Below, in pieces: positions 1 through 64,000 of a stretch of 64,000 nucleotides of DNA. The notes under the pieces are model-generated. The model was not told where the DNA came from and ran no database searches. It was given only the letters and a program-made list of their open reading frames with translations. Both the position numbers and the translations under genes were made by a program. The DNA comes from an uncultured Nitrospiraceae bacterium (GTDB lineage: Bacteria; Nitrospirota; Thermodesulfovibrionia; Thermodesulfovibrionales; SM23-35). The DNA lies in NCBI GenBank assembly GCA_963727775.1, contig CAVSHB010000002.1, positions 384,001-448,000 on the forward strand. The letters are read 5' to 3'. Every line of letters begins with the position of its first letter. The stretch's first letter is position 1.

Positions 1-351
1 TTCGAAACCTTTGAGCCAGTCGTTGTTTAAAGGAAAGACGTGCGTCTTTTGGGACAAATGTCACGCAGCATCTCTAAAATTCCTACGGCGGGAGAACTTC
101 TTCCTCTTCTAAGGAAGAAGTCAAGTTTTTTTCTTGTCTTTCTCTGTTAAAGCTGAAATGGTTGTGGTGTTACTTCAACCTTTTACCTTTTCACCTAACC
201 TCTTTTGTTCTACGAGCCTTATAGCTCAACTTACCTTATTCAGGTCGAAAGGATGGTGGAAGTTGACCAAGCTGAATCCTACAAGCCTTCTTTTTAGCTT
301 ACGAAGAAGCACGGTCCTTCTTCCACCACAACCACTGTTTACTCCCATATA

Positions 352-570
352 CTAAGCAGCAATTGTTACCGTATCCTGAAATCTCCGTTTGTCTCTTAAG
401 AGTGCAAAGATTAGCTTGATCAGCTTTATTGCTACTGCGCACAGGATCTCTTTCTTCCTCGGCAGTTGACCAAACCGGTTCTTTGTCTGCAATTTTCGTT
501 GATAATATTCTTGAAAATAGTTGGTGAGGACTACCACCCTCATGCTCATAAAGAAAAGACACTTCCTTAA
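352..570 (-). pseudogene. IS110 transposase C-terminal fragment
   Basis: LRKCLFFMSMRVV...YYQRK...AVAIKLIKLIFALLRD. It joins in frame to ...ISKKGRWL from the 5' part once the IS1380 and one TTAA are removed (about 421 aa restored). Confidence 0.9.
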
Positions 571-2191
571 CCCGAAAAGTGCAATTGGAAAAGACATGCC
601 TATAGATCCAAGCCTATCAAGGCAATCCCGGAATTAGCATTAGCAAAGCTAATCTTTACACTGTTTCTTGATCCGCCTCCTTTTGAAGTTTATTGTCATC
701 TTGCAACTGCAGTGCAGGTATCCAGACCTGGCGGAAAGTATTGTCCTATGCGGCTAAAGAGGTATAAAAGTTTTGATCGTACTTTCTGTGTAAAGACGGA
801 GATCCTCAATACCAGCGTTCTGCCGTTTCCTCCCAATTGGGCGGGTAGTACAAAATACTTATACCGCAAGGTCTTCAAGCGTTCTATCTTTTCTTTCTGG
901 CCCAGTATCTGATGTCGAAACAGGACAAACAGATTGTAGATGAATACCCGAATAAGCATTGCCGCCTCTGTTGAATAGAAATACTTCATCGAGAACCCTC
1001 CAAGCGCAAAATCCTCTTTCAGTTCCTTGATGGTATTCTCATCGTTTGCCCTCGGCCTGCACTGCTTCCATACATCATATGCGGGATCATGTGAATTGGT
1101 TATCCATACGCTGTAACGATAATTCCCTGTATCAAACTCATCTCCGAAAAGAGATAACTCCTTCCCCATCGCATGCGGCCTCTTCTTTATATCCTGACGG
1201 ACTGCGATAAACCTCCTGTCGTTTATCCAATCGACATGCTGGAAAAAGAACTCCGTGATCCATATCCCCTCTTCTATCCGCTTCCAGTTTTGTTGTGCAT
1301 AAACCATCCTCTGCAAAGGACGGTATAGGCGAGCGGCTATGATATAGATTAATTTTCTCCGCTCCAAAAGTTCGATAAACTCTCTGAGATAAAATCCACT
1401 GTCCGCAATAACGCCCTTAATATCGATATGCCCGCTAATCCTCTGCCATGTGGACTCGAAAAATCCAATGATATTATTCCATGACATCACATTGCCGGGA
1501 CGGTTCCACAGATGTATCACATACTTGCTTCTGTTAAGAAATGCCAGAAGCGGGCTATGGCTCCCACGCCCTTTCTTCTTCGGGTTATATCCCCTCTTTG
1601 CCCCCTCCTGTTTGCCATATCGCTCAAGCACTGTAGAATCAAACGTCAGCCAGTCCTCTTTGATCTCCTCCCATGGAATCAATCTCTTCAAATATCCCCA
1701 TAGCCCTTCCGACATCGTTTCCACTTCCTTCAGCTTCCTGATTTTCCTGAAAAGCCTGCCCAATGTCGTAGAGGCCAAAGGAAGCCTCTTCACTGCAAAA
1801 AGATCTGTGAAAATCTCCTGCCAACCAAGATAAAGTAAATGAGAAAACCTGCTGCCTCCCGCATAGATCAGAAGGATGTACGCCAATACCTTGCTGTATA
1901 TCCCCATTCCATTGGGAGAACTCTCGTGGACCGGGATCACCTCTTGCAAAATTCCTCTCAATTTGATCTTTTCAAAAAATGCCGCCAATAAACTGAATCC
2001 CCCATATGCCGTCATCTTCTTCTCCGTAAATCCAATCCTTACTTTATTTATTTCGATGTTTGTGCTACATTTTGACTGCATATTTCTATTCTCCTTTCGT
2101 TTAGAGTTGATGGTCGCTCAAACCTATTGATTCTAATACGAAAGGAGAATTTCTTCGGGGATATTATTTTAGGTCAACTGCACTTTTTGGG
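571..2191 (-). mobile_element. IS1380-family insertion sequence, 1621 bp
   Basis: Terminal IRs CCCGAAAAGTGCAATTG (571-587) and revcomp CCCAAAAAGTGCAGTTG (2175-2191) match 15/17. TTAA target duplication at 567-570 and 2192-2195. Confidence 0.92.
696..2081 (-). CDS. IS1380-family DDE transposase
   Basis: 461 aa; TAYGG, LTFDSTV...YGKQEGAKRGYNP, ADSGF, R-x3-ENTIKELK motifs. Confidence 0.92.
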   Translation of the reverse strand: MQSKCSTNIEINKVRIGFTEKKMTAYGGFSLLAAFFEKIKLRGILQEVIPVHESSPNGMGIYSKVLAYILLIYAGGSRFSHLLYLGWQEIFTDLFAVKRLPLASTTLGRLFRKIRKLKEVETMSEGLWGYLKRLIPWEEIKEDWLTFDSTVLERYGKQEGAKRGYNPKKKGRGSHSPLLAFLNRSKYVIHLWNRPGNVMSWNNIIGFFESTWQRISGHIDIKGVIADSGFYLREFIELLERRKLIYIIAARLYRPLQRMVYAQQNWKRIEEGIWITEFFFQHVDWINDRRFIAVRQDIKKRPHAMGKELSLFGDEFDTGNYRYSVWITNSHDPAYDVWKQCRPRANDENTIKELKEDFALGGFSMKYFYSTEAAMLIRVFIYNLFVLFRHQILGQKEKIERLKTLRYKYFVLPAQLGGNGRTLVLRISVFTQKVRSKLLYLFSRIGQYFPPGLDTCTAVAR

Positions 2192-3242
2192 TTAAGAGCC
2201 AGCGTCCCTTTTTGGATATGAACTTGCGGCTTATCCTATAACCGGAATCGCTCTCCTGTGGATCATATCCTGCATATTTGACGATCTGACGGGCGTTTTG
2301 AAAATACGCCGGGTCTCCTAACTCTCCTAAGAAGATAGCGGCTGAAAGGGGGCCTATACCTGGGATGCTCAATAAATAGATCTCCTTTAGTGTGCTTTTC
2401 ATCTGTCGGTCAATATACTTGAGCATCAGTACGGTCCGTTTCACTTCTTCCAGACATATCTTTACCCTGTAGCGATCCGTACTGCCGATTCGTTTTACTC
2501 CAATGCTCTTTATTGCTGCCTGCTGGAGAGCTTTTGCTTTTTCGGCTGCTCCCGCCTTCTTCCTTGAGCTGTGGGCGATCAGTTCCTTGATAACTGCGTG
2601 TTTCATCGATACCACATCCTCGGGAAACGGACACAAATCAAGGATTGCCCATAAACTCCGGGAATTCATTGACCAAAATATCTCATGCAGCTCAGGGAAA
2701 TAGTCATCCAGTGCAGCATGAAGCGCATTTTTCGCTCCCACGCTATATCTCAAGAGTCTCTCCCTTACTTTCGACAATGTCCTTAGCTGTCTTACCACCC
2801 CGTCTTCAATTACGGTATCGATATATTTACCCTCTCTGGTGATATTCGTTATGGTCAATGCATCTCTTTTATCGCTCTTTGCAGAGGAACTCTCGTCAAG
2901 TTCCCGATGATGCTTCAGGGCCGTAGTCCGTACAAACCGAACTTCATAACCCTTCTCTTTTCCAAAGTAGGCAAGCTTCCTCCAGTAGTGCCCTGTCGGT
3001 TCCATCCCAATGAGCACGCCGTTCATGCCATACTTTGCTTTAAAACCCTCTGTCATCTTTACAAACTGCTCAAATCCTTCACGGTTGTTGTACAGTTTGG
3101 CGCAACTCCCCAACACGTTGCCCTCTTTGTTCATGAACCCCACCGCATTCCATGCATTCCCTACGTCCACTCCTATGACCAGGGTCTCCCTACTAATCCT
3201 TTCACGCTTTGCTACCTGCTTGTTATAATCTTTCTCAGACAT
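2192..3242 (-). pseudogene. IS110 transposase N-terminal and central part (disrupted)
   Basis: IGVDVG, IGMEPTGHYW, KSDKRDA (RuvC-like DEDD), SIPGIG, YAGYDPQESDSG; frame broken by the IS1380 at 2191. Confidence 0.92.
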
Positions 3243-3393
3243 GGTGATCTCTCCTTTCTGTTATGTTGTTTGGATATTCAACTTTAACAGTTCGAGATTG
3301 CCATGTCTTTCCCTCTTCCTTATAGTAAGCTGAAATAGAGACCTTTGGAATCTGATATAATTATGTTTGTTACATCACATAATTAATGCATGA

Positions 3394-4254
3394 ATGCTAC
3401 CAATGACTTTTACTCATAAAACTGCCATAGCCTTTTTCGTCCAAAAGATTTTGGAGCAAGCCCAAAAGGACAATATAACAATTTCTAAAGCTCAGGAATA
3501 TATTTTTTCTTTGAATACTTATGAGCCAGATTCATATTCAAATCGTGTACTAATCGAGACATTTGAGAATGAATCAAGCATTAAGAATTTCGAAATCAAG
3601 ACAATAAAATTAATTTCAAATGCATACCAACGTGATGTAGCCAATAATAGTGATCTTCGGGCGGTTTATGGCGAAGCTTGCAAGGCTCTAAAATCAGGTA
3701 ATTATTACATCTACCGCTTGGTCACCAGAGCCATCGGACATCAAATCGATAAAATCGGAGAGTTCTTTGGTAGGTACACCTCGAATGATGAATATATACT
3801 TTGGGCTATTTTGTCTGGATTTATTTTTGCGCTTCTGGTCATCTTTGTAGTCGTCTCCTTCCGTACAGGAAAAGATATATTAGCTATATTATCTAACAGA
3901 GACTTTTTATTGTCGATAATATTATCCCTTTTGGCTACAGTTGTTTCGGTTAGAAAATATTTGCGTCTCACCAAAAAAGGACTATACGATATCTACTTTA
4001 GACAACGCATAGATCTCAAATCGGGTTTTTCTTTCAAGGGTATATTAAGTATAATCGGTATTTTCTTCTTGATTACAATTCTGACAGTTACAGCGGTTAG
4101 TAATTTCATTGCTGGTATGCAAGATAAGGATTATTTTCGCATGACCTTTGGATCAATCGAAATCATTTTTTATACTATCATTGTAATTATAATGATGGGA
4201 TTGCTTTTCATTAAGATTAAACTCTATTTGCAAAGTAACAAACGGAGATTCTAA
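3394..4254 (+). CDS. hypothetical membrane protein, AT-rich
   Basis: 286 aa ORF with soluble N-terminus and about four hydrophobic segments; visibly lower GC than neighbours. Confidence 0.65.
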   Translation: MLPMTFTHKTAIAFFVQKILEQAQKDNITISKAQEYIFSLNTYEPDSYSNRVLIETFENESSIKNFEIKTIKLISNAYQRDVANNSDLRAVYGEACKALKSGNYYIYRLVTRAIGHQIDKIGEFFGRYTSNDEYILWAILSGFIFALLVIFVVVSFRTGKDILAILSNRDFLLSIILSLLATVVSVRKYLRLTKKGLYDIYFRQRIDLKSGFSFKGILSIIGIFFLITILTVTAVSNFIAGMQDKDYFRMTFGSIEIIFYTIIVIIMMGLLFIKIKLYLQSNKRRF

Positions 4255-4470
4255 TGACTCACTTTATTAGACACCGCTTGAAAACGCACCCGCGACTCGG
4301 GCGTTAACCGTTTTTAACGGTAATCAACACCTTTTTAGCTTAGTCGAACCTGCGCATTAGCGGTGTAGTCGATACCCAGCGCTTTTCAGGCAGTCTTAAG
4401 AATAATCGAGATACCCGTTTGGTACAGATTGAGACTTAGCCTGTCGCCGTATATAGTTTGCTCAGGCTTT

Positions 4471-6252
4471 TTACACCTCCGGCAAATCTATCTTGATATA
4501 GAGTTCTTTCAGCTGTTTCGGTTCGACCGGTGAAGGACTGCCGCTCATAAGGCAGAACGCTTTCTGGGTCTTCGGAAATGCGATGACGTCCCTTATTGAT
4601 GTCGCGCCGACCATAAGCATTACAAGCCTGTCAAGGCCGAGGGCAATTCCCCCATGCGGCGGTGCGCCGTATTCGAGCGCTTCCAGCAGAAACCCGAACT
4701 TTAGCTTTGCGTCTTCTTCCGATATGCGTAAAAGCTCGAACATCTTCCGCTGCAGGTCGCGCCTGTGGATACGGATGCTCCCCCCACCTATCTCATAACC
4801 GTTAAGTACAATGTCATATGCCTTTGCCTTAAGAGAAGATAAAAGCTCTTTATTGTTAATATCGCCCGTAAGCATCTTCTCAATATCCCCATCCATCGGG
4901 GAAGTGAAGGGATGATGCATTGCCTCGAACCTGTCTTCTTCATCATTCCATTCGAGGAGCGGGAAGTCCGTGATCCATACAAATCTATACCCGGGCACTA
5001 TGAGGTTTAATTTTTTCCCGAGTTCCAGCCTCATCCTGCTCAGCACATCAAAAACAACCTTCTCCTTATCGGCAATAAAGAGCATCAGGTCTCCTTCCCC
5101 GGCATCAAGTCTCTGTGCCATCTGCTTCAGGATATCCTCGGGGAAGAATTTTGCTATCGGCGATTCAAAACCATTTTTTACCTTAATCCACGCGAGTCCT
5201 TTTGCTCCGAAGGACTGCGCCTCTTCGGTGAGCATATCTATCTCTTTTCGCGACAAACCTGCCATGCCTTTGCCGTTAATAGCTTTTACTCTTCCCCCTA
5301 ATTTGAGGGCGTCAAGAAAGACCTTAAAAGACCCTTTCTCTGCGAGATCAGCCATTTCCTTGAGCTCAAGTCTGAATCGCAGATCGGGCTTGTCGTTGCC
5401 GAACCTCTCTATGGATTCGCGGAAGCTCAATTTTTCAAACGGTATCTCAAGCTCAATATTGAGGACATCTCTGAAAAGCTTTTTTATCATGCCTTCGATG
5501 TTCCCGATAATGTCTTTCGTGTCCGCGAAAGACATTTCGATGTCAACCTGGGTGAATTCGGGCTGGCGGTCTGCACGAAGGTCTTCGTCCCTGAAACACT
5601 TTACGACCTGAAAATATCTTTCGAAGCCGGATACCATCAATATCTGTTTGAAAATTTGCGGTGATTGAGGGAGCGCATAAAAATGACCGGGATTCAGGCG
5701 GCTCGGCACAAGATAGTCTCTCGCGCCTTCGGGCGTGGATTTTGTGAGGATGGGCGTCTCTATCTCAAGAAATCCCTGCCCGTCGAGATAGTCCCTCATA
5801 AGCTTCGCGGCCTTATGCCTGATGATCAAATTCCTCTGCATATCGGGCCTTCTCAGGTCAAGATATCTGTGCTTAAGCCTCAGAGATTCCGATGTGTCGG
5901 CGGCATCCTCAATAGTGAAAGGCAGTGCGGCTGCCTCATTCAGGACCTCAAGGGTATTTACATACAGCTCTACCATGCCGGTAGGCATACCCGGATTTTC
6001 AGTACCCTGGGGTCTCTGCCTGATCTCGCCGGATACTCGTACCACATACTCACTCCTCAATCCATGTGCGCGCTCATGCGCATCGCCTGATACCTCGGGG
6101 CTGAAAACCACCTGAAGCACACCGCTTCTGTCGCGTAAATCTATAAATAGAAGGCCGCCGTGGTCCCTGCGTCTGAAAACCCAGCCGTTCAGGGTGAGGG
6201 TCAGCCCTATGTCAGCTTCTTTTATTCCTCCACATCCTTTATCACGAGCCAT
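4471..6252 (-). CDS. aspS: aspartate-tRNA ligase
   Basis: RRDHGGLLFIDLRD, LPQSPQIFKQ, FRDEDLRADRQPEFTQ, HHPFT, GAPPHGG. Confidence 0.98.
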   Translation of the reverse strand: MARDKGCGGIKEADIGLTLTLNGWVFRRRDHGGLLFIDLRDRSGVLQVVFSPEVSGDAHERAHGLRSEYVVRVSGEIRQRPQGTENPGMPTGMVELYVNTLEVLNEAAALPFTIEDAADTSESLRLKHRYLDLRRPDMQRNLIIRHKAAKLMRDYLDGQGFLEIETPILTKSTPEGARDYLVPSRLNPGHFYALPQSPQIFKQILMVSGFERYFQVVKCFRDEDLRADRQPEFTQVDIEMSFADTKDIIGNIEGMIKKLFRDVLNIELEIPFEKLSFRESIERFGNDKPDLRFRLELKEMADLAEKGSFKVFLDALKLGGRVKAINGKGMAGLSRKEIDMLTEEAQSFGAKGLAWIKVKNGFESPIAKFFPEDILKQMAQRLDAGEGDLMLFIADKEKVVFDVLSRMRLELGKKLNLIVPGYRFVWITDFPLLEWNDEEDRFEAMHHPFTSPMDGDIEKMLTGDINNKELLSSLKAKAYDIVLNGYEIGGGSIRIHRRDLQRKMFELLRISEEDAKLKFGFLLEALEYGAPPHGGIALGLDRLVMLMVGATSIRDVIAFPKTQKAFCLMSGSPSPVEPKQLKELYIKIDLPEV

Positions 6253-6263
6253 ATGTCCTCCGA

Positions 6264-6983
6264 TTAACTGAAAACTTCTTGCTTTATTTTTTCAATCTCC
6301 TCAGTCGTCAAATATCTGTATCCACCCGGACCAAGTCTTCCCAGGTCGATTCCGTTTATCCTTATCCTTTGCAGCTTGAGCACCGGATGTCCTATGCTTT
6401 CGAGCATCCGTCTGATCTGCCTTTTCCTGCCTTCATGTATCGTCATCTCAAGCCATGAGTTATTTTCCGTGGTCTTGATCATCTTTACTTTTGCAGGAGC
6501 TGTTAACCCGTCAATGAGTTTTACCCCTTTTCTCAGCTTGACAAGCCCTCTTTCTTCCGGGATTCCCTTGACCTTAATGAGATAGGTCTTTGAAATCTTT
6601 TTTGAAGGATGGAGCACTGCATTTGCAAAATCCCCGTCATTTGTCAGTAAAAGGAGGCCTTCAGAATCATAATCAAGTCTTCCTACCGGATAAACTCTAT
6701 ATTTTACACCCCTCAGGAAATCTTTTACAGTCGTTCTGCCTTCAGGGTCCTGAAGTGATGTCACAACATTCCTGGGTTTGTTGAAAATAATGTAAGTTTT
6801 TGGTTCCCGCCTTGTCAGGAGCTTCCCGTCGAGCTTTATATGGTCTTTGGCCGGGTCAGCTTTTGTACCGAGCTCCGCTATCCGTCCATTCACCGTTATC
6901 CTGCCTTCGAGTATTATCTCCTCGGCCTTTCTCCTTGAGGCAATCCCCATTTCTGAGAGAATCTTCTGAAGTCTTTTTTCCAT
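6264..6983 (-). CDS. rluB: S4-domain pseudouridine synthase (RluB/RsuA family)
   Basis: RLQKILSEMGIASRRKAE, VGRLDYDSEGLLLLTNDG, EGRKRQIRRM; start placed at ATG 6983. Confidence 0.88.
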   Translation of the reverse strand: MEKRLQKILSEMGIASRRKAEEIILEGRITVNGRIAELGTKADPAKDHIKLDGKLLTRREPKTYIIFNKPRNVVTSLQDPEGRTTVKDFLRGVKYRVYPVGRLDYDSEGLLLLTNDGDFANAVLHPSKKISKTYLIKVKGIPEERGLVKLRKGVKLIDGLTAPAKVKMIKTTENNSWLEMTIHEGRKRQIRRMLESIGHPVLKLQRIRINGIDLGRLGPGGYRYLTTEEIEKIKQEVFS

Positions 6984-7086
6984 AAGAGTAAATAATACCA
7001 TAAAAGCCTGTTCCCGATTTTTCATGCTGATATTTAAAGCGGTTTTAAGGTATAATAACCAAGCTTTTAGAGTTTAATAGATTAAG

Positions 7087-7127
7087 AAGACCTCAGAGGC
7101 TTTGAAGGCTCTGGGGTTTTTATTTTT
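7087..7127 (+). terminator. terminator-like hairpin in the DEAD-box helicase leader
   Basis: AAGACCTCAGAG...CTCTGGGGTTTT followed by a T-rich tail, downstream of TATAAT at 7051-7056. Confidence 0.5.
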
Positions 7128-7208
7128 AGATCATGTGCAATTCTAACAATAAAGCCCTTCAGAGAATTTATATCTAACGGCAATAAAAATAAAAGAGGAC
7201 AAAGAAGA

Positions 7209-8771
7209 ATGAATTTTGATGACTTTAACTTAAGCAAGGAGACGATGAAATCCATAGCCGAAATAGGGTTCGAGGAGCCGACTCCTATCCAGGTTTCGGC
7301 GCTGCCGCTCATAATGGACGGTCGTGATATCGTCGGACAGGCGCAGACAGGCACAGGCAAGACCGCTGCTTTCGGCATCCCTATTGTGGAAAACTGTCAA
7401 AAGGGAAAAAATCCTTTTGCAATTATACTGGAGCCGACGAGGGAACTCGCTGTTCAGGTCGCACAGGAGATCCTCAGGATAGGCAAATTCAGGAAGATCA
7501 GTGTGCTGCCGGTTTATGGAGGCACCTCTATCGAAAGACAGATAAAGATATTGCAGCGGGGCGTGAATGTTGTTGTCGGGACGCCGGGCCGTGTTATAGA
7601 CCATCTGAACAGGAGGACCATTTCGTTGTCGGGCGTGAAGATTGTTGTTCTCGACGAAGCGGATGAAATGCTTGATATGGGATTTATTGAAGATATGGAA
7701 ACAATAATCAAAGCGACGCCTCCAGAGAGGCAGACGCTGTTATTTTCAGCCACAATCCCTCAACCTATCATGAACATCGCCAAACGGTATATGAGAAACC
7801 CGGAAAAAATACGGGTGAATGCAAACGATATTATTATCCCGAAGATAAAACAGATATTTTATGAGGTCAGGGAAGCGGACAAAGTGAATGCCCTTTCCAG
7901 GCTTCTTGATGTCGAAGACCCGTCGCTTGCGATTGTCTTCTGCCATACAAAAAGGGATGTTGATGAGGTTTCGACGAAACTCGAACAGATGGGATATAAT
8001 GCGGGCGCATTGCACGGTGATTTTACTCAGGCAAGGAGGGATGAGGTCATGAACAAGTTCAAGACAGGCATGCTCGATATCCTCGTTGCGACCGATGTGG
8101 CTGCACGGGGGCTTGATATAAAAGACGTGACCCATGTCATTAATTACAGCATCCCCCAGAACCCCGACAGCTATGTCCACAGGATCGGAAGGACCGGACG
8201 GGCCGGAAAGTCGGGAATTGCCATAACTTTCGTGACGCCGAGGGAATATAATCATTTGCGCCTGATAGAAAAAACCGCCAAGACGAGTATCGGCAGGAAG
8301 AAACTGCCTTCACAAACCGATGTGATAGCGGCAAGGAAGAAGAATATCCTCAAGGAAATTTCCGGCGTCATTCAGGAAAATAAACACGCGGAATATCTTT
8401 CGATGGTCAAAGACCTGTCAGAGCATTATGAGTCCGGCGATATTGCGGCAGCGGCCCTCTATTCCTTATATGGCGAGACAAAGGAAAGGCCTCTGGAGGA
8501 ACGTAAAGAAGAGAGCGGATCTGTCCGTTTATTTATGACAGTCGGCAGGAAGGACAATATAAAAACCGGTGATATTGTGAAATCCATTGTTTCGGAAGCC
8601 GGGATCCCCTTCAAGAAGATCGGGAAAATCAATGTGTTCGATAAGTTTACTTTTGTCGAAGTGCCCAGGGAGTTTTCCGACAGAATAATACGGTCGTTAA
8701 ATGATGTGATGATGAAAGGCAGGAGGATCAAGGTTCAGCACGCAAAGCCTGCAGACACTATGGGCTTCTGA
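7209..8771 (+). CDS. deaD: DEAD-box RNA helicase with DbpA-type RNA-binding C-terminus (DeaD/CshA-like)
   Basis: AQTGTGKT, PTRELA, DEAD, SAT, HRIGRTGRAG. Confidence 0.9.
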   Translation: MNFDDFNLSKETMKSIAEIGFEEPTPIQVSALPLIMDGRDIVGQAQTGTGKTAAFGIPIVENCQKGKNPFAIILEPTRELAVQVAQEILRIGKFRKISVLPVYGGTSIERQIKILQRGVNVVVGTPGRVIDHLNRRTISLSGVKIVVLDEADEMLDMGFIEDMETIIKATPPERQTLLFSATIPQPIMNIAKRYMRNPEKIRVNANDIIIPKIKQIFYEVREADKVNALSRLLDVEDPSLAIVFCHTKRDVDEVSTKLEQMGYNAGALHGDFTQARRDEVMNKFKTGMLDILVATDVAARGLDIKDVTHVINYSIPQNPDSYVHRIGRTGRAGKSGIAITFVTPREYNHLRLIEKTAKTSIGRKKLPSQTDVIAARKKNILKEISGVIQENKHAEYLSMVKDLSEHYESGDIAAAALYSLYGETKERPLEERKEESGSVRLFMTVGRKDNIKTGDIVKSIVSEAGIPFKKIGKINVFDKFTFVEVPREFSDRIIRSLNDVMMKGRRIKVQHAKPADTMGF

Positions 8772-8800
8772 GGCTTTTGAGAAACTACTGCGGTTTCGGG

Positions 8801-9274
8801 TCAGACCCTGTTCTTCAGCCATTTCGCAGGGTCAATTATCATGGACCCGCTGTCCCCATCGGAATATACGACCTTAGCTATCCTTGAATTCAATATCATT
8901 CTTTTGCACATCATGCAAGGTTCGGAACTGCACTCTTTATTTTTATCATCGGCGCCCGAGATGTAAATTGTGGCCCCCCTTAACTCATCGGCAGACGCGC
9001 GGATGATTGCATTTGCCTCTGCATGTACGCTGTGACAGAGTTCATATCTCTCTCCATGAGGGATTTGGAGCTCTTTTCGTGTGCACTTCCCGACGTCGAG
9101 ACAGTCCTTCATCCCGGCGGGAGCGCCGTTATATCCGGTGCTTACGATGATGTTGTCCTTCGTGATGACCGCGCCGTATTTCCTTCTCAGACATGTCGCC
9201 CTTGCTGCGACTGCTTTCGCAATCCCTATGAAGTATTCATCCCAATCAGGCCTGAGCTTTTTCCTTTGTTTCAT
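8801..9274 (-). CDS. dCMP deaminase (ComEB family)
   Basis: RPDWDEYF, TGYNG, HAEANA, PCMMC. Confidence 0.9.
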   Translation of the reverse strand: MKQRKKLRPDWDEYFIGIAKAVAARATCLRRKYGAVITKDNIIVSTGYNGAPAGMKDCLDVGKCTRKELQIPHGERYELCHSVHAEANAIIRASADELRGATIYISGADDKNKECSSEPCMMCKRMILNSRIAKVVYSDGDSGSMIIDPAKWLKNRV

Positions 9275-9449
9275 GCTATTGCATAATAGCTTACAAGCTT
9301 AACTGCTTTCAAGAGCTCCGGCAGGCAATTTGCCATTCTCTTAGGAAAGGTTGCTCTATTTTGTTTTTCAGTTTCATTTTTCAGTTGTTTTTCTAATACT
9401 ACTTTATTGCAATTTATTGCAAAGATAATGAATAATTCTAAAGGGTGAT

Positions 9450-10157
9450 ATGCGGGAAATTAGGCGGTATAAGAGATTTCAAGTGGAGATAATGGAAATC
9501 AGCGGTAAGATGGTGTTGGCTTCTTATGTGAAAATTCTCGATATAAGCATTGGAGGAGTTTCATTCCGGGTAGACAGGAGAGTGAACATGGACAGTGAAT
9601 ATACTTTGAAAATACAGGGCAAGGGGAAGGAGTTGACGGTAAAAGGTATTATTGTGAGGTCCTCACTCGTTGACAATGCAAGGGATTCCCGCGGCAATAT
9701 TGTCCCGATTTATAGCGCCGGCATGAGGTTTACCGATGTTTCAGCCGAGAAGCTTAAGGAAATCGCGGCATTCATAGAGGGTAATATGAAGGATGTTGAC
9801 AAGCAGGTGGATTTGTATAGCCCCAGCGGTCGCAGGCTTTATGTCAGAGTTTATATCGAAAACTCCGAAGGATCATTGCTGAAATTTTATGAAAGCTATA
9901 AGGTAAAGAATATTAGCCTTGGCGGGATGCTTATTGAGAGCGAAAGTAGTCTGGAAATCGGAAACACATTGCCTCTGGAGATAGTTCTTGACGAAGATAA
10001 ATCCATAAAGGTCTCGGGAAAGGTTATTTCGTGTGCCCGTACCAAAGATAATGAGACTGAGCGCTATGACATCGGGGTGGAATTTCTGGATATGCCGGAG
10101 AAAGACAGGGACATATTAAATGAATTTCTCCGCTTGCTCGACAATTTGAAAATATAG
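9450..10157 (+). CDS. tandem PilZ-domain protein
   Basis: Two RRxxR ... (D/N)ISxGG motifs (RRYKR/DISIGG and RRLYVR/NISLGG). Confidence 0.85.
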   Translation: MREIRRYKRFQVEIMEISGKMVLASYVKILDISIGGVSFRVDRRVNMDSEYTLKIQGKGKELTVKGIIVRSSLVDNARDSRGNIVPIYSAGMRFTDVSAEKLKEIAAFIEGNMKDVDKQVDLYSPSGRRLYVRVYIENSEGSLLKFYESYKVKNISLGGMLIESESSLEIGNTLPLEIVLDEDKSIKVSGKVISCARTKDNETERYDIGVEFLDMPEKDRDILNEFLRLLDNLKI

Positions 10158-10205
10158 CTTCCTCTTTGCATTGTTTGATTAATACATAGAGGATAAAAAG
10201 GCGAT

Positions 10206-10637
10206 ATGAAAAATGTTATTCTTTTATCTGTTCTCACCTGCATTATTTTAAGTTTTGCCTCAGTTGTCTACCCGTGTGAATGGTGTTTTGTTAGCGCTTC
10301 AAAAGAAAATTATTATTATATTGATTCCGAGAACCTAAAGGTAAGCGGCAAAGAAATAACTTTTTGGATATTGAAACAAGACATAGAAACCGGCAAACTC
10401 CTCCTCCAAAAAAAATTTATTATGAATTGCGAAGATGAAATTACCGCTGTAAGAGATGTCAAGCGTTTTGGCCTAACAGATACTATCCTGAATGCAATAC
10501 TGTACGATGATAACTTTGAGTGGGTTGATATACCCGACAATTCAAAGATGCAGGTATTTGAACAGGTATTGTGCTTAGACGGCAAGCCGAGAGCAAATAC
10601 AAAAGAATATCTGCAAAAACCCTTTGCAAGGAAGTAA
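10206..10637 (+). CDS. exported hypothetical protein
   Basis: Signal-peptide-like N-terminus; W...YYID...W...NC pattern. Confidence 0.7.
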   Translation: MKNVILLSVLTCIILSFASVVYPCEWCFVSASKENYYYIDSENLKVSGKEITFWILKQDIETGKLLLQKKFIMNCEDEITAVRDVKRFGLTDTILNAILYDDNFEWVDIPDNSKMQVFEQVLCLDGKPRANTKEYLQKPFARK

Positions 10638-10710
10638 TATTTTTTAGATACTGATGGAAAGCGGCTTGAATGACGATAAAATATGCCGGGATATTTTCTA
10701 AGGACAGAGC

Positions 10711-11391
10711 ATGAAGATATCCCACGCAAAGGCTATTTTTATATGGGGGACAGTACTTTCGTCAGTCGTCTTCATTGCGCTCACGTATGATTCCATCTTG
10801 AAAATGCCCGAGAGGACGCATGAAGACAGACTTACTGCAAAGGTAGCTGACGGCAAGTGGGTGTGGCAGAAGTACAATTGCAATGACTGCCATACCATTC
10901 TCGGCATAGGAGGTTATTATGCCCCCGATCTGACAAAGGTAATGAGTTATCGGGATTCTGACTGGATTAGGGGATTTCTTAAGGACCCTGAAAAGGTCTG
11001 GCCTGCCGTACGGAAGATGCCGAACCTTCGTCTTAAGGAAGAAGAGATCAATGACCTTATCGAGTTCCTTGCGTGGGTCAACGGTATAGACACTAATAAC
11101 TGGCCTCCAAAGCCTGTGGTAACTTCCACTGCACCTTTGACAAAGCAGGCGACGCATGGAGAAGAATTATTTAAGTCACTTGGATGTTCTGCGTGCCACA
11201 TGATAGGAGGCGTCGGCGGACACATAGGCCCTGACCTTACAAAAGTAGGGAGTAGAAGGGGCAGGGAGTGGATCGAAGAACAGATCAAGGCCCCTAAATC
11301 CCATATCCCGAATTCCATTATGCCGGGTTTTGCGGCGCAGCCGGATAAGTATATCGAAGATCTCTCCGATTATCTTTCCGGGCTGAAGTAG
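10711..11391 (+). CDS. norC: nitric oxide reductase cytochrome c subunit with a second heme-c domain
   Basis: N-terminal TM; CNDCHTILGIGGYYAPDLT...RKMP; second CSACH...GPDLT...IMP; precedes norB. Confidence 0.88.
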   Translation: MKISHAKAIFIWGTVLSSVVFIALTYDSILKMPERTHEDRLTAKVADGKWVWQKYNCNDCHTILGIGGYYAPDLTKVMSYRDSDWIRGFLKDPEKVWPAVRKMPNLRLKEEEINDLIEFLAWVNGIDTNNWPPKPVVTSTAPLTKQATHGEELFKSLGCSACHMIGGVGGHIGPDLTKVGSRRGREWIEEQIKAPKSHIPNSIMPGFAAQPDKYIEDLSDYLSGLK

Positions 11392-11403
11392 GGTGGCTTT
11401 ATA

Positions 11404-12720
11404 GTGGAATATAAGACACAGAAGATTGCTTACAACTATTTTATAGCAGCAACACTGCTCTTCGGCCTGCAAATAATATTCGGTCTGATAACGGGTGCAA
11501 AATACGTGTGGGACTATGATCCTCTGATAAATATCCTTCCATTTAATACCACAAGGGCAATACATATAAATCTTCTCGTTTTCTGGCTCCTTGCGGCTTT
11601 TATGGGGGGAACATATTACCTCGTACCTGAAGAGGCGCAGACTGAAATCTATAGCCCGAGGCTTGCGGGTGTTCAACTCGTCCTTTTGTTAGTTGTCGGC
11701 GTTGCGGTGATAATAGGATATATCTTGGGATGGTCGTGGGGGATGCCTTTTCTTGAGCAGCCGACAGTCTTCAAAATAGGGATCGTCGTTGTTGCTCTCA
11801 TTTTTCTGTTCAATGTCTTTATGACGATGATGAAAACAAAGAAATGGACCGTAATACAGGGGATGCTTCTCGGAGGTCTTATAATGCTTGCCGGCATGTT
11901 CCTTTTCGGGATCCCATTCTTAAAAAATATGTCTACCCAATATTACTGGTGGTGGTGGGTCATTCATCTTTGGGTGGAAGGGGCTTGGGAGCTCGTTGCG
12001 GGTTCGATCATGGCCTTTGTCCTTTTGAAACTCACCGGCGTCAAAAGAGAATTGGTAGAAAAATGGCTGTATATTGAAGCAGGACTTGTCCTGTTTACCG
12101 GAATAGCAGGCACAGGTCATCACTATTACTGGATCGGTACCCCCGGCTACTGGCTCTGGGTCGGCGGCATCTTCAGCGCCCTTGAACCGTTGCCGATACT
12201 TTTTATGGTCATTGACACGCTGCGGGACGTAAAAGAAAGGGAGATACAAATACAGAACAGGCTCGCGCTATACTGGGCGGTGGGCTCGGCGGTCATGCAC
12301 TTCTTCGGAGCAGGGGTATGGGGTTTTGCACATACGCTTCCGCAGATAAACCGATGGACACATGGGACACAGATAACCGCTTCTCACGGACACTTTGCCT
12401 TCTATGGGGCCTATGCTATGCTGAATCTCACCATGATATATTTTGCAGTTCCGCAGATAAAGGGCGTCAGCAATTTTGACCGAAAGCTCGGCTTCAGGGC
12501 GTTCTGGATCATGAGCTTCTTTATGATTCTCATAGCCCTCAGCCTTGCAATTGCCGGCATAGTCCAGGTATATTTCCAGCGATTGCTCGGGATGGATTAT
12601 CTGACGACCCAGGAATTTATGAAATTATGGTACGCAGTGTTCTGGATATCGGCGGTGGGATTTGCCTCAGGAGTATCACTCTACATCGCTGATTTCTTTT
12701 CTATCCAAAAAGCAAAATAA
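11404..12720 (+). CDS. norB: nitric oxide reductase large subunit (cNOR)
   Basis: RAIHINL, HLWVEGAWE, GTGHHYYWIG, FSALEP, HGHFAFYGAY. Confidence 0.93.
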   Translation: MEYKTQKIAYNYFIAATLLFGLQIIFGLITGAKYVWDYDPLINILPFNTTRAIHINLLVFWLLAAFMGGTYYLVPEEAQTEIYSPRLAGVQLVLLLVVGVAVIIGYILGWSWGMPFLEQPTVFKIGIVVVALIFLFNVFMTMMKTKKWTVIQGMLLGGLIMLAGMFLFGIPFLKNMSTQYYWWWWVIHLWVEGAWELVAGSIMAFVLLKLTGVKRELVEKWLYIEAGLVLFTGIAGTGHHYYWIGTPGYWLWVGGIFSALEPLPILFMVIDTLRDVKEREIQIQNRLALYWAVGSAVMHFFGAGVWGFAHTLPQINRWTHGTQITASHGHFAFYGAYAMLNLTMIYFAVPQIKGVSNFDRKLGFRAFWIMSFFMILIALSLAIAGIVQVYFQRLLGMDYLTTQEFMKLWYAVFWISAVGFASGVSLYIADFFSIQKAK

Positions 12721-12733
12721 ATTAATCTTAGAT

Positions 12734-12808
12734 TGGTAGGCGATGCTGGTATCGAACCAGCGGCCTCTTCCGTGTGAAGGAAGCGCTCTACCACTGAGCT
12801 AATTGCCC
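12734..12808 (-). tRNA. tRNA-Val(CAC)
   Basis: GGGCAATTAGCTCAGTGGTAGAGC...CTTCC-TTCACAC-GGAAG...GGTTCGATACC...ACCA. Confidence 0.96.
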
Positions 12809-13002
12809 GCCCGGAGCAGTGAGACCCTGGAATGAATCCATGGTAATCTACCGCAGATATTAAACCACCAAAGAACTCGCCTTCTATATTAACCGAAATC
12901 ATCTATTTTTTGGAACGGGTAGCGAGCGCTTTCCACGTCGCTTGCTTGGGTACTCCTTACGTTAAGATACCCTGTGGTCTTGCGCAGGGTTCCTTATTCC
13001 CA

Positions 13003-13011
13003 TGCTATAAT
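13003..13011 (+). promoter_or_regulatory. extended -10 promoter element
   Basis: TGCTATAAT 17 nt upstream of the ATG at 13029. Confidence 0.5.
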
Positions 13012-13028
13012 TCTTTGCACAAAGTTTT

Positions 13029-13451
13029 ATGAAAAGAATATATACACTTGGGACCGACAGAAGAAGCGAAGAGGATTTTGTAGAGATCCTCTTCGCTTAT
13101 GGCATTCAATCGTTGCTCGACGTGCGGAGTTTTCCGAAAAGCAAGATAGCGATATTCACAAAAGAAAACCTTGAGCAGCTTCTCAAACGTGAAGGGATCG
13201 ACTACCATTTTCTTGGAAAAGAACTTGGGGGGTTCAGAAAAGGAGGCTATATTGCGTATATCATTACCGATGATTTCAGTAAGGGGATTGATCTGCTTGA
13301 AGCAATTGCGCTGAATAAGACCTCGGTTATTGTCTGTGCCGAAAGGTTTCCCTGGAAGTGCCACAGGAAATGGATTTCGAGGGAGCTGCATCAAAGAGGT
13401 TGGGAGGTAGATCATATCATCGATAAGGGAAAGCTCTGGATTCCAAAGTAA
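13029..13451 (+). CDS. DUF488 family protein
   Basis: IYTLG, LLDVRSFP, ELGG, CAE..PWKCHR. Confidence 0.85.
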   Translation: MKRIYTLGTDRRSEEDFVEILFAYGIQSLLDVRSFPKSKIAIFTKENLEQLLKREGIDYHFLGKELGGFRKGGYIAYIITDDFSKGIDLLEAIALNKTSVIVCAERFPWKCHRKWISRELHQRGWEVDHIIDKGKLWIPK

Positions 13452-13531
13452 TTTCATATTCTATAGGAATAGGTATAGTATCCGCATGTATATCATTTGT
13501 GATACGATAATAATATCGAAGGAGGTGTTAT

Positions 13532-13792
13532 ATGGCAAAAACAGCAATGATAACCACAAGAGTGGATCCTGACTTAAAGGCTGATGCTGAAAAAGTGTTA
13601 AGCAAGCTGGGCATCAGCACAACAGAGGCAATAAATCTGTTTCTGTCGCAGGTAAGACTGCGCAGGGGTTTGCCTTTTGATGTGAAAATACCCAACAAGA
13701 CCACCTTGAAGGCCATGAAGGACGCTGAAGAAGGTCGGAATCTGAGCAGCTATGACAGTCTTGATACGTTTTTTGAAAAAATGGCGACATAG
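13532..13792 (+). CDS. RelB/DinJ family antitoxin
   Basis: TTRVDPDLKADAEKVLSKLG...GLPFDVKIPN.TT; overlaps the toxin start. Confidence 0.9.
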   Translation: MAKTAMITTRVDPDLKADAEKVLSKLGISTTEAINLFLSQVRLRRGLPFDVKIPNKTTLKAMKDAEEGRNLSSYDSLDTFFEKMAT

Positions 13793-14067
13793 TGCTTAGA
13801 TTTAAGACTACAAAGCAGTTTGAGGGGGATTACAGGCTGATGTTAAAGCGGGGCAAAGGCATCGAGAAGCTCAAGACTGTCATGCGCCAACTCGTCAATC
13901 AGCAACCCCTTGAAAGCAGATACCATGACCATGCCCTTACTGGTAATTTGAGAGGCCATAGAGATTGTCATATAGAACCTGACTGGATATTGATTTATCG
14001 AATAGACAAAGGCTTGCGGGAGATTACCTTTGTCCGCACCGGCAGTCATGCGGACCTGTTTGGATAA
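13792..14067 (+). CDS. YafQ family mRNA interferase toxin
   Basis: DHALTG...RDCHIEPDWILIY...RTGSHADLF. Confidence 0.92.
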   Translation: MLRFKTTKQFEGDYRLMLKRGKGIEKLKTVMRQLVNQQPLESRYHDHALTGNLRGHRDCHIEPDWILIYRIDKGLREITFVRTGSHADLFG

Positions 14068-14191
14068 AGACCGGCAATAGAGACTCGCGAGACTTCTTGA
14101 GAAATTAGAATTAAACCTGAAATACGCACGGTCAGAGAAGAACCTGCTGCTACTTTAATTCAAAGACAAAAAACGGTTTAAACCATATTGA

Positions 14192-14599
14192 TCAGGAATA
14201 AATTTTTGAGACTCTTTTATACCGTATCACGGTTTCATACTCAATACGTGCATGGTCAATAGAAAGGATATCGGAAGTCCCGCAACAAGGGAGAGACCCG
14301 TTCCTTATTTTCTTATGAGTTTTAACCATATCCGCTATTACGGCAGTCAGGTCAAGTCCGCCCCCTTTGCAGCCTTTTACCATACAGTCCATTTTAAAAT
14401 TGGCATACGAGGTGGGAAAGATATTAACAGTGCGCACCATAAGAAGGGGGCTTGCTGTTTTGTGGTAATACGTCATCTGAATTACGATACCGGAAACTGA
14501 AGGGAATCGGTCCGAAACTAAACCGGCAGCAACATTGATCTGGTTTTTCAATTCCATCTTTAAGACATAATTTTGTCTGTATTGATATCTGTTTGCCAT
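14192..14599 (-). CDS. hypothetical Cys-containing protein downstream of the cold-shock gene
   Basis: 135 aa ORF with CMVKGCKGGG and CC motifs. Confidence 0.65.
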   Translation of the reverse strand: MANRYQYRQNYVLKMELKNQINVAAGLVSDRFPSVSGIVIQMTYYHKTASPLLMVRTVNIFPTSYANFKMDCMVKGCKGGGLDLTAVIADMVKTHKKIRNGSLPCCGTSDILSIDHARIEYETVIRYKRVSKIYS

Positions 14600-14610
14600 T
14601 TCACCGCCAT

Positions 14611-14645
14611 AAAAATCCCCCCCTGCTTCTCCAGCAGGGGGGATT
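14611..14645 (-). terminator. intrinsic terminator after the cold-shock gene
   Basis: GC-rich stem (ATCCCCCC(C)TGCT / AGCAGGGGGGAT) with a T run on the minus strand. Confidence 0.8.
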
Positions 14646-14655
14646 CGTCAGGCAA

Positions 14656-14856
14656 TTACAGTTTTGCTACATTGATCGCCTTGGGGCCTTTCGGTCCCTT
14701 TTCAGTATCAAAGCTGACTGAGTCACCCTCGGCAAGGGATTTAAATCCCATACCCTGGATTGAAGTGTGGTGGACAAATACATCGCTGCCGTCTTCGCTT
14801 GTAATAAAGCCAAAACCCTTTGAGTCGTTGAACCACTTTACTGTCCCATTCGTCAT
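14656..14856 (-). CDS. cspA: cold-shock protein (CspA family)
   Basis: [21 protein letters not shown]. Confidence 0.95.
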
Positions 14857-14909
14857 TTCTTTTTTACCTCCTTATTTCTATACTCAAATCTCAGAAGGTC
14901 TCAACAAAT

Positions 14910-14942
14910 AAAAAAGCCACAAAGTTAAAAAGTCTTTGTGGC
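14910..14942 (-). terminator. terminator-like hairpin between infC and csp
   Basis: GCCACAAAG...CTTTGTGGC followed by T6 on the minus strand. Confidence 0.65.
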
Positions 14943-15025
14943 CTCATAAACGGCAAAAACTTCTAAAATTCTGTACTTAGCATAACACGCCCAAACAAAT
15001 TATTCAAGGAAGAACTGCATGAAAA

Positions 15026-15571
15026 TTATGAGGCCCTGAGAATCATTACCATCTGTCGGCCGTCCATCTTTGGCTGGGACTCTACTTTCGCGATATCCTC
15101 CAGTTCCAACGCTAACCTGTTCAGCACGCTCGTCCCCATTTCCTGACGACTAAATTCTCGTCCTCTAAAGCGGATGGTCACTTTAACCTTGTCCCCGTGC
15201 TCGATGAACTTACGCGCACTACGCTTCTTGAACTCATAATCATGGGTGTCGATCGAAGGGCGCATCCTGATTTCTTTGAGTGCGAGAGTCGTTTGCTGTT
15301 TTTTGGACTTCCGCAGTTTCTTGCTTTGCTCGAACTTGAACTTCCGGTAGTCCATGATCTTACATACCGGCGGCTCAGCCTGAGGGCTGATTTCCACGAG
15401 ATCCAAACCTTGTTCTACGGCGATCTTCAATGCCGAATCAATGTCCATTATGCCGATTTGCCCTTCATCGGCGACAACCCGGATCTCTTTCACTTTAAGC
15501 AGCCGGATTTGGTTGTTTACGCGGGTCTTATCGACAACCCGCCCGGGCGATACTCGTCCTTGATTAGTTAT
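15026..15571 (-). CDS. infC: translation initiation factor IF-3 with ATA start
   Basis: LDLVEISPQAEPPVCKIMDY, GDKVKVTIRFRGRE. The frame is open 26 codons upstream of the track GTG to an ATA preceded by AAGGAGG, and this restores RVNNQIR. Confidence 0.9.
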   Translation of the reverse strand: MTNQGRVSPGRVVDKTRVNNQIRLLKVKEIRVVADEGQIGIMDIDSALKIAVEQGLDLVEISPQAEPPVCKIMDYRKFKFEQSKKLRKSKKQQTTLALKEIRMRPSIDTHDYEFKKRSARKFIEHGDKVKVTIRFRGREFSRQEMGTSVLNRLALELEDIAKVESQPKMDGRQMVMILRAS

Positions 15572-15743
15572 GGTGTGTCCTCCTTATTATAGATAGTCTT
15601 TGCCGGTCTTCGTCCTGCACGTTCTGCACAAGAAGCGGCATCTATGAATATAGTGTAGCATGTTTACACGATAGGACCATACTTCAAAAAGTTAGTGTCG
15701 ACAAAGTCATTGTGCAGATGCCATAGGGATTGCCCGTGGGTAT

Positions 15744-17426
15744 CTACACAGGGTTTAGTATCTTGTCTAATACTGTCCTTGCTACGACGAGTGGGTCGAT
15801 GAAGATCGATTCCATATCCTGCTCCAGATCACGCTTATTGGAAAGATAGGTGATCCTGTCCTGCATCCTGGCCCTTAGATACTCAAGATATTTACTATCA
15901 TGCGTGGGCTTGTATTTACGGTCGTAATCGCTCGCGAAGAGCTCGTTTCCATTCTTGGGGACTGAAAGCCCCTGAAAGCGCCTCCAGTCGCGCCATTCGA
16001 TATTGCCGCGCACAAGCTCGGTGACGATCTTAAGGGAAAGCTCCTTTGGAATATCCGTAAGATCGCCCGGGAGTCCGAAGGCATGAGTGTTCATGATATA
16101 GCATTCGCACCCGGCCTTGAAGAGCTTCACGAACTGCTGGCAATCGACGACGAGCGGATGCACGCGGAACGGATTTGCGAAAGGTTCGATCACAAGTTTT
16201 TCAAGCTCCTTGGCATCGACGTTCTCCACCCCCTTTGCCCTCATCGTCGAAAGCGACGCCCCCATTGAAACAGACAACACCGCGGAGTTTACCCGGCATA
16301 CGGGTGGCAATGAGGTGTCTTTTTGGAGCCATACCACTTTGTTTGGCGCCTCGCAGTAATCTGCGTGATTGAACATATCACGGCTCTTTATGCACCGGCC
16401 GTTGGCGTTGCGAATGTCTTCGCCCAGGAGCCTCCGCTCGCCGTTCGCTGTGCCGACGACGGCAACGTTCTGGGCAGAAAGAAAATATTTTATGTCAGGA
16501 TCGTTGAACTTCACGGAGTCGGTCTTATCGAAAAGGGCGGGCTCCAGCGCCACTGTTATGTTGTTTTCCAGATCGATAAGAAAAGCATCGTCGTGTATGA
16601 CCGTGACTTTTTCGTCAGGCCTCAGAGTGCCTCCGTGGTCGTGGCTGTTGGTGATCGAGGACTTGCCGCTTCCAGAAAGCCCGAAAACAGCCACCGGTGG
16701 GTTCTCGCCTATCGTCTTGATACCGCCGTGACAGGCCACCATGTTGTGGCGCACGCCCATCGTCCATGCAAGCGTGAGCGTCCCCTTCTTCCTTTCGCCG
16801 AAGTAGCGCATTCCCAATATGGCCATGCAGTTTTCCGCCTCGTCGATTATCGCAAGCCCCGAAGGATATTCCGGGCTTCTCCACTCGGGGTCTGCCAGGA
16901 CAAGTATATCCGGTTCATCCAGGTCCCGGGATTCTTTGTAAAGCCGGTCCCACGGCTTCATGAAAGGGGTGAAATTCAGTCCCCAGTCAAGCATATTCTT
17001 CGCGTCCGTGACCGGGCTTAAGAGATGGGCCTTCACCATGAAATCCTTGTGCAATCCCACAATCCCCTGAAGCCAAAGGCCCTGCCTGCGATTTAACTGA
17101 TAAATGGCGTCTAAGAGGACGGTCTTCAGCTTTGTGCGCTCGGCCTTGTCCAATTGGCGGACGAGCCTTCTTGCGCGGGCGGTCCTGCCCACCACAGCGC
17201 CGTCGTTCGATACCAGTATCTTAGCGTCTTTCGGAAGCCCGAACCTCTCCGGATCGTACATAGGCTGGGTCGTGCTTATTACCTCGGGTTGTTGCAAAGC
17301 CAGCCCGTAAAGTTCTGCCATTGTCGTCTGCCGGACGGAATTTGCGTAGAATGCGCTTCCGATAGCGGCCCTCCACGAAGAGGCTACCTGCTTGTATACT
17401 GATGTCATCTTTCTTCCCTCCCTCAT
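15744..17426 (-). CDS. phosphoenolpyruvate carboxykinase (ATP)-like protein, divergent type
   Basis: YFGERKKGTLT, CHGG, FGLSGSGKS (P-loop), IHDDAF, NGR, IEPFANPFR. Confidence 0.8.
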   Translation of the reverse strand: MREGRKMTSVYKQVASSWRAAIGSAFYANSVRQTTMAELYGLALQQPEVISTTQPMYDPERFGLPKDAKILVSNDGAVVGRTARARRLVRQLDKAERTKLKTVLLDAIYQLNRRQGLWLQGIVGLHKDFMVKAHLLSPVTDAKNMLDWGLNFTPFMKPWDRLYKESRDLDEPDILVLADPEWRSPEYPSGLAIIDEAENCMAILGMRYFGERKKGTLTLAWTMGVRHNMVACHGGIKTIGENPPVAVFGLSGSGKSSITNSHDHGGTLRPDEKVTVIHDDAFLIDLENNITVALEPALFDKTDSVKFNDPDIKYFLSAQNVAVVGTANGERRLLGEDIRNANGRCIKSRDMFNHADYCEAPNKVVWLQKDTSLPPVCRVNSAVLSVSMGASLSTMRAKGVENVDAKELEKLVIEPFANPFRVHPLVVDCQQFVKLFKAGCECYIMNTHAFGLPGDLTDIPKELSLKIVTELVRGNIEWRDWRRFQGLSVPKNGNELFASDYDRKYKPTHDSKYLEYLRARMQDRITYLSNKRDLEQDMESIFIDPLVVARTVLDKILNPV

Positions 17427-17444
17427 TATTTCGCAATTCAGTCT

Positions 17445-17873
17445 CTAAAGCGAGCCGGCGTCTTTAAGCATGTTTATTACCGTTGAAAATTGTTCGGGGT
17501 CCAAGGGCTTGAACATATAATACCCGGCGGACAGGTTGTAAGCTTTTTCGACATCCTGCTCGATCGTTGAGGTGGTCAGGATTATCACCGGTATCCTGCT
17601 CAGGTCCGGGTCCTGCTTGATCTCAGCAAGCACTTCAAAACCGGTTTTTTTCGGTAGGTTGAGGTCGAGCATAATGATATCAGGGCTCACTGCATCGACA
17701 TACCCGTTAGCGCGGCGTAAATAGGCCATAGCCTCGTCTCCGTCTCCGACGCTGTAGAAATTGTGCGGGATTTCGCTGTCTTTGATGCTTTCCTTGGTAA
17801 GATACACATCTGCGGGGTTGTCCTCAACCAGGAGGATATTTATATAATCAGCCTCTGTTTTTAATATATTCAT
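17445..17873 (-). CDS. single-domain response regulator (Rcp1-like)
   Basis: ILLVEDNPAD, PDIIMLDLNLP, IPVIILTTS, KP; start at ATG 17873. Confidence 0.88.
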   Translation of the reverse strand: MNILKTEADYINILLVEDNPADVYLTKESIKDSEIPHNFYSVGDGDEAMAYLRRANGYVDAVSPDIIMLDLNLPKKTGFEVLAEIKQDPDLSRIPVIILTTSTIEQDVEKAYNLSAGYYMFKPLDPEQFSTVINMLKDAGSL

Positions 17874-17883
17874 GGCATATCGT

Positions 17884-18027
17884 TCAGCAACATATTGTAA
17901 AATAAAATATTGAGCCTTTTCCAGTGCCGGGTTCAACCCATATATCGTATTCCGTCCTGCCATGAAGCCGCTGGAAGATAACAGAGACCCGCTCCTCGTC
18001 GTTTAGGTCTATCCCGATGCCGTTATT
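17884..18027 (-). pseudogene. histidine kinase HATPase C-terminal remnant
   Basis: Translates [48 protein letters not shown]2 box and N-terminus absent. Confidence 0.8.
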
Positions 18028-18109
18028 AGGCGGATTGTCATCTTCCCTTCGATCCAACAATACTGAACAAACAAAGGCGTCAAAAGCGGTTACTCCAAAC
18101 TCTTATTTC

Positions 18110-18199
18110 TGGCGGAGGGGCAGGGATTCGAACCCTGGGTGGAGTTGCCCCCACAACGATTTTCGAGACCGTCCCATTCAACCGCTCTGGCACCCCTCC
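18110..18199 (-). tRNA. tRNA-Ser(CGA)
   Basis: GGAGGGGTGCCAGAGCGG...ACGGT-CTCGAAA-ATCGT, long variable arm, GGTTCGAATCC, GCCA end. Confidence 0.96.
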
Positions 18200-18270
18200 T
18201 TATAAAAGCAATAAACAGTAAATAGTAAACAGTTTTAAATAAAAAACACAATTACTCAGGCACAAATAAA

Positions 18271-18729
18271 TTATCTCCGTTCCTGAAAGAATCTTTTCAA
18301 CAATTCTGCACACTCTTCTTCGAGCACCCCCGATACCAATTCCACCTGATGGTTCAGTCTTTTGTCTGAAAGCAATCTGTAGAGACTGTCAACGGCGCCT
18401 CCTTTTCCGTCTCTGCATCCGTAAACGAGCCTGCCGAGTCTTGCGTTGATCATCGCCCCTGCGCACATGATACACGGCTCTTTTGTCACGTAAAGCGTTG
18501 TCTGGGTCAATCTCCACTTACTGTCACCGCCGGCCCCTGTCCTGATCGCGAGAATTTCAGCATGCCCTGTCGGGTCTTGGGACGCTTCCCGGCAATTATG
18601 TGCTTTTGCTACAATTTCACGTTCTTTTACAAGCACGGCGCCGACGGGCACTTCGCCTTCGTTGAAAGCAAGGGCGGCCTCTTCAAGGGCAAGCCTCATA
18701 AAATAGATATCGTTTTCCATGACATGCAT
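18271..18729 (-). CDS. tadA: tRNA adenosine(34) deaminase
   Basis: GEVPVGAV, DPTGHAEI, LYVTKEPCIMCAGA, LNHQV. Confidence 0.93.
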   Translation of the reverse strand: MHVMENDIYFMRLALEEAALAFNEGEVPVGAVLVKEREIVAKAHNCREASQDPTGHAEILAIRTGAGGDSKWRLTQTTLYVTKEPCIMCAGAMINARLGRLVYGCRDGKGGAVDSLYRLLSDKRLNHQVELVSGVLEEECAELLKRFFQERR

Positions 18730-18797
18730 ATCAATATATTCTATCGGAAGGGTTCAAAAAAATCATGGTAAGATAGAATTGAAATGAGTGTAAGCAG

Positions 18798-19589
18798 ATG
18801 ACCAGAGACGATTTGACTGTTTTGAAAAACCGGTTCTCGACGTATTGCAAATCTTTTTATGCGTCTGACGCCGAGGACCAAAAAAATATCTCTTTGAAAG
18901 AAGAGCATACATTTCATGTATGCAGGAATATAGTTGAAATAGCCGTGGGCTTGTCGCTTAATGATGAGAAAATATTGTTGGCTGAATCAATAGCATTGTT
19001 CCACGATATAGGCAGGTTCCCGCAGTATGCGCAGTACAAAACTTTCAGGGACAGCGTTTCGGTGAATCACGGCCTTCTCGGCGCGGAGACGCTTATTGAA
19101 GAAAAGATGCTGCAAGACCTGTCTTCCAACGAACAGGAGATAATTGTTAAGTCGGTAAAATTTCATAATGCCTTCTCCATATCGAAGACGATGACAAAGG
19201 AAATTGTTTTCTTTCTGAAATTAATAAGGGATGCGGACAAGCTGGACATATGGCGCGTTTTTTTGGAATATTATGAAAGCCCGGACGAGATGAAGGCGTC
19301 GGCGGTCGGTCTCGGTCTGCCGGATTTGCCCGAATATTCAGAGGAAGTCGTCTCCTGCATATTCACGAAAAAGATCGTGTCGCTGTCGATGCTGAAAACC
19401 CTGAATGATTTTAAACTCCTGCAGCTGTCATGGATATTCGACCTGAATTTCGAACCGACCTTTCGATTGTTGCACGGGAGAGATTACATAAACAGGCTCA
19501 CAGCTCATTTGCCTCGGACAGAAAAGATTAACAGTATCTCGGTCTTTTTGCATGACTATGTAAAAAAGAAAATCCCATCTTATTCGTAG
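18798..19589 (+). CDS. HD-domain phosphohydrolase
   Basis: KEEHT, LFHDIGRF, NHG, FHN, RDADKLD. Confidence 0.88.
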   Translation: MTRDDLTVLKNRFSTYCKSFYASDAEDQKNISLKEEHTFHVCRNIVEIAVGLSLNDEKILLAESIALFHDIGRFPQYAQYKTFRDSVSVNHGLLGAETLIEEKMLQDLSSNEQEIIVKSVKFHNAFSISKTMTKEIVFFLKLIRDADKLDIWRVFLEYYESPDEMKASAVGLGLPDLPEYSEEVVSCIFTKKIVSLSMLKTLNDFKLLQLSWIFDLNFEPTFRLLHGRDYINRLTAHLPRTEKINSISVFLHDYVKKKIPSYS

Positions 19590-19591
19590 AT

Positions 19592-19627
19592 AAAAAAACC
19601 CTCCTCGTTTCGGAGGAGGGTTTTTTT
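19592..19627. terminator. bidirectional intrinsic terminator
   Basis: A7-CCCTCCTC...GAGGAGGG-T8 between convergent genes. Confidence 0.88.
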
Positions 19628-19647
19628 ATCTCACTGTGTGCTATGAA

Positions 19648-19758
19648 CTATTTTTTCTTATGAGTCGCGCAGAATTTTGATTTCCCGGTTGTGGAGTTCT
19701 TGCAAGCTTTCCCTTCTTTTGTCTTTGCAGAGCATTTCGCTTTCTTTTCTGTTGCCAT
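19648..19758 (-). CDS. 36-aa basic CCCH zinc-finger microprotein (not in ORF track)
   Basis: MATEKKAKCSAKTKEGKACKNSTTGKSKFCATHKKK; SD AAGGAGG, upstream TGTTATACT, downstream terminator. Confidence 0.8.
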   Translation of the reverse strand: MATEKKAKCSAKTKEGKACKNSTTGKSKFCATHKKK

Positions 19759-19856
19759 GTCCCCTCCTTAAATTTTATTTAAAAATGTTGAACATCGCTT
19801 AAGTATAACATAATTGCTTTTAAATTAATGATATGAACAATTTTATCTTGTGCGAC

Positions 19857-21299
19857 TCATTTACTTACAAAGGTGCTCGTATCCCAGTGTTTCCATTTCA
19901 GGTACTCGTTTATTGCCTTAGCCGCCTTTCTCCCTGCGCCCATCGCAAGGATAACAGTCGCGGAGCCCGTGAGTATATCACCGCCTGCAAAGACGCCCTT
20001 CTTCGAGGTCATGCCGGTCTCTTCATCGGCCACGATATATCCCCTTTTATTCAGTAATAAATCGGGCACTGTTTTCGTCAGCAATGGGTTTGACCTTGTG
20101 CCGATGGCCGGTATTGCAACGTCTATCCCGATCCGGAATTCGCTGCCGTTAACAGGGACCGGCTTTCTCCTGCCCGATTGATCAGGTTCTCCCAACTCCA
20201 TCTTTTCGCATTCAACCTCGCAGACATTCCCCTTGCCGTCATCTATAAACCGCAGAGGGTTTGTCAGCAGCATGAATTCAATGCCTTCTTCATGCGCGTG
20301 ATGGATCTCCGCTTTTCGCGCAGGCATCTCGGCCTGTGAGCGCCGGTAGACGAGATACACCTTCTCCGCGCCGAGCCGCAATGCAACTCTCGCCGCATCC
20401 ATCGCAACATTGCCGCCACCGAAGACCGCAACGTTTTTGCCTTTTTTTATCGGCGTATCATACTCCGGGAAAAGATACGCCTTCATAAGGTTGGCGCGGG
20501 TGAGGAATTCATTTGCGGAATAAATGCCGTTAAGGTTCTCTCCGGGTATACCCATGAACATAGGCAGCCCAGCTCCGGTGGCGATGAAGCATGCGTCATA
20601 TCCATTGTCATTGAATAGTTCATCGACGGTGTGGAGTTTCCCGATTACCGAGTTCAGCTTCAACTCAACCCCGAGTTTCTCTATGTACTCAACTTCTTTT
20701 TCCACTATTACTTTCGGCAGCCTGAATTCAGGTATGCCGTAAATCAATACCCCTCCGGGTTTGTGCAATGCTTCGAATAATGTAACTTGATGTCCATCCC
20801 GTATCAGATCAGCGGCGCAGGCCAACCCGCCGGGACCCGAACCGATTATGGCGACCTTCCTGCCGGTCTGTTTCGGTCTCCCCGGGATCTGCACATCCCC
20901 CTGCTCCCTCTCATAGTCTGCGACAAAACGTTCAAGATTCCCTATCGCGACCGGTTCTCCTTTTTTGCCGAGGATACAGAGAGATTCACACTGTATCTCC
21001 TGTGGGCATACCCTGCCGCAGACAGAAGGGAATGCGTTGTCTTCTTTTATCTTCCAGGCAGCTTCTATAAATTTTCCTTCTTTCACTAATTTTATAAATG
21101 AAGGGATATCCACCGATACAGGACATCCGCTTCTGCATGAAGGTTTTAAACAGCTGAGACATCTCGACGCCTCTTCGACGGCCTCGTCGCGGGTATATCC
21201 ATAGGGGACTTCCATGAAATTCCTCGCCCTTGCCAACGGCTCCTGTTCCCTCATCTTTATTCTGTTTTTGGGTTGTTTGGCGGACTTTTTTTCTTCCAT
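19857..21299 (-). CDS. nfnB: NfnB / GltD-SudA-like large subunit of NADH-dependent reduced ferredoxin:NADP+ oxidoreductase
   Basis: RCLSC..PSCRSGCP, CGRVCPQE.QCE..C, GSGPGG, GGGNVAMD, FAGGD; paired with nfnA, no gltB present. Confidence 0.85.
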   Translation of the reverse strand: MEEKKSAKQPKNRIKMREQEPLARARNFMEVPYGYTRDEAVEEASRCLSCLKPSCRSGCPVSVDIPSFIKLVKEGKFIEAAWKIKEDNAFPSVCGRVCPQEIQCESLCILGKKGEPVAIGNLERFVADYEREQGDVQIPGRPKQTGRKVAIIGSGPGGLACAADLIRDGHQVTLFEALHKPGGVLIYGIPEFRLPKVIVEKEVEYIEKLGVELKLNSVIGKLHTVDELFNDNGYDACFIATGAGLPMFMGIPGENLNGIYSANEFLTRANLMKAYLFPEYDTPIKKGKNVAVFGGGNVAMDAARVALRLGAEKVYLVYRRSQAEMPARKAEIHHAHEEGIEFMLLTNPLRFIDDGKGNVCEVECEKMELGEPDQSGRRKPVPVNGSEFRIGIDVAIPAIGTRSNPLLTKTVPDLLLNKRGYIVADEETGMTSKKGVFAGGDILTGSATVILAMGAGRKAAKAINEYLKWKHWDTSTFVSK

Positions 21300-22135
21300 T
21301 ATTTGGCCCCCGTCTTTTCCTTGTACCGATCGAAGGCTATTTTTTCCTCCTCGATATACATCCTCTGTCGCGACATGAGCAAATTAAAATCAACTTTGTG
21401 CCCGTCAAATTCGGGGCCGTCAACACACGCAAACTTTGTCTCTCCGCCTACTTCCACCCTGCATGCGCCGCACATGCCTGTCGCATCCACCATGATTGAA
21501 TTCAGGCTGACGACGGTTTTTGCACTGTGCTTCTCTGTTGTCACGCACACAAATTTCATCATGATGGCGGGACCTATCGCGTAAACCAGTCCGATGCCTT
21601 TTTCTTCTTTGAGAAGTTCATCCAGCGGAACGGTCACTACCGCCTTCCTGCCGTAAGAGCCGTCATCCGTTACAATGATCAGTTCATCCGACACCTTGCG
21701 CATCTTGTCTTCCCAGAAGATGAGGTCTTTCGTCCTCGCGCCGATGATCGAATAAACCGTATTGCCTGCTTCTTTGAGAGCCCTCGCAATCGGATATGTG
21801 GGAGCTATCCCGACACCGCCGCCGACACAGATTACCTTCCCGAAATTATCTATGTGAGAGGGCATTCCGAGCGGCCCGATAACATCTAATATATGATCGC
21901 CTTCATTTAATGTCCCCAGGTGATGGGTCGTCTTTCCCATTTTCTGAAAAACTGTCGAAATCGTGCCTTTGTCCCTGTCGAAATCGGCGATTGTCAAAGG
22001 TATCCTTTCGCCCTGCTCATGGATCCTCAAAGTGAAAAAATTACCCGCCTTTGCTTTTTTTGCGATATCCCTTGCTTCGATTTCAAATAATGTGACTAAA
22101 TCCGATAACTCCTGTTTCCTTAAGATTTTAAACAT
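21299..22135 (-). CDS. nfnA: NfnA / SudB small subunit
   Basis: GERIPLTIAD, GPLG, GGGVG, MVDATGMCGACRV...ACVDGPEFD. Confidence 0.88.
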   Translation of the reverse strand: MFKILRKQELSDLVTLFEIEARDIAKKAKAGNFFTLRIHEQGERIPLTIADFDRDKGTISTVFQKMGKTTHHLGTLNEGDHILDVIGPLGMPSHIDNFGKVICVGGGVGIAPTYPIARALKEAGNTVYSIIGARTKDLIFWEDKMRKVSDELIIVTDDGSYGRKAVVTVPLDELLKEEKGIGLVYAIGPAIMMKFVCVTTEKHSAKTVVSLNSIMVDATGMCGACRVEVGGETKFACVDGPEFDGHKVDFNLLMSRQRMYIEEEKIAFDRYKEKTGAK

Positions 22136-22247
22136 CAAAAGCTCCTTCCTTTTTATAGATAATGGACGGTATCACATATTATATACACTTTAAAGCCGGA
22201 CTATTTTTTTAAAAAACAAAAAACTTTTCCGTAAACCCATTTTTTAC

Positions 22248-22277
22248 TTGACAAGAGTCTTCGCTTTTCAGTATAAC
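22248..22277 (+). promoter_or_regulatory. sigma70-type promoter of the nuo operon
   Basis: TTGACA-N18-TATAAC, 10 nt before the nuoA ATG. Confidence 0.6.
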
Positions 22278-22287
22278 ATTTCTGCTT

Positions 22288-22659
22288 ATGCCAGGAACGT
22301 ATTTACCATTAGACTATTTGCCGGTTTTTATTTTCATCGTTATCGCGATGGCCTTCGGATTCGGCGCTCTTCTTCTCGGCATGATCTTCAGGCCGAAAAA
22401 ACCATACTATGAAAAGCTCATGCCCTATGAATCCGGCATCACCCCGACGGGAGAACCCCGCTACAAATTTTCGATAAGGTTTTATATCATCGCCATGCTG
22501 TTTGTCGTATTCGATGTGGAAGCAATTTTTCTTTATCCCTGGGCAATAGTATTCGACAAAATCGGAATGTATGCATTTGTAGAAATGGTGCTTTTTATCG
22601 CAGTACTGCTGGTCGGATATCTTTATGCCTGGAAGAAAGAGGCCTTTGAATGGGATTGA
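22288..22659 (+). CDS. nuoA: complex I subunit A
   Basis: [27 protein letters not shown]. Confidence 0.95.
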
Positions 22660-22675
22660 AAATGAGAGGTGGAAA

Positions 22676-23194
22676 ATGATCGATACATCAGCCATGGGAC
22701 TTATTCAGGTAGAACCGGACGTAAAAATATTGCCCCCGAATATCATCATCACCTCCTTTGACAAGATTATTAATTGGGGAAGGTTGTCTTCAATGTGGCC
22801 GACCACTTTCGGTCTCGCCTGCTGCGCGATAGAGATGATGGCGGCAGGCGCAGCCCATAATGATTTAGACCGGTTTGGGATCATTTTCAGAGGTTCGCCG
22901 AGACAGGCGGACTGCGTGATTGTAGCAGGTACCGTCACAAAGAAAATGGCCCCCGTAGTCAGAAGGGTCTATGACCAGATCCCGGAACCGCGGTATGTGA
23001 TAGCGATGGGAAGCTGCGCGTGCACGGGAGGGGTTTTCAAAACTTACAGTACTGTCCAGGGATGTGATTCTTTCCTTCCCGTTGACGTATATGTACCCGG
23101 TTGTCCCCCGAGGCCTGAGACATTGCTTGAGGGGTTGATAATGCTTCAGGAAAAGATCAGAAAAGAAAAGGCAAGGTGGAGTCCATGGCGGTAA
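22676..23194 (+). CDS. nuoB: complex I subunit B
   Basis: [28 protein letters not shown]. Confidence 0.95.
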
Positions 23195-23766
23195 CGGAAG
23201 TAAGAATTTCGATATTTCCCGCAGGGCTGAACCCGAAAGATATAGCAGAAAAGGTGAAGGAAAAATTTCCGGAACAGGTGGTCGATGTCGCCGAATTCAG
23301 AGATCAGGTCTCTATTATCGTTAAAAAGGACCAGATAGTCCCGATCCTGAAATATCTCCACGATGACCCCCTTTTGAGCCTGGACCATCTCCAGGACCTT
23401 ACCGCTGTTGATTATCTCAAGAAAAAAGATGTCAGGTTCGAGGTTGTCTATAACCTTTATTCAATGAGATATCGCCATCAAATACGCATCAGAGCGCAAG
23501 TGGCGGAAAACGATCCAAAAATTGGCTCCGTGGTTCCTATTTGGGCCGGCGCCGATTGGCACGAAAGAGAATGTTACGACATGTTCGGCATCGTGTTTAA
23601 CGGACATCCCGATCTGAGGAGAATCCTGCTGCCCGAAGACTGGGAAGGACATCCCTTGAGAAAAGATTATCCTTTGGCGGGACCTGAACTTGAAAAAGAT
23701 TGGCCGGGGTTTGTTGATGTGCTCAAGAGATCAAAAGAATTGAGAGAGTTTGAGTGGGATGGATAA
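23176..23766 (+). CDS. nuoC: complex I subunit C
   Basis: [29 protein letters not shown]. Confidence 0.95.
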
Positions 23767-23767
23767 G

Positions 23768-25234
23768 ATGATCCAGAAAGAAGCAGAGAAGATATTCGAG
23801 ACAAGAGAACTTAATGTAAACATGGGGCCGCAGCACCCTGCAACACATGGTGTTTTGAGGCTTGTTCTTGATATAGACGGCGAGACAATCGTCAAGGTAA
23901 CTCCCCATATCGGATATCTCCACCGCGGCATCGAAAAGCTCGGGGAGAGCTTGAGTTATTTTCAGGCCCTTCCGTTGACGGACAGAATGGATTATGTGTC
24001 CGCGATGTCGAATAACATCGGCTATTGCGTTGCCGTTGAAAAACTGTTTGGTATAGAGGCCCCCGAGAGGGCAAAGTTCATAAGGACGATAGTAGGAGAG
24101 ATGTCGAGGATATCGAACCATCTCCTTTGGCTTGCGACCCATGCCCTTGATATCGGCGCCATGACCGTATTTATCTACTGCTTCAGGGAGAGAGAATGGA
24201 TCCTCGACCTGTACGAGATGATCTGCGGTGCGAGGCTTACCGTCACCTACCCGAGGGTAGGCGGCGTGAGGAACGATGTCCCGCAGGAATTTCTTGACAG
24301 CCTATGGAAATTTACGGACGAGTTCCCGTCAAGAATTCTGGAATACGAGACACTGATCGATCAGAACAGGATATGGCTACAGAGGACCGTGGGTATCGGG
24401 GTGATTTCAGCGGAAGAAGCGGTGAACTGGGGAATGACGGGACCGACGCTAAGAGGGTCCGGTGTTTCCTATGACATAAGAAAGCACATGCCCTATGACG
24501 CGTATGACAAGGTTGATTTTGAGGTGCCGATCGGTACCACGGGTGATACATACGACAGATACCGGTGCAGGATGCTCGAGATGAGGCAGTCGAACAGCAT
24601 ATTAAGGCAGTGCATCGAAAAGCTGCCGACGGGTCCGGTCATGGCCGATGCCCCGAAATTCACCCTTCAACCGAAAGATATGATGATGCCGATCACGCAT
24701 CCTACGAAAGAGTTGGCATATGTGATCGAGGAAAAGGTCTGCAAGGGGTGCGGCATGTGTATGAGAGCGTGTCCCGCAAAGGCGATCTTCGGAGAGAAGA
24801 AGAAACCCCATGAGATAAAGCAGGATCTCTGCCTGCAGTGCGGAAACTGTTTTGTGACCTGCAAGTTCAAGGCATTAAAGCTTATCCCCGGCGGCAAGGG
24901 CATGAGCGAAGAGCAGCTCAAGGAATTGGCCGCAGGTCCGATGCCGGAGGAGATCACGAAAGCCGCAGAATATATGGTTAAGCACTTCGAATTCGTGAAG
25001 AAAGGACCGAAAGTCCCGGAAGGGGAACTGTATGTGGCAACCGAGGTCCCCAAGGGCGAACTCGGGTTTTATTTTGTGAGTGACGGTTCGGGAAAACCTT
25101 TCAGGATGAGGTTAAGAGCACCGTCGTTTGTGCATGCCGGCGTTCTGCCGAGACTGTGCAAGGGGCATCTGGTTGCGGACGTAATCGCAAACATCGGTAC
25201 CATCGATATCGTGCTTGGAGAGTGTGACAGATAA
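23768..25234 (+). CDS. nuoD: complex I subunit D with an inserted 2[4Fe-4S] ferredoxin domain
   Basis: [35 protein letters not shown]; insert [12 protein letters not shown]...[11 protein letters not shown]. Confidence 0.93.
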
Positions 25235-26298
25235 TGAATACACTTACTAATATCATATCTCCCTCGACTCTTGATGTTTTAATCAAATTTGGAATTAACG
25301 TATTAATCATTATTCTTAAGATAGTAATTGTTCTTGCGGTCGGGTTGCTCCACGTGGCTTACGCAACATATTTCGAACGTAAGGTCATCGGCCATATGCA
25401 GGTGAGGCTCGGACCTATGAGAGTCGGATGGCACGGTCTTCTTCAGCCTTTTGCGGACGGTATCAAGTTGTTTTTCAAGGAAGACATAATCCCTGCGCAG
25501 GCCGATAAAGCCGTATTCTACATTGCTCCGATCATTTTTATGGCAGCGGCAATGGTGAATCTTTCTTTTATCCCATTCGCTTCTAATTTTGCAGTTGCCC
25601 CAAACGTAAATATAGGCCTCTTGATGGTATTCGCCTTTGCCGGTATGGGCGTCTATGGCATATTCATATCCGGCTGGGCATCGAATTCCAAGTACTCTTT
25701 CCTCGGCGGGCTCAGGTCATCTGCTCAGGTGATAAGTTATGAGATCGCAATGGGACTGAGCCTCGTCGGTGTTATGATCATGTCCGGGTCCCTGAACCTT
25801 ACGGAGATCGTAAAGGCCCAGGAGGCATCCGTCTTCGGAATGTACGCGATACCTCAGATCGCCGCTTTCCTCGTGTTTACTATTGCGGCCTTAGCAGAGA
25901 CGAACAGGACGCCTTTTGACATGCCCGAGGCGGAGAGCGAGCTTGTTGCCGGCTACTTTACGGAGTACAGCAGTTTCAGGTTTGCACTTTTCTTCCTCGG
26001 TGAATATATCGCAATGATTATTATGGCTTCTCTGGCAACGGTATGTTTCCTGGGAGGTTGGACGTTGCCGTGGTATATCACATCGGTACTTCCCTTCTTA
26101 AAGCTGGTACCCGGTATTGTATGGTTCCTCATGAAGGTCTATGCCTTCATATTCTTCTATTACTGGATTAGGGCAACGGTGCCGAGATACAGATACGACC
26201 AGGTGATGAAGATCGGCTGGAAAGTACTAATACCGGTCGCATTGGCGAATATTGTGGTAACGGCCCTAGTGAAAATTTTGATGACAAAGGGAGTCTAA
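25234..26298 (+). CDS. nuoH: complex I subunit H
   Basis: ERKVIGHMQ.R.GP, AETNRTPFDMPEAESEL, PRYRYDQ. Confidence 0.95.
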   Translation: MNTLTNIISPSTLDVLIKFGINVLIIILKIVIVLAVGLLHVAYATYFERKVIGHMQVRLGPMRVGWHGLLQPFADGIKLFFKEDIIPAQADKAVFYIAPIIFMAAAMVNLSFIPFASNFAVAPNVNIGLLMVFAFAGMGVYGIFISGWASNSKYSFLGGLRSSAQVISYEIAMGLSLVGVMIMSGSLNLTEIVKAQEASVFGMYAIPQIAAFLVFTIAALAETNRTPFDMPEAESELVAGYFTEYSSFRFALFFLGEYIAMIIMASLATVCFLGGWTLPWYITSVLPFLKLVPGIVWFLMKVYAFIFFYYWIRATVPRYRYDQVMKIGWKVLIPVALANIVVTALVKILMTKGV

Positions 26299-26299
26299 G

Positions 26300-26830
26300 G
26301 TGACTGTCAGGGAAATTATCAAAAGGTTTACTTTCATAGAAATATTTCAGGGTATGGCCCTTACCTTGAAAATGATGTTCACTCACGCAGTTACTGTACA
26401 GTATCCCAAGGAAAGAAGGACCATAGCTCCCGGTTTCAGAGGGCAGCATGCACTTGCAAAGAATAAGGAAGGGAAAGCAAAATGCACCGGCTGTGGTCTC
26501 TGTGCGACGATTTGTCCGTCGCAATGCATTAAGGTCACAAGAGCCGAAGGAAGGGTGGCAAATTACGAATTGGACATATTGAGATGCATCTACTGCGGCT
26601 TCTGCGTAGAGGCTTGTCCGTATGGGGCGATCTCGCTGACCGAAAGCTACGAATACTCCGTGTATAAAAGAGAGGATCTGCTTCTGACAAAGGATAAGCT
26701 ATTAGCCAATTGGGATGAATTTATGCCTGGAAGTAAGGGGGATGTGTATTTCAGGAAATTCTGGCGACCAATGTCTGAGGATTTCGGTACTCCTCCGGGC
26801 CAGGCGGTCTTTAGAGGGAAAAAGGAATGA
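26300..26830 (+). CDS. nuoI: complex I subunit I
   Basis: TVQYP, CTGCGLCATICP, CIYCGFCVEACP. Confidence 0.95.
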   Translation: MTVREIIKRFTFIEIFQGMALTLKMMFTHAVTVQYPKERRTIAPGFRGQHALAKNKEGKAKCTGCGLCATICPSQCIKVTRAEGRVANYELDILRCIYCGFCVEACPYGAISLTESYEYSVYKREDLLLTKDKLLANWDEFMPGSKGDVYFRKFWRPMSEDFGTPPGQAVFRGKKE

Positions 26831-27339
26831 TTCAGGAATTATCCTTCGGATATTTTGCATTTGCGATAGTGGTGCTTTCCATTCTCGTTATTACAAGGAG
26901 GAACCCAGTCCACAGCGTGCTCTGGATGCTGCTGCTCTTTTTCCATATCGCGAGCTTGTATCTTTTCCTGAACGCAGAGTTTATGGCTGCGATTCAGGTT
27001 ATTGTATATGCGGGCGGCATACTTGTATTGTTCCTTTTTGTAGTGTTGCTGATTAACCTCAGGGAAGAAGTTGGAATAAGCAATTTTATCAGCGCTGCCC
27101 CGACAGGGTTCACCTTTGCAGTCGGGCTCCTGGTTGTGATTACTATGTCCCTCAAATCATTTGTCGCAGCGCCTCCGGGTATTTATTCGATTGAAATGAT
27201 CAAGAAAGAAACCAATATAAAGGCCTTGGGGAAGTTATTATATACGGATTATCTCTACCCGTTTGAGGTCGCGTCATTGATCCTTCTGGTGGCAATCATA
27301 GGCGCTATAGTCCTTGCAAAAAGGAGGCTTAAGAGTTAA
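26827..27339 (+). CDS. nuoJ: complex I subunit J
   Basis: NPVHS, QVIVYAGGI.VLFLF, PFEVAS. Confidence 0.95.
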   Translation: MIQELSFGYFAFAIVVLSILVITRRNPVHSVLWMLLLFFHIASLYLFLNAEFMAAIQVIVYAGGILVLFLFVVLLINLREEVGISNFISAAPTGFTFAVGLLVVITMSLKSFVAAPPGIYSIEMIKKETNIKALGKLLYTDYLYPFEVASLILLVAIIGAIVLAKRRLKS

Positions 27340-27341
27340 GC

Positions 27342-27644
27342 ATGGTCCCATTAAGCTGGTATATGACGCTCAGTACGGCAGTATTCGCGATCGGAGTCTT
27401 CGGATTCCTTTCGAGGAAAAATATTATTATCATGTTTATGTCCATAGAGCTGATGCTCAACGCTGTCAATATCAACCTGATAGCTCTTAGCCATTACCTC
27501 CAGGACCTGAGGGGACAGATACTGGCTCTCTTCGTTATCGCTGTGGCTGCCTCTGAAGCTGCGATAGGCCTTGCGATAGTCATAGCCTTATTCAGAAACA
27601 AGCCCACCGCTCATGTGGACGAGGTGAAGGAGATGCAGGGATGA
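27342..27644 (+). CDS. nuoK: complex I subunit K
   Basis: SIELMLNA, VAASEAAIGL. Confidence 0.95.
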   Translation: MVPLSWYMTLSTAVFAIGVFGFLSRKNIIIMFMSIELMLNAVNINLIALSHYLQDLRGQILALFVIAVAASEAAIGLAIVIALFRNKPTAHVDEVKEMQG

Positions 27645-27654
27645 GGAGCAATTT

Positions 27655-29610
27655 ATGAAATTATATCTTTTAATACCGTTTCTGCCGCTCACAGCATTTA
27701 TAATTAATATTCTGCTCGGCAAAGAGGTCTTGAGAGAAAAAGCTCACTGGCCGTCCATCCTTGCGGTGGTAGGTTCATGGCTGGTGACGATATTTTCCGT
27801 CCTACCGCAGGTCATGGCGGGAAAGATCATCAACGAAGACCTCTACTCGTGGATAGCCTCAGGCACTTTCAATGTCGCCGTGGGATTTCTTATCGATCCG
27901 CTCACAGCGGTAATGCTGGTGGTTGTCACTACGTGCGCATCATTAATACATATATATGCCGTCGGCTATATGCACGGAGATACCGGCTATTACAGGTTCT
28001 TTGCGTATATGAGCCTCTTTACCTTCTGCATGCTGATGCTCGTCATGGGAAACAACTTCCTCCAGCTCTATTTCGGATGGGAGGGTGTGGGCTTATGCTC
28101 TTATTTCCTTATAGGCTATTATTTTAATAAGAAGTCAGCCGCTGACGCGGGTAAAAAGGCCTTTATCGTAAACAGGTTCGGGGACTTCGGATTCGGGCTT
28201 GGTGTATTTATGATATTCCTTACCTTTGGGACCCTGCATTATACGGATGTATTCGGCAGCGTAGCAGGCATTGTCGGCAAGACGGTAAATTTCCTGGGAT
28301 GGAACGTCGACCTTCCGACCCTTATAGCACTCCTTCTTTTCTGCGGCGCCGTCGGAAAGTCCGCGCAGCTTCCGCTGCATGTATGGCTTCCCGATGCTAT
28401 GGAAGGGCCCACGCCTGTCAGCGCCTTAATCCATGCGGCAACGATGGTCACAGCTGGTGTATTTCTCGTTGCCAGGTGCAACCCTATATTCAACCTGTCC
28501 GCAGTTGCAATGAATACGGTCGCTATTGTCGGCGCGCTTACCATGTTCTTTGCCGCGTCGATTGCCATTACGCAGAATGACATCAAGAGGATTATCGCTT
28601 ACTCTACATGCAGTCATTTAGGTTATATGTTCGTCGCATGCGGTGTGGGCGCCTATTCTGCGGGCATTTTCCATCTTTATACACACGCATTCTTTAAGGC
28701 CCTGCTCTTCCTTGCGGCGGGTAGTGTTATTCATTCCGTTCATACGAACAATATCCAGGAGATGGGCGGCTTAAAAAAATATATGCCGATAACCTATGCG
28801 GTATTTGTAATCGCAGGCCTGAGCGCTGGAGGATTTCCGGGCTTGTCGGGGTTCTTCAGTAAGGACGAGATTATATGGTCCGCATATGCTTCAGGTTCTT
28901 CTGTAGGCAAATTCGTCTGGGTGCTCGCTCTCGCGGGCGCGTTTTTCACGCCTCTATATACATTCAGACTTATATTCGTAACATTTCATGGGAAAAATCG
29001 CGGCGTGCATCACGAAGAGCACGGTCACGATGCTCATGGATCGCATGGAGAACACCACATTCATGAGTCTCCAAAAGTCATGACGGTCCCGTTAATGCTC
29101 CTTGGGGTCGGCGCGGTTGCCGCGGGTTGGTTCGGGATCCCGCCGATACTTGGCGGCGGCTCGCATTTCGCCGAGTTTCTCAAGCCGGTGTTGGGAGAGC
29201 CTGAGTTCCACGCGTCACACGCGGAAGAATGGGGTGTAATGGCATTATCAACGGCCATCGCGCTTTCTGGACTCGGTGTTGCAGCGTTCCTCTATCTGAG
29301 GAAAACCGATCTCCCGGAAAGGATAGTGAAAACCTTCAGTGGATTGCACAAGATCCTTTACAACAAATATTATGTCGACGAGTTTTACAGTTACACAATC
29401 ATAAAGCCGACAATGTGGATAGCCAAAAATATTCTTGTTGCGATTACCGACGGAAAGATGATAGAGGGAGTTGTTAACGGTTTACCAAGCGCAATCGGCA
29501 GGTTCAGCGGAAAATTGCGGAGAGTTCAGACAGGCCTGACGCATCACTACGGGATCATAATGGCAGCCGGCGCATTCTTTATAATTGCTCTGGCATTATT
29601 ACTTAGATAG
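27655..29610 (+). CDS. nuoL: complex I subunit L
   Basis: GWEGVG, NRFGD, KSAQLPLHVWLPDAMEGPTPVSALIHAATM, HAFFKA. Confidence 0.95.
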   Translation: MKLYLLIPFLPLTAFIINILLGKEVLREKAHWPSILAVVGSWLVTIFSVLPQVMAGKIINEDLYSWIASGTFNVAVGFLIDPLTAVMLVVVTTCASLIHIYAVGYMHGDTGYYRFFAYMSLFTFCMLMLVMGNNFLQLYFGWEGVGLCSYFLIGYYFNKKSAADAGKKAFIVNRFGDFGFGLGVFMIFLTFGTLHYTDVFGSVAGIVGKTVNFLGWNVDLPTLIALLLFCGAVGKSAQLPLHVWLPDAMEGPTPVSALIHAATMVTAGVFLVARCNPIFNLSAVAMNTVAIVGALTMFFAASIAITQNDIKRIIAYSTCSHLGYMFVACGVGAYSAGIFHLYTHAFFKALLFLAAGSVIHSVHTNNIQEMGGLKKYMPITYAVFVIAGLSAGGFPGLSGFFSKDEIIWSAYASGSSVGKFVWVLALAGAFFTPLYTFRLIFVTFHGKNRGVHHEEHGHDAHGSHGEHHIHESPKVMTVPLMLLGVGAVAAGWFGIPPILGGGSHFAEFLKPVLGEPEFHASHAEEWGVMALSTAIALSGLGVAAFLYLRKTDLPERIVKTFSGLHKILYNKYYVDEFYSYTIIKPTMWIAKNILVAITDGKMIEGVVNGLPSAIGRFSGKLRRVQTGLTHHYGIIMAAGAFFIIALALLLR

Positions 29611-29617
29611 GAGAAAA

Positions 29618-31156
29618 ATGGAACAGGTAATCATGAATCAATTAAGCTTCCCAATCCTGAGCACGGTTATATTCCTACCTGTTTTAGGCGCATTGCTCAT
29701 TCTTTTAAACAGAAGATCATGGGAATTGCTTACGAAATGGATTGCCTTAACAACGAGCGTTGCGACATTTCTGCTGTCAGTCCCGCTCTTCACCGATTTT
29801 GACAAGACTACGTATAGGATGCAGTTTGCCGAAAAATTCAGCTGGATTTCGAACTGGAACATTTATTATTTCCTGGGCGTTGACGGTATAAGCGTTTTGT
29901 TTATTCTTTTGTCCACATTGACCGCCATCCTTTGCGTCCTCATATCGTGGAATTCAATAAAGATGAAGGTAAAAGAGTTTTATATCGCGATACTTTTAAC
30001 TACTTCGTTTATGATAGGCGTATTCTGCTCACTCGACTTTTTCCTTTTCTATATTTTCTGGGAGGCCATGCTTATCCCCATGTTCCTCATCATCGGCGTA
30101 TGGGGAGGTCCGAACAGGGTCTATGCGGCAATAAAGTTCTTCCTGTATACCCTGGTCGGCAGCGTGCTCATGCTTGTCGGCATAATCGTGCTTTATCTTT
30201 ACGCCGGGAAGACATTCAATATCCTTGACTTAATGACTAAGACATATCCTTATACGATGCAGCTGTGGCTTTTCTGGGCATTCTTCGCGGCATTTGCCGT
30301 AAAAGTCCCGATGTGGCCCGTGCACACATGGTTGCCTGATGCCCATACGGAAGCCCCTACAGCGGGCAGTGTGATTCTGGCGGCCGTGCTTATTAAGATG
30401 GGGGCGTATGGTTTTCTCAGGTTTGCTCTGCCCTTATGCCCTGAGGCCTCAAAAGCGATGACCCCTGTTATGCTGACACTTTCAGTGATCGGGATAATCT
30501 ATGGCGCTGTAATATGTCTTGCGCAGACAGATCTGAAGAGGCTGATTGCATACAGCTCAGTGAGCCATATGGGTTTTGTGACACTGGGGATATTTGCCCT
30601 GAACATCCAGGGACTCGAAGGCGGGATACTGCAAATGCTGAACCACGGCGTCGTTACCGGAGCGCTCTTCTTGTCCGTCGGGATAGTTTACGACAGAACA
30701 CATACAAGGAAGATCGCTGATTACGGCGGCCTCGCATCGGTCATGCCTATTTATGCCGCGTTCTTTATGGTATTTACCCTTGCGGCGATCGGGTTGCCCG
30801 CAACGAACGGTTTCATCGGTGAATTCCTTATCCTTCTCGGAGGGTTTGCGGCCAGTAAATGGGCGGGAGTGCTCGCATGCACCGGAATAATCATCGGCGC
30901 CGGATACATGCTCTGGCTTTATCAGAGGATATTCTTTATGGAGACGAACCAGAAGATCATCGGTCTGACCGACATGGATATAAGAGAAACGATAACACTC
31001 ATCCCTATGCTTATCCTTGTTTTCTGGATAGGCATTTATCCGAATTCATTCCTCGGTTTCATGCACGCGTCTGTTCAGCATCTCCTGGAAAGAGTTAATT
31101 CGGGCGGAGTACAGGAAGCGAACGCCGCTAAAGCCTTTATGGAGGTTGTCAGATGA
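29618..31156 (+). CDS. nuoM: complex I subunit M
   Basis: GVDGIS, FWE, HTWLPDAHTEAPT, AYSSVSHMG. Confidence 0.95.
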   Translation: MEQVIMNQLSFPILSTVIFLPVLGALLILLNRRSWELLTKWIALTTSVATFLLSVPLFTDFDKTTYRMQFAEKFSWISNWNIYYFLGVDGISVLFILLSTLTAILCVLISWNSIKMKVKEFYIAILLTTSFMIGVFCSLDFFLFYIFWEAMLIPMFLIIGVWGGPNRVYAAIKFFLYTLVGSVLMLVGIIVLYLYAGKTFNILDLMTKTYPYTMQLWLFWAFFAAFAVKVPMWPVHTWLPDAHTEAPTAGSVILAAVLIKMGAYGFLRFALPLCPEASKAMTPVMLTLSVIGIIYGAVICLAQTDLKRLIAYSSVSHMGFVTLGIFALNIQGLEGGILQMLNHGVVTGALFLSVGIVYDRTHTRKIADYGGLASVMPIYAAFFMVFTLAAIGLPATNGFIGEFLILLGGFAASKWAGVLACTGIIIGAGYMLWLYQRIFFMETNQKIIGLTDMDIRETITLIPMLILVFWIGIYPNSFLGFMHASVQHLLERVNSGGVQEANAAKAFMEVVR

Positions 31157-32580
31157 ATTTCCGGCTTCCCGATATCAGCCTTATGATGCCTGAACTTACA
31201 ATGATTGCCCTGGCATTGGTAGTCCTGCTCATTGACCTTTTAATAAAGAAGAAGGAGGTAATAGCATTAATAAGCATGGCGGGAGCAGCCCTTGCATCGT
31301 TGACTCTCTTCGGATCACCGGGAACAACCTTCGGGACCATGTATATTTCGGACGGCTACAGCACATTCTTCAAGCTGATATTCCTTATTAATGTAATACT
31401 GACTGTTTTAATTTCCATTAAGTATATCAATATCGAAAAAGTCAATTACGGAGAATATTACAGTCTCATTCTTTTTTCCACAATCGGCATGATGATAATG
31501 GCGTCCGCGGGTGACCTTATTGTGTTGTATTTAGGGCTTGAGCTTATGGCACTCAGCACCTATGTTCTTGCGGGATTCATCAGGCAGAATATTAAATCGA
31601 ATGAGGCGGCCCTGAAATATTTCCTTCTCGGCGCTTTTTCTTCAGCGTTCCTTTTATACGGCATATCATTAATCTACGGCTTAACAGGCACAACAGATAT
31701 AAAGGCGATAGCATCTTTTATTACGGAAAAAGGTCTTGCCGGCAACTTCTCGCTCCTGCTCTCCGTCATATTTTTTACGGTTGCCTTCGGGTTCAAGATC
31801 GCTGCCGCGCCATTCCACATGTGGACGCCGGACGTATATGAGGGCGCACCTACATCAATAACGGCTTTCATGTCAGTAGGGCCGAAGGCCGCTGGGTTTG
31901 CAGTGCTTGGCCGTGTTTTCATGGTTGCATTCGCATCGGTTAAGCTCGAATGGGCAGCAATACTTATCCCAATTTCAATACTCACAATGGCCATCGGCAA
32001 TATCGTTGCCCTGTCGCAGACGAATATCAAGAGAATGCTCGCGTACTCGTCAATAGCCCATGCCGGCTATGCCCTCCTGGGTGTTATAACCGCAAATAAT
32101 GAAGGGCTTGCGGGTATGATGAATTACCTCATGATCTATGCGTTTATGAATATTGGGGCCTTTGCGGTCATCATCATGCTGAGAAGCGAAGGCTTCAAGG
32201 GTGAAAGCATATCCGACTATGAAGGCCTGTCAAAGACCCATCCGCTGGCCGCGATGCTCATGCTGATATTCATGTTCTCGCTTACGGGAATTCCGCCGAC
32301 AGCAGGTTTTATCGGCAAGTTATATATCTTTATGAGTGCCATCAATGCGGGATACACGTGGCTTGTCGTGGTTGCCGTGATGTTCAGCGCTATTTCCGCA
32401 TACTTCTATCTCAGAATTGTGATTTACATGTACATGAGGGACCCGAAAGAAACAGTTGTGTTGAGCACATCTTTTTCTAATGGAATCGCCCTTGGAATAA
32501 CAGCAGTTGCGGTACTGTTTATCGGCGTCATGCCGTCATTTCTCCTTGACCTTGCCAAGGCTGCAATAAAAGGCTTCTAA
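31153..32580 (+). CDS. nuoN: complex I subunit N
   Basis: EAALKYF, FKIAAAPFHMWTPDVYEGAP, KRMLAYSSIAHAG. Confidence 0.95.
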   Translation: MNFRLPDISLMMPELTMIALALVVLLIDLLIKKKEVIALISMAGAALASLTLFGSPGTTFGTMYISDGYSTFFKLIFLINVILTVLISIKYINIEKVNYGEYYSLILFSTIGMMIMASAGDLIVLYLGLELMALSTYVLAGFIRQNIKSNEAALKYFLLGAFSSAFLLYGISLIYGLTGTTDIKAIASFITEKGLAGNFSLLLSVIFFTVAFGFKIAAAPFHMWTPDVYEGAPTSITAFMSVGPKAAGFAVLGRVFMVAFASVKLEWAAILIPISILTMAIGNIVALSQTNIKRMLAYSSIAHAGYALLGVITANNEGLAGMMNYLMIYAFMNIGAFAVIIMLRSEGFKGESISDYEGLSKTHPLAAMLMLIFMFSLTGIPPTAGFIGKLYIFMSAINAGYTWLVVVAVMFSAISAYFYLRIVIYMYMRDPKETVVLSTSFSNGIALGITAVAVLFIGVMPSFLLDLAKAAIKGF

Positions 32581-32604
32581 GAAGTTTTTCACTTGCTGCA
32601 AGGA

Positions 32605-33228
32605 ATGATATCCGACGGTTCTTCTTTATTGATCAACGAAACGTTACAGTCTATTCAAAGGCGGCATAGCGTCAGATCATTCACAGACCGTGAAGTCTCC
32701 GATGATCTTATAACCGTCTTGCTTATGGCGGCTAATTCCGCGCCTTCCGCGCATAACCAGCAGTCATGGCGGTTTGCCGTAATTAGGGACAAGAAGAAAC
32801 AGGAATTGGCGCATCTCGTAACCTCCAATGCGGGCAGCTTTCCGAAACCTGCGTCAACCCTGCTCCGAATGGCTGCGCGCAGCATCATAAGCGCCCCGGT
32901 CACTATTGCTGTCGCGAACACCGGTGAGCTGATCGAGCACGGCGCCCACCTTTTCAAAATTGAGAAAGAGATGGCAAAAGATTTCTTCCGCACCATGGAG
33001 ATACAAAGTTCGGCTGCTGCTGTAGAGAATATGCTTCTGGCGGCAACATCCCTCGGACTCTCGACCGTATGGCTCGGCATCCTTTTTCTAATGAAGGACA
33101 ATGTACTCAAGTTTTTGGGCGAGCCCAAAGGGGAATTTATGGCGGTCGTTCCCGTCGGATATGCAGTCAGGCCCGGTGTTGGTCCGCAAAAGAAGTCTCT
33201 GGAGATGAAGGTCAGATATCTGAAATAG
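32605..33228 (+). CDS. nitroreductase family protein
   Basis: RRHSVRSF, APSAHNQQSWRF, ENMLLAATSLGL; start may be 32593. Confidence 0.88.
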   Translation: MISDGSSLLINETLQSIQRRHSVRSFTDREVSDDLITVLLMAANSAPSAHNQQSWRFAVIRDKKKQELAHLVTSNAGSFPKPASTLLRMAARSIISAPVTIAVANTGELIEHGAHLFKIEKEMAKDFFRTMEIQSSAAAVENMLLAATSLGLSTVWLGILFLMKDNVLKFLGEPKGEFMAVVPVGYAVRPGVGPQKKSLEMKVRYLK

Positions 33229-33243
33229 TGCCCCGGTATAAGT

Positions 33244-34317
33244 TTATTCAGTTAATCCCGTCACTGTCTTTGCATCAAGCTTCCTGAGCACAGCCGTTAC
33301 GAGCCGGACAGCATTGTCATAATCCTCCCGGTGGATAATGCCTGCGTGACTGTGGATATGACGGGTCGGAACGCCTATCACGAGATTCGGCACACCTTGG
33401 CGATGAAGGTGGATGGCGCCTGAATCCGTGCCCCCACGCTCCATCATATCGAACTGATAAGGTATCTTCAGCTCTTCAGCCGTATCAATGAAAAGGTCCC
33501 TCAGCCTGAGATTGGGCACCATCGATCCGTCACGCAGTATGATGACAGGCCCTTTGCCGAGCTTTCCCTGGGCATCCTCCTTCTTGACGTCAGGCACATC
33601 GCCCGCGACGCTTATCTCCATTGTGAGACCCACATCAGGCTCAACTACCCATGAACTCGTGCGGGCGCCGCGCAGGCCTACCTCTTCCTGAACGGTCCCG
33701 ACTCCGTACACGGTGTTGGGATGTTTTTCCTTTACGAGATTTTTGATCACCTCGATAAAGAGGGCGCAGCCGATGCGGTCATCAAACGCCTTGCCCATAT
33801 ATGTCTTGCCTGTGCCCATGACAGTGAAAGGACAGACCGGAATGACAGGATCACCGGGCCTGATGCCGAGTGCTTTCACTTCGGCATAAGAGGTTGCGCC
33901 GACATCGATATACATGTCCTTCGGCTCCTGGAGCTTTTTCCTTTCTTCTTCTGAAAGGACATGCGGCGGTTTGGAGCCGATGAGACCCTGTACGTTTCCT
34001 TCACGCGTCTTGATCACGACCCGTTGCGCGAGCATTACATGCCCCCACCATCCCCCGAGAGTACTGAACCTGATAAAGCCCTCGTCGGTGATGAGCTTCA
34101 CCATGAAACCAACTTCGTCCATATGGCCGGCGAGCATAATTCTCGGCATAGCGGCTTTTCCGTCTCTCCGGCAGACGATGCTGCCCAGACGATCCTGTTC
34201 GATAACGGTGATCTTTTTGAGATGCTGCCTTATGATCTCACGGACATGTTCTTCGTAGCCGGAAACTCCCGGCGCCTCGGTAAGCTCGCGGAGTAATTCT
34301 ATCGTTGCGTCAGCCAT
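33244..34317 (-). CDS. M42 family aminopeptidase
   Basis: GHMDEVG, KAFDDR, QEEVG, GGTD, HSH. Confidence 0.92.
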   Translation of the reverse strand: MADATIELLRELTEAPGVSGYEEHVREIIRQHLKKITVIEQDRLGSIVCRRDGKAAMPRIMLAGHMDEVGFMVKLITDEGFIRFSTLGGWWGHVMLAQRVVIKTREGNVQGLIGSKPPHVLSEEERKKLQEPKDMYIDVGATSYAEVKALGIRPGDPVIPVCPFTVMGTGKTYMGKAFDDRIGCALFIEVIKNLVKEKHPNTVYGVGTVQEEVGLRGARTSSWVVEPDVGLTMEISVAGDVPDVKKEDAQGKLGKGPVIILRDGSMVPNLRLRDLFIDTAEELKIPYQFDMMERGGTDSGAIHLHRQGVPNLVIGVPTRHIHSHAGIIHREDYDNAVRLVTAVLRKLDAKTVTGLTE

Positions 34318-34337
34318 AAAACGACCCCTTTCAAAGA

Positions 34338-34889
34338 TTATTTTATCCTTTTTGAAATTGCCTTAAATTCTTCTGTCCCCGCCATCCTCAATAACTGAAA
34401 CAAGACTGTTTCCGCAGACGTGATAACGGCCCCGGCGTCACGCATAAATGCAATGCCTGTTCCCCAATTTTCTTTTGTCCTCGAGCACACCGCGTCCCTG
34501 ACCAAATGCACATTGAGCCCGTTATGTAAAAGCCCGATGCAGGTCTGAAGGACACATATATGGGTCTCCATCCCCGTAAGTATGACGGTTTTTTTATTGA
34601 GCTTTTTGATCTCACTGGTAAATGCAGGTTCATCACAGCAGCTGAAGGTCATTTTTTCAAGCGGCTTATATTTCGGTAATGCGTTCCTTATCTCTTCTAC
34701 AGTCCGCCCGAGCCCTTTCGGATATTGTTCGGTTACTACAACAGGGATGGCGAGTAACTTTGAAAGCTCGATAAGATGAAGACAATTATTTACAACCGCC
34801 TCCCTGGCCTTCATTATGTTTGCCAATTTTTCCTGTATGTCAACAACCAATATAAAGGCGTCATCTTTATTGAGGAAGAACTTTTCCAT
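34338..34889 (-). CDS. isochorismatase family hydrolase
   Basis: VVDIQEKL, TEQYPKGLG, KMTFSC, ETHICVLQT. Confidence 0.9.
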   Translation of the reverse strand: MEKFFLNKDDAFILVVDIQEKLANIMKAREAVVNNCLHLIELSKLLAIPVVVTEQYPKGLGRTVEEIRNALPKYKPLEKMTFSCCDEPAFTSEIKKLNKKTVILTGMETHICVLQTCIGLLHNGLNVHLVRDAVCSRTKENWGTGIAFMRDAGAVITSAETVLFQLLRMAGTEEFKAISKRIK

Positions 34890-35083
34890 TCAGTTTCCTT
34901 TCGGGCAAAGTTGCAAAAGATTTAAACAGTATAATCAAGTCTTTTATAATCAATCAATACCGCCTGAAAAGGTGAGATCTCCTGGCATCTCGTTATTGAG
35001 TATTTCAGCACTGCTTGTAGGAGACAGGAACGATTCTGTATAATCTGTTGTTCAGTATAGATGATTCATGATGCATGGAATAG

Positions 35084-35188
35084 CAGAGCAGATGCAGTAT
35101 CAGAGCGGCTTTATCCCGATTTGATCGGGATACCTCGGAGGTCCGCAAAAGCGGACCGAGAATGAGCGATGATACTGCATCTGCTCTG
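35084..35188 (+). repeat. structured three-way-junction element, copy 1
   Basis: Perfect 19-bp IR (35084-35102 / 35170-35188) enclosing GCGGCTT-[ATCCCGAT/ATCGGGAT]-ACCTCGGA-[GGTCCGC/GCGGACC]-GAGAATGAGC. Confidence 0.85.
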
Positions 35189-35207
35189 AGCGAGGAAAAT
35201 ATTTATA

Positions 35208-35981
35208 ATGCAGGTTAGAATGCGGAAACCAAATGATAATCTATCTTGTGATCTCCTTAACTCCTGGAAGGACAATATCTCTTTTGTCCTTGTGGAGCCG
35301 AAGGACCCCGGCAATATCGGTGCTTCTGCAAGAGCTTTGATAAATATGGGGTTCCCGAATCTTGAACTCGTTAATCCCGGACATTTCTTTACCAGCGAGG
35401 CCAAACAGATGGCCTGCCAGGGGGTTAAGGTCCTCGAAAATGCAAGGGTCCACAAGAGTTTCAGAGAGGCTGTTGAGGACAAGAATCTTGTTGTCGGTAC
35501 CACAAGAAGGCTGGGGAAGAGGCGGGGGCTTATTGTGCCGTTGAAGGAGAGTGTGAAACGAATTCTCACCGCTTCTATAAAGAATAAAGTTGCAATCCTG
35601 TTCGGCAGGGAACGCAACGGCTTGACCAACCGGGAAATAGAGGAATGCGGACTTTTAGTAACGATCCCCTCCGACCCTGATACCCCGTCGCTGAATCTTG
35701 CACAGAGTGTCATGCTGGTCGCCTACGAGCTCAGCCAGAAATCATATAAGGCCGATCTGCCGGCTATGATTAAGCATAAAGAACTTGAACCGCTTTATGC
35801 CCGAATCGAATCGACCCTCAAACTGCTTGAATTTATCCCGCGGGGCGACGCGGACCTTGAAAAGAAAATCCTGAAAAATCTCAAACACCTCATCGGCAGG
35901 GCAGGGCTGACAGAGTGGGAACTCAAGATGATGTACGGAATCTGCACTCAAGTGGAGCATAAGGTAAAAGAGAAAATATAA
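35208..35981 (+). CDS. trmJ: TrmJ/LasT family SPOUT RNA methyltransferase
   Basis: PGNIGASARA..NMG, VVGTT, LFGRERNGL, SLNLAQSV. Confidence 0.88.
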   Translation: MQVRMRKPNDNLSCDLLNSWKDNISFVLVEPKDPGNIGASARALINMGFPNLELVNPGHFFTSEAKQMACQGVKVLENARVHKSFREAVEDKNLVVGTTRRLGKRRGLIVPLKESVKRILTASIKNKVAILFGRERNGLTNREIEECGLLVTIPSDPDTPSLNLAQSVMLVAYELSQKSYKADLPAMIKHKELEPLYARIESTLKLLEFIPRGDADLEKKILKNLKHLIGRAGLTEWELKMMYGICTQVEHKVKEKI

Positions 35982-36190
35982 TTGTTGAATTATTTAAATA
36001 AAGTTGTACAGTATAAAATAAAGTCGTACAGTGAATATCTGGGTATATCGTGCAAAATGAAGCGTATGAAATATGATTTGATTCCACCTGCTGCCTATTT
36101 TAAGTGCCTACCATTTTACTAATGAGGGTTCTGATTTCACTTTCTCACAGTAACTCGCAAAATTGTCCAGTCTTCATAAATGCTTAGTAC

Positions 36191-36450
36191 GCCCTGAAGT
36201 ATGCAGACCTTGACGACACCGATGTTGTTACCCGGTTAGATCACCCTGCAATCAGTCCTGTTATTCCGGCGTGAAATTCTGGTAGAAACCTTATCGACAG
36301 CCGGCAAGAAGTAAGAAGATCAGAATTTTCATAAGCGGGTGCGGATAACATTTACTTATGCGCAAAATATACGTACTGCCGCGGCATTCTGCGTAACTAT
36401 ATTATTGTGGATTATTCTATCGCAACTCGCCGAAATGATTATCGCTTGGG
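36191..36450 (+). pseudogene. decayed serine resolvase/invertase remnant
   Basis: ALKYADLDDTDVVTRLDHPAIS at 36191-36256 resembles GDTLVVTRLDRLARS; IILSQLAEM further downstream. Confidence 0.5.
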
Positions 36451-36730
36451 TACTGAAATATAGGATCAATCTTGAGTGTTAGTTGTGGCTGATCTGGCCC
36501 GGTAAATTCAATGATCCCACCCTCTAAGCTTAAAGATCTTGCCTCGACCGGTTATCTAACACACCACCTCTTTTTGGCACAGTCGGGAAATGATGTCGAC
36601 GCCACTGCCCTATGTCTATTGACTCTCATTGTTTACTTGCCGGATGGCAATGTTACTCAACATATTGCTTCCAGTTCTTCTGGTCTTGCGTTTTACACTA
36701 ACATTCTTAGTTCACCTCAGCAAAATCCTA

Positions 36731-38071
36731 GGTAGTGTCAACTATTTTGTGTAAATTTGATAAAGGGGCAAATTGGGTCGCACCTTTCCTATTGGATTTG
36801 ATCTCCAACTCAACTCCATCTTTAACGATATAAAAGCAAGAAGCCTATAACAGGCATCCTCTCCGGCTACTATCTCCATAGTCTTCGTTCTTCTCTTGAA
36901 TTCCTTGTTCAGGCGCTCAATAATGTTCGACGTCCGTAATGATATCCATTCTTCTTCCGGGAACTTGAAGAATGTCAAACAGGCGTCTATTGACTGGCCT
37001 AATGATTTCACGGCTGAGGGGAGTTCTTTGCTCCACTTCGTGTAAAAGCTCCTGTAGAATTCATCTGCCTTTCCTTTTGAAGAGGCATAGAATATAGACC
37101 TCAGATCATCTGCTACTTCCTTTTTCAATTTATGAGGTACCTTCGCCAGTACATTACGGGCCACATGCACCTGGCACCTCTGCACTTTTGCATTGGGAAA
37201 CTCTTCTTCAAATACTTTCTCCAGCCCAGAAAGCCCATCCATGATTCCCAGCCTCACCGATGACCCGTCGAGCCCTCTGCTTTTTAGATCCTTAAAAAAC
37301 TCCCTCCAGTTCGTAGCCGATTCCTTGTCGCCGCTCTGCAGACCGAGCACTAATTTCGTTCCATCCCCTGTTACCCCTATTGCTGCAAGTACGGGGACAT
37401 TCTCCACACTATACTTCAATCTCATCTTGAAGATCACGCCGTCTACAAAGATGTATTTTATTGGCTCCTGGGATAAATCACGGTTGCGCCAATTCTCTAC
37501 CCCTGCCGTCAATTCCTTGCTCGCCTTGCTCACTTCTTCATGAGATATCTCACGCCCTATAAGTCTCTTGCTTAACATCGAGAGCGTCCGCGTGCTTATC
37601 CCCGTCAGATACATCATCGACAGATCCTCCGCGATCCTGGTTTCATATCGCTTCCCACGAGGCAATACCTGTGTCTGATATTCGCCCTTCCGATCTCTAG
37701 GTACCTTTACTGCTACTTCTCCAATCCCCTTAATACAGAAGTCCCGGGGATAGCTCCCGTTGCGATGGTTGGCCTCCCCCTTGCCACGCTCATATCTTCC
37801 ACGCCCTAAAACATGCGTCAGTTCTGCCTTCATCAGGTTCGTCAAATAGTTGCCTACGTCCTTTTGCACATTCAGCGTGGCCATCTCAAATATCCTCGAC
37901 GGATTCTCCTGCAATTCTTTGATTAAATTTACGACTTCTGGTACGCTAATCTTAATTTCCATGGGTGCTCCTCCTTTTGATTTTTGTTATTGGTCTAACA
38001 AAATATTTTATAGGAGGTGCGCCCTTATTTTTCCCCTCGTTTGAATTTCACACAGTCAAGTTTACACTGTC
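36731..38071 (-). mobile_element. IS256-family insertion sequence, 1341 bp
   Basis: 8-bp TSD AAATCCTA (36723-36730, 38072-38079); imperfect IRs GGTAGTGTCAACT / GACAGTGTAAACT. Confidence 0.93.
36742..37962 (-). CDS. IS256-family transposase
   Basis: RNG, VPRDR.G, FVDG, MDG.SGL, QRCQVH, SNIIERLNKEFKRR. Confidence 0.95.
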   Translation of the reverse strand: MEIKISVPEVVNLIKELQENPSRIFEMATLNVQKDVGNYLTNLMKAELTHVLGRGRYERGKGEANHRNGSYPRDFCIKGIGEVAVKVPRDRKGEYQTQVLPRGKRYETRIAEDLSMMYLTGISTRTLSMLSKRLIGREISHEEVSKASKELTAGVENWRNRDLSQEPIKYIFVDGVIFKMRLKYSVENVPVLAAIGVTGDGTKLVLGLQSGDKESATNWREFFKDLKSRGLDGSSVRLGIMDGLSGLEKVFEEEFPNAKVQRCQVHVARNVLAKVPHKLKKEVADDLRSIFYASSKGKADEFYRSFYTKWSKELPSAVKSLGQSIDACLTFFKFPEEEWISLRTSNIIERLNKEFKRRTKTMEIVAGEDACYRLLAFISLKMELSWRSNPIGKVRPNLPLYQIYTK

Positions 38072-39407
38072 AAATCCTAACGTAATTTCTAAATTAGCCG
38101 AATACATTGGTATTTTCAAATTGGCTGAAGAATTGATCGATAATCTCAGGGAGAAAAAGGCCTTCCTAAAGGCTGTTTTAGATGTCGTCATTAAAGCGGA
38201 TAACGTTCATCATGTAATTACCCCGGAAATTATTATCAACTATTTTGACGTTATCAAAGATGTGCTTCCTGATACATATCAAGACGTCGTTAAAAGAAGT
38301 GCAGAGGGCGCCAATCTTGCCGAGATACTAACAGAATACGAGTTTCATGGTGACCTTTCAGATTTGTATTTGTTATGCCTGGACATTACAACGGAAAAGA
38401 CTCAAGAAAGTTTTGTGAAGTATCTGGCCGCAGAGATGTGCGCTCTTGATTTACAGAAATGGCTTTCTGAAGTTAAGAACACTGACTTTGTTAATCTAAC
38501 AAAAAGAATCATTAACCTCGGACAAAATGAGTGTGTTAATTATATCCATAAAAATCTCTAGTCCTTATCAAAGGATATTTGGCAAGCGGCCTTGTCTGCT
38601 AACAGTAATGTGGTTCGAATTTTGGAGCTTTTATCTGGCGATCTTAATCTGACAACTGACTTCGGCGATGCACTCCTTGAGGAATCCAAAAAGCAAATTA
38701 ATAGTGGAAAGGCACTTTGGGAAATATCTACGGCTGAACGACTTCTTAATGCACTAAATGGCCCGTTGAGATCTACCTTTCTACGGGATATGCGAGACTA
38801 TATCATAAAATATGAGAAGACTATTTCTCCTGCTATTATATTATTTGGTAAACCATTAAGTAATACTTTTGACGACGCATCAAAGGACAAAGCTGATGAT
38901 GCGTTTCGTCATTTATTTAAGGGTATTTTAGAGCGAAAAGAATCTATAGAAGTCGATTGGCTAAGCGATGTAATATCTTCAAGTGAAATTGCTGAACAAT
39001 GCGAACCAGAATCTCTTGAGTCATTTAAAACTAGACTGATAGACCTATTAAAAGATGATGCCGTAAATGAAGAAATTAAAGAAAAAGCTAAACGTATTGC
39101 GACAGCATTGGGAATAGATGTGGAGCAGATTTATTCAATAAAGGCTGATGAAAAAGAAGTTAAAGAAGTTGGAGAAAAATAAATAAGCGAGATCTATTGT
39201 TGTAACCCCAGAGGGCAATCAAAAGATTTCGATTCCCTTAGATTGGAATGTTACACAGTTTGAGGGGAACAAAATGGGGTCTTGCGGTTATGCATTTAAA
39301 ACCTTCTTTCTGAAATAGTCTCCGGGCAACAATAGACCAATCTATCTTTTCAAGGTGAAGTAAATAACATTCTGATATAATAATATAGATATCAGTCTTT
39401 AATTTTC

Positions 39408-39632
39408 ATGATTGGAGGTTGTATCATGGATCTTCTCAATTATTCTCTCTCTATTTTGATCTCGTTATTCATAGGGCTTGCCGGTTTTATCATTGTCTAC
39501 AAGATATTCGACTGGATGACTCCAGGCGTCCATTTCTCTGACCAATTAAAAGCGGACAACAAATCAGTGGCTATTTTTCTTGCCGGTCTTTTTATCGGAT
39601 TAGGTCTTCTTCTTGGTAACGCGATCAAATGA
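39408..39632 (+). CDS. DUF350-like small membrane protein
   Basis: Two hydrophobic helices around FDWMTP...QL...NKSVAI. Confidence 0.75.
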   Translation: MIGGCIMDLLNYSLSILISLFIGLAGFIIVYKIFDWMTPGVHFSDQLKADNKSVAIFLAGLFIGLGLLLGNAIK

Positions 39633-40102
39633 TTCGTCTGCGTCGTCTTTTCATCCTATTTTCTTCTCTCTTGATCGGTGGATTTCTCTTGACTTCGGGG
39701 ATTGCACAGCCCTTACAAGATCCCGACCAATCAGATACTGTGTGTTTTACAATCCAGAGAACAGCCGAAAAATATCTCGGCAAACCGTACGTATGGGGTG
39801 CTGTTGGTCTGAAGAGTTTTGACTGTTCAGGTTTTATCTGGCGCGTTATGGCTGAAAACGGGATTCTTGTGAAGAGGACAACCGCACGAAAACTCTATAT
39901 GAGCCTTCCCCGTGCTAAGAAAGGCAGTCCTTATGCCTCCGGGGTACTTGTATTTTTCGATAATCTGAAACATGTGGGTATTGTGAAAGACCGGGAATTT
40001 TTTTACCATGCCCAGGTCAGCATAGGTACGAACCTCTCAGCGTTTGAGCCATACTGGCGCCGCAAAATCTGCGGATTCAGGAGATTCCCGATACAGTCAT
40101 AA
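39629..40102 (+). CDS. NlpC/P60 (C40) cell-wall peptidase
   Basis: Signal peptide; LGKPYVWGA, FDCSGF, HVGI, HA. Confidence 0.9.
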   Translation: MIRLRRLFILFSSLLIGGFLLTSGIAQPLQDPDQSDTVCFTIQRTAEKYLGKPYVWGAVGLKSFDCSGFIWRVMAENGILVKRTTARKLYMSLPRAKKGSPYASGVLVFFDNLKHVGIVKDREFFYHAQVSIGTNLSAFEPYWRRKICGFRRFPIQS

Positions 40103-40140
40103 TCAGTTGCTGAACAGTTCACACTGTGTGAGAGGAAACG

Positions 40141-40731
40141 ATGTCATTTCAACCGAGTGCTATAGAGATTCAGCTACCTGAGTGGATCGAAAGTTTCTTG
40201 CTTGGGTACCCTGCTTATATTTTCTCAATCCAGGACCGCATGTCGTTCGTCATCGAAGCTGCGCGACTTAATGTTTCCAAAGGTACCGGAGGCCCTTTCG
40301 CAGCTGCGGTATTTGAGACTGAGTCCGGACAATTGATCTCATTGGGTGTTAATCTGGTTACCTCTCAGGGGTTATCTATCCTTCACGCGGAAATGGTGGC
40401 TTTTGCACTTGCACAGAAAAAGATAGGCAGCTACGACCTTGGCAGGCACGACTTGCCTGCTCACGAGCTCGTCACCAGTATAGAGCCATGTGCTATGTGT
40501 TTCGGCGCAATTCCCTGGTCCGGAGTGCGAAGGGTCATTGCCGGTGCCAGGGATTCTGATGCGAGAAGAATCGGCTTTGACGAAGGACCTAAACTGAAGG
40601 ACTGGAGAAGCGAGTTAGAGAAGAGAGGTATTGCTACCATCTGCGATGTCAGTCGGGAAGCTGCGGCGCAGGTTCTTCTTGACTACTCCTTACAGGGCGG
40701 AAAAATCTACAACTCGCGAGAGTCGGGATAG
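40141..40731 (+). CDS. nucleoside deaminase family protein
   Basis: GGPFAA, HAEM, EPCAMC, GFDEG. Confidence 0.88.
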   Translation: MSFQPSAIEIQLPEWIESFLLGYPAYIFSIQDRMSFVIEAARLNVSKGTGGPFAAAVFETESGQLISLGVNLVTSQGLSILHAEMVAFALAQKKIGSYDLGRHDLPAHELVTSIEPCAMCFGAIPWSGVRRVIAGARDSDARRIGFDEGPKLKDWRSELEKRGIATICDVSREAAAQVLLDYSLQGGKIYNSRESG

Positions 40732-40997
40732 TGTTTGAACTGTGCTGCGCGGTAAAACGAAGTCTGCACGAGTGAGATGATTATGCCAACTTGTCATTTT
40801 CCGGGTTAACGAATATAGCATAGTGGGTTTTCTTAGAAGAGAAATTTATTGGACGTCGATGGTGAGTCAATTTTCAACGCCGCTGGACACTTTAGTCTCT
40901 TTTATTAAATTCACACCATTTGATTACTATTTATCATGAAAATTGATATAATTGTGTTTATTACAACCGCAAATTATCTAACAATAAGGAGGTCTAT

Positions 40998-41165
40998 ATG
41001 CCTGCTTACGAATATGTTTGTAAAGACTGTAACCATGAGATTACCGTTTTCCTCTCTCTTAAAGAATTTGAAGCTAAACCAAAAATTAAATGTCCTCATT
41101 GTGGAAGTGACAATGTTCAGAAAAAAATCTCGGAATTTAGTACAAAAACAAGCAAAAAGTCGTAG
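40998..41165 (+). CDS. FmdB-family zinc-ribbon protein, 55 aa (not in ORF track)
   Basis: MPAYEYVCKDCNH...CPHCGS; SD AAGGAGG. Confidence 0.88.
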   Translation: MPAYEYVCKDCNHEITVFLSLKEFEAKPKIKCPHCGSDNVQKKISEFSTKTSKKS

Positions 41166-41286
41166 CTATTCTGTAAGTGTTTGCCGTTAATTGCACCCGC
41201 TATTTAGCAGCATGCTGCGTTGTTGTTTGCCGCCACATTTGCAAATGAATTGTCTCATCCCCAACTTTCATTAGTCTAACCTTTAA

Positions 41287-41390
41287 TACAAATAAGTAGC
41301 ACAATTTTGTAGTGATGTAACATTAATGTAGTATGTATCGGATTCTGTTTTCTTTAAAAGCAATGCGTTACGATTGGCATGGTTTTAGAT
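41287..41390 (+). promoter_or_regulatory. sigma54-like promoter with upstream activator sites and an IHF-like site
   Basis: ACA-N4-(T/A)GT boxes at 41288, 41301, 41320; AAGCAATGCGTTA at 41358-41370; TGGCATGGTTTTAGA at 41375-41389 (GG-N10-GA, imperfect -12). Confidence 0.55.
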
Positions 41391-41417
41391 ATATGTCCAG
41401 CTAACGGAGGAATGTAA

Positions 41418-41615
41418 ATGGATACATTAACGGATAAAGTTAAGGAAATAGAAAAGGAAGAAATAATAAATGCTTTGAGGGAGTGCAATTGGGTCATGTC
41501 GAGGGCGGCAAGAAAACTCGGCATAACCGAAAGGATGATCGGTTACAAGATCAAAAAATATCATATTAAAAAGGAGGTGAAGTATATCGAAGATGATCCG
41601 ATGAGTGATCAATAG
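41418..41615 (+). CDS. stand-alone Fis/NifA-type HTH protein
   Basis: EKEEIINAL..CNWVMSRAARKLGITERMIGYKIKKY; SD GGAGG. Confidence 0.82.
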   Translation: MDTLTDKVKEIEKEEIINALRECNWVMSRAARKLGITERMIGYKIKKYHIKKEVKYIEDDPMSDQ

Positions 41616-41674
41616 CGCAGTTCACAAAAAAATAGATTAAATGTATCTGTTGATTTAATTAAAAGGAGGGAAGG

Positions 41675-42799
41675 ATGACGAAAAGGATTTTTACAAGCGG
41701 GCTGATGTTTTTAGTGTTATTAACATTCAGTGCGGGAGCATGGGCGGATGAGGAGAAGAAGGCAAGCGGTATCAATGTTGACGAAATAAAGAAAGCGCTC
41801 GGCCTGAGCATATACCTGCAGGGAGGATACAACTATAACTTTGCGAGCCCGGATTCGGGTGAGAACCAGTTGAGGGTGTTCGACCATAAGGCCAACAGCT
41901 TTACGCTGGACCTTGCGCAGATACAATTTGTAAAAGACCCGGCCGTAGGCGGCTTAGGCTATAAGCTGAAATTATCATTCGGTGAGACCGCTAAGTTCAT
42001 CCATGCCACGGGCCTCGGCAATGCAGGCGACGAATTTGACCTCACAGAGGCGTATGTAAGTTATTCAGCACCGTTGGGTAAGGGCCTCAGGTTCGACTTT
42101 GGAAAGATGGCGACATATCACGGGGCGGAGGTGATCGAGGCAAGGGACAACCCGAATTATTCCCGCTCTTATCTTTTCAACTTTGCCATACCATTTACCC
42201 ATACAGGGCTGAAAATGAGTTATGCATTTTCCGATGCCCTGAACGCGTCGGTCCATGTAGTCAATGGTTGGGACAACTTCAACGATAACAACAAGTCGAA
42301 AACCATGGGCTTATCAGTCGGCTATACCCCGGTTGAGCAGCTTGCAATGATTTTCAACCTTATGTACGGCCCTGAAAAGGACGATAACAACCACGACAAC
42401 CGTTTTCTGTTCGACTGGGTAGGTACGATAAAGCCTGTAAAGAACCTGAGCATAATACTGAATACCGATTATGCGACAGAGCAGCACTCTGATCCCGACA
42501 GCGGCGGCACGGCCAAATGGTATGGAATAGCGGCAATCGCAAAATACGACTTCAGCGACATGTACAGTTTGTCGTTGAGGGGAGAGTATTTCAATGATCA
42601 GAATGGCGTGAGGACTGGGACCCCGCAGCATTTGAAAGAAGTAACGCTGACGCCGGAGATCAGGGTAGCACAGGGTTTGATCGTGAGGCCTGAGTACAGG
42701 CATGACTGGTCGAACGGAACAGTGTTCGATGCACACGACACGCCGCTGAACAAGAAGCAGCAGGACACCATCGCGGTAGCGTTGATGTATACATGGTAG
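41675..42799 (+). CDS. putative outer-membrane beta-barrel porin
   Basis: Signal peptide; EAY, FDFGK, NYSRS, PFTHTG, VNGWD, EYRHDWS; terminal aromatic residue. Confidence 0.8.
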   Translation: MTKRIFTSGLMFLVLLTFSAGAWADEEKKASGINVDEIKKALGLSIYLQGGYNYNFASPDSGENQLRVFDHKANSFTLDLAQIQFVKDPAVGGLGYKLKLSFGETAKFIHATGLGNAGDEFDLTEAYVSYSAPLGKGLRFDFGKMATYHGAEVIEARDNPNYSRSYLFNFAIPFTHTGLKMSYAFSDALNASVHVVNGWDNFNDNNKSKTMGLSVGYTPVEQLAMIFNLMYGPEKDDNNHDNRFLFDWVGTIKPVKNLSIILNTDYATEQHSDPDSGGTAKWYGIAAIAKYDFSDMYSLSLRGEYFNDQNGVRTGTPQHLKEVTLTPEIRVAQGLIVRPEYRHDWSNGTVFDAHDTPLNKKQQDTIAVALMYTW

Positions 42800-42830
42800 A
42801 AAAAAAGATAAATCAGCAAAGGAGACAAGT

Positions 42831-44857
<2,027 letters not shown>

Positions 44858-44867
44858 TAATAAGAAT

Positions 44868-44909
44868 GGACCCGGGGGCTTTACATTTGTCAAAGCCTTC
44901 GGGTCCTTT
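44868..44909 (+). terminator. hairpin between the P-II gene and glnA
   Basis: GGACCCGGGGGCTTT...AAAGCCTTCGGGTCC followed by TTT. Confidence 0.55.
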
Positions 44910-44963
44910 ATTGAAAATTAGCTGTCCGAATAAAATCAATAATATGTAAGTGGAGGCGAGAAC

Positions 44964-46376
44964 ATGACATCAAAAGAAGTAATGGAATTGGCAAAGAAGA
45001 ACAAAGCAGTAATGGTAGACCTGAAGTTCATGGATTTTCCGGGACTGTGGCAGCATTTTTCAGTACCGATTAAGGAACTGACAGAGGACATGTTCGAAAG
45101 CGGGTTGGGCTTTGACGGCTCATCCATAAGGGGCTGGCAGGCGATCCACATGAGCGACATGCTGGTAATCCCGGATCCAACGACAGCGATAATGGACCCG
45201 GTGACGCAACACCCCACGGTGAGCATGATCTGCACAATCGTAGACCCGATCACAAAAGAGCAATACTCAAGAGACCCCCGGTATGTCGCGCAGAAGGCTG
45301 AAGCCTACATGAAGTCGACAAAGGTTGCCGACACGGCATACTTCGGACCCGAGGCGGAATTCTTCATATTTGATGACGTGCGGTTTGACTATACCTCAAA
45401 CAGCGGATATCACTTTGTAGATTCAGACGAGGGGATATGGAACTCGGGGAGAGAAGAAAGCCCGAACCTCGGATACAAGCCGAGACATAAAGAGGGATAC
45501 TTCCCGGTCGCCCCGATGGACAAGCAGCAGGACCTCCGGACAGAGATGGTGCTGGAGTTGCAGAAGGCGGGGATAGAGATAGAGGCCCAGCATCATGAAG
45601 TAGCGACAGGGGGCCAGGCGGAGATCGATATGAGGTTCTCGCCCCTGGTAAACATGGCGGACAAGTTGATGATGTACAAGTATATCATCAAGAATGTAGC
45701 AGTAAGGAACGGAAAGACCGTGACGATGATGCCGAAGCCACTCTTCGGCGATAATGGTTCAGGCATGCATACACACCAGAGCCTGTGGAAAGGCGGCAAG
45801 CCGTTATTTGCGGGTAACGCATACGCTGGGGTGTCCGAAATGGCCTTGTATTACATAGGGGGAATACTCAAGCATGCCGCGGCGCTGGCAGCGTTAGTAG
45901 CGCCAACAACGAACTCATACAAGAGACTGGTGCCGGGATATGAGGCGCCGATCAACCTTGCGTATTCAAGCAGGAACCGGTCGGCGGCGATCAGGATCCC
46001 AATGTATTCCCCGAGCCCGAAGGCAAAGAGGATAGAAGTAAGGTTCCCTGATCCGTCCTGCAACCCGTATCTTGCGTTCTCAGCGATGCTCATGGCGGGA
46101 TTGGACGGGATAGAGAACAAGATAGATCCTGGAGAGCCGCTGGATAAGGACATCTACGAGCTTGGGCCTGAGGAACTCGCGAAGGTGCCGAGTCTTCCTG
46201 GTTCACTCGAGGACGCGCTTGATTGCCTTGAGAAAGACCACGACTTCATGATGAAAGGCGACGTATTCACGAAAGATGTAATCGAGATGTGGATAAGCTA
46301 CAAGAGAGCTAAAGAAGTCGACGCGCTGAGGCTCAGGCCCCATCCCTACGAGTTCTTCCTCTATTACGATATTTAA
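44964..46376 (+). CDS. glnA: glutamine synthetase type I
   Basis: [40 protein letters not shown] adenylylation-site Tyr. Confidence 0.97.
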
Positions 46377-46418
46377 GGTTGTTAAGAGATTTTGAAAGTC
46401 AGTAGTTACGGATAGTCG

Positions 46419-46453
46419 GGCCGCTATCTGAGTGGAAATTCGGATAGCGGCCT
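46419..46453 (+). terminator. hairpin after glnA
   Basis: GGCCGCTATCTGA...TCGGATAGCGGCC; weak T tail. Confidence 0.5.
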
Positions 46454-46502
46454 CTGCATCAGTGGGTAAAAGTAATCTTTATGAAGATTCAGGAGATACG
46501 CA

Positions 46503-47855
46503 ATGACACATGAGCCATTTGTAATGGATACGGCATTTTGGATAGCAACTGCAATATTTATTTTAGCCAATGTATTAATTATTTCGGAAAAAGTACATAA
46601 AGCAGTCGTGGCTATATGTGGCGGAGCTTTAATGCTTGTTTTAAGAATTCTTGAACAGCACGAAGCCTTTCAGGTTGAAGAATTCGGCATAAATTGGAAC
46701 GTTATATTCCTTCTTATTTCGATGATGGTGATTGTGAACCTGATGAAACCTACAGGGCTTTTTGAATATATTGCGATTAAAAGCGCAAAGCTGGGCAGGG
46801 GCAGGCCCTTCAGAATCATGGCTATTTTTGCCGTTGTAACAGCAGTTCTCAGCGCCTTCCTCGATAACGTCACAACTGTGCTTTTAATAACCCCGGTGAC
46901 AATACTTATAGCAGACGCCCTGGAAGTTGATCCGATACCTTATCTTATTTCTTGTGCCATTGCATCTAATATCGGCGGGACCGCCACACTCATAGGGGAC
47001 CCGCCGAATATAATGATAGCCTCGAAAGCAGGGCTTAGTTTTATGGATTTTATCTATCACTTGACCCCGGTTATCCTGATCGTAATGGTTGTGTACATTT
47101 TGCTGATTAAGCTTATTTGGGGCAACAAACTTAAGACAAGCGATAAACTTATGAACAGGATAATGGAAATGGATGAGCATGAGGCCATTAAAGACCCTGT
47201 GCTGACGAAAAAGTCTCTCTTTGTTTTTGCCGGTGTTTTGACAGGATTTATCTTCCACGGTGTGCTCCATCTTATGCCAGCCACCATTGCTTTATTCGGA
47301 GCAGGGCTGCTGCTCCTGCTTTCCAAACCACGGGAACCCCACAATGCCCTTATGGAAATTGAGTGGTCGACCATATTTTTTATCATGGGGCTGTTTATAA
47401 TCATTGGCGGCGTGGTGAAGGTAGGACTGATAAAGTGGATGTCAATAAAGGTACTTGATCTGACCCATGGCAATTTATTGGCAACGTCAATGGTGGTAAT
47501 GTGGTTTTCCGCCTTTGCATCAGCAATTATAGATAACATCCCTTATGTCGCAACGATGAACTCTTTGGTGATTGATATGGCAAAGCAGCTTTGGCCGAAT
47601 GTTTCAGGCGTTCAACTGTTGCAGCACCCCGGTATTATGCCTATCTGGTGGTCTCTGGCGTTAGGTGCTTGTCTCGGTGGGAACGGTACGGCGATCGGCG
47701 CATCTGCAAATGTCGTCGTTGTGGGGATATCTGAGAAGATGGGGAGGAAGATATCATTTTTGAAATTTACGGTGTTCGGAATGCCTATTATGATAATGAC
47801 GGTGTTTGTCTCAACTATATATGTCTGGCTGAGGTACTATGTATTAAAATTTTGA
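46503..47855 (+). CDS. ArsB/NhaD family transporter
   Basis: SAFLDNVTT, SNIGGTATLIGDPPN, IDNIP, LGGNGT.IGASAN. Confidence 0.9.
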   Translation: MTHEPFVMDTAFWIATAIFILANVLIISEKVHKAVVAICGGALMLVLRILEQHEAFQVEEFGINWNVIFLLISMMVIVNLMKPTGLFEYIAIKSAKLGRGRPFRIMAIFAVVTAVLSAFLDNVTTVLLITPVTILIADALEVDPIPYLISCAIASNIGGTATLIGDPPNIMIASKAGLSFMDFIYHLTPVILIVMVVYILLIKLIWGNKLKTSDKLMNRIMEMDEHEAIKDPVLTKKSLFVFAGVLTGFIFHGVLHLMPATIALFGAGLLLLLSKPREPHNALMEIEWSTIFFIMGLFIIIGGVVKVGLIKWMSIKVLDLTHGNLLATSMVVMWFSAFASAIIDNIPYVATMNSLVIDMAKQLWPNVSGVQLLQHPGIMPIWWSLALGACLGGNGTAIGASANVVVVGISEKMGRKISFLKFTVFGMPIMIMTVFVSTIYVWLRYYVLKF

Positions 47856-47884
47856 TATGGTGCTGGATACTGCCTGAAAACAGT

Positions 47885-48556
47885 TTAATCTTTTTGACAT
47901 TTTCCCCGGCAACTGCATAGCAGATTGCCTTTTGCTTTCTCAAGCGCTTCGCGGCCTTCTTTAAAAGAAAGGCCGGCTATCCCTAAAGCGCCGAGTGAGT
48001 CCAGCAGACCTATTCCTGTTAATTCATATCCCACGCTTGAAACAAGGAGGACTACAGAGAGCCACATGCAGACCTTTGAGCAATTAGCATCCGCAAGCAG
48101 TGCATCGGAATTAAAGCGTGTTCCGATTTTAACCTTGTAATGGATAAGCGCCCACATAGAGAGAATTGATACAAGCGAGACAATAATACCCCAAAGTGTA
48201 GTTTCCGGCTTATATCCTTTGTAGAGATTTATAAGCGCTGTCATGGTCAGACCGGCGGCAAGGATATAGAAACCATTGCCGGTAACTCTAAGGGCGGTCC
48301 TTTCAAATCTGTCCGGGTGTTCATTCCCATTACGCTTCATCCGCCGTACCATATGCCATATCCCGACGCCCGATATGACTTCAACAAAGGAATCTACGCC
48401 GAAGCCGAAGAGTGTGACCGTCCCGTCTTGAAATCCAAAGAAAACAGAAACAACGCCTTCGATGAGATTATAGAAGATAGTAATCAAAGCCAGGGCAGAC
48501 GCCCATTTATAGAATATCGAATTACCTATACGTGGCTTGAATGAAATAGTTTCCAT
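47885..48556 (-). CDS. cation efflux (CDF-like) membrane protein
   Basis: YNLIEG, FGFGVDSFVE, ALLADA, LDSLGA; Cys-rich tail. Confidence 0.78.
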   Translation of the reverse strand: METISFKPRIGNSIFYKWASALALITIFYNLIEGVVSVFFGFQDGTVTLFGFGVDSFVEVISGVGIWHMVRRMKRNGNEHPDRFERTALRVTGNGFYILAAGLTMTALINLYKGYKPETTLWGIIVSLVSILSMWALIHYKVKIGTRFNSDALLADANCSKVCMWLSVVLLVSSVGYELTGIGLLDSLGALGIAGLSFKEGREALEKAKGNLLCSCRGKCQKD

Positions 48557-48765
48557 TACTTATGATAACATTCCTACGCTTGGTAGTTTCTATTCCGCAC
48601 TGTCAGGTTTATTAACCCGGCAACAAAATAGCGCAAGCCGCAAAGTTTATGAGCGGTTTTTATCCTGCATATATACTTTAGTCTGTCCTCGTGCGGAGCC
48701 GGTCACTTTATTTTTAATTACCTTTCTGTTAAAGTGATTTCATGCGTGAAGCGGGTATTCCCGAC

Positions 48766-48887
48766 GACCGTGGCGTATATAGTGTTTTCGCTCATTCTCG
48801 TCCGCCTCGGCGGACTCCGAGGTAAATTTTGTTCCGTTAAATCTGCACAGAATTTAAATCCGCGAAAACACTATACACGCCATGGTC
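48766..48887 (-). repeat. structured three-way-junction element, copy 3 (inverted)
   Basis: 26-bp IR with 2 mismatches. Minus-strand core: GCGGATT-[hairpin]-ACCTCGGA-[GTCCGCC/GGCGGAC]-GAGAATGAGC. Confidence 0.85.
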
Positions 48888-48932
48888 CAGCGGAGGGTAA
48901 TTCAACTCTGAAAAAAAGGAAGGCAGAAGACA

Positions 48933-49871
48933 TTGTCCGTGCAGAAATTATTTGTGCAAAAAGGAGAATCGGGAGAGAGGCTCGACACATTCCTCGCTAA
49001 GACAACATCCGTCACGCGTTCTCAGATACAAAGGCTCATAGAAAAAGGGGATGTTCTTGTAAACGAGAAACATTCTAATCAGAACTACAGAGTAAAAATA
49101 AATGACGCCATAACAATAAATGTCACTGAATATAAAAATGAAGAGCTTATTCCGGAGCCGATCGGGATTGATATCCTTTACAAAGACGAGCATCTCGTTG
49201 TTGTCAATAAACCTGCCGGTATGGTGGTATATCCCGCTGCCGGTCACAGCCAAGGCACACTCATGAACGCGCTTTATTATTACTGCGGGAAGCTTGCCAC
49301 AGTGGGAGGTCCGCTTAGACCCGGTGTTGTGCACCGGCTTGATAAGGATACGTCGGGCCTGATGGTTGTAGCCGTTGATGATAAGTCTTACTATGACCTT
49401 GCTGAACAATTCAAAGAGAGGACAATAAACAGAAAATATATTGCCTTGGTTTATGGAAATCTCAAAGGGGATGAAGGAGAGATAGCTCTCAGGATAGGAC
49501 GTTCCGAATCGGACAGGAAAAAAATGTCAACCCGCGTAAACAAAGGCAAAGAGGCCGTAACGAGATGGAAGGTAAAAGAAAATTTCAGAGGCGCCACGTT
49601 GATGGAGATAAAACTCGGCACAGGGAGAACACACCAAATAAGGGTGCATTTCGCTTCCATCGGACATCCTGTGCTCGGAGACAGGACGTACGGGAAAAAG
49701 ATCGATATTACCGTTAAGTCCGGCAAGAAGATTTCTTTCCCGAGACAGATGCTTCATGCGGAATTATTGGGGTTCACGCATCCTGTAACAGGCAGTCACC
49801 TTGAATTTACCGGACCTTTACCCGAGGACATGGCCCAAAAGATTCGTGAAATCCGGGACCGCAACAAATAA
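48933..49871 (+). CDS. rluD: RluA/RluD family pseudouridine synthase with S4 domain
   Basis: RLD.FL, NKPAGMVV, VHRLDKDTSG, TGRTHQIRVH, LHA. Confidence 0.9.
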   Translation: MSVQKLFVQKGESGERLDTFLAKTTSVTRSQIQRLIEKGDVLVNEKHSNQNYRVKINDAITINVTEYKNEELIPEPIGIDILYKDEHLVVVNKPAGMVVYPAAGHSQGTLMNALYYYCGKLATVGGPLRPGVVHRLDKDTSGLMVVAVDDKSYYDLAEQFKERTINRKYIALVYGNLKGDEGEIALRIGRSESDRKKMSTRVNKGKEAVTRWKVKENFRGATLMEIKLGTGRTHQIRVHFASIGHPVLGDRTYGKKIDITVKSGKKISFPRQMLHAELLGFTHPVTGSHLEFTGPLPEDMAQKIREIRDRNK

Positions 49872-49873
49872 AC

Positions 49874-50953
49874 CTAATCACCGAAACAGATACCCAGAGA
49901 TCTTGCGGCCTGCATTATGCCTGAAGCAAGATGCACGCACTTCATCTTACCGATTGCCTCTTCAATCGGCACAGCACAGACTTCGGTAGATCGAAGGGCA
50001 ACCATTTTGCCGAACTTGCCCGCCTCAATGAACCGTATTGCAGCGGTCCCGAACCGAAGTGCAAGCAACCTGTCAAAGGTAGTCGGCGCACCACCTCTCT
50101 GAAGATGGCCTAATACCATATCCCTCGTCTCTTTCCCCGTCCTTTTCCTGATCTCTTCCGATACTTTTTTCCCGATACCGCCAAGCCTGAGTTCTTCCCC
50201 CGGTTTTTTTTCTTCTACAACAGTGATGTCCCCTCCAACCGGCATGGCGCCCTCAGCTACGACAACAATGGCATAATCCTGGCCGACGAGTGAGAGTTGT
50301 CTTATCTTGTTGCATACTTTTTCGGTATCAAAAGGTATTTCGGGTATCAGGATTACATCGGCGGACCCGGATATGCCCGAGTGCAGAGCTATCCATCCTA
50401 CATAACGCCCCATCACCTCAACCACCATAACCCTGTCGTGAGATTTTGCGGTAGTATGAAGTTTGTCTATCGCTTCAGTTGCCGTATTGACTGCCGTATC
50501 GAACCCGAAGGTCACATCTGTTGAATTGATGTCATTATCAATAGTTTTCGGGACCCCGATGATGGGAAGTCCCTTTTTGATAAATTTGTTCGCAATGCGG
50601 AGACTGCCGTCACCGCCGATGGCGATAAGCACGTCGAAGCCAAGGGCCTTGAAATTTGAGACAACCGTATCCGAGATGTCCGTCTCGTAAATGTTTCCAT
50701 CGTGATTTTTTACCACATATGTGAACGGATCACCCTTAATCGCTGTGCCGAGGATGGTCCCTCCGATATTTGTGATGTCCCAGACACTCTCGGGAGTAAG
50801 CCGCACAATCTGTTTTGTATCAATAAGGCCCTGATAGCCGTATTTTATGCCATAAACTTCCCACCCCTTTTGGTAAGCGGCAAGGACAATGCCCCTGATG
50901 ACTGCGTTAAGACCGGGCGCATCGCCGCCTCCGGTATTAATAGCTATCTTCAT
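49874..50953 (-). CDS. pfkA: 6-phosphofructokinase
   Basis: TGGGDAPGLNA, GGDGS, PKTIDND, EVMGR, LGHLQRGG. Confidence 0.92.
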   Translation of the reverse strand: MKIAINTGGGDAPGLNAVIRGIVLAAYQKGWEVYGIKYGYQGLIDTKQIVRLTPESVWDITNIGGTILGTAIKGDPFTYVVKNHDGNIYETDISDTVVSNFKALGFDVLIAIGGDGSLRIANKFIKKGLPIIGVPKTIDNDINSTDVTFGFDTAVNTATEAIDKLHTTAKSHDRVMVVEVMGRYVGWIALHSGISGSADVILIPEIPFDTEKVCNKIRQLSLVGQDYAIVVVAEGAMPVGGDITVVEEKKPGEELRLGGIGKKVSEEIRKRTGKETRDMVLGHLQRGGAPTTFDRLLALRFGTAAIRFIEAGKFGKMVALRSTEVCAVPIEEAIGKMKCVHLASGIMQAARSLGICFGD

Positions 50954-51017
50954 TTTAAAACCTCCACTTAAAACCTCCACGGTTTTTTTATAATGCTAAC
51001 AGCGCCCGAAGCCCGCA

Positions 51018-52133
51018 TTAAGGCCTCCAGTATTCCTCAAATTTCCCGCCCTTCGTGATCCAGACGATATACGGAGACACTGTGACATCGCCTTTTGTAT
51101 CAAACTTTATGTTGCCGAGAGCGACATGGAATTCCAGTGAATGCAGTTTATCGATGACTGCTTTCCCCTCAGTTGAATTGGACTCCTTTATTGCTGTCAG
51201 GAGGATATTTGCGGCATCGTATGCATAAATGGAATAGGGACCGATTTCTCCATACTTTGCCTGGTACTTCTCGATAAAACCTTTTGCCGACGGTATATTC
51301 CTGGGATCAGGACTGAAGGTGAGGAACGTGCCTTCTGCCGCAGGACCCGCAATCTCTATGAACTTCGGGTCTATTGTCCCGTCGCCGCTCATGAACCCTA
51401 TATTCATGCCGAGTTCTTTTGCCTCTTTAACGAGCAGTCCTGCTGCGGGATAGATACCGCCGAAAAAGATGAGCTCCGGGTTTTTATTCTTTATCGACGT
51501 CAAGATACCCTTAAAATCTTTATCTTCCGGGATAATGCTGCCGTAATAAACTACATTGACCTTATTATTGAGGAAGTTTTTGAATTCATCCGCCAACCCC
51601 TGTCCATATGTTGTCTTGTCATGGAGTACGGCAACATTCCTGAGCTTAAGATAATCTGTAACAAATTGTGCTGCAACCTTACCCTGCTGGTCGTCCCTGC
51701 CGCATACCCTGGATATGCCCTTGTATCCTTTATCTGTAAGCCGGGGGTTGGTTGATCCGGGGGTAATCATCGGGATTCCCGCCCTGTTGTATACATCTGC
51801 TGCAGCGATGGAACAGTTGGAATTGAAATGACCTATTACACCCACCACTCCTTCGTTGACCATTTTATTGGCCACAGAAACAGCCTGCTTGGGATCGTGC
51901 TGGTCATCGCTTACTATCACCTCGATTTTTTTGCCGAGGACGCCTCCTTTACTGTTCCAGTCCTCGACGGCAAGTGAGACGCCGTTCTTGAAATCCATAC
52001 CCATCTTTGCCTGGTCGCCTGTCATGGGACCGGCGATGCCGATCTTTATCGTTTCCTGCTTTTTCCGGCATCCGACACAAAGCATACAGAACAATAAACA
52101 GAATAATAAAATGAACAACAGGGCCTTTTTCAT
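51018..52133 (-). CDS. branched-chain amino acid ABC substrate-binding lipoprotein (LivJ/K-like)
   Basis: Lipobox; IGIAGPMTG, DDQHDPKQAV, GHFNS, RDDQQG. Confidence 0.9.
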   Translation of the reverse strand: MKKALLFILLFCLLFCMLCVGCRKKQETIKIGIAGPMTGDQAKMGMDFKNGVSLAVEDWNSKGGVLGKKIEVIVSDDQHDPKQAVSVANKMVNEGVVGVIGHFNSNCSIAAADVYNRAGIPMITPGSTNPRLTDKGYKGISRVCGRDDQQGKVAAQFVTDYLKLRNVAVLHDKTTYGQGLADEFKNFLNNKVNVVYYGSIIPEDKDFKGILTSIKNKNPELIFFGGIYPAAGLLVKEAKELGMNIGFMSGDGTIDPKFIEIAGPAAEGTFLTFSPDPRNIPSAKGFIEKYQAKYGEIGPYSIYAYDAANILLTAIKESNSTEGKAVIDKLHSLEFHVALGNIKFDTKGDVTVSPYIVWITKGGKFEEYWRP

Positions 52134-52135
52134 GA

Positions 52136-52750
52136 TTATACGCCTCCTATGATATCAAGAAACCGTTTAGTATTCTTTTCAATATCCCCGCTGAGTATCG
52201 CCGACGCAACCGCAACCGCATCGGCGCCTGCCTTAAGTACCGCGTTGATATTCTCAAGGTTTATACCGCCTATCGCAACTACCGGCAAGTTTACCCTTTT
52301 TTTAATATCGAGGAGCATATCAAGGCCTTTCGGCCTCCCCGCGTTTTTCGTGGCAGTATGAAAGACAGGACCAAATCCGATATAATCGGCGCCGTCTTTT
52401 TCGGCGACCATTGCCTGTTCCAGGCTGTGTGTTGAGACACCTATTATACTGCCGGTCCCCATCATCTTCCGCGTCTCCTTTGCAGGCAGGTCGTCCTGCC
52501 CGAGGTGGACACCATCGGCGTTGACCGCGAGCGCAATATCAGGATGGTCATTTACTATAAATACAGCGTTAAATCCTTTTGTAATTTCCCTGAGGCCGAC
52601 GGCTTCTCCGTAGACTTCGCGCCTCGAGCTTTCTTTGTCACGGTACTGTATCCATCTTGCGCCTGCTTTTAATGCCTTAAGAGTAATGTCCCGGTATGAA
52701 AGCCCGCACGCGCCATGATCGGTAATAAGGCACAGACCGCCTAAATACAT
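52136..52750 (-). CDS. thiE: thiamine-phosphate synthase
   Basis: QYRDK, IVND, GVHLGQDD, STH, T.TK, AIGGI. Confidence 0.93.
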   Translation of the reverse strand: MYLGGLCLITDHGACGLSYRDITLKALKAGARWIQYRDKESSRREVYGEAVGLREITKGFNAVFIVNDHPDIALAVNADGVHLGQDDLPAKETRKMMGTGSIIGVSTHSLEQAMVAEKDGADYIGFGPVFHTATKNAGRPKGLDMLLDIKKRVNLPVVAIGGINLENINAVLKAGADAVAVASAILSGDIEKNTKRFLDIIGGV

Positions 52751-52752
52751 GC

Positions 52753-54114
52753 TTATTTATTGTCCTGGCTGCCGTTGAGTTTCTCGATAAAATTTGTATT
52801 AAAATTGCCGCTCAGAAAATCGGGATTGTTAAGGACTTTTTTATGGAAGGGGATAGTTGTGTTTACTCCCTCGATTATGAACTCATCGAGCGCGCGCCGC
52901 ATCTTCATAATCGCCTCAGACCTGTCTTTGCCGTATGTGATCAGTTTGGCTATGAGGGAATCATAGTGTGATGGTATGACATATCCGTTATAGATTGCCG
53001 TGTCTATTCTCACACCCGGACCTCCCGGGAGCGACAGGAATGTAATCTTCCCTGGAGACGGGATAAACCTTTCAGGGTCTTCTGCGTTAATCCTGCATTC
53101 TATGGCATGCCCTGATAATCTTATCTGGTTCTGTTTATATTCCAACGGCAGTCCCGCCGCGAGTTTTATCTGCTCTCTAACAATATCGATGCCGGTGACC
53201 GCTTCCGTCACGGGATGCTCTACCTGTATACGGGTATTGATCTCTATAAAATAAATATTCCCTTTCGGGTCGACGATAAACTCAACAGTGCCCACATTCC
53301 TGTACTTGATAGCACGAGCCGCCTTCACCCCCAACTCCCCGATTCTCTTTCTAAACTTCTCGGTTGATGAAATAGGTGAAGGAGATTCTTCTATAAGTTT
53401 TTGATGGCGCCTCTGTATTGAACAGTCTCTTTCTCCGAGATGGACGATGTTCTCCTTATTGTCTGCCATTACCTGTACTTCTATATGCCTCATTTCAGGG
53501 ATATATTCCTCTATATATATCTCGCTGTTGCCGAATGCTGTTAGTGCCTCTCTCTGCGCCATGAAAAAAGCCTGCTCAAGGTCTTTTTCATCTTTAACGA
53601 TCTTCATGCCGTGTCCCCCTCCTCCGGCAGAAGCCTTAAGGACTATGGGAAGCCCTATCTTTTTTGAAACCTTAATTGCGACTTCTTCATTGGCAACCGG
53701 GCCGTCGCTTCCTGAAACAACAGGCACCCCTTTCCTTCTCATTATCTGACGCGCCTTGGCCTTATCGCCGCCAAGCCTTATGTTATCAGATGTGGGGCCG
53801 ATAAATGTCATACCCGAGGTAAGACATGCCTCGGCAAAATGGTAGTTTTCAGATAAGAACCCATAACCGGGGTGTATGGCATCCGAATCCGTTATCTCGG
53901 CGGCGCTCAATATCGCCGGAATATTCAGATAACTCTGAGTTGCGTTCGCAGGTCCGATGCAGACGGATTCGTCCGCGAGTCTGACATGGAGGGATTCTTT
54001 ATCTATGTCCGAATATACCGCTACAGTTTTAATGCCGAGCTCTTTGCATGCGCGTATGACCCTTAATGCTATCTCGCCACGGTTTGCTATTAAAATCTTA
54101 TTGAATAATTTCAT
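52753..54114 (-). CDS. accC: acetyl-CoA carboxylase biotin carboxylase
   Basis: ANRGEIA, HPGYGFLSEN, RDCSIQRRHQK, RIQVEHPVTE. Confidence 0.96.
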   Translation of the reverse strand: MKLFNKILIANRGEIALRVIRACKELGIKTVAVYSDIDKESLHVRLADESVCIGPANATQSYLNIPAILSAAEITDSDAIHPGYGFLSENYHFAEACLTSGMTFIGPTSDNIRLGGDKAKARQIMRRKGVPVVSGSDGPVANEEVAIKVSKKIGLPIVLKASAGGGGHGMKIVKDEKDLEQAFFMAQREALTAFGNSEIYIEEYIPEMRHIEVQVMADNKENIVHLGERDCSIQRRHQKLIEESPSPISSTEKFRKRIGELGVKAARAIKYRNVGTVEFIVDPKGNIYFIEINTRIQVEHPVTEAVTGIDIVREQIKLAAGLPLEYKQNQIRLSGHAIECRINAEDPERFIPSPGKITFLSLPGGPGVRIDTAIYNGYVIPSHYDSLIAKLITYGKDRSEAIMKMRRALDEFIIEGVNTTIPFHKKVLNNPDFLSGNFNTNFIEKLNGSQDNK

Positions 54115-54195
54115 TTCAATTCAACAGTCGCTCAGTGCGGAGGGTAAGTTGTGTGGAGGTTTTTTGTTTCATGATCTGTAGGCTGTTCACTCTGC

Positions 54196-54630
54196 TCATA
54201 CCGGCTCTATGAGAAATAACGGCTCACCGTACTCAACAGGCTGTCCGTTTTCGACCAATATTTTTACGATGATACCGTCGGAATCACTTTCGATTTCATT
54301 CATCAGCTTCATTGCTTCTACAATACAGAGTACCTGGCCTTTGTTCACCTTCGACCCTAATTCTACGAAAGGAGACGCTTCAGGCGTAGGCGACCTGAAG
54401 AACGTGCCGACAATCGGCGAGGTTATTGTTGCAACCCTCCGGGTCTCTTCCTCAGTCTCGGCCGTTATTTTCTCTTGCAGGCCCGCGTGCTTATGTAAGG
54501 GCATCTCTAAAGAGGTCAATATCTTCTCCCTTTTGATCTTGACCTTCGTCCCGTCTTTTTCTACCTGCAACTCGGTTATATCTGTCTCCTTGAGAAGTGA
54601 AATAAGCTCTTTTAAATCCTCAAGTTCCAT
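54196..54630 (-). CDS. accB: biotin carboxyl carrier protein
   Basis: [16 protein letters not shown]. Confidence 0.96.
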
Positions 54631-55193
54631 TATTTTACCCTTTCCATATATACCGACGTCCTTGTGTCGATTCTGATGATATCTCCTTCATTTATGTGAA
54701 AGGGCACTCTTACTACTGCCCCTGTTTCCAGTGTGGCAGGTTTCCCGCCTCCGGATGCCGTATCTCCCTTGAACCCGGCGGGGTCTGTCTTCGTAACAGC
54801 GAGTTCTACAAAGATAGGCACCTCTATGCTTATCGGGGCGTCCTTGTGATACAGTATCTTGACCGTCATATTTTCCTTAAGGAAAGTTTTTGTATCACCC
54901 AGCTGGGAAAGAGAAAGCGGTACCTGTTCGTATGTCTCCAGGTCCATAAAGTAATAGTGATCATCCTGTGAATAAAGATACTGCATGCTTTTTTCTTCGA
55001 GTCCGGGCCTGTCCAGTTTTTCTCCGGACCTGAATGTCTCCTCAAGAACAGCGCCTGTTTTAAGGTTCTTCAGTTTGGTCCTGACAACAGCTCCACCCCT
55101 TCCCATCTTGACATGCTGAAAGTCGACTATTTCACAGGGCTCACCTTTAAATTCCACCTTGAGTCCTTTTTTAAAATCACTTGTTGAAATCAA
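54630..55193 (-). CDS. efp: elongation factor P
   Basis: [23 protein letters not shown]. Confidence 0.95.
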
Positions 55194-55352
55194 GTCAAAT
55201 CCCTCCTATTGAAAGTGTAAATATTTTAGCATTTTCTGCGAATTTTTCCATCAACCCAAAGAATAATGCCCTTTTTAAGCGTATTTTTTCTTGACATTCA
55301 TTTCGTTGGATATGTACGCTACGTGACAATATTGTTGAAAGGGGGAAGGACA

Positions 55353-56678
55353 ATGAAAAACCGGTTTCAGGGTAATCGGCAGGGTATCTTATTTATTGTG
55401 GTGTGCATTTTTTTCGCATCGTCAGCCCCGGCATTCGGCGCTGGGTTTGGGCTTATCGAGCAGAGTGTGAGCGGGTTGGGCAACGCGTTTGCAGGAGGCG
55501 CTGCAAGCGCTGAAGACGCTTCCACCATATTCTTTAATCCGGCCGGGTTGACACACCTGCAAGACCAGCAGTTAATACTCGGCGCGCACATCATTGACCC
55601 TTCAGTAAAATTTCATAATGAGAATTCCATTCATGTGACGGGAGCTCCGCTGTCGGGCGGCAACGGCGGCGACGGCGGTATTACAAAAGTAGTCCCTAAT
55701 TTTTATTACAGCAGGAAAATCAGTGATCGTTTTTCCGTCGGACTCGGCGTAAATTCACCGTTCGGACTTGCTACTCAGTATGATAGGACCTGGGTCGGTC
55801 GTTACCACGCTGTGGATTCGGATTTGATCACTATCAACATTACCCCAACTATAGCGTATAAAATAACGGACCAATTAAGTTTCGGCGCCGGCCTCGATAT
55901 ACAATATATGAAGGCAAATCTTTCTAGCGCCGTTGATTTCGGCACCATCGGCTTTAGCCATCATATCCCCGGTCTTTTCCCACAGCTCAATGACGGGTTG
56001 GTCAGTCTCGAAGGGGACAGTTGGGGAATCGGGTTTAACCTGGGACTCCTTTATGAATTCGACAAGAACACGCGTGTCGGTATTGCATATCGCTCAAACA
56101 TCGAGCAGGACCTGGGGGGGACAGCCCATTTCCAGAATGTCCCTGCGGCCCTGCAATCTTCTTTCCGCGATGACAAAATAAAAGCGGATATTACGCTGCC
56201 TGACAGCATTTCAGTCAGTTTCTTTCATCAGTTTACCCCGCAATGGATGGTCATGACGGATGTCACCTGGACGGACTGGAACCACTTTAAGGATTTAGTG
56301 GTTACTTTCAACAACCAGCCTGCTTCCATAACGACTGAAGACTGGCAGGACGGTTTTCGCTATTCGCTCGGCGCGACTTATTTGCCCGATAAGAATTGGA
56401 CTTTGAGGGTCGGCACTGCTTATGACAGATCAGCGGTCCCCGATAAGGCACACCGTACCCCTAGGATTCCCGACAGTGACCGCGTATGGACGGCAGCCGG
56501 CATAGGATATAAGCTTTCAAACATGTTTAGCGTCGATGTCGGCTATGCGCATATTTTTGTGAACAACCCCGAGATAGACAAGAACCCTACAGGGGAAGAT
56601 CAACTGAGAGGAGGCTTAAAAGGGTCATTTGACGCCCATATCGATATTGTGAGTGCTTCGGTCACCATGAAATTTTAG
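55353..56678 (+). CDS. fadL: FadL/OmpP1 outer-membrane long-chain fatty acid transporter
   Basis: EQSVSGLGNAFAG, FFNPAG, PFGL, PDSDR, terminal F. Confidence 0.88.
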   Translation: MKNRFQGNRQGILFIVVCIFFASSAPAFGAGFGLIEQSVSGLGNAFAGGAASAEDASTIFFNPAGLTHLQDQQLILGAHIIDPSVKFHNENSIHVTGAPLSGGNGGDGGITKVVPNFYYSRKISDRFSVGLGVNSPFGLATQYDRTWVGRYHAVDSDLITINITPTIAYKITDQLSFGAGLDIQYMKANLSSAVDFGTIGFSHHIPGLFPQLNDGLVSLEGDSWGIGFNLGLLYEFDKNTRVGIAYRSNIEQDLGGTAHFQNVPAALQSSFRDDKIKADITLPDSISVSFFHQFTPQWMVMTDVTWTDWNHFKDLVVTFNNQPASITTEDWQDGFRYSLGATYLPDKNWTLRVGTAYDRSAVPDKAHRTPRIPDSDRVWTAAGIGYKLSNMFSVDVGYAHIFVNNPEIDKNPTGEDQLRGGLKGSFDAHIDIVSASVTMKF

Positions 56679-56679
56679 G

Positions 56680-58206
56680 ATGCTCCTCCATCAGCATTTT
56701 GTCGGAATCGCAAAGAGGTACGGCAATAAACTTGCCTTTATTGACCGTACCTCAGATAAGAGGATCACTTATTCCAAGTCGTTAATCGCTTCCATTATCC
56801 TTGCGGAGAAGGTAAAAAAGCATAATGAAGGTTTTGTCGGGATTATGATCCCGACCTCTGCAGGGTGCGCCCTGTCGATCCTCGGCACCCTGATGAGCGG
56901 GAAAACGCCGGTCATGATCAATTACTCAACCGGCGCTGCGAACAATGCCTTATATGCCCAGCAGAAATGTAATTTCAAGACGATTATTACGTCAAAGGCA
57001 TTGCTCGATAAGATCAGTTGCCCTGTTATCGACGGTATGGTTTTCATCGAAGATATCATGGATAGTATATCCGTCAGGGAAAAACTCCGGGCGGTTTTGA
57101 TCGCAAAATTACCGGTACCCCTGATCCTTAAAATTCTTCACGGTGGGCAAAAAGATGACAACCTGGTCATCCTGTTTACGAGCGGCAGTGAAAAAGACCC
57201 CAAGGCTGTGCAGTTGACCCATCGCAATATCGCGTCGAATATCAGAAGTTTCACGCGGATAATGAAAATGTATGAAACCGATGTGTTGCTTGCAAACCTG
57301 CCGTATTTTCATGTCTTCGGACTCACAGTTAATCTCTGGACGCCTTTATATTTCGGAATGACGATAGTCTCTTATGCAAATCCCCTTGACTACAGGATGA
57401 TCTGCACTATTTTACGCGAGGAGAAACCGACTGTGATGGTCGGCACCCCGAGTTTTCTATCAGGCTATCTTCGTAAAGCAGAGCCTGATGATTTCAAGAG
57501 CTTGCGGCTTATCGCGAGCGGAGCGGATAAATGTCCTGAGGGACTGCGAAAGGAATTTCTCGAAAAACACGGCATTACACTCTTTGAAGGATACGGAGCT
57601 ACTGAAACGTCTCCTGTTATCTCTACGAACACGCCTGAATACAACAGGCCGGGAAGTGTAGGGAAAGTGCTCCCGGATGTCATGGTCCGCATTGAGAATT
57701 ATGAGACCGGCAAGGAATGCAAATGTGGAGAGACCGGCAGGATCCTGGTGAAAGGCGATCTGGTTATGAAGGGATACCTGAACGATTTTGAGGAAACCTC
57801 AATGCGCATAAGACATGGCTGGTATGACACCGGAGATATGGGCTATCTGGACAAGGAAGGGTTTCTGTGGCATGCCGGAAGGCTGAAAAGGTTCGTGAAA
57901 ATCGGCGGCGAGATGGTATCTTTAGTTAAGGTTGAAGATGTGCTGCAGAAAGTCCTTCCGGAAGATGTCTTCTGTTCGGTGGTCGAAATCCCCGATGCGT
58001 TAAAAGGCGTGAAAATAGTTGCCGCTGTTACCGAAAAGGTCGATGAGAGAAAAGTCCTGAAAGCGATGTCGGAACAACTCCCCAATATTGCCCTGCCTAA
58101 ACTCTTCGTTGTCATAGCGGAACTCCCGAAGATGGGAAGCGGCAAAGTGGATTTTCGTACCGTTACCGATATGGTCCAGGCGATTATGCGAACAAATATG
58201 ACCTGA
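56680..58206 (+). CDS. AMP-binding acyl-ACP/CoA synthetase (like the Aas C-terminal part)
   Basis: FTSGSEKDPK, EGYGATETSP, WYDTGD, RFVKIGGEMVSL, GSGK. Confidence 0.88.
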   Translation: MLLHQHFVGIAKRYGNKLAFIDRTSDKRITYSKSLIASIILAEKVKKHNEGFVGIMIPTSAGCALSILGTLMSGKTPVMINYSTGAANNALYAQQKCNFKTIITSKALLDKISCPVIDGMVFIEDIMDSISVREKLRAVLIAKLPVPLILKILHGGQKDDNLVILFTSGSEKDPKAVQLTHRNIASNIRSFTRIMKMYETDVLLANLPYFHVFGLTVNLWTPLYFGMTIVSYANPLDYRMICTILREEKPTVMVGTPSFLSGYLRKAEPDDFKSLRLIASGADKCPEGLRKEFLEKHGITLFEGYGATETSPVISTNTPEYNRPGSVGKVLPDVMVRIENYETGKECKCGETGRILVKGDLVMKGYLNDFEETSMRIRHGWYDTGDMGYLDKEGFLWHAGRLKRFVKIGGEMVSLVKVEDVLQKVLPEDVFCSVVEIPDALKGVKIVAAVTEKVDERKVLKAMSEQLPNIALPKLFVVIAELPKMGSGKVDFRTVTDMVQAIMRTNMT

Positions 58207-58247
58207 GGTATTAATGGTCGACCGAGCAGGACACAGATATATAGGCA

Positions 58248-59345
58248 TCAAATAATTTCGAGCTTCTTGGGCAGCGAAGTTAGAACAACTGCCTTGTTTT
58301 CTACGATCACAATCATGTCCTCTATCCTTACCCCGCCCAATCCCGGGATATAGATGCCCGGCTCGATAGTGAAGACCATATTTTTTCTGACAAGCTCACT
58401 CCTGGTCCAGGATATACGGGGCGCTTCATGTACCTGAAGTCCGACACCATGACCGGTACCGTGTCCGAAGAATTTTTCGAAACCTGCCTTTCGGATAAGA
58501 TCCCTCGCAGCTTCATCTATCTTTTTTGTTTGTATTCCAGACGCAATATGCGAAATCGCCTTCCGGTTTGCTTCCAGGACCGTATTATAGACTTCCTTTT
58601 TCTTTCCTGTTTCAACTCCGCCTTTTAGGAGGAGAGTTCTTGTCATGTCGGAAAAGTAATCATCGGCCTCTCCGCCCCAGTCTATAATCACGAAATCCCC
58701 TTTGTTCAATTTTTTTTCGGTCGGTCTTGCATGGGGCATGGCTGAATTCGGGCCTGAAGCAATAATGATGTCAAAGGGGATATTCCTGCAGCCCCACTTT
58801 TTGAGCCGCTCTTCAAGACGGCGCGATATTGCCATTTCTTTTGCCCCTTCCTTAATGTACGGTTTCACATCTGTGAATGCCGCCTCGGCGCGTCTTATCG
58901 CTTTATTTATAGAATCGATCTCTGCCTTATCTTTTATCTCCCTCAATTTCTCGACGGTCCCTTGCAAAGGGATTAGACCAATGCCGATGCCGGATATCTT
59001 TTTGAAAAACTCATAGGATACTGAAGATTCGAACCCGAGTTTCCCGATGCTCATCTTTTTGGAAAGATCCTGAATTATCTTTATCCTGTTCCCGGTTTCG
59101 ATGATGATATCCCACCCCTCGACTTCCTTCCCTGATTGTTCTTTATATCTGAAATCTGTCACAAAGAATTGTCCCGTTGCTGTAATGATAAGAAAGCCCG
59201 AGGAGCCTGAAAAGCCGGTAAGATAGCGGATGTTGGTAATGTCCGTTACTAATAAGCCGTCAAGACCTTTGCTCCTGAGGGCCTGTCTTATAGCCTTGAG
59301 CCGTGAGGAATATATATTTATAGATGTTGCAACCATAACAGCCAA
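58248..59345 (-). CDS. Xaa-Pro aminopeptidase (M24B)
   Basis: NIRYLTGF.GS, TDFRY, SDMTRT, HGTGHGVG, HE.P, TIEPGIY, GVRIED. Confidence 0.92.
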   Translation of the reverse strand: MAVMVATSINIYSSRLKAIRQALRSKGLDGLLVTDITNIRYLTGFSGSSGFLIITATGQFFVTDFRYKEQSGKEVEGWDIIIETGNRIKIIQDLSKKMSIGKLGFESSVSYEFFKKISGIGIGLIPLQGTVEKLREIKDKAEIDSINKAIRRAEAAFTDVKPYIKEGAKEMAISRRLEERLKKWGCRNIPFDIIIASGPNSAMPHARPTEKKLNKGDFVIIDWGGEADDYFSDMTRTLLLKGGVETGKKKEVYNTVLEANRKAISHIASGIQTKKIDEAARDLIRKAGFEKFFGHGTGHGVGLQVHEAPRISWTRSELVRKNMVFTIEPGIYIPGLGGVRIEDMIVIVENKAVVLTSLPKKLEII

Positions 59346-59459
59346 ATTACAATAACCGAATCGTGTTCAGGAATTCAATGATATGAGGAGCCCCTTGTCC
59401 TACCAGGTGTAAAAAAGATTAGTTTGAAGTTTTGAGTATGTCGTTATTATAATTTAGGT

Positions 59460-59651
59460 ATGGAAAAGATGAAATATATTTATTGGCAGGACGAAGGAAT
59501 GTGGCTGGGATATTTGGAAGACTATCCTGATTACATGACACAAGGGGAGTCAATTGAAGAACTGGAAGATAATTTGAGAGACATTTTCAAGGAACTTACA
59601 AGCGGAAATATTCCTTGTGTTCGTAAAGTAGCAGAACTCCAAGTCTCTTGA
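59460..59651 (+). CDS. HicB-like short antitoxin
   Basis: WLGYLEDYPDYMTQGESIEELEDNL. Confidence 0.8.
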   Translation: MEKMKYIYWQDEGMWLGYLEDYPDYMTQGESIEELEDNLRDIFKELTSGNIPCVRKVAELQVS

Positions 59652-59793
59652 AAAGAGAGGGGGTATCTTTATCAGGCATGGAGGGAAGCACGACTAGTAT
59701 CAAAATCCCAAATCTAAAACTGCGCAGCCAATACCAAGGCACAAAGAAATCAATGATAGTCTCGCCAAATATATAATTAGAAAATTAACATAA
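59648..59793 (+). pseudogene. HicA toxin pseudogene
   Basis: IFIRHGGKHD*YQNP...PIPRHKEIND.LA..I; TAG at 59695-59697 and a frameshifting 5' deletion. Confidence 0.82.
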
Positions 59794-59831
59794 TACAAAT
59801 GGGGTAAATTCTTTCCAGGCTGTTGAAAAAC

Positions 59832-59923
59832 TTGGTAATGTCCGTTACCAGTAAGCCGTCAAGCCCTTTGCTCCTGATGGCCTGCCTTAACCGAATCGTG
59901 TTCAGTATTTCAATGATATGAGG
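59832..59923 (-). repeat. diverged duplicate of the Xaa-Pro peptidase 5' end and upstream DNA
   Basis: Matches 59233-59290 fused to 59355-59388. Confidence 0.88.
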
Positions 59924-60252
59924 GCATGCCGTGCATGCAAAATTTATTGAAGATATTATACGAATATTCGGAAATGGCAAAATCAACACGATAATCCGGA
60001 TACCTTTACAGCGAACACTCGTGGATATTTTATGTCTTCAAGATAAATGAGAAGCCGTTTTCGGATGAGGTTAAATAAATATTTCTTTCACCTCCTACAA
60101 TGTCGCAGAAGCAAGAGGAGATGACAAATAAAGAATTGCAGTTGAAACATGGGAACCTTAAATCCGCTGATTTGGTCTAACGTTTTCGATGAAAAGCAGT
60201 CTCAGGGATTTGCGTGGTAGCCTTTCCTGCCATTGTTACGCGATAGCCGATT

Positions 60253-61116
60253 TCATATGTTACTTTTCCCAATGTTGCATATTGAACATAATGTCTGGAG
60301 ATTCTCAGGCACAGTTTCTCCACCATTTGAATAAGCAACAACATGGTCGACGTGCAAAATCACTTTAGGGTCAGTAGCAGGTGATCTGCCACAACCCTTA
60401 CATTTGAAATTGTCACGCTTTATGACGATAAAACGCAGGCGAGACGAGATATTTCTTTTAGTTTTGTGCTTCTTAACTAAGTCTTGCGGAACAGCTGACG
60501 AATTAATTACTGCAATTTTTCTCGTCAAAGGCTGTGTGTATTCTTTGTTAATATATTCAATAAATCGTTCAAGCGCTTTTTGCCATGTGCCAAATCGTTG
60601 CTAATAGGCACTACCGACGTATTTTGACAATGGCTTCAGCATATCATTGTATTTCGGTTGTCGTCCAAGTTTTACCCAAACTTCCTCTAAGTTTTCAAAA
60701 TATTCTTCATCAGTAACTCCATAGTTTCTGGTCTTCTCCAATCCAGCTTTTTCTAATGCTTTAAGCCATGTGCCAAACCTCTGTGAAAAAACTGATTTAC
60801 TGTATTGGCCATGTTGTTCATACTCAGTAGTTGTTACACTATATTTTTTTAATTTTTGTGAGACTCGCTTTAGATCATTGATCAGTTCTACATCTGTTAA
60901 TCCTAAATTTCTCGTTTTTTCCAACCCTGCCAGTGATAAAATCTTGAACCATGATCCAATTTTATTCCTCAAGGTTGTGCAGTGATATTTCCCGTATTTG
61001 TTGTACTCTTCCTGAGTAACAGACGCCTTTCCCAATAGAGAAGCAACACGTTTCAAGTCCGCGATCATTTTTTCTTCTGAAACATTTCTGTGGAATTCTT
61101 CTAATTCAAATTTCAT
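60253..61116 (-). pseudogene. HNH endonuclease with three N-terminal repeats, interrupted by an in-frame TAG
   Basis: Repeats (F/I)G(S/T)W..(A/I)L..AGL; AY*QRFGTW at 60601-60603; RDNFKCKGCG...LHVDH...GG...NLQTLC..CN..K. Confidence 0.85.
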
Positions 61117-61254
61117 AATTTATACCGTAAGCTCAGTTTCGCACAAAGGGAAATTATTATCTATCCCATTTTAGATTACCTGTTGTACTACACAACATTA
61201 TATCAGGGTTCAGACGCAATGAATTCAGGAATAAAAATTAATAAGAACAGCATC

Positions 61255-61680
61255 TTATTCAGGTCTGAAGAGCGTTAAGAAAGACGTGGGGCCTACGATC
61301 TTAATTCCCTGATAATGTTTCAAGTCTGTAAGATGGCGATCTCCGGAAATAATATAGTCAGCTCCTCCTTCTGCTGCGCATTCCACATACTTGTCGTCTG
61401 TCGGATCATCTTTGACGATTTCTATCCTCATGACACCGGGTATGAATTCAGCAAAGGCTGTTAATTTGCCGAGATTTTCATCCACCTGCTCAGGACCGAA
61501 GCCGTGGAGCTTCCTGATGTGAGGATAAAGTAAGACCTTTCTCACCTCTTCCAAAATAGCAGGAGAAATCAGCAGTCTCAGTTTGTCGTCTCGTATCAAA
61601 TTGAGAATTCTGGCCGGGTTGCCCTTCGCTGTTATAATACCGCTGACAAACAGATTGGCGTCGAGTACGACTTTAAGCAT
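61255..61680 (-). CDS. PIN-domain toxin
   Basis: VVLDANLFVSG, DDPTDDKYVECA, ADYIISGDRHL. Confidence 0.9.
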   Translation of the reverse strand: MLKVVLDANLFVSGIITAKGNPARILNLIRDDKLRLLISPAILEEVRKVLLYPHIRKLHGFGPEQVDENLGKLTAFAEFIPGVMRIEIVKDDPTDDKYVECAAEGGADYIISGDRHLTDLKHYQGIKIVGPTSFLTLFRPE

Positions 61681-61963
61681 GCCGGCGGGTTGCCCCGGAT
61701 TTTTTTACCGCAACCGCTGTCTCACTTACCGCCTTTTCGATATCCTTTAGTTTTATATGCTTTGTTTTTACCCTGACCTCCTCTACCCAGTTAAAGAATT
61801 CCTTCTTTTCTTCCTGTATCTGCTTGTATTTTTCTATGGGTATGACGGCCACCAGCGGCTTGCCGGCTCGTTCGATAATATAGTCTTCCCCTTTCAGGGA
61901 GACCTCGTTCATTATCTGACCTAAATTCTGTCTTGCCTTTATAGCCGATATTTTTTTAATCAT
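61673..61963 (-). CDS. Phd/YefM family antitoxin
   Basis: ISAIKARQNLGQIMNEV...IIERAGKPLV; overlaps the PIN gene. Confidence 0.88.
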   Translation of the reverse strand: MIKKISAIKARQNLGQIMNEVSLKGEDYIIERAGKPLVAVIPIEKYKQIQEEKKEFFNWVEEVRVKTKHIKLKDIEKAVSETAVAVKKSGATRRHA

Positions 61964-61983
61964 GGGAGCACTCCTTTATCATA

Positions 61984-62000
61984 ATGGTTGATATAACCAT
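61984..62000. promoter_or_regulatory. palindromic operator candidate for Phd-PIN autoregulation
   Basis: ATGGTT-N5-AACCAT just upstream of the antitoxin SD. Confidence 0.4.
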
Positions 62001-62074
62001 TATAACTGATATGGTAAAAACTATAAAGTCAAATGTGAGTCTTCCCCATGTTATTTACAAACGGCGAGATATAG

Positions 62075-62195
62075 GCGAGGATAGAGTATTGGAGCGGATT
62101 CTTTTGCCGATACTCAAATGCATTATGATAATAATGAGGCAAAATCCCTCGGAGGTCGGAACGACCGAGAATGAGCTCCGATACTCTATCCTCGC
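62075..62195 (+). repeat. structured three-way-junction element, copy 2
   Basis: 21-bp IR (one T-G pair) enclosing GCGGATT-[TTTTGCC/GGCAAAA]-CCTCGGA-[GGTCG/CGACC]-GAGAATGAGC. Confidence 0.85.
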
Positions 62196-62261
62196 TTTAC
62201 CCGATATGGATTGTTAATAATCGGACTTAAAGTGAATTGCTTTCGTGCAGACTGAGATGGT

Positions 62262-62690
62262 TTACTTCGATAAAATACTCTTTGCAGCTCTCAGGGCGAG
62301 GAGGTAACTTTCAGGGCCGAAGCCGCTTATCTGACCGGCGGCGACTTCCGCAATAAAAGATTGTTTCCGGAATTCTTCCCGCTTATGGATGTTCGACAAA
62401 TGTACTTCTATGGCGGGTTTATCAACGCCGGCGATTGCATCTCTTATTGCCACGCTTGTATGGGTATAAGCGGCCGGATTTATAATGAGGGCATCATAAT
62501 CGCCCTTTTGGATGATATCCAGGATGTCTCCTTCGCTGTTGCGCTGTGCGATGTTTACTTTGATCCCGAGTTCGGAGGCAAGGGTGCGAATACTATTGTC
62601 GATATCACCCAGCGATTTTTTGCCGTAAATGCCCGTTTCTCTTTCCCCGAGGAGGTTTAAATTAGGGCCGTGGATGACTAATACTTTCAT
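62262..62690 (-). CDS. aroQ: type II 3-dehydroquinate dehydratase
   Basis: [34 protein letters not shown]. Confidence 0.96.
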
Positions 62691-62710
62691 TAGTTTTACT
62701 CCGGGTTTGT

Positions 62711-63067
62711 TCAGAATTCCCCTTCTAATTTAGGGATCGCGGTCCTGAGGATAAAGCGCCCTTTACCATAATTGCCTTCAGGTTTTATTATGAGTGCGAG
62801 ATAATAGTCGGAATTAATTTTCCGCATGATAATCCCGCACCGGTCTGAGATTATAGAGAATTCCTTGGCTTCGCCGAGGCCGAGGTTTTCGGCGGCAAGG
62901 CTTATGTCCTTAATCATCGCAGATGCCTCCGCGCTGAGGTCTGTCAGATCGACAAGCTTTTCTTTGGCATACTCCTGAACGGATATGCCGTCTGTGCCGA
63001 TTATCATGGCGGAAACAGCACCGTCAACCCTGTCTACGGTGTCTTTAAGAACTTCCGAAAAACTCAT
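62711..63067 (-). CDS. roadblock/LC7 domain protein
   Basis: 118 aa; [23 protein letters not shown]. Confidence 0.82.
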
Positions 63068-64000
63068 CCCGCCTCATTTTTATCCCTTTGAGGAGACCTT
63101 CAAGTTTTGCGATCAATTCCTCTTTATCTTTACCGAGAAGTTTCAAAAGTGACTTCAATTCTTCAATGCGTTGTATGATTTTAGGATCGGCCGGCTCTGA
63201 TGAAAGAAGTTTCCTGTATATATTCATTGCTTCCATGTATTTGCCGCCAAGAATATACTGGTCCGCATCGGCCACAGTAACAACACTCTGTTGTGGAATT
63301 TCCTTTTTCTCCATTGTAACCGCCTGTTCCCGGATGTCCTGTTCTTTCAACAGACCTTCAAATGACAATGGCTCTTTTTCAGGAATTTCATGATCTTCTA
63401 TAACGGTTTCTGATGCTGATGCTTCTTCCGGCGGGCTAAGCGTCTCGGAGTGTGCCTTCCATATCTCCATATCTTCTAAGCTTATCGGCGGTTCGGATGG
63501 CTTTTCTTCCTCTCCCCCAAGGTTTATTTCAGAGTGCGCCTTCCATATCTCCATATCTTCCAAATCTTCTAAGCTTATCGGGGCGGCTGTTTTTTTATTA
63601 TTCTCGCCTCCGATGTCTCCCAATGCTTCAGCCGGATGCTCCTGCGGTTCTACGTATTCTTTATCAGATATTGCAGGCGTTTCTTCTATCTTTTCAGCTA
63701 TCTCTGTGCGGAGTTTCAATAGATCCGGTTCTTTTCTGCTCTCTGTAGAATGTTGTTCAACCGGTTTTTCTATCCGAGGTTCCGGCCAAGGCTCCTGTTG
63801 CGGTTCTTGAGGATTAATTTCCGGGGCCTGCTCGATTTCAGAAAGGCTTGTTGAAGCCCATTCATCCAAAGGATTAAGGCGCAATACCGTTTTAAATTCT
63901 TTTGCCGCTTTTTCTTTTTCCCCAAGGTCTCTGTAAATCTCGGCCAACTTTTTGTGGGCATACAGATTGTCAGGTATTGCCTCGATGACCTTTTCGAATT
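63045..64000 (-). CDS. TPR-containing protein, 5' part outside the window
   Basis: Open frame to the window edge (PDNLYAHKKLAEIY...A...F..VL.LNP); acidic linker; C-terminal TPR. Confidence 0.8.
   Translation of the reverse strand, partial: FEKVIEAIPDNLYAHKKLAEIYRDLGEKEKAAKEFKTVLRLNPLDEWASTSLSEIEQAPEINPQEPQQEPWPEPRIEKPVEQHSTESRKEPDLLKLRTEIAEKIEETPAISDKEYVEPQEHPAEALGDIGGENNKKTAAPISLEDLEDMEIWKAHSEINLGGEEEKPSEPPISLEDMEIWKAHSETLSPPEEASASETVIEDHEIPEKEPLSFEGLLKEQDIREQAVTMEKKEIPQQSVVTVADADQYILGGKYMEAMNIYRKLLSSEPADPKIIQRIEELKSLLKLLGKDKEELIAKLEGLLKGIKMRRDEFFGSS

Follow-up and report, generated by a model that had tools for sequence, protein, structure and literature searches.

The window analysed here is a 64,000-nucleotide stretch of DNA from an uncultured Nitrospiraceae bacterium (Nitrospirota; Thermodesulfovibrionales; SM23-35; assembly GCA_963727775.1, contig CAVSHB010000002.1, positions 384,001–448,000 of the forward strand). 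Open reading frames and Pfam searches revealed a forward-strand operon at 22288–32580, in the order nuoA-B-C-D-H-I-J-K-L-M-N, with nuoE, nuoF and nuoG missing. It consists of nuoA (22288..22659; PF00507), nuoB (22625..23194; PF01058), in which the tandem Cys-Cys motif of cluster N2 is intact and the true start is probably a later ATG, nuoC (23176..23766; PF00329), nuoD with an inserted ferredoxin domain (23759..25234; Pfam, alignment and structure model), nuoH (25234..26298; PF00146), nuoI carrying clusters N6a and N6b (26300..26830; Fer4), nuoJ (26827..27339) and nuoK (27342..27644), both assigned by reading frame, position and similarity to relatives, nuoL (27655..29610; PF00361 and PF00662), nuoM (29585..31156; PF00361), and nuoN (31153..32580; PF00361). 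A promoter scan at the operon returned no site meeting the scan rule. Divergent from nuoA on the reverse strand lie nfnA (21299..22138; DHODB_Fe-S_bind and NAD_binding_1) and nfnB (19857..21299; Fer4_20 and Pyr_redox_2), encoding the small subunit and the NfnL/GltD-like large subunit of an NfnAB transhydrogenase; the position of nfnA upstream of nuoA was kept in all eight family genomes first examined.

The preliminary description of this locus had called the complex headless, which holds for the operon and not for the organism: a second, complete nuo operon with fused CD, E, F and G is present on contig C4 of the source genome, and a genome devoid of NuoEFG was thus rejected. Such a NuoCD-fused operon was also found in six other insert carriers, while 36 of the 43 carriers have no second intact NuoD operon. 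The source genome further encodes MqnC, three POR-family enzymes, CODH/ACS, a 61-aa ferredoxin of charge −9, Rnf, NfnAB, and several Bfu complexes.

A ferredoxin domain within NuoD

The nuoD gene is a single open frame of 494 aa from TTG 23750 or 491 aa from ATG 23759; residue numbers refer to the 494-aa frame. The Pfam match to Complex1_49kDa came in two parts flanking a Fer4 domain (residues 324–375), which is the interrupted arrangement foreseen in the preliminary description. Global alignment with three insert-less NuoD proteins of the same family placed the insertion as a single gap of exactly 90 residues (312–401; 24683..24952), comprising a short helix, a 2[4Fe-4S] ferredoxin fold, and an acidic tail helix. 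The ferredoxin core (24713..24886; net charge +6) is of the BfuB/HydB B3/B4 type and contains two CxxCxxCxxxC motifs, formed by Cys331/334/337/341 and Cys361/364/367/371 and lying in segments of 12 residues (24740–24775) and 11 residues (24830–24862), respectively. The tail helix (24902..24937) is common to cassette-type BfuB, whereas Fdh-type BfuB stops before it.

The eight Cys residues of the insert were invariant in 69/69 aligned sequences, namely the window NuoD and 68 of the 75 NuoD proteins matched with Fer4, and the same architecture was found in 75 of 82 protein matches and at 34 genome loci. Loss of these Cys residues in homologues and an assembly chimera were two of the outcomes named beforehand as counting against the preliminary description, and both results favour it; the chimera was rejected because the architecture recurs in this way, with the insert present in 43 of the 57 family genomes (10 are insert-less and 4 gave no NuoD match). 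A family-wide insert, as suggested by a first sample of 8/8, was likewise rejected on the count for the whole family. The charge of the insert ranged from +6 to +8 in 34/34 cases and that of the tail helix from −1 to −5, and synonymous changes in the insert were at least as numerous as non-synonymous ones in 6/6 comparisons.

A structure model of NuoD from a shallow alignment had a pLDDT of 59; it was redone with a deeper alignment, giving a pLDDT of 90.7, fold matches to 49-kDa subunits, an intact predicted 49-kDa core, and a pLDDT of 79–89 for the insert. The quinone-site residues His33, Tyr82 and Asp134 were invariant (residue roles from PMC6992706; correspondence by motif). NuoD lacks the Cys pairs of [NiFe] sites, having no N-terminal pair and one C-terminal Cys (C492). 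A group 4 [NiFe]-hydrogenase (Ech/Hyc/Mbh) was rejected on the missing NiFe CxxC pairs and on low-scoring matches to the large subunits of Mbh and Hyc.

At the 34 genome loci, nuoH directly follows nuoD in 31, and the remaining three end before nuoH. Two operons of mosaic make-up, G140 and G226, also carry the insert package, and from their sequences they look like lateral acquisitions of the insert; in G140 the nuoA–I block was acquired without nfnAB. A NuoD tree calculated without the trait columns did not recover the carriers as one clade.

Origin of the insert and loss of the Bfu cassette

The nearest relatives of the insert outside NuoD were BfuB C-termini (42–68% identical), and a PDB search matched the core to the C-terminal domains of 7p5h_B, 9n5u_B and 8oh5_B, in agreement with the likeness to a NuoF/HydB-type C-terminal ferredoxin domain noticed earlier. 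As judged from sequence, the insert is the C-terminal B3/B4 2[4Fe-4S] ferredoxin domain of a bifurcating BfuB/HydB subunit; this assignment leans on the BfuB matches, since generic polyferredoxins (MvhB, RnfB) score slightly above BfuB/HydB in the PDB search. A donor tree, based on the 58-residue core only, did not separate cassette-type from Fdh-type BfuB as the source (p-AU 0.384).

Cassette BfuA, in which a NuoG-type N5 motif is present and a catalytic Cys or Sec is absent, occurred in 8 of the 10 insert-less family genomes vs 0 of the 43 insert carriers. In G090, a relative from the same order, nuoD and nuoH are separated by the cassette (nuoABCD-bfuCBA-nuoHIJKLMN). Orthologues of nfnB (76–84% identical) start the Bfu cassette in insert-less relatives, and gene order and similarity suggest that the nfnB of the window is a leftover of this divergent cassette, which continues there into bfuCBA. 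The ancestral-type NuoF was found only in insert-less genomes, and several NuoF/BfuB-like paralogues occur in all well-assembled family genomes.

Headless insert-less orthologues from the same order have a NuoD of 396–413 aa. The insert is not needed for living without NuoEFG, because many insert-less relatives are headless too, among them 10 of the orthologous loci compared. A free ferredoxin gene as an intermediate was rejected: the five nuoD–H or D–E gaps of headless relatives held none, four containing a cNMP-binding-like gene (identified by eye) and one nothing clear. BfuB frames without the C-terminal domain (546–559 aa) were present in some carriers; complementation by such a protein was set aside, as it is ~55% identical to cassette BfuB and absent from the source genome.

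Proposed electron entry into the complex

A helix of NuoD with the motif ME-x-LIHxF, found in 16 of 17 headed sequences, was absent from all 71 insert segments. We take this helix to be the one that touches NuoG, judging from conservation and the general structure of complex I; no passage naming such a helix was found in the literature searched. Further downstream, NuoD has a basic patch, K417-K418-G-P-K421 (24998..25012), in which K421 aligns with NdhH residue 321, NuoD 421–494 matching 6hum_H 321–394 ungapped. Lys or Arg occupies position 417 in 69/69 and position 421 in 68/69 insert segments, compared with 0/16 headed relatives. Operon comparison also revealed a shortened basic hairpin between the two cluster motifs of NuoI (26531..26563), which has 11 residues and a charge of +2 to +4 in 29/29 insert operons and 15–17 residues in 31 of 32 other operons. 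The hairpin appears to have been trimmed to accommodate the insert beside N6a. The co-variation of insert, hairpin and K417/K421 largely reflects one origin, and the three are not independent tests.

The insertion point lies ~20 residues, or one helix, upstream of the Lys321 equivalent, and the insert is therefore near, rather than on, the NDH-1 pocket. The docking site proposed in the preliminary description gains from this position: in NDH-1 the ferredoxin pocket beside N6a is made up of the counterparts of the NuoI hairpin and of the stretch of NuoD that here holds the insert. Both the insert and the N6a face are basic, which argues against a flat contact of the insert on NuoI unless the acidic tail helix bridges them, and which equally fits an acidic ferredoxin wedged between the two with the insert as a side buffer.

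Collectively, the comparisons show a B3/B4 domain of BfuB in NuoD at the helix conserved by headed relatives, the disappearance of both nuoEFG and the neighbouring bfuCBA from the operon surroundings of carriers, and NuoD and NuoI surfaces beside N6a that have turned basic. We consider it probable that the complex is an 11-subunit proton pump fed only by reduced ferredoxin, a ferredoxin:menaquinone oxidoreductase. Our confidence in this function combines that in two geometries. In the first, to which the sequences lend close to an even chance, electrons would run in line from ferredoxin through the insert clusters to N6a: acidic ferredoxin, reduced by CO dehydrogenase, 2-oxoacid oxidoreductases or the adjacent NfnAB, would dock on the basic insert, and electrons would pass via the insert clusters, N6a, N6b and N2 to menaquinone, their flow driving NuoH/L/M/N. 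In solved Bfu enzymes a B3/B4-type domain meets ferredoxin at 12.8 Å (PMC12018979). With potentials of about −500 mV for ferredoxin, −280 mV for NADH and −74 mV for menaquinone (PMC9304861), two electrons reaching menaquinone would release ~82 kJ from ferredoxin vs ~40 kJ from NADH; if 180 mV is assumed, moving four protons costs 69 kJ, which ferredoxin covers, and this would account for the retention of the change.

In the second, less probable geometry, ferredoxin would bind directly at N6a, in the manner of NDH-1. The NuoI hairpin and K417/K421 would hold it there, the insert would close the pocket from the other side, and the insert clusters would serve as a side store aiding two-electron delivery to quinone. 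The positions that turned basic are those at which NdhI and NdhH bind ferredoxin, 9.6 Å from N6a, the insert is uniformly basic too, ferredoxin in NfnABC is wedged beside the B3/B4 domain at 12.8 Å from both clusters, and the problem of one-electron delivery has been discussed by Pan et al. However, the NuoI hairpin is ~5 residues shorter here, whereas that of NdhI is long, and in three headless insert-less relatives the hairpin is basic at full length.

The neighbouring genes raise a different reading, which we regard as improbable, in which a large partner enzyme, whether NfnAB, a CODH-linked Bfu complex or a 2-oxoacid oxidoreductase, docks on the insert and sends its electrons in through it, no soluble ferredoxin taking part. 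nfnAB is divergent from nuoA at 19 of the 31 genome loci with sufficient upstream DNA, other Bfu-type genes fill the nfnAB slot at three further loci, and headless nuo genes are tied to PsrAB or POR genes in other Thermodesulfovibrionia (PMC5165239). Yet no partner is constant, 12 of the 31 loci failing the adjacency rule and G140 lacking nfnAB, and nfnAB is accounted for as a remnant of the ancestral cassette. Somewhat more doubtful still is a conventional head docking in trans, from the second-operon NuoEFG or another Bfu complex, with the insert off-path or structural like cluster N7. The nuoEFG genes on contig C4 and the NuoF/BfuB-like paralogues would provide such heads, but most carriers have no second intact NuoD operon, ancestral-type NuoF is restricted to insert-less genomes, the ME-x-LIHxF motif is missing throughout the insert segments, and invariant Cys residues and lateral spread ill suit an idle appendage. 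Least likely of all, the proton motive force would drive electrons from menaquinol to ferredoxin for the Wood–Ljungdahl pathway, with the insert as the exit. B3/B4 does pass electrons to ferredoxin in Bfu enzymes and the source genome has CODH/ACS; against this, the reaction is ~0.43 V uphill, and Rnf, NfnAB and several Bfu complexes could reduce ferredoxin instead.

Returning to the ferredoxin-fed pump, we tentatively suggest, at rather less than even chance, a complex I with a five-cluster, ferredoxin-only wire (B3/B4-N6a-N6b-N2), in which a bifurcating head has collapsed into a domain of NuoD and the graft spreads between genera. The steps preserved in living relatives would be an NADH head with Bfu cassette, a headless complex with cassette, loss of the FMN/NADH loop from cassette BfuB, and then the graft with both heads gone; recombination would spread the graft as a plug-in that turns an NADH-dependent or bifurcating complex I ferredoxin-driven. 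The proposed origin of complex I follows a path from ferredoxin to NADH. If the five-cluster reading is true, this would be a traceable donor switch in the opposite direction; a model complex I would allow the 90-residue graft and the few surface changes that go with it to be tested.

For most bacteria with an EFG-less complex I the electron donor is not established, and here the question can be put to a direct test, as the candidate entry point resides in a core subunit. The family holds headed, Bfu-linked, headless and grafted versions with NuoD cores 82–96% identical, a natural series that bears on which surface changes in NuoC, NuoD and NuoI switch NADH to ferredoxin, and on whether pumping of four protons with menaquinone returns once the driving force is larger. 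A ferredoxin-fed pump would add an energy-conserving ferredoxin-to-menaquinone step in anaerobes with Wood–Ljungdahl and dsr genes.

Comparison with known systems

No description of a Fer4 domain within NuoD was found in the literature searched, which covered papers outside subscription. Canonical 14-subunit complex I is not matched, there being no nuoEFG with the operon and no ME-x-LIHxF motif. NDH-1 of cyanobacteria and chloroplasts, a ferredoxin:plastoquinone oxidoreductase (6HUM/6KHI family; PMC6992706, PMC7021789), likewise has 11 core subunits and no NuoEFG, and it appears to share the basic residues on the NuoI/NdhI hairpin and the C-terminal NuoD/NdhH fragment. Unlike the complex described here, it has no extra clusters in NdhH, a long hairpin, and accessory subunits NdhL–V; of these, none of NdhL, M, N, O, S and V was found in the operon. 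NuoD is nearer to respiratory 49-kDa subunits than to NdhH (bit score ~438 vs 337), NdhH chains ranking far below mitochondrial and proteobacterial 49-kDa chains, and falls outside the NdhH-type lineage. The acceptor is probably menaquinone, unlike the plastoquinone of NDH-1.

The 11-subunit complex I-like enzymes (Moparthi and Hagerhall 2011, PMC3144371), among which are those of operons without EFG in Thermodesulfovibrio sp. N1 (PMC5165239), have the same gene set and, as here, no NiFe Cys pairs; in the parts of these sources consulted, the donor is at most proposed to be ferredoxin, and N-terminal extensions of NuoC, but no Fe-S domain in NuoD, are described. The C-terminal B3/B4 domains of HydABC and NfnABC (7P5H, 9N5U; PMC12018979, PMC8880783) match the whole core of the insert (E values of 4e-14 and 2e-12) with an identical two-motif Cys pattern. 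In HydB and NfnB, however, B3/B4 forms a mobile end of the protein and receives electrons from cluster C1, whereas the insert is a loop of NuoD tethered at both ends.

Nuo-Bfu, the bifurcating complex I predicted by Schut et al. (2022; PMC9304861), with Nitrospirae among the members of BfuB clade 39, resembles the present complex through the BfuB B3/B4 domain, and in both ferredoxin would feed a menaquinone-reducing complex I. Unlike in Nuo-Bfu, BfuA, BfuC and the FMN/NADH-binding core with B1 are missing from the operon; only the last ~90 residues of BfuB are present, and because the B3/B4 domain sits inside NuoD, neither co-oxidation of NADH nor bifurcation is expected.

Sequence, fold and distribution of the NuoD insert

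The nuoA-B-C-D-H-I-J-K-L-M-N operon occupies positions 22288–32580 on the forward strand of the window, with nothing between nuoD and nuoH, so the initial reading of an operon without nuoE, nuoF and nuoG holds. NuoD is encoded in a single frame of 494 codons from TTG 23750 (491 from ATG 23759); residue numbers follow the 494-codon frame. Pfam split Complex1_49kDa over two NuoD stretches with Fer4 between them at residues 324–375, and residues ~18–304 and 395–494 aligned to solved 49-kDa chains. Compared with three insert-less NuoD proteins of the same family, the only difference was one gap of 90 residues, corresponding to residues 312–401 (24683–24952, forward strand), which together with the split domain bears out the in-frame insert of about 90 residues reported in the preliminary description. 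An AlphaFold2 model of NuoD based on a 148-sequence alignment had a pLDDT of 90.7 (79–89 in the insert) and a pTM of 0.83, and all 50 of its listed fold matches were 49-kDa subunits. Searching with residues 300–430 retrieved 82 proteins, comprising 75 NuoD with Fer4 and seven NuoF/BfuB-type flavoproteins; the taxon-named members of the 75 were Nitrospirota or Thermodesulfovibrionales. When 68 of the 75 were aligned with the window protein, all eight insert cysteines noted earlier proved invariant. Synonymous differences equalled or outnumbered non-synonymous ones in the ferredoxin core in 6/6 pairwise comparisons (e.g. 14:4, 19:7 and 10:8), and the insert evolves faster than the NuoD core. The ferredoxin insert is a genuine feature of NuoD.

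The fusion was present in 10 of 151 genomes of the class, namely the window genome (G000), 8/8 genomes of the same family, and G140, which belongs to a neighbouring one. Across all 57 genomes of the family, probably GTDB SM23-35, 43 carried the insert (44 matches, one being a BfuB in G214), 10 had insert-less NuoD, and 4 had no NuoD match. At least 34 loci in species-representative genomes had the complete insert, one titled Nitrospinota and the other 33 Nitrospirota; nuoH lay immediately 3' of nuoD in 31, and the remaining three end earlier. Among the best 150 NuoD representatives from all life, two cysteine motifs of the insert type occurred only in the family's own proteins and in one Altiarchaeales-type NuoCD. 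This fused NuoCD (P0110, a cluster of five, one named Ca. Altiarchaeales NADH dehydrogenase) has a two-motif ferredoxin-like domain within its NuoC part (residues ~97–170), a case in which a Q module independently acquired an Fe-S domain; this NuoC insert was not found in any other cluster.

Features of nuoA and nuoB were also observed. By eye, TTGACA and TATAAC, 18 bases apart, were seen at 22248–22277, ending 10 bases 5' of the nuoA ATG, a possible promoter that would give a nearly leaderless transcript; a promoter scan with a stricter rule did not list the pair. Of 96 nuoB motif occurrences, 25 (e.g. L012, L013, L014, L016, L019 and L036) have an in-frame TGA where the first of the two tandem N2-ligating cysteines would be encoded, a candidate selenocysteine codon; 12 of these loci bear the insert and 13 do not, with some duplicates among them. 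The window nuoB encodes Cys-Cys at this pair.

Relationship of the insert to Bfu cassettes

The nearest non-NuoD sequences to the insert were the C-termini of 610–650-aa cassette BfuB proteins, consistent with the likeness to the C-terminal ferredoxin domain of NuoF/HydB-type subunits seen earlier. The cassette comprises a sensor kinase, response regulators, often nfnAB, and receiver-BfuC, followed by a thioredoxin-like gene, BfuB, a BfuA of ~820 aa, and DRTGG/ATPase/PHP genes. BfuA has the NuoG N5 motif, and its Mo site contains neither a catalytic Cys nor a Sec. Cassette BfuB share with the insert the helix that follows the ferredoxin core, whereas Fdh-type BfuB stop before it. In a tree including this tail helix (77 columns), 34 inserts formed one group (100/97), sister to cassette BfuB (98/86); the 58-residue core alone did not discriminate between cassette-type and Fdh-type donors (p-AU 0.384). 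Three carrier loci have differing Bfu-type gene sets, divergent from nuoA, in the slot between nuoA and nfnA (a ~1060-aa BfuB-GltD fusion in L071 and L081, Fdh-type Bfu in L075); these were rejected as insert donors.

The G090 cassette separates nuoD from nuoH, where nuoEFG would be, and a nuo operon with Bfu genes replacing nuoEFG is the Nuo-Bfu of Schut et al., reported for Nitrospirae (PMC9304861). Within the family, the cassette is divergent from nuoABCD-EFG-H (G228, G229), or adjoins a headless, insert-less operon (G204, G216, G214), or only nfnAB remains, divergent from the grafted operon. We infer an order of events leading from the cassette-linked to the grafted operon. Cassette BfuA (at least 64% identity) was present in 8/10 insert-less genomes and 0/43 carriers, whose best paralogue reached 44%, and the nfnA-nfnB-DRTGG-ATPase order of G226 is that of a cassette with bfuCBA cut out. 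G214 has two cassette BfuB, one intact and one without the GDEGDPG loop of the FMN/NADH site, and the tail of the latter was the closest to the insert among five family BfuB tested. Once the trait columns were removed, a NuoD tree did not recover the carriers as one clade. The insert-bearing complex probably descends from a Bfu-linked complex.

Deletion of the GDEGDPGAFMDR loop (FMN/NADH site) with B3/B4 intact was seen in the cassette BfuB of L160:1191-3047 (G214), P0076, P0238 and P0240, with a similar change in L130. A receiver domain is fused to BfuC (NuoE-like) in L023:4875-15171 (G090), L150, L155 and L163, whose cassettes also contain sensor kinase and DRTGG/ATPase/PHP genes; such a cassette is possibly a phosphorylation-controlled, swappable complex I head.

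Two operons suggest lateral spread, although both come from metagenome assemblies and may be mis-assembled. NuoB–NuoI of G140 are 83–96% identical to carriers and 58–77% to its own genus, while NuoJ–NuoN are 85–98% identical to its own genus and 71–79% to carriers, a split matched by its placement in NuoD+H versus NuoL+M trees. The N-terminal NuoD core of G226 is 95–96% identical to insert-less congeners, but its insert shares 89% identity with another carrier, and the helix after the insert shares 95% with that carrier and only 47% with congeners. Both genomes lack nuoEFG and cassette BfuA and have a short NuoI hairpin, and G140 lacks a cassette-type BfuB.

Changes accompanying the insert

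Directly after the insertion site, the NuoD motif ME-x-LIHxF was present in 16/17 distinct headed (nuoEFG-containing) segments, 6/14 headless insert-less segments and 0/71 insert segments. From this pattern and the structure of complex I, the helix would be the one that docks NuoG; no published statement to this effect was found. NuoD positions 417 and 421 were Lys/Arg in 69/69 and 68/69 parsed insert segments (two of the 71 were not parsed), and in 0/16 parsed headed ones. Residues 421–494 aligned gap-free to NdhH 321–394 (the letter at NdhH 321 was not displayed). The NuoI hairpin had 11 residues and a charge of +2 to +4 in 29/29 distinct insert operons, and 15–17 residues in 31/32 others (mean charge −0.4; one distant outlier), being long in the insert-less family members examined. 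As most of these NuoD and NuoI changes go back to a single origin, they amount to one to three observations and not to dozens.

Pro-rich, unrelated or basic loops occupy that NuoD segment in headless insert-less L051, L059, L041 and L151–L154 (G212, G213), some with basic NuoI hairpins, and are other solutions at that surface. A ~160-aa gene, cNMP-binding protein-like by eye, directly follows nuoD in four families (before nuoH in L046 and L055, before nuoE in L043 and L049).

Proposed function and comparison with known systems

In solved Bfu enzymes, B3/B4 form the low-potential branch, ferredoxin lies 12.8 Å from both clusters, and B4 removal abolishes most bifurcation (PMC12018979); Feng et al. 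noted that the B3/B4 domain resembles NdhI (PMC8880783). The operon product is therefore likely to be a ferredoxin:menaquinone oxidoreductase. Per electron pair, ferredoxin would yield ~82 kJ, confurcation 61 and NADH 40 (potentials from PMC9304861), and moving four protons against an assumed 180 mV would cost 69 kJ. Mainly reverse operation of the complex seems very unlikely.

Tentatively, we propose that the insert clusters lie between ferredoxin and N6a: ferredoxin would dock on the basic insert, which would replace the head beside N6a, and the shortened NuoI hairpin would make room for the insert and may grip its acidic tail helix. G000 encodes a 61-aa ferredoxin with a net charge of −9 (contig C1:107442-107627). 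A more doubtful reading takes the insert as a side buffer, with ferredoxin docked at N6a as in NDH-1 and wedged against the insert in a proposed geometry. Pan et al. placed ferredoxin 9.6 Å from N6a, flanked by the NdhI hairpin and an NdhH C-terminal fragment (PMC6992706), and Zhang et al. reported ferredoxin contacts at NdhH Lys315 and Lys321 and NdhI Lys86, 89 and 91 (PMC7021789); the insertion point is about one helix upstream of K421, in the same segment as the ferredoxin site but not at the same residues. Direct docking of a partner enzyme on the insert is unlikely. G000 also encodes Rnf, CODH/ACS, Fdh-linked and CODH-linked Bfu complexes, DsrA, MqnC and three POR-family enzymes.

The premise that the genome has no NuoEFG fails, as contig C4 carries a second complete nuo operon with fused NuoCD (44% identical), NuoE, a 425-aa NuoF and a 917-aa NuoG. 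It is nevertheless quite unlikely that a head docks in trans and leaves the insert as an idle appendage. A CD-fused gene of this type occurred in 7/43 carriers, grafted NuoD was the sole intact match in 36/43 (E 1e-40), and only G228 and G229, both insert-less, had an orthologue of the ancestral-operon NuoF (65–66% identical to the query), of which G227 contained a cut copy. In L001:17874-19999, the second operon has oxidative pentose-phosphate genes 5' and Rieske and cytochrome b/c genes 3'. Also on C4, L003:5654-15942 contains CODH, BfuC, two near-identical BfuB with C-terminal CBS domains, a 205-aa BfuB-end fragment and a NuoG-like gene, with comparable clusters in further carriers.

The literature searched, which covered sources other than subscription journals and supplement figures, yielded no account of a NuoD carrying an Fe-S domain, in line with the earlier remark that the architecture was not a recognised complex I variant; the available text of a phylum survey (PMC10203281) does not mention the insert. 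Headless nuo operons were noted earlier in this class, with ferredoxin suggested as donor (PMC5165239). By sequence, the window operon conforms to the 11-subunit complex I-like enzyme (PMC3144371). The insert-bearing complex is not a Nuo-Bfu, and it probably works like NDH-1, yet stands outside the NDH-1 lineage.

Follow-up and report, generated by a model that had tools for sequence, protein, structure and literature searches.

The closest described counterparts of the repeat reported here are the TwoAYGGAY RNAs (RF01731; PMC2864571, PMC4333381, bioRxiv 10.64898/2026.09.22.753630), in which a basal stem likewise bears two sequential hairpins. Binding of TwoAYGGAY-like repeats by CsrA has been proposed (PMC4333381), and the link between their mobility and regulation has been called unresolved (bioRxiv 10.64898/2026.09.22.753630). 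The present element resembles them further in its tandem GA pairs, its many copies with widely swinging copy number, its divergent doublets about 180-240 bp apart, and the GGA loops of its csrA-positive lineages, but differs in its junction sequence, in a bulge on the 5' side of P3 and in the lack of GGA loops in the genome analysed here. IS1380 ends are unreported for TwoAYGGAY in the accessible portions of these sources.

Several mobile repeats are also comparable. Like MITEs of the IS1380 family (PF13701 transposases), the element shows 4-bp YTAR duplications, a length of about 155-185 bp with its ends, and insertion into a coding gene, but its interior is a cross-phylum structured module without counterpart in the autonomous IS, diverges much less than the ends do, and in most other lineages stands without them. 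The REP/BIME/REPIN-RAYT and SRM/NTS-Ssn systems (PMC11893778) resemble it in their inverted doublets, their GNA loops and their strand-asymmetric palindromes, which lie outside genes and close to gene ends, whereas the element is three-armed and exceeds 100 nt. ERIC/IRU and Correia MITEs, as described in the accessible parts of PMC3184786, also form long RNA-level hairpins near gene ends and are said to alter mRNA stability; they are conserved in sequence and make TA duplications, whereas the stems of the element turn over around an invariant junction.

Architecture and distribution of the element

The window, a 64,000-nucleotide stretch from the genome of an uncultured Nitrospiraceae bacterium, contains three copies (Table 1), whose positions and arms as given in an initial sequence-only reading were all confirmed. 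The element is gene-less and 105-125 nt long, and one strand forms a long stem (P1) capped by two hairpins (P2 and P3) around a near-invariant junction. Two details of that reading are corrected: the variable junction base, given as A or C, is N (A 115, T 77, C 58, G 33; n=283), and the 5' core reads CCTCGGAG, with G replaced by C in 15 of 283 copies.

Table 1. Positions of the element copies and associated features in the window.
Feature	Positions	Strand	Remarks
Copy 1	35084..35188	+	Intergenic; flanked by genes for an isochorismatase-family protein and a SpoU-family methylase
Copy 1, P1 arms	35084-35102/35170-35188	+	Tandem GA/GA also in this copy
Copy 1, junction GCGG-C-TT	35105-35111	+	
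Copy 1, P2	35112-35132	+	
Copy 1, CCTCGGAG	35133-35140	+	
Copy 1, upper P3	35141-35156	+	
Copy 1, CGAGAATGAGC	35157-35167	+	
Copy 1, probable decayed IS1380-type MITE envelope	35056..35214	+	Ends 11/16 and 10/16 to the IS end; flanks TCAG / TTAG
Copy 2, long-P2 subfamily	62075..62195	+	Core 62147-62176; a pair of PIN-domain genes on one side, a type II dehydroquinase gene on the other
Copy 2, probable decayed IS1380-type MITE envelope	62045..62226	+	Ends 12/16 and 11/16; right flank TTAA
Copy 3	48766..48887	-	Core 48790-48822; terminal repeats not recognisable
Empty site, rluD stop codon / pfk junction	49868..49874	+	Different copies fill the same site in G180 and at metagenome locus L289

The window copies fold at z = -7 to -11 relative to dinucleotide shuffles, with RNA or DNA parameters alike. 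In an alignment of 30 diverse copies, picked by hand, 92.5% of cells are paired as against 63.4% after shuffling, a level reached in 0/500 shuffles, and the covariation score is 0.718 as against 0.190 for shuffled alignments and at most 0.157 for slid registers, with two-sided changes in P1, P2 and upper P3. All three helices therefore vary while keeping their pairing, as first proposed, and covariation together with conservation of the junction supports the proposed selection on structure plus core. The fold used here and that of RNAalifold disagree at invariant junction bases, where covariation cannot assign pairs. The expectation of many more copies genome-wide was also borne out: a motif search with P1 filter finds 71 in this genome, and a covariance model finds 73 at E <= 5.5e-9 and one further weak match.

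Among Thermodesulfovibrionia, the class to which this genome belongs, 39 of 151 genomes carry the exact core, and structured copies occur also in Desulfobacterota, Planctomycetota, Gemmatimonadota/Latescibacterota, Omnitrophota, Patescibacteria and one gammaproteobacterium. Viral contigs gave nine pattern matches, none with a P1 stem on inspection. No description of the core was found in the literature covered; the supplements of bioRxiv 10.64898/2026.09.22.753630 could hold variants of the family, and the covered portions of the Weinberg 2010 supplements gave only unrelated word matches.

Mobility and conservation of the junction

The sequence-only reading held that the element does not look like a recently copied MITE. 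This view is not supported: IS1380-type terminal repeats and target duplications bound roughly half of the genome's copies. Both ends (at least 11/16 matches) are found in 37 of 71 copies, compared with 0.5% of random windows, and match four resident IS1380 copies. Exact 4-bp target duplications, of the form YTAR and often coincident with a stop codon, flank 12 of these 37 copies as against 4.0 by permutation (1/10000), and are present at two of the four autonomous IS1380 copies, which themselves have no element core. The genome's 55 IS-end-like sites comprise 45 linked to the core, nine autonomous IS ends and one core-deleted MITE. Thirty-eight near-identical copies form a single subfamily that, from its sequences, is a MITE expansion. 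Comparison of filled and empty sites agrees: of 32 syntenic sites filled in G180, which belongs to another genus, 28 are empty here, and in G138 a GIY-YIG gene is interrupted by one copy with IS-type ends on both sides. Ends, duplications and empty orthologous sites together indicate that the element is mobile and partly a MITE. In two copies of this genome an IS200 has inserted into the end, which we read as incidental.

The IS ends are restricted to copies without GGA loops, being found in 0/17 GGA-loop copies and 0/20 copies from other phyla, and most G180 copies lack them yet occupy sites that are empty in this genome. IS1380 was detected in 5 of 16 element-rich genomes (MAGs), in three above the family cut-off. 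The window copies have exact target duplications in 0/3 cases and IS-type ends that are borderline or absent, and by these marks are diverged family members whose ends have decayed or are absent. The envelope assigned to copy 1 is probable, as the match is weak alone and the genome-wide pattern lends it support. A relative's contig spanning the gap that holds copy 3 is 174 bases shorter, consistent with an empty site.

Within the 38-copy subfamily divergence is 0.010-0.014 in the junction, 0.20 in the right end, 0.30 in the spacer and 0.37 in the left end, the last figure being inflated by flipped copies. A search independent of the core found only five damaged copies. P1, P2 and P3 types are shuffled among copies, sites common to several genomes hold genome-specific module types, and about 25 junction bases are constant across phyla in which copies have no IS ends. 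Gene conversion, instead of host selection, could account for the conservation of the junction.

Loop types and csrA

Within the class, 14/17 genomes with csrA and 1/23 without it have CsrA-type loops in half or more of their copies; the corresponding figures for genomes from other phyla are 11/13 and 4/12. The comparison covers few independent clades and incomplete MAGs. The P3 loops agree with the CsrB repeat and the CsrA SELEX consensus (PMC7652899). Exceptions are GGA loops without detected csrA in five genomes (G122, G164, G168, G170 and G174) and three csrA-positive genomes, with one or two copies each, without GGA loops; in G151 and G175 most copies have a CGA variant. The present genome has neither csrA nor CsrA-type loops, and GGA-type loops at both tips are found in 0/71 of its copies and 16/88 copies from elsewhere. 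The combination of GGA loops and host csrA expected of a CsrB/RsmY-type sponge is thus lacking in this genome and present in many relatives. The RF01731 model gave nothing in this genome or in eight other carriers (9/10 carriers blank, no positive control matched) and matched no control genome; its best score, 21.3 bits against a gathering threshold of 43, was to one G122 copy.

Strand, gene context and the search for a partner

Copies are intergenic and occur in both orientations, as the sequence-only reading had it, but orientation is not neutral: among 75 cases with co-directional flanking genes, crude ORF calls place the structured strand antisense 60 times and sense 15 times. The bias is present in every gene context, and sense copies do occur within operons. 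A replichore test gave a weak skew over four contigs. Scans of copy 1 revealed no promoter inside the element and no terminator; sigma-70-like sites lie only about 130 bp upstream, beside divergent genes. It runs against an RNA reading that mRNAs would usually carry the complement of the structured strand and that cGNAg loops, of DNA type, are enriched. G·T and A·C combinations stand at 432:111 on one strand.

When 516 neighbouring ORFs from 164 loci were clustered, no nuclease, RT or transposase recurred among them. Among metagenome neighbours, of which 67/75 were covered by Pfam, there was no transposase, RT, HUH or GIY-YIG; most are housekeeping or metabolic genes, with PIN-TRAM, TatD and Ku once each, and 12 fall into no family. 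A search for an autonomous form that carries a gene within P2 found none. Single copies lie near GIY-YIG and RT genes, but these have contexts of their own and were rejected as partners, and relatives' GIY-YIG genes bear other repeats.

A possible, if tentative, explanation is that the fold works in the form of single-stranded DNA: a nuclease or replication protein acting in trans would copy or homogenise the element, using the fold as a REP/SRM-like substrate or landing pad, and CsrA loops and IS1380 ends would be later accessories. It would suit the strand bias, which holds regardless of gene context, the divergent arrangement of 6/8 doublets, the end-less G180 copies at sites empty here, and the tandem GA/GA found in 56/88 copies outside this genome. 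It would also suit the cGNAg triloops, exceptionally stable in DNA according to the accessible portions of PMC13037366, which number 27 on the structured strand and 2 on the opposite one (P2 20 vs 2, P3 7 vs 0); cGNRAg (3) and cUNCGg (0) are rare. However, no partner gene was seen beside any copy among the neighbours listed, no RAYT or Ssn gene is flanked by the element, and the RAYT-like genes here bear their own, unrelated ends. The small GIY-YIG gene is absent from this genome, which has UvrC only, and in 38-39 genomes, mostly MAGs, profiles for IS1380, GIY-YIG and RT do not track the element. REP hairpins carry a GTAG/CGTC-type tag at their foot; by raw count, tags of this type lie near the P1 base in 11/71 copies. 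The degenerate SRM motif (pattern from PMC11893778) matches 0/71, so that the nuclease-substrate role first suggested, HUH or other, found no backing in linked genes or motif. GGA loops that track csrA, moreover, require an RNA stage.

Discussion

Comparative analysis of sequences demonstrates the family, its covariation and strand bias, filled and empty sites, IS1380 ends with YTAR duplications, and a junction more conserved than the ends. For the element as a whole we see about an even chance that it is a mobile Y-shaped repeat, probably moved in this genome by the resident IS1380 transposase and probably a protein-docking RNA module, the latter because CsrA-type loop tips occur mainly in genomes encoding csrA. 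In such a scheme the older form, without IS ends, would be a TwoAYGGAY-like RNA to which CsrA binds at the apical GGA loops. Lineages losing csrA, this one included, would have shed the loops and retained the junction, in which case a second partner of the junction must exist. IS1380 ends may then have captured the module and multiplied its copies, which would be tolerated mainly antisense to their neighbours because the folded strand is presumably costly inside an mRNA.

A bolder and rather improbable view places the element, alongside TwoAYGGAY and similar three-way-junction repeats as siblings, in a class of structured RNAs that spans phyla, carries no genes and spreads by itself. In this class the invariant junction recruits a host or mobile enzyme or is catalytic, copying or overwriting elements in place, and CsrA loops and IS1380 ends are interchangeable add-ons. 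Very doubtful is a plain IS1380 MITE with a functionless inner fold, a side effect that hairpin repair and gene conversion keep uniform. Such a MITE would account for the ends, the duplications, the 38-copy subfamily, the shuffled modules and the genome-specific module types at shared sites, but not for an autonomous IS1380 without the core or for unpaired junction bases that outlast transposase-binding ends, and for the whole family it is largely refuted by end-less copies in other phyla that keep the junction. Equally hard to credit is a self-cleaving or ligand-binding RNA core, a candidate cause of avoidance inside mRNAs, which the invariant bases in bulges and non-canonical loops, the free peripheral helices and the antisense bias would fit, but sense copies lie inside operons, flanking genes share no pathway among the matches listed, and Rfam, as first surmised of ribozymes and riboswitches, offers no match (tRNA only in a gathering scan of the whole window, nothing relevant when copy 1 and 16 other loci were scanned at permissive E-values, and no covariance-model match to the Rfam 15 self-cleaving ribozymes and riboswitches).

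TwoAYGGAY-like repeats are widespread and unexplained. The element should serve as a clean substrate in pull-down, cleavage and transposition work and is a candidate new Rfam family. In this family the parts separate: loops follow csrA, transposon ends follow lineage, and about 25 junction bases are fixed across phyla. Their separate variation lends comparative support to the CsrA idea and suggests that the junction has another job.

Copies, fold and covariation

The three copies in the window (see table) have the layout that the sequence-only reading described, and each is much more stably folded than its shuffled versions, whichever strand is taken (z -7 to -11). The many further copies it foresaw are present in the 3.43-Mb genome, 71 by motif search after a P1 filter (123 raw matches) and 74 by a covariance model built from an alignment of 30 diverse copies chosen by hand, 73 of the 74 at E ≤ 5.5e-9. 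Paired cells make up 92.5% of this alignment, 28 of 38 pairs change on both sides, and at 0.718 the covariation score lies above that of each of 500 shuffles (mean 0.190) and of every slid register, in support of the covarying stems first proposed by eye. The near-invariance of about 25 junction bases means that covariation cannot show how they pair; RNAalifold pairs them differently from our own fold model. P1 mismatches on the strand originally read are G·T in 432 cases and A·C in 111 (272 distinct copies), a bias present in four of four gene contexts, and one strand is thus the folded one. That strand is antisense in 60 of the 75 copies with co-directional flanking genes (crude ORF calls), and six of eight close pairs of copies are divergent, two convergent. 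The P1 (14), P2 (11) and P3 (13) types occur in 28 combinations, with some four-gamete patterns, and conversion between copies may therefore play a part in keeping the core uniform.

Coordinates of the element copies and of associated features (G000, genome under study; C, its contigs; other G and L numbers, other genomes and loci)
Location	Strand	Feature
Window 35084..35188	+	Copy 1; IS ends probably decayed (11/16 and 10/16)
Window 62075..62195	+	Copy 2; IS ends probably decayed (12/16 and 11/16)
Window 48766..48887	-	Copy 3; no IS ends
Window 696-2081	-	IS1380-like transposase (PF13701, ~96 bits) of a second group, ~18 genomic copies; ends unlike those of the MITE
Window 60601-61116	-	171-aa protein, two HNH_repeat (PF18780) stretches, ~1 kb from copy 2; no such gene seen next to other copies
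Window 61255-61967	-	PIN-domain gene with upstream probable antitoxin, adjoining copy 2
G000 C3:470160, C3:471836		Copies with PIN-antitoxin-like pairs also between them
G000 C4:4093, C2:308624		MITE remnants; core deleted, both P1 arms collapsed to one short hairpin
G000 C1:672640, C3:134141		IS200-type element inserted at the same point of the right end in two different copies
G000 C1:119089, C1:771794, C1:953351, C2:72648, C4:336114		Core apparently flipped between P1 arms relative to MITE ends
G000 C2:742240; L032		pyrK-pyrD site; element orientation differs between genomes
G000 C3:395453, C2:791752		RAYT-like Y1 genes (~270-300 aa) with short terminal inverted repeats of their own at either end
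L377:1250-1900, L387:330-1120		Small GIY-YIG genes directly 3' of tRNA genes, flanked by tRNA-like repeats; a gene of this type is tandemly duplicated in G138
L181 (G110)		Variant-core copy upstream of SpoU-family gene, reverse orientation, IS-type ends; same intergenic region as copy 1, where the G180 copy is same-orientation
L038, L041, L074, L092, L159, L319, L384		Second short palindromic repeat, G and C runs, nested in P2 loop

RNA or single-stranded DNA

The closest known RNA architecture is TwoAYGGAY (RF01731; part of the seed alignment in the available PMC2864571 supplement). The available sections of bioRxiv 10.64898/2026.09.22.753630 describe it as a basal stem that carries a pair of hairpins, with swings in copy number and 68% of its doublets divergent, and leave mobility versus regulation undecided; those of PMC4333381 propose CsrA binding. 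The element is built alike, yet passes neither the score test nor the loop test of that family. The best score, from one copy in carrier genome G122, is 21.3 bits (gathering 43), its basal stem and loops aligning and its junction not, and the model gave no further match in 10 carrier genomes and none in any positive-control genome either.

In many relatives the P3 loops agree with both the CsrB repeat and the CsrA SELEX consensus, as quoted in the available part of PMC7652899. Scored by a fixed pattern, copies with CsrA-type loops account for half or more of the total in 14 of 17 csrA-positive and 1 of 23 csrA-negative carriers of the class Thermodesulfovibrionia; in other phyla the figures are 11 of 13 and 4 of 12. 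Against the link, 12 of those 14 genomes are one family, most genomes are incomplete MAGs, five genomes have CsrA-type loops with csrA not detected, and copies in G151 and G175 are mostly of a CGA variant. A large subfamily with CGA replacing GGA in its loops occurs in G151, G161 and G175, including two genomes encoding CsrA. The present genome has no csrA, and none of its 61 exact-core copies has a CsrA-type loop. For the lineages with CsrA-type loops, the association with csrA suggests RNA. The chances are about even that the element is a protein-docking RNA module with a putative junction partner.

It is possible, though doubtful, that the folded strand acts instead as an ssDNA substrate. 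That strand is enriched for cGNAg triloops when all copies are pooled (P2 20 versus 2, P3 7 versus 0), GNRA loops are few and UNCG loops absent; according to the available text of PMC13037366 such mini-hairpins are exceptionally stable in DNA, and an example with a GAAA loop has a lower melting point when made as RNA. None of the sequencing runs listed as containing the window is an RNA run.

IS1380 ends and mobility

Many copies have, beyond the P1 arms, a further inverted repeat matching the ends of four full copies of the resident transposon IS1380 in the genome. Both ends agree with the IS end at 11 or more of 16 positions in 37 of the 71 copies (random windows 0.5%), and identical 4-bp flanks occur in 12 of these 37, where permutation gives 4.0 (1 of 10,000). 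The 55 IS-end-like sites genome-wide comprise 45 linked to the core, nine autonomous ends and one core-deleted MITE; the autonomous IS1380 copies lack the core and show exact duplications at two of four. The element in this lineage is partly an IS1380 MITE, and the initial view that it does not look like a recently copied MITE is not supported, given these ends and duplications. The target, YTAR, frequently coincides with a stop codon, an overlap that could explain the position of the element just 3' of genes.

The IS ends are not universal among copies: both are present in 30 of 61 copies here, 8 of 51 in G180, a genome of another genus, and 25 of 122 other GGA-less copies, and no GGA-loop copy (0/17) or other-phylum copy (0/20) has both. 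IS1380 was detected in 5 of 16 element-rich genomes, mostly MAGs. A partner gene (nuclease, transposase or RT), which the sequence-only reading proposed to look for, was found neither beside copies nor by profiling three families. The Ssn GIY-YIG nuclease system (PMC11893778, available part) does not fit: its SRM pattern occurs in 0 of 71 copies, and this genome has no small GIY-YIG gene.

G180 holds 57 copies, 32 with syntenic flanks in this genome (two share one site); comparison of filled and empty sites, as had been suggested, shows 28 of the 32 empty here and four occupied by copies of matching orientation, of which three clearly belong to different subfamilies. In G138 a GIY-YIG gene is interrupted by a copy between IS-type ends, and a relative's contig across window copy 3 has 174 fewer bases, the intergenic letters not aligning.

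Members of the 38-copy main subfamily, which were chosen by core, diverge from the majority by 0.010-0.014 in the junction strands, by 0.03 in P2 and by 0.07 in P1. Their divergence is 0.30 in the spacer, 0.20 in the right IS end and 0.37 in the left IS end, where flipped copies raise the figure. A search by P1 arm only, the core not used, added just five copies, all damaged. That the interior is a functionless part of a MITE seems very improbable.

Range of the element

Among 151 genomes of the class, 39 hold the exact core, a reversed control pattern giving one match. Scanning genome contigs found at least 122 loci, and the matches listed are mostly titled Nitrospirota/Thermodesulfovibrionia, structured copies among them coming also from Desulfobacterota, Planctomycetota, Gemmatimonadota, Latescibacterota, Omnitrophota, Handelsmanbacteria, Patescibacteria and Competibacteraceae. 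The 25 other-phylum genomes selected for holding a match have between 1 and 89 exact cores each; 54 of 122 metagenome loci passed the P1 filter, and nine viral-contig matches looked like chance. ERIC and Correia MITEs also have long hairpins at the RNA level close to gene ends, with a reported effect on mRNA stability (PMC3184786, available text). Those MITEs are conserved in sequence and have TA duplications; in the present element the stems vary freely about a fixed junction. No Rfam family reaches threshold for the element, in agreement with the first impression that the core matches no recognised ribozyme or riboswitch, and a catalytic or ligand-binding RNA is likewise very improbable. We found no account of this core in the papers searched. 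The element is a real, uncatalogued, cross-phylum structured repeat.
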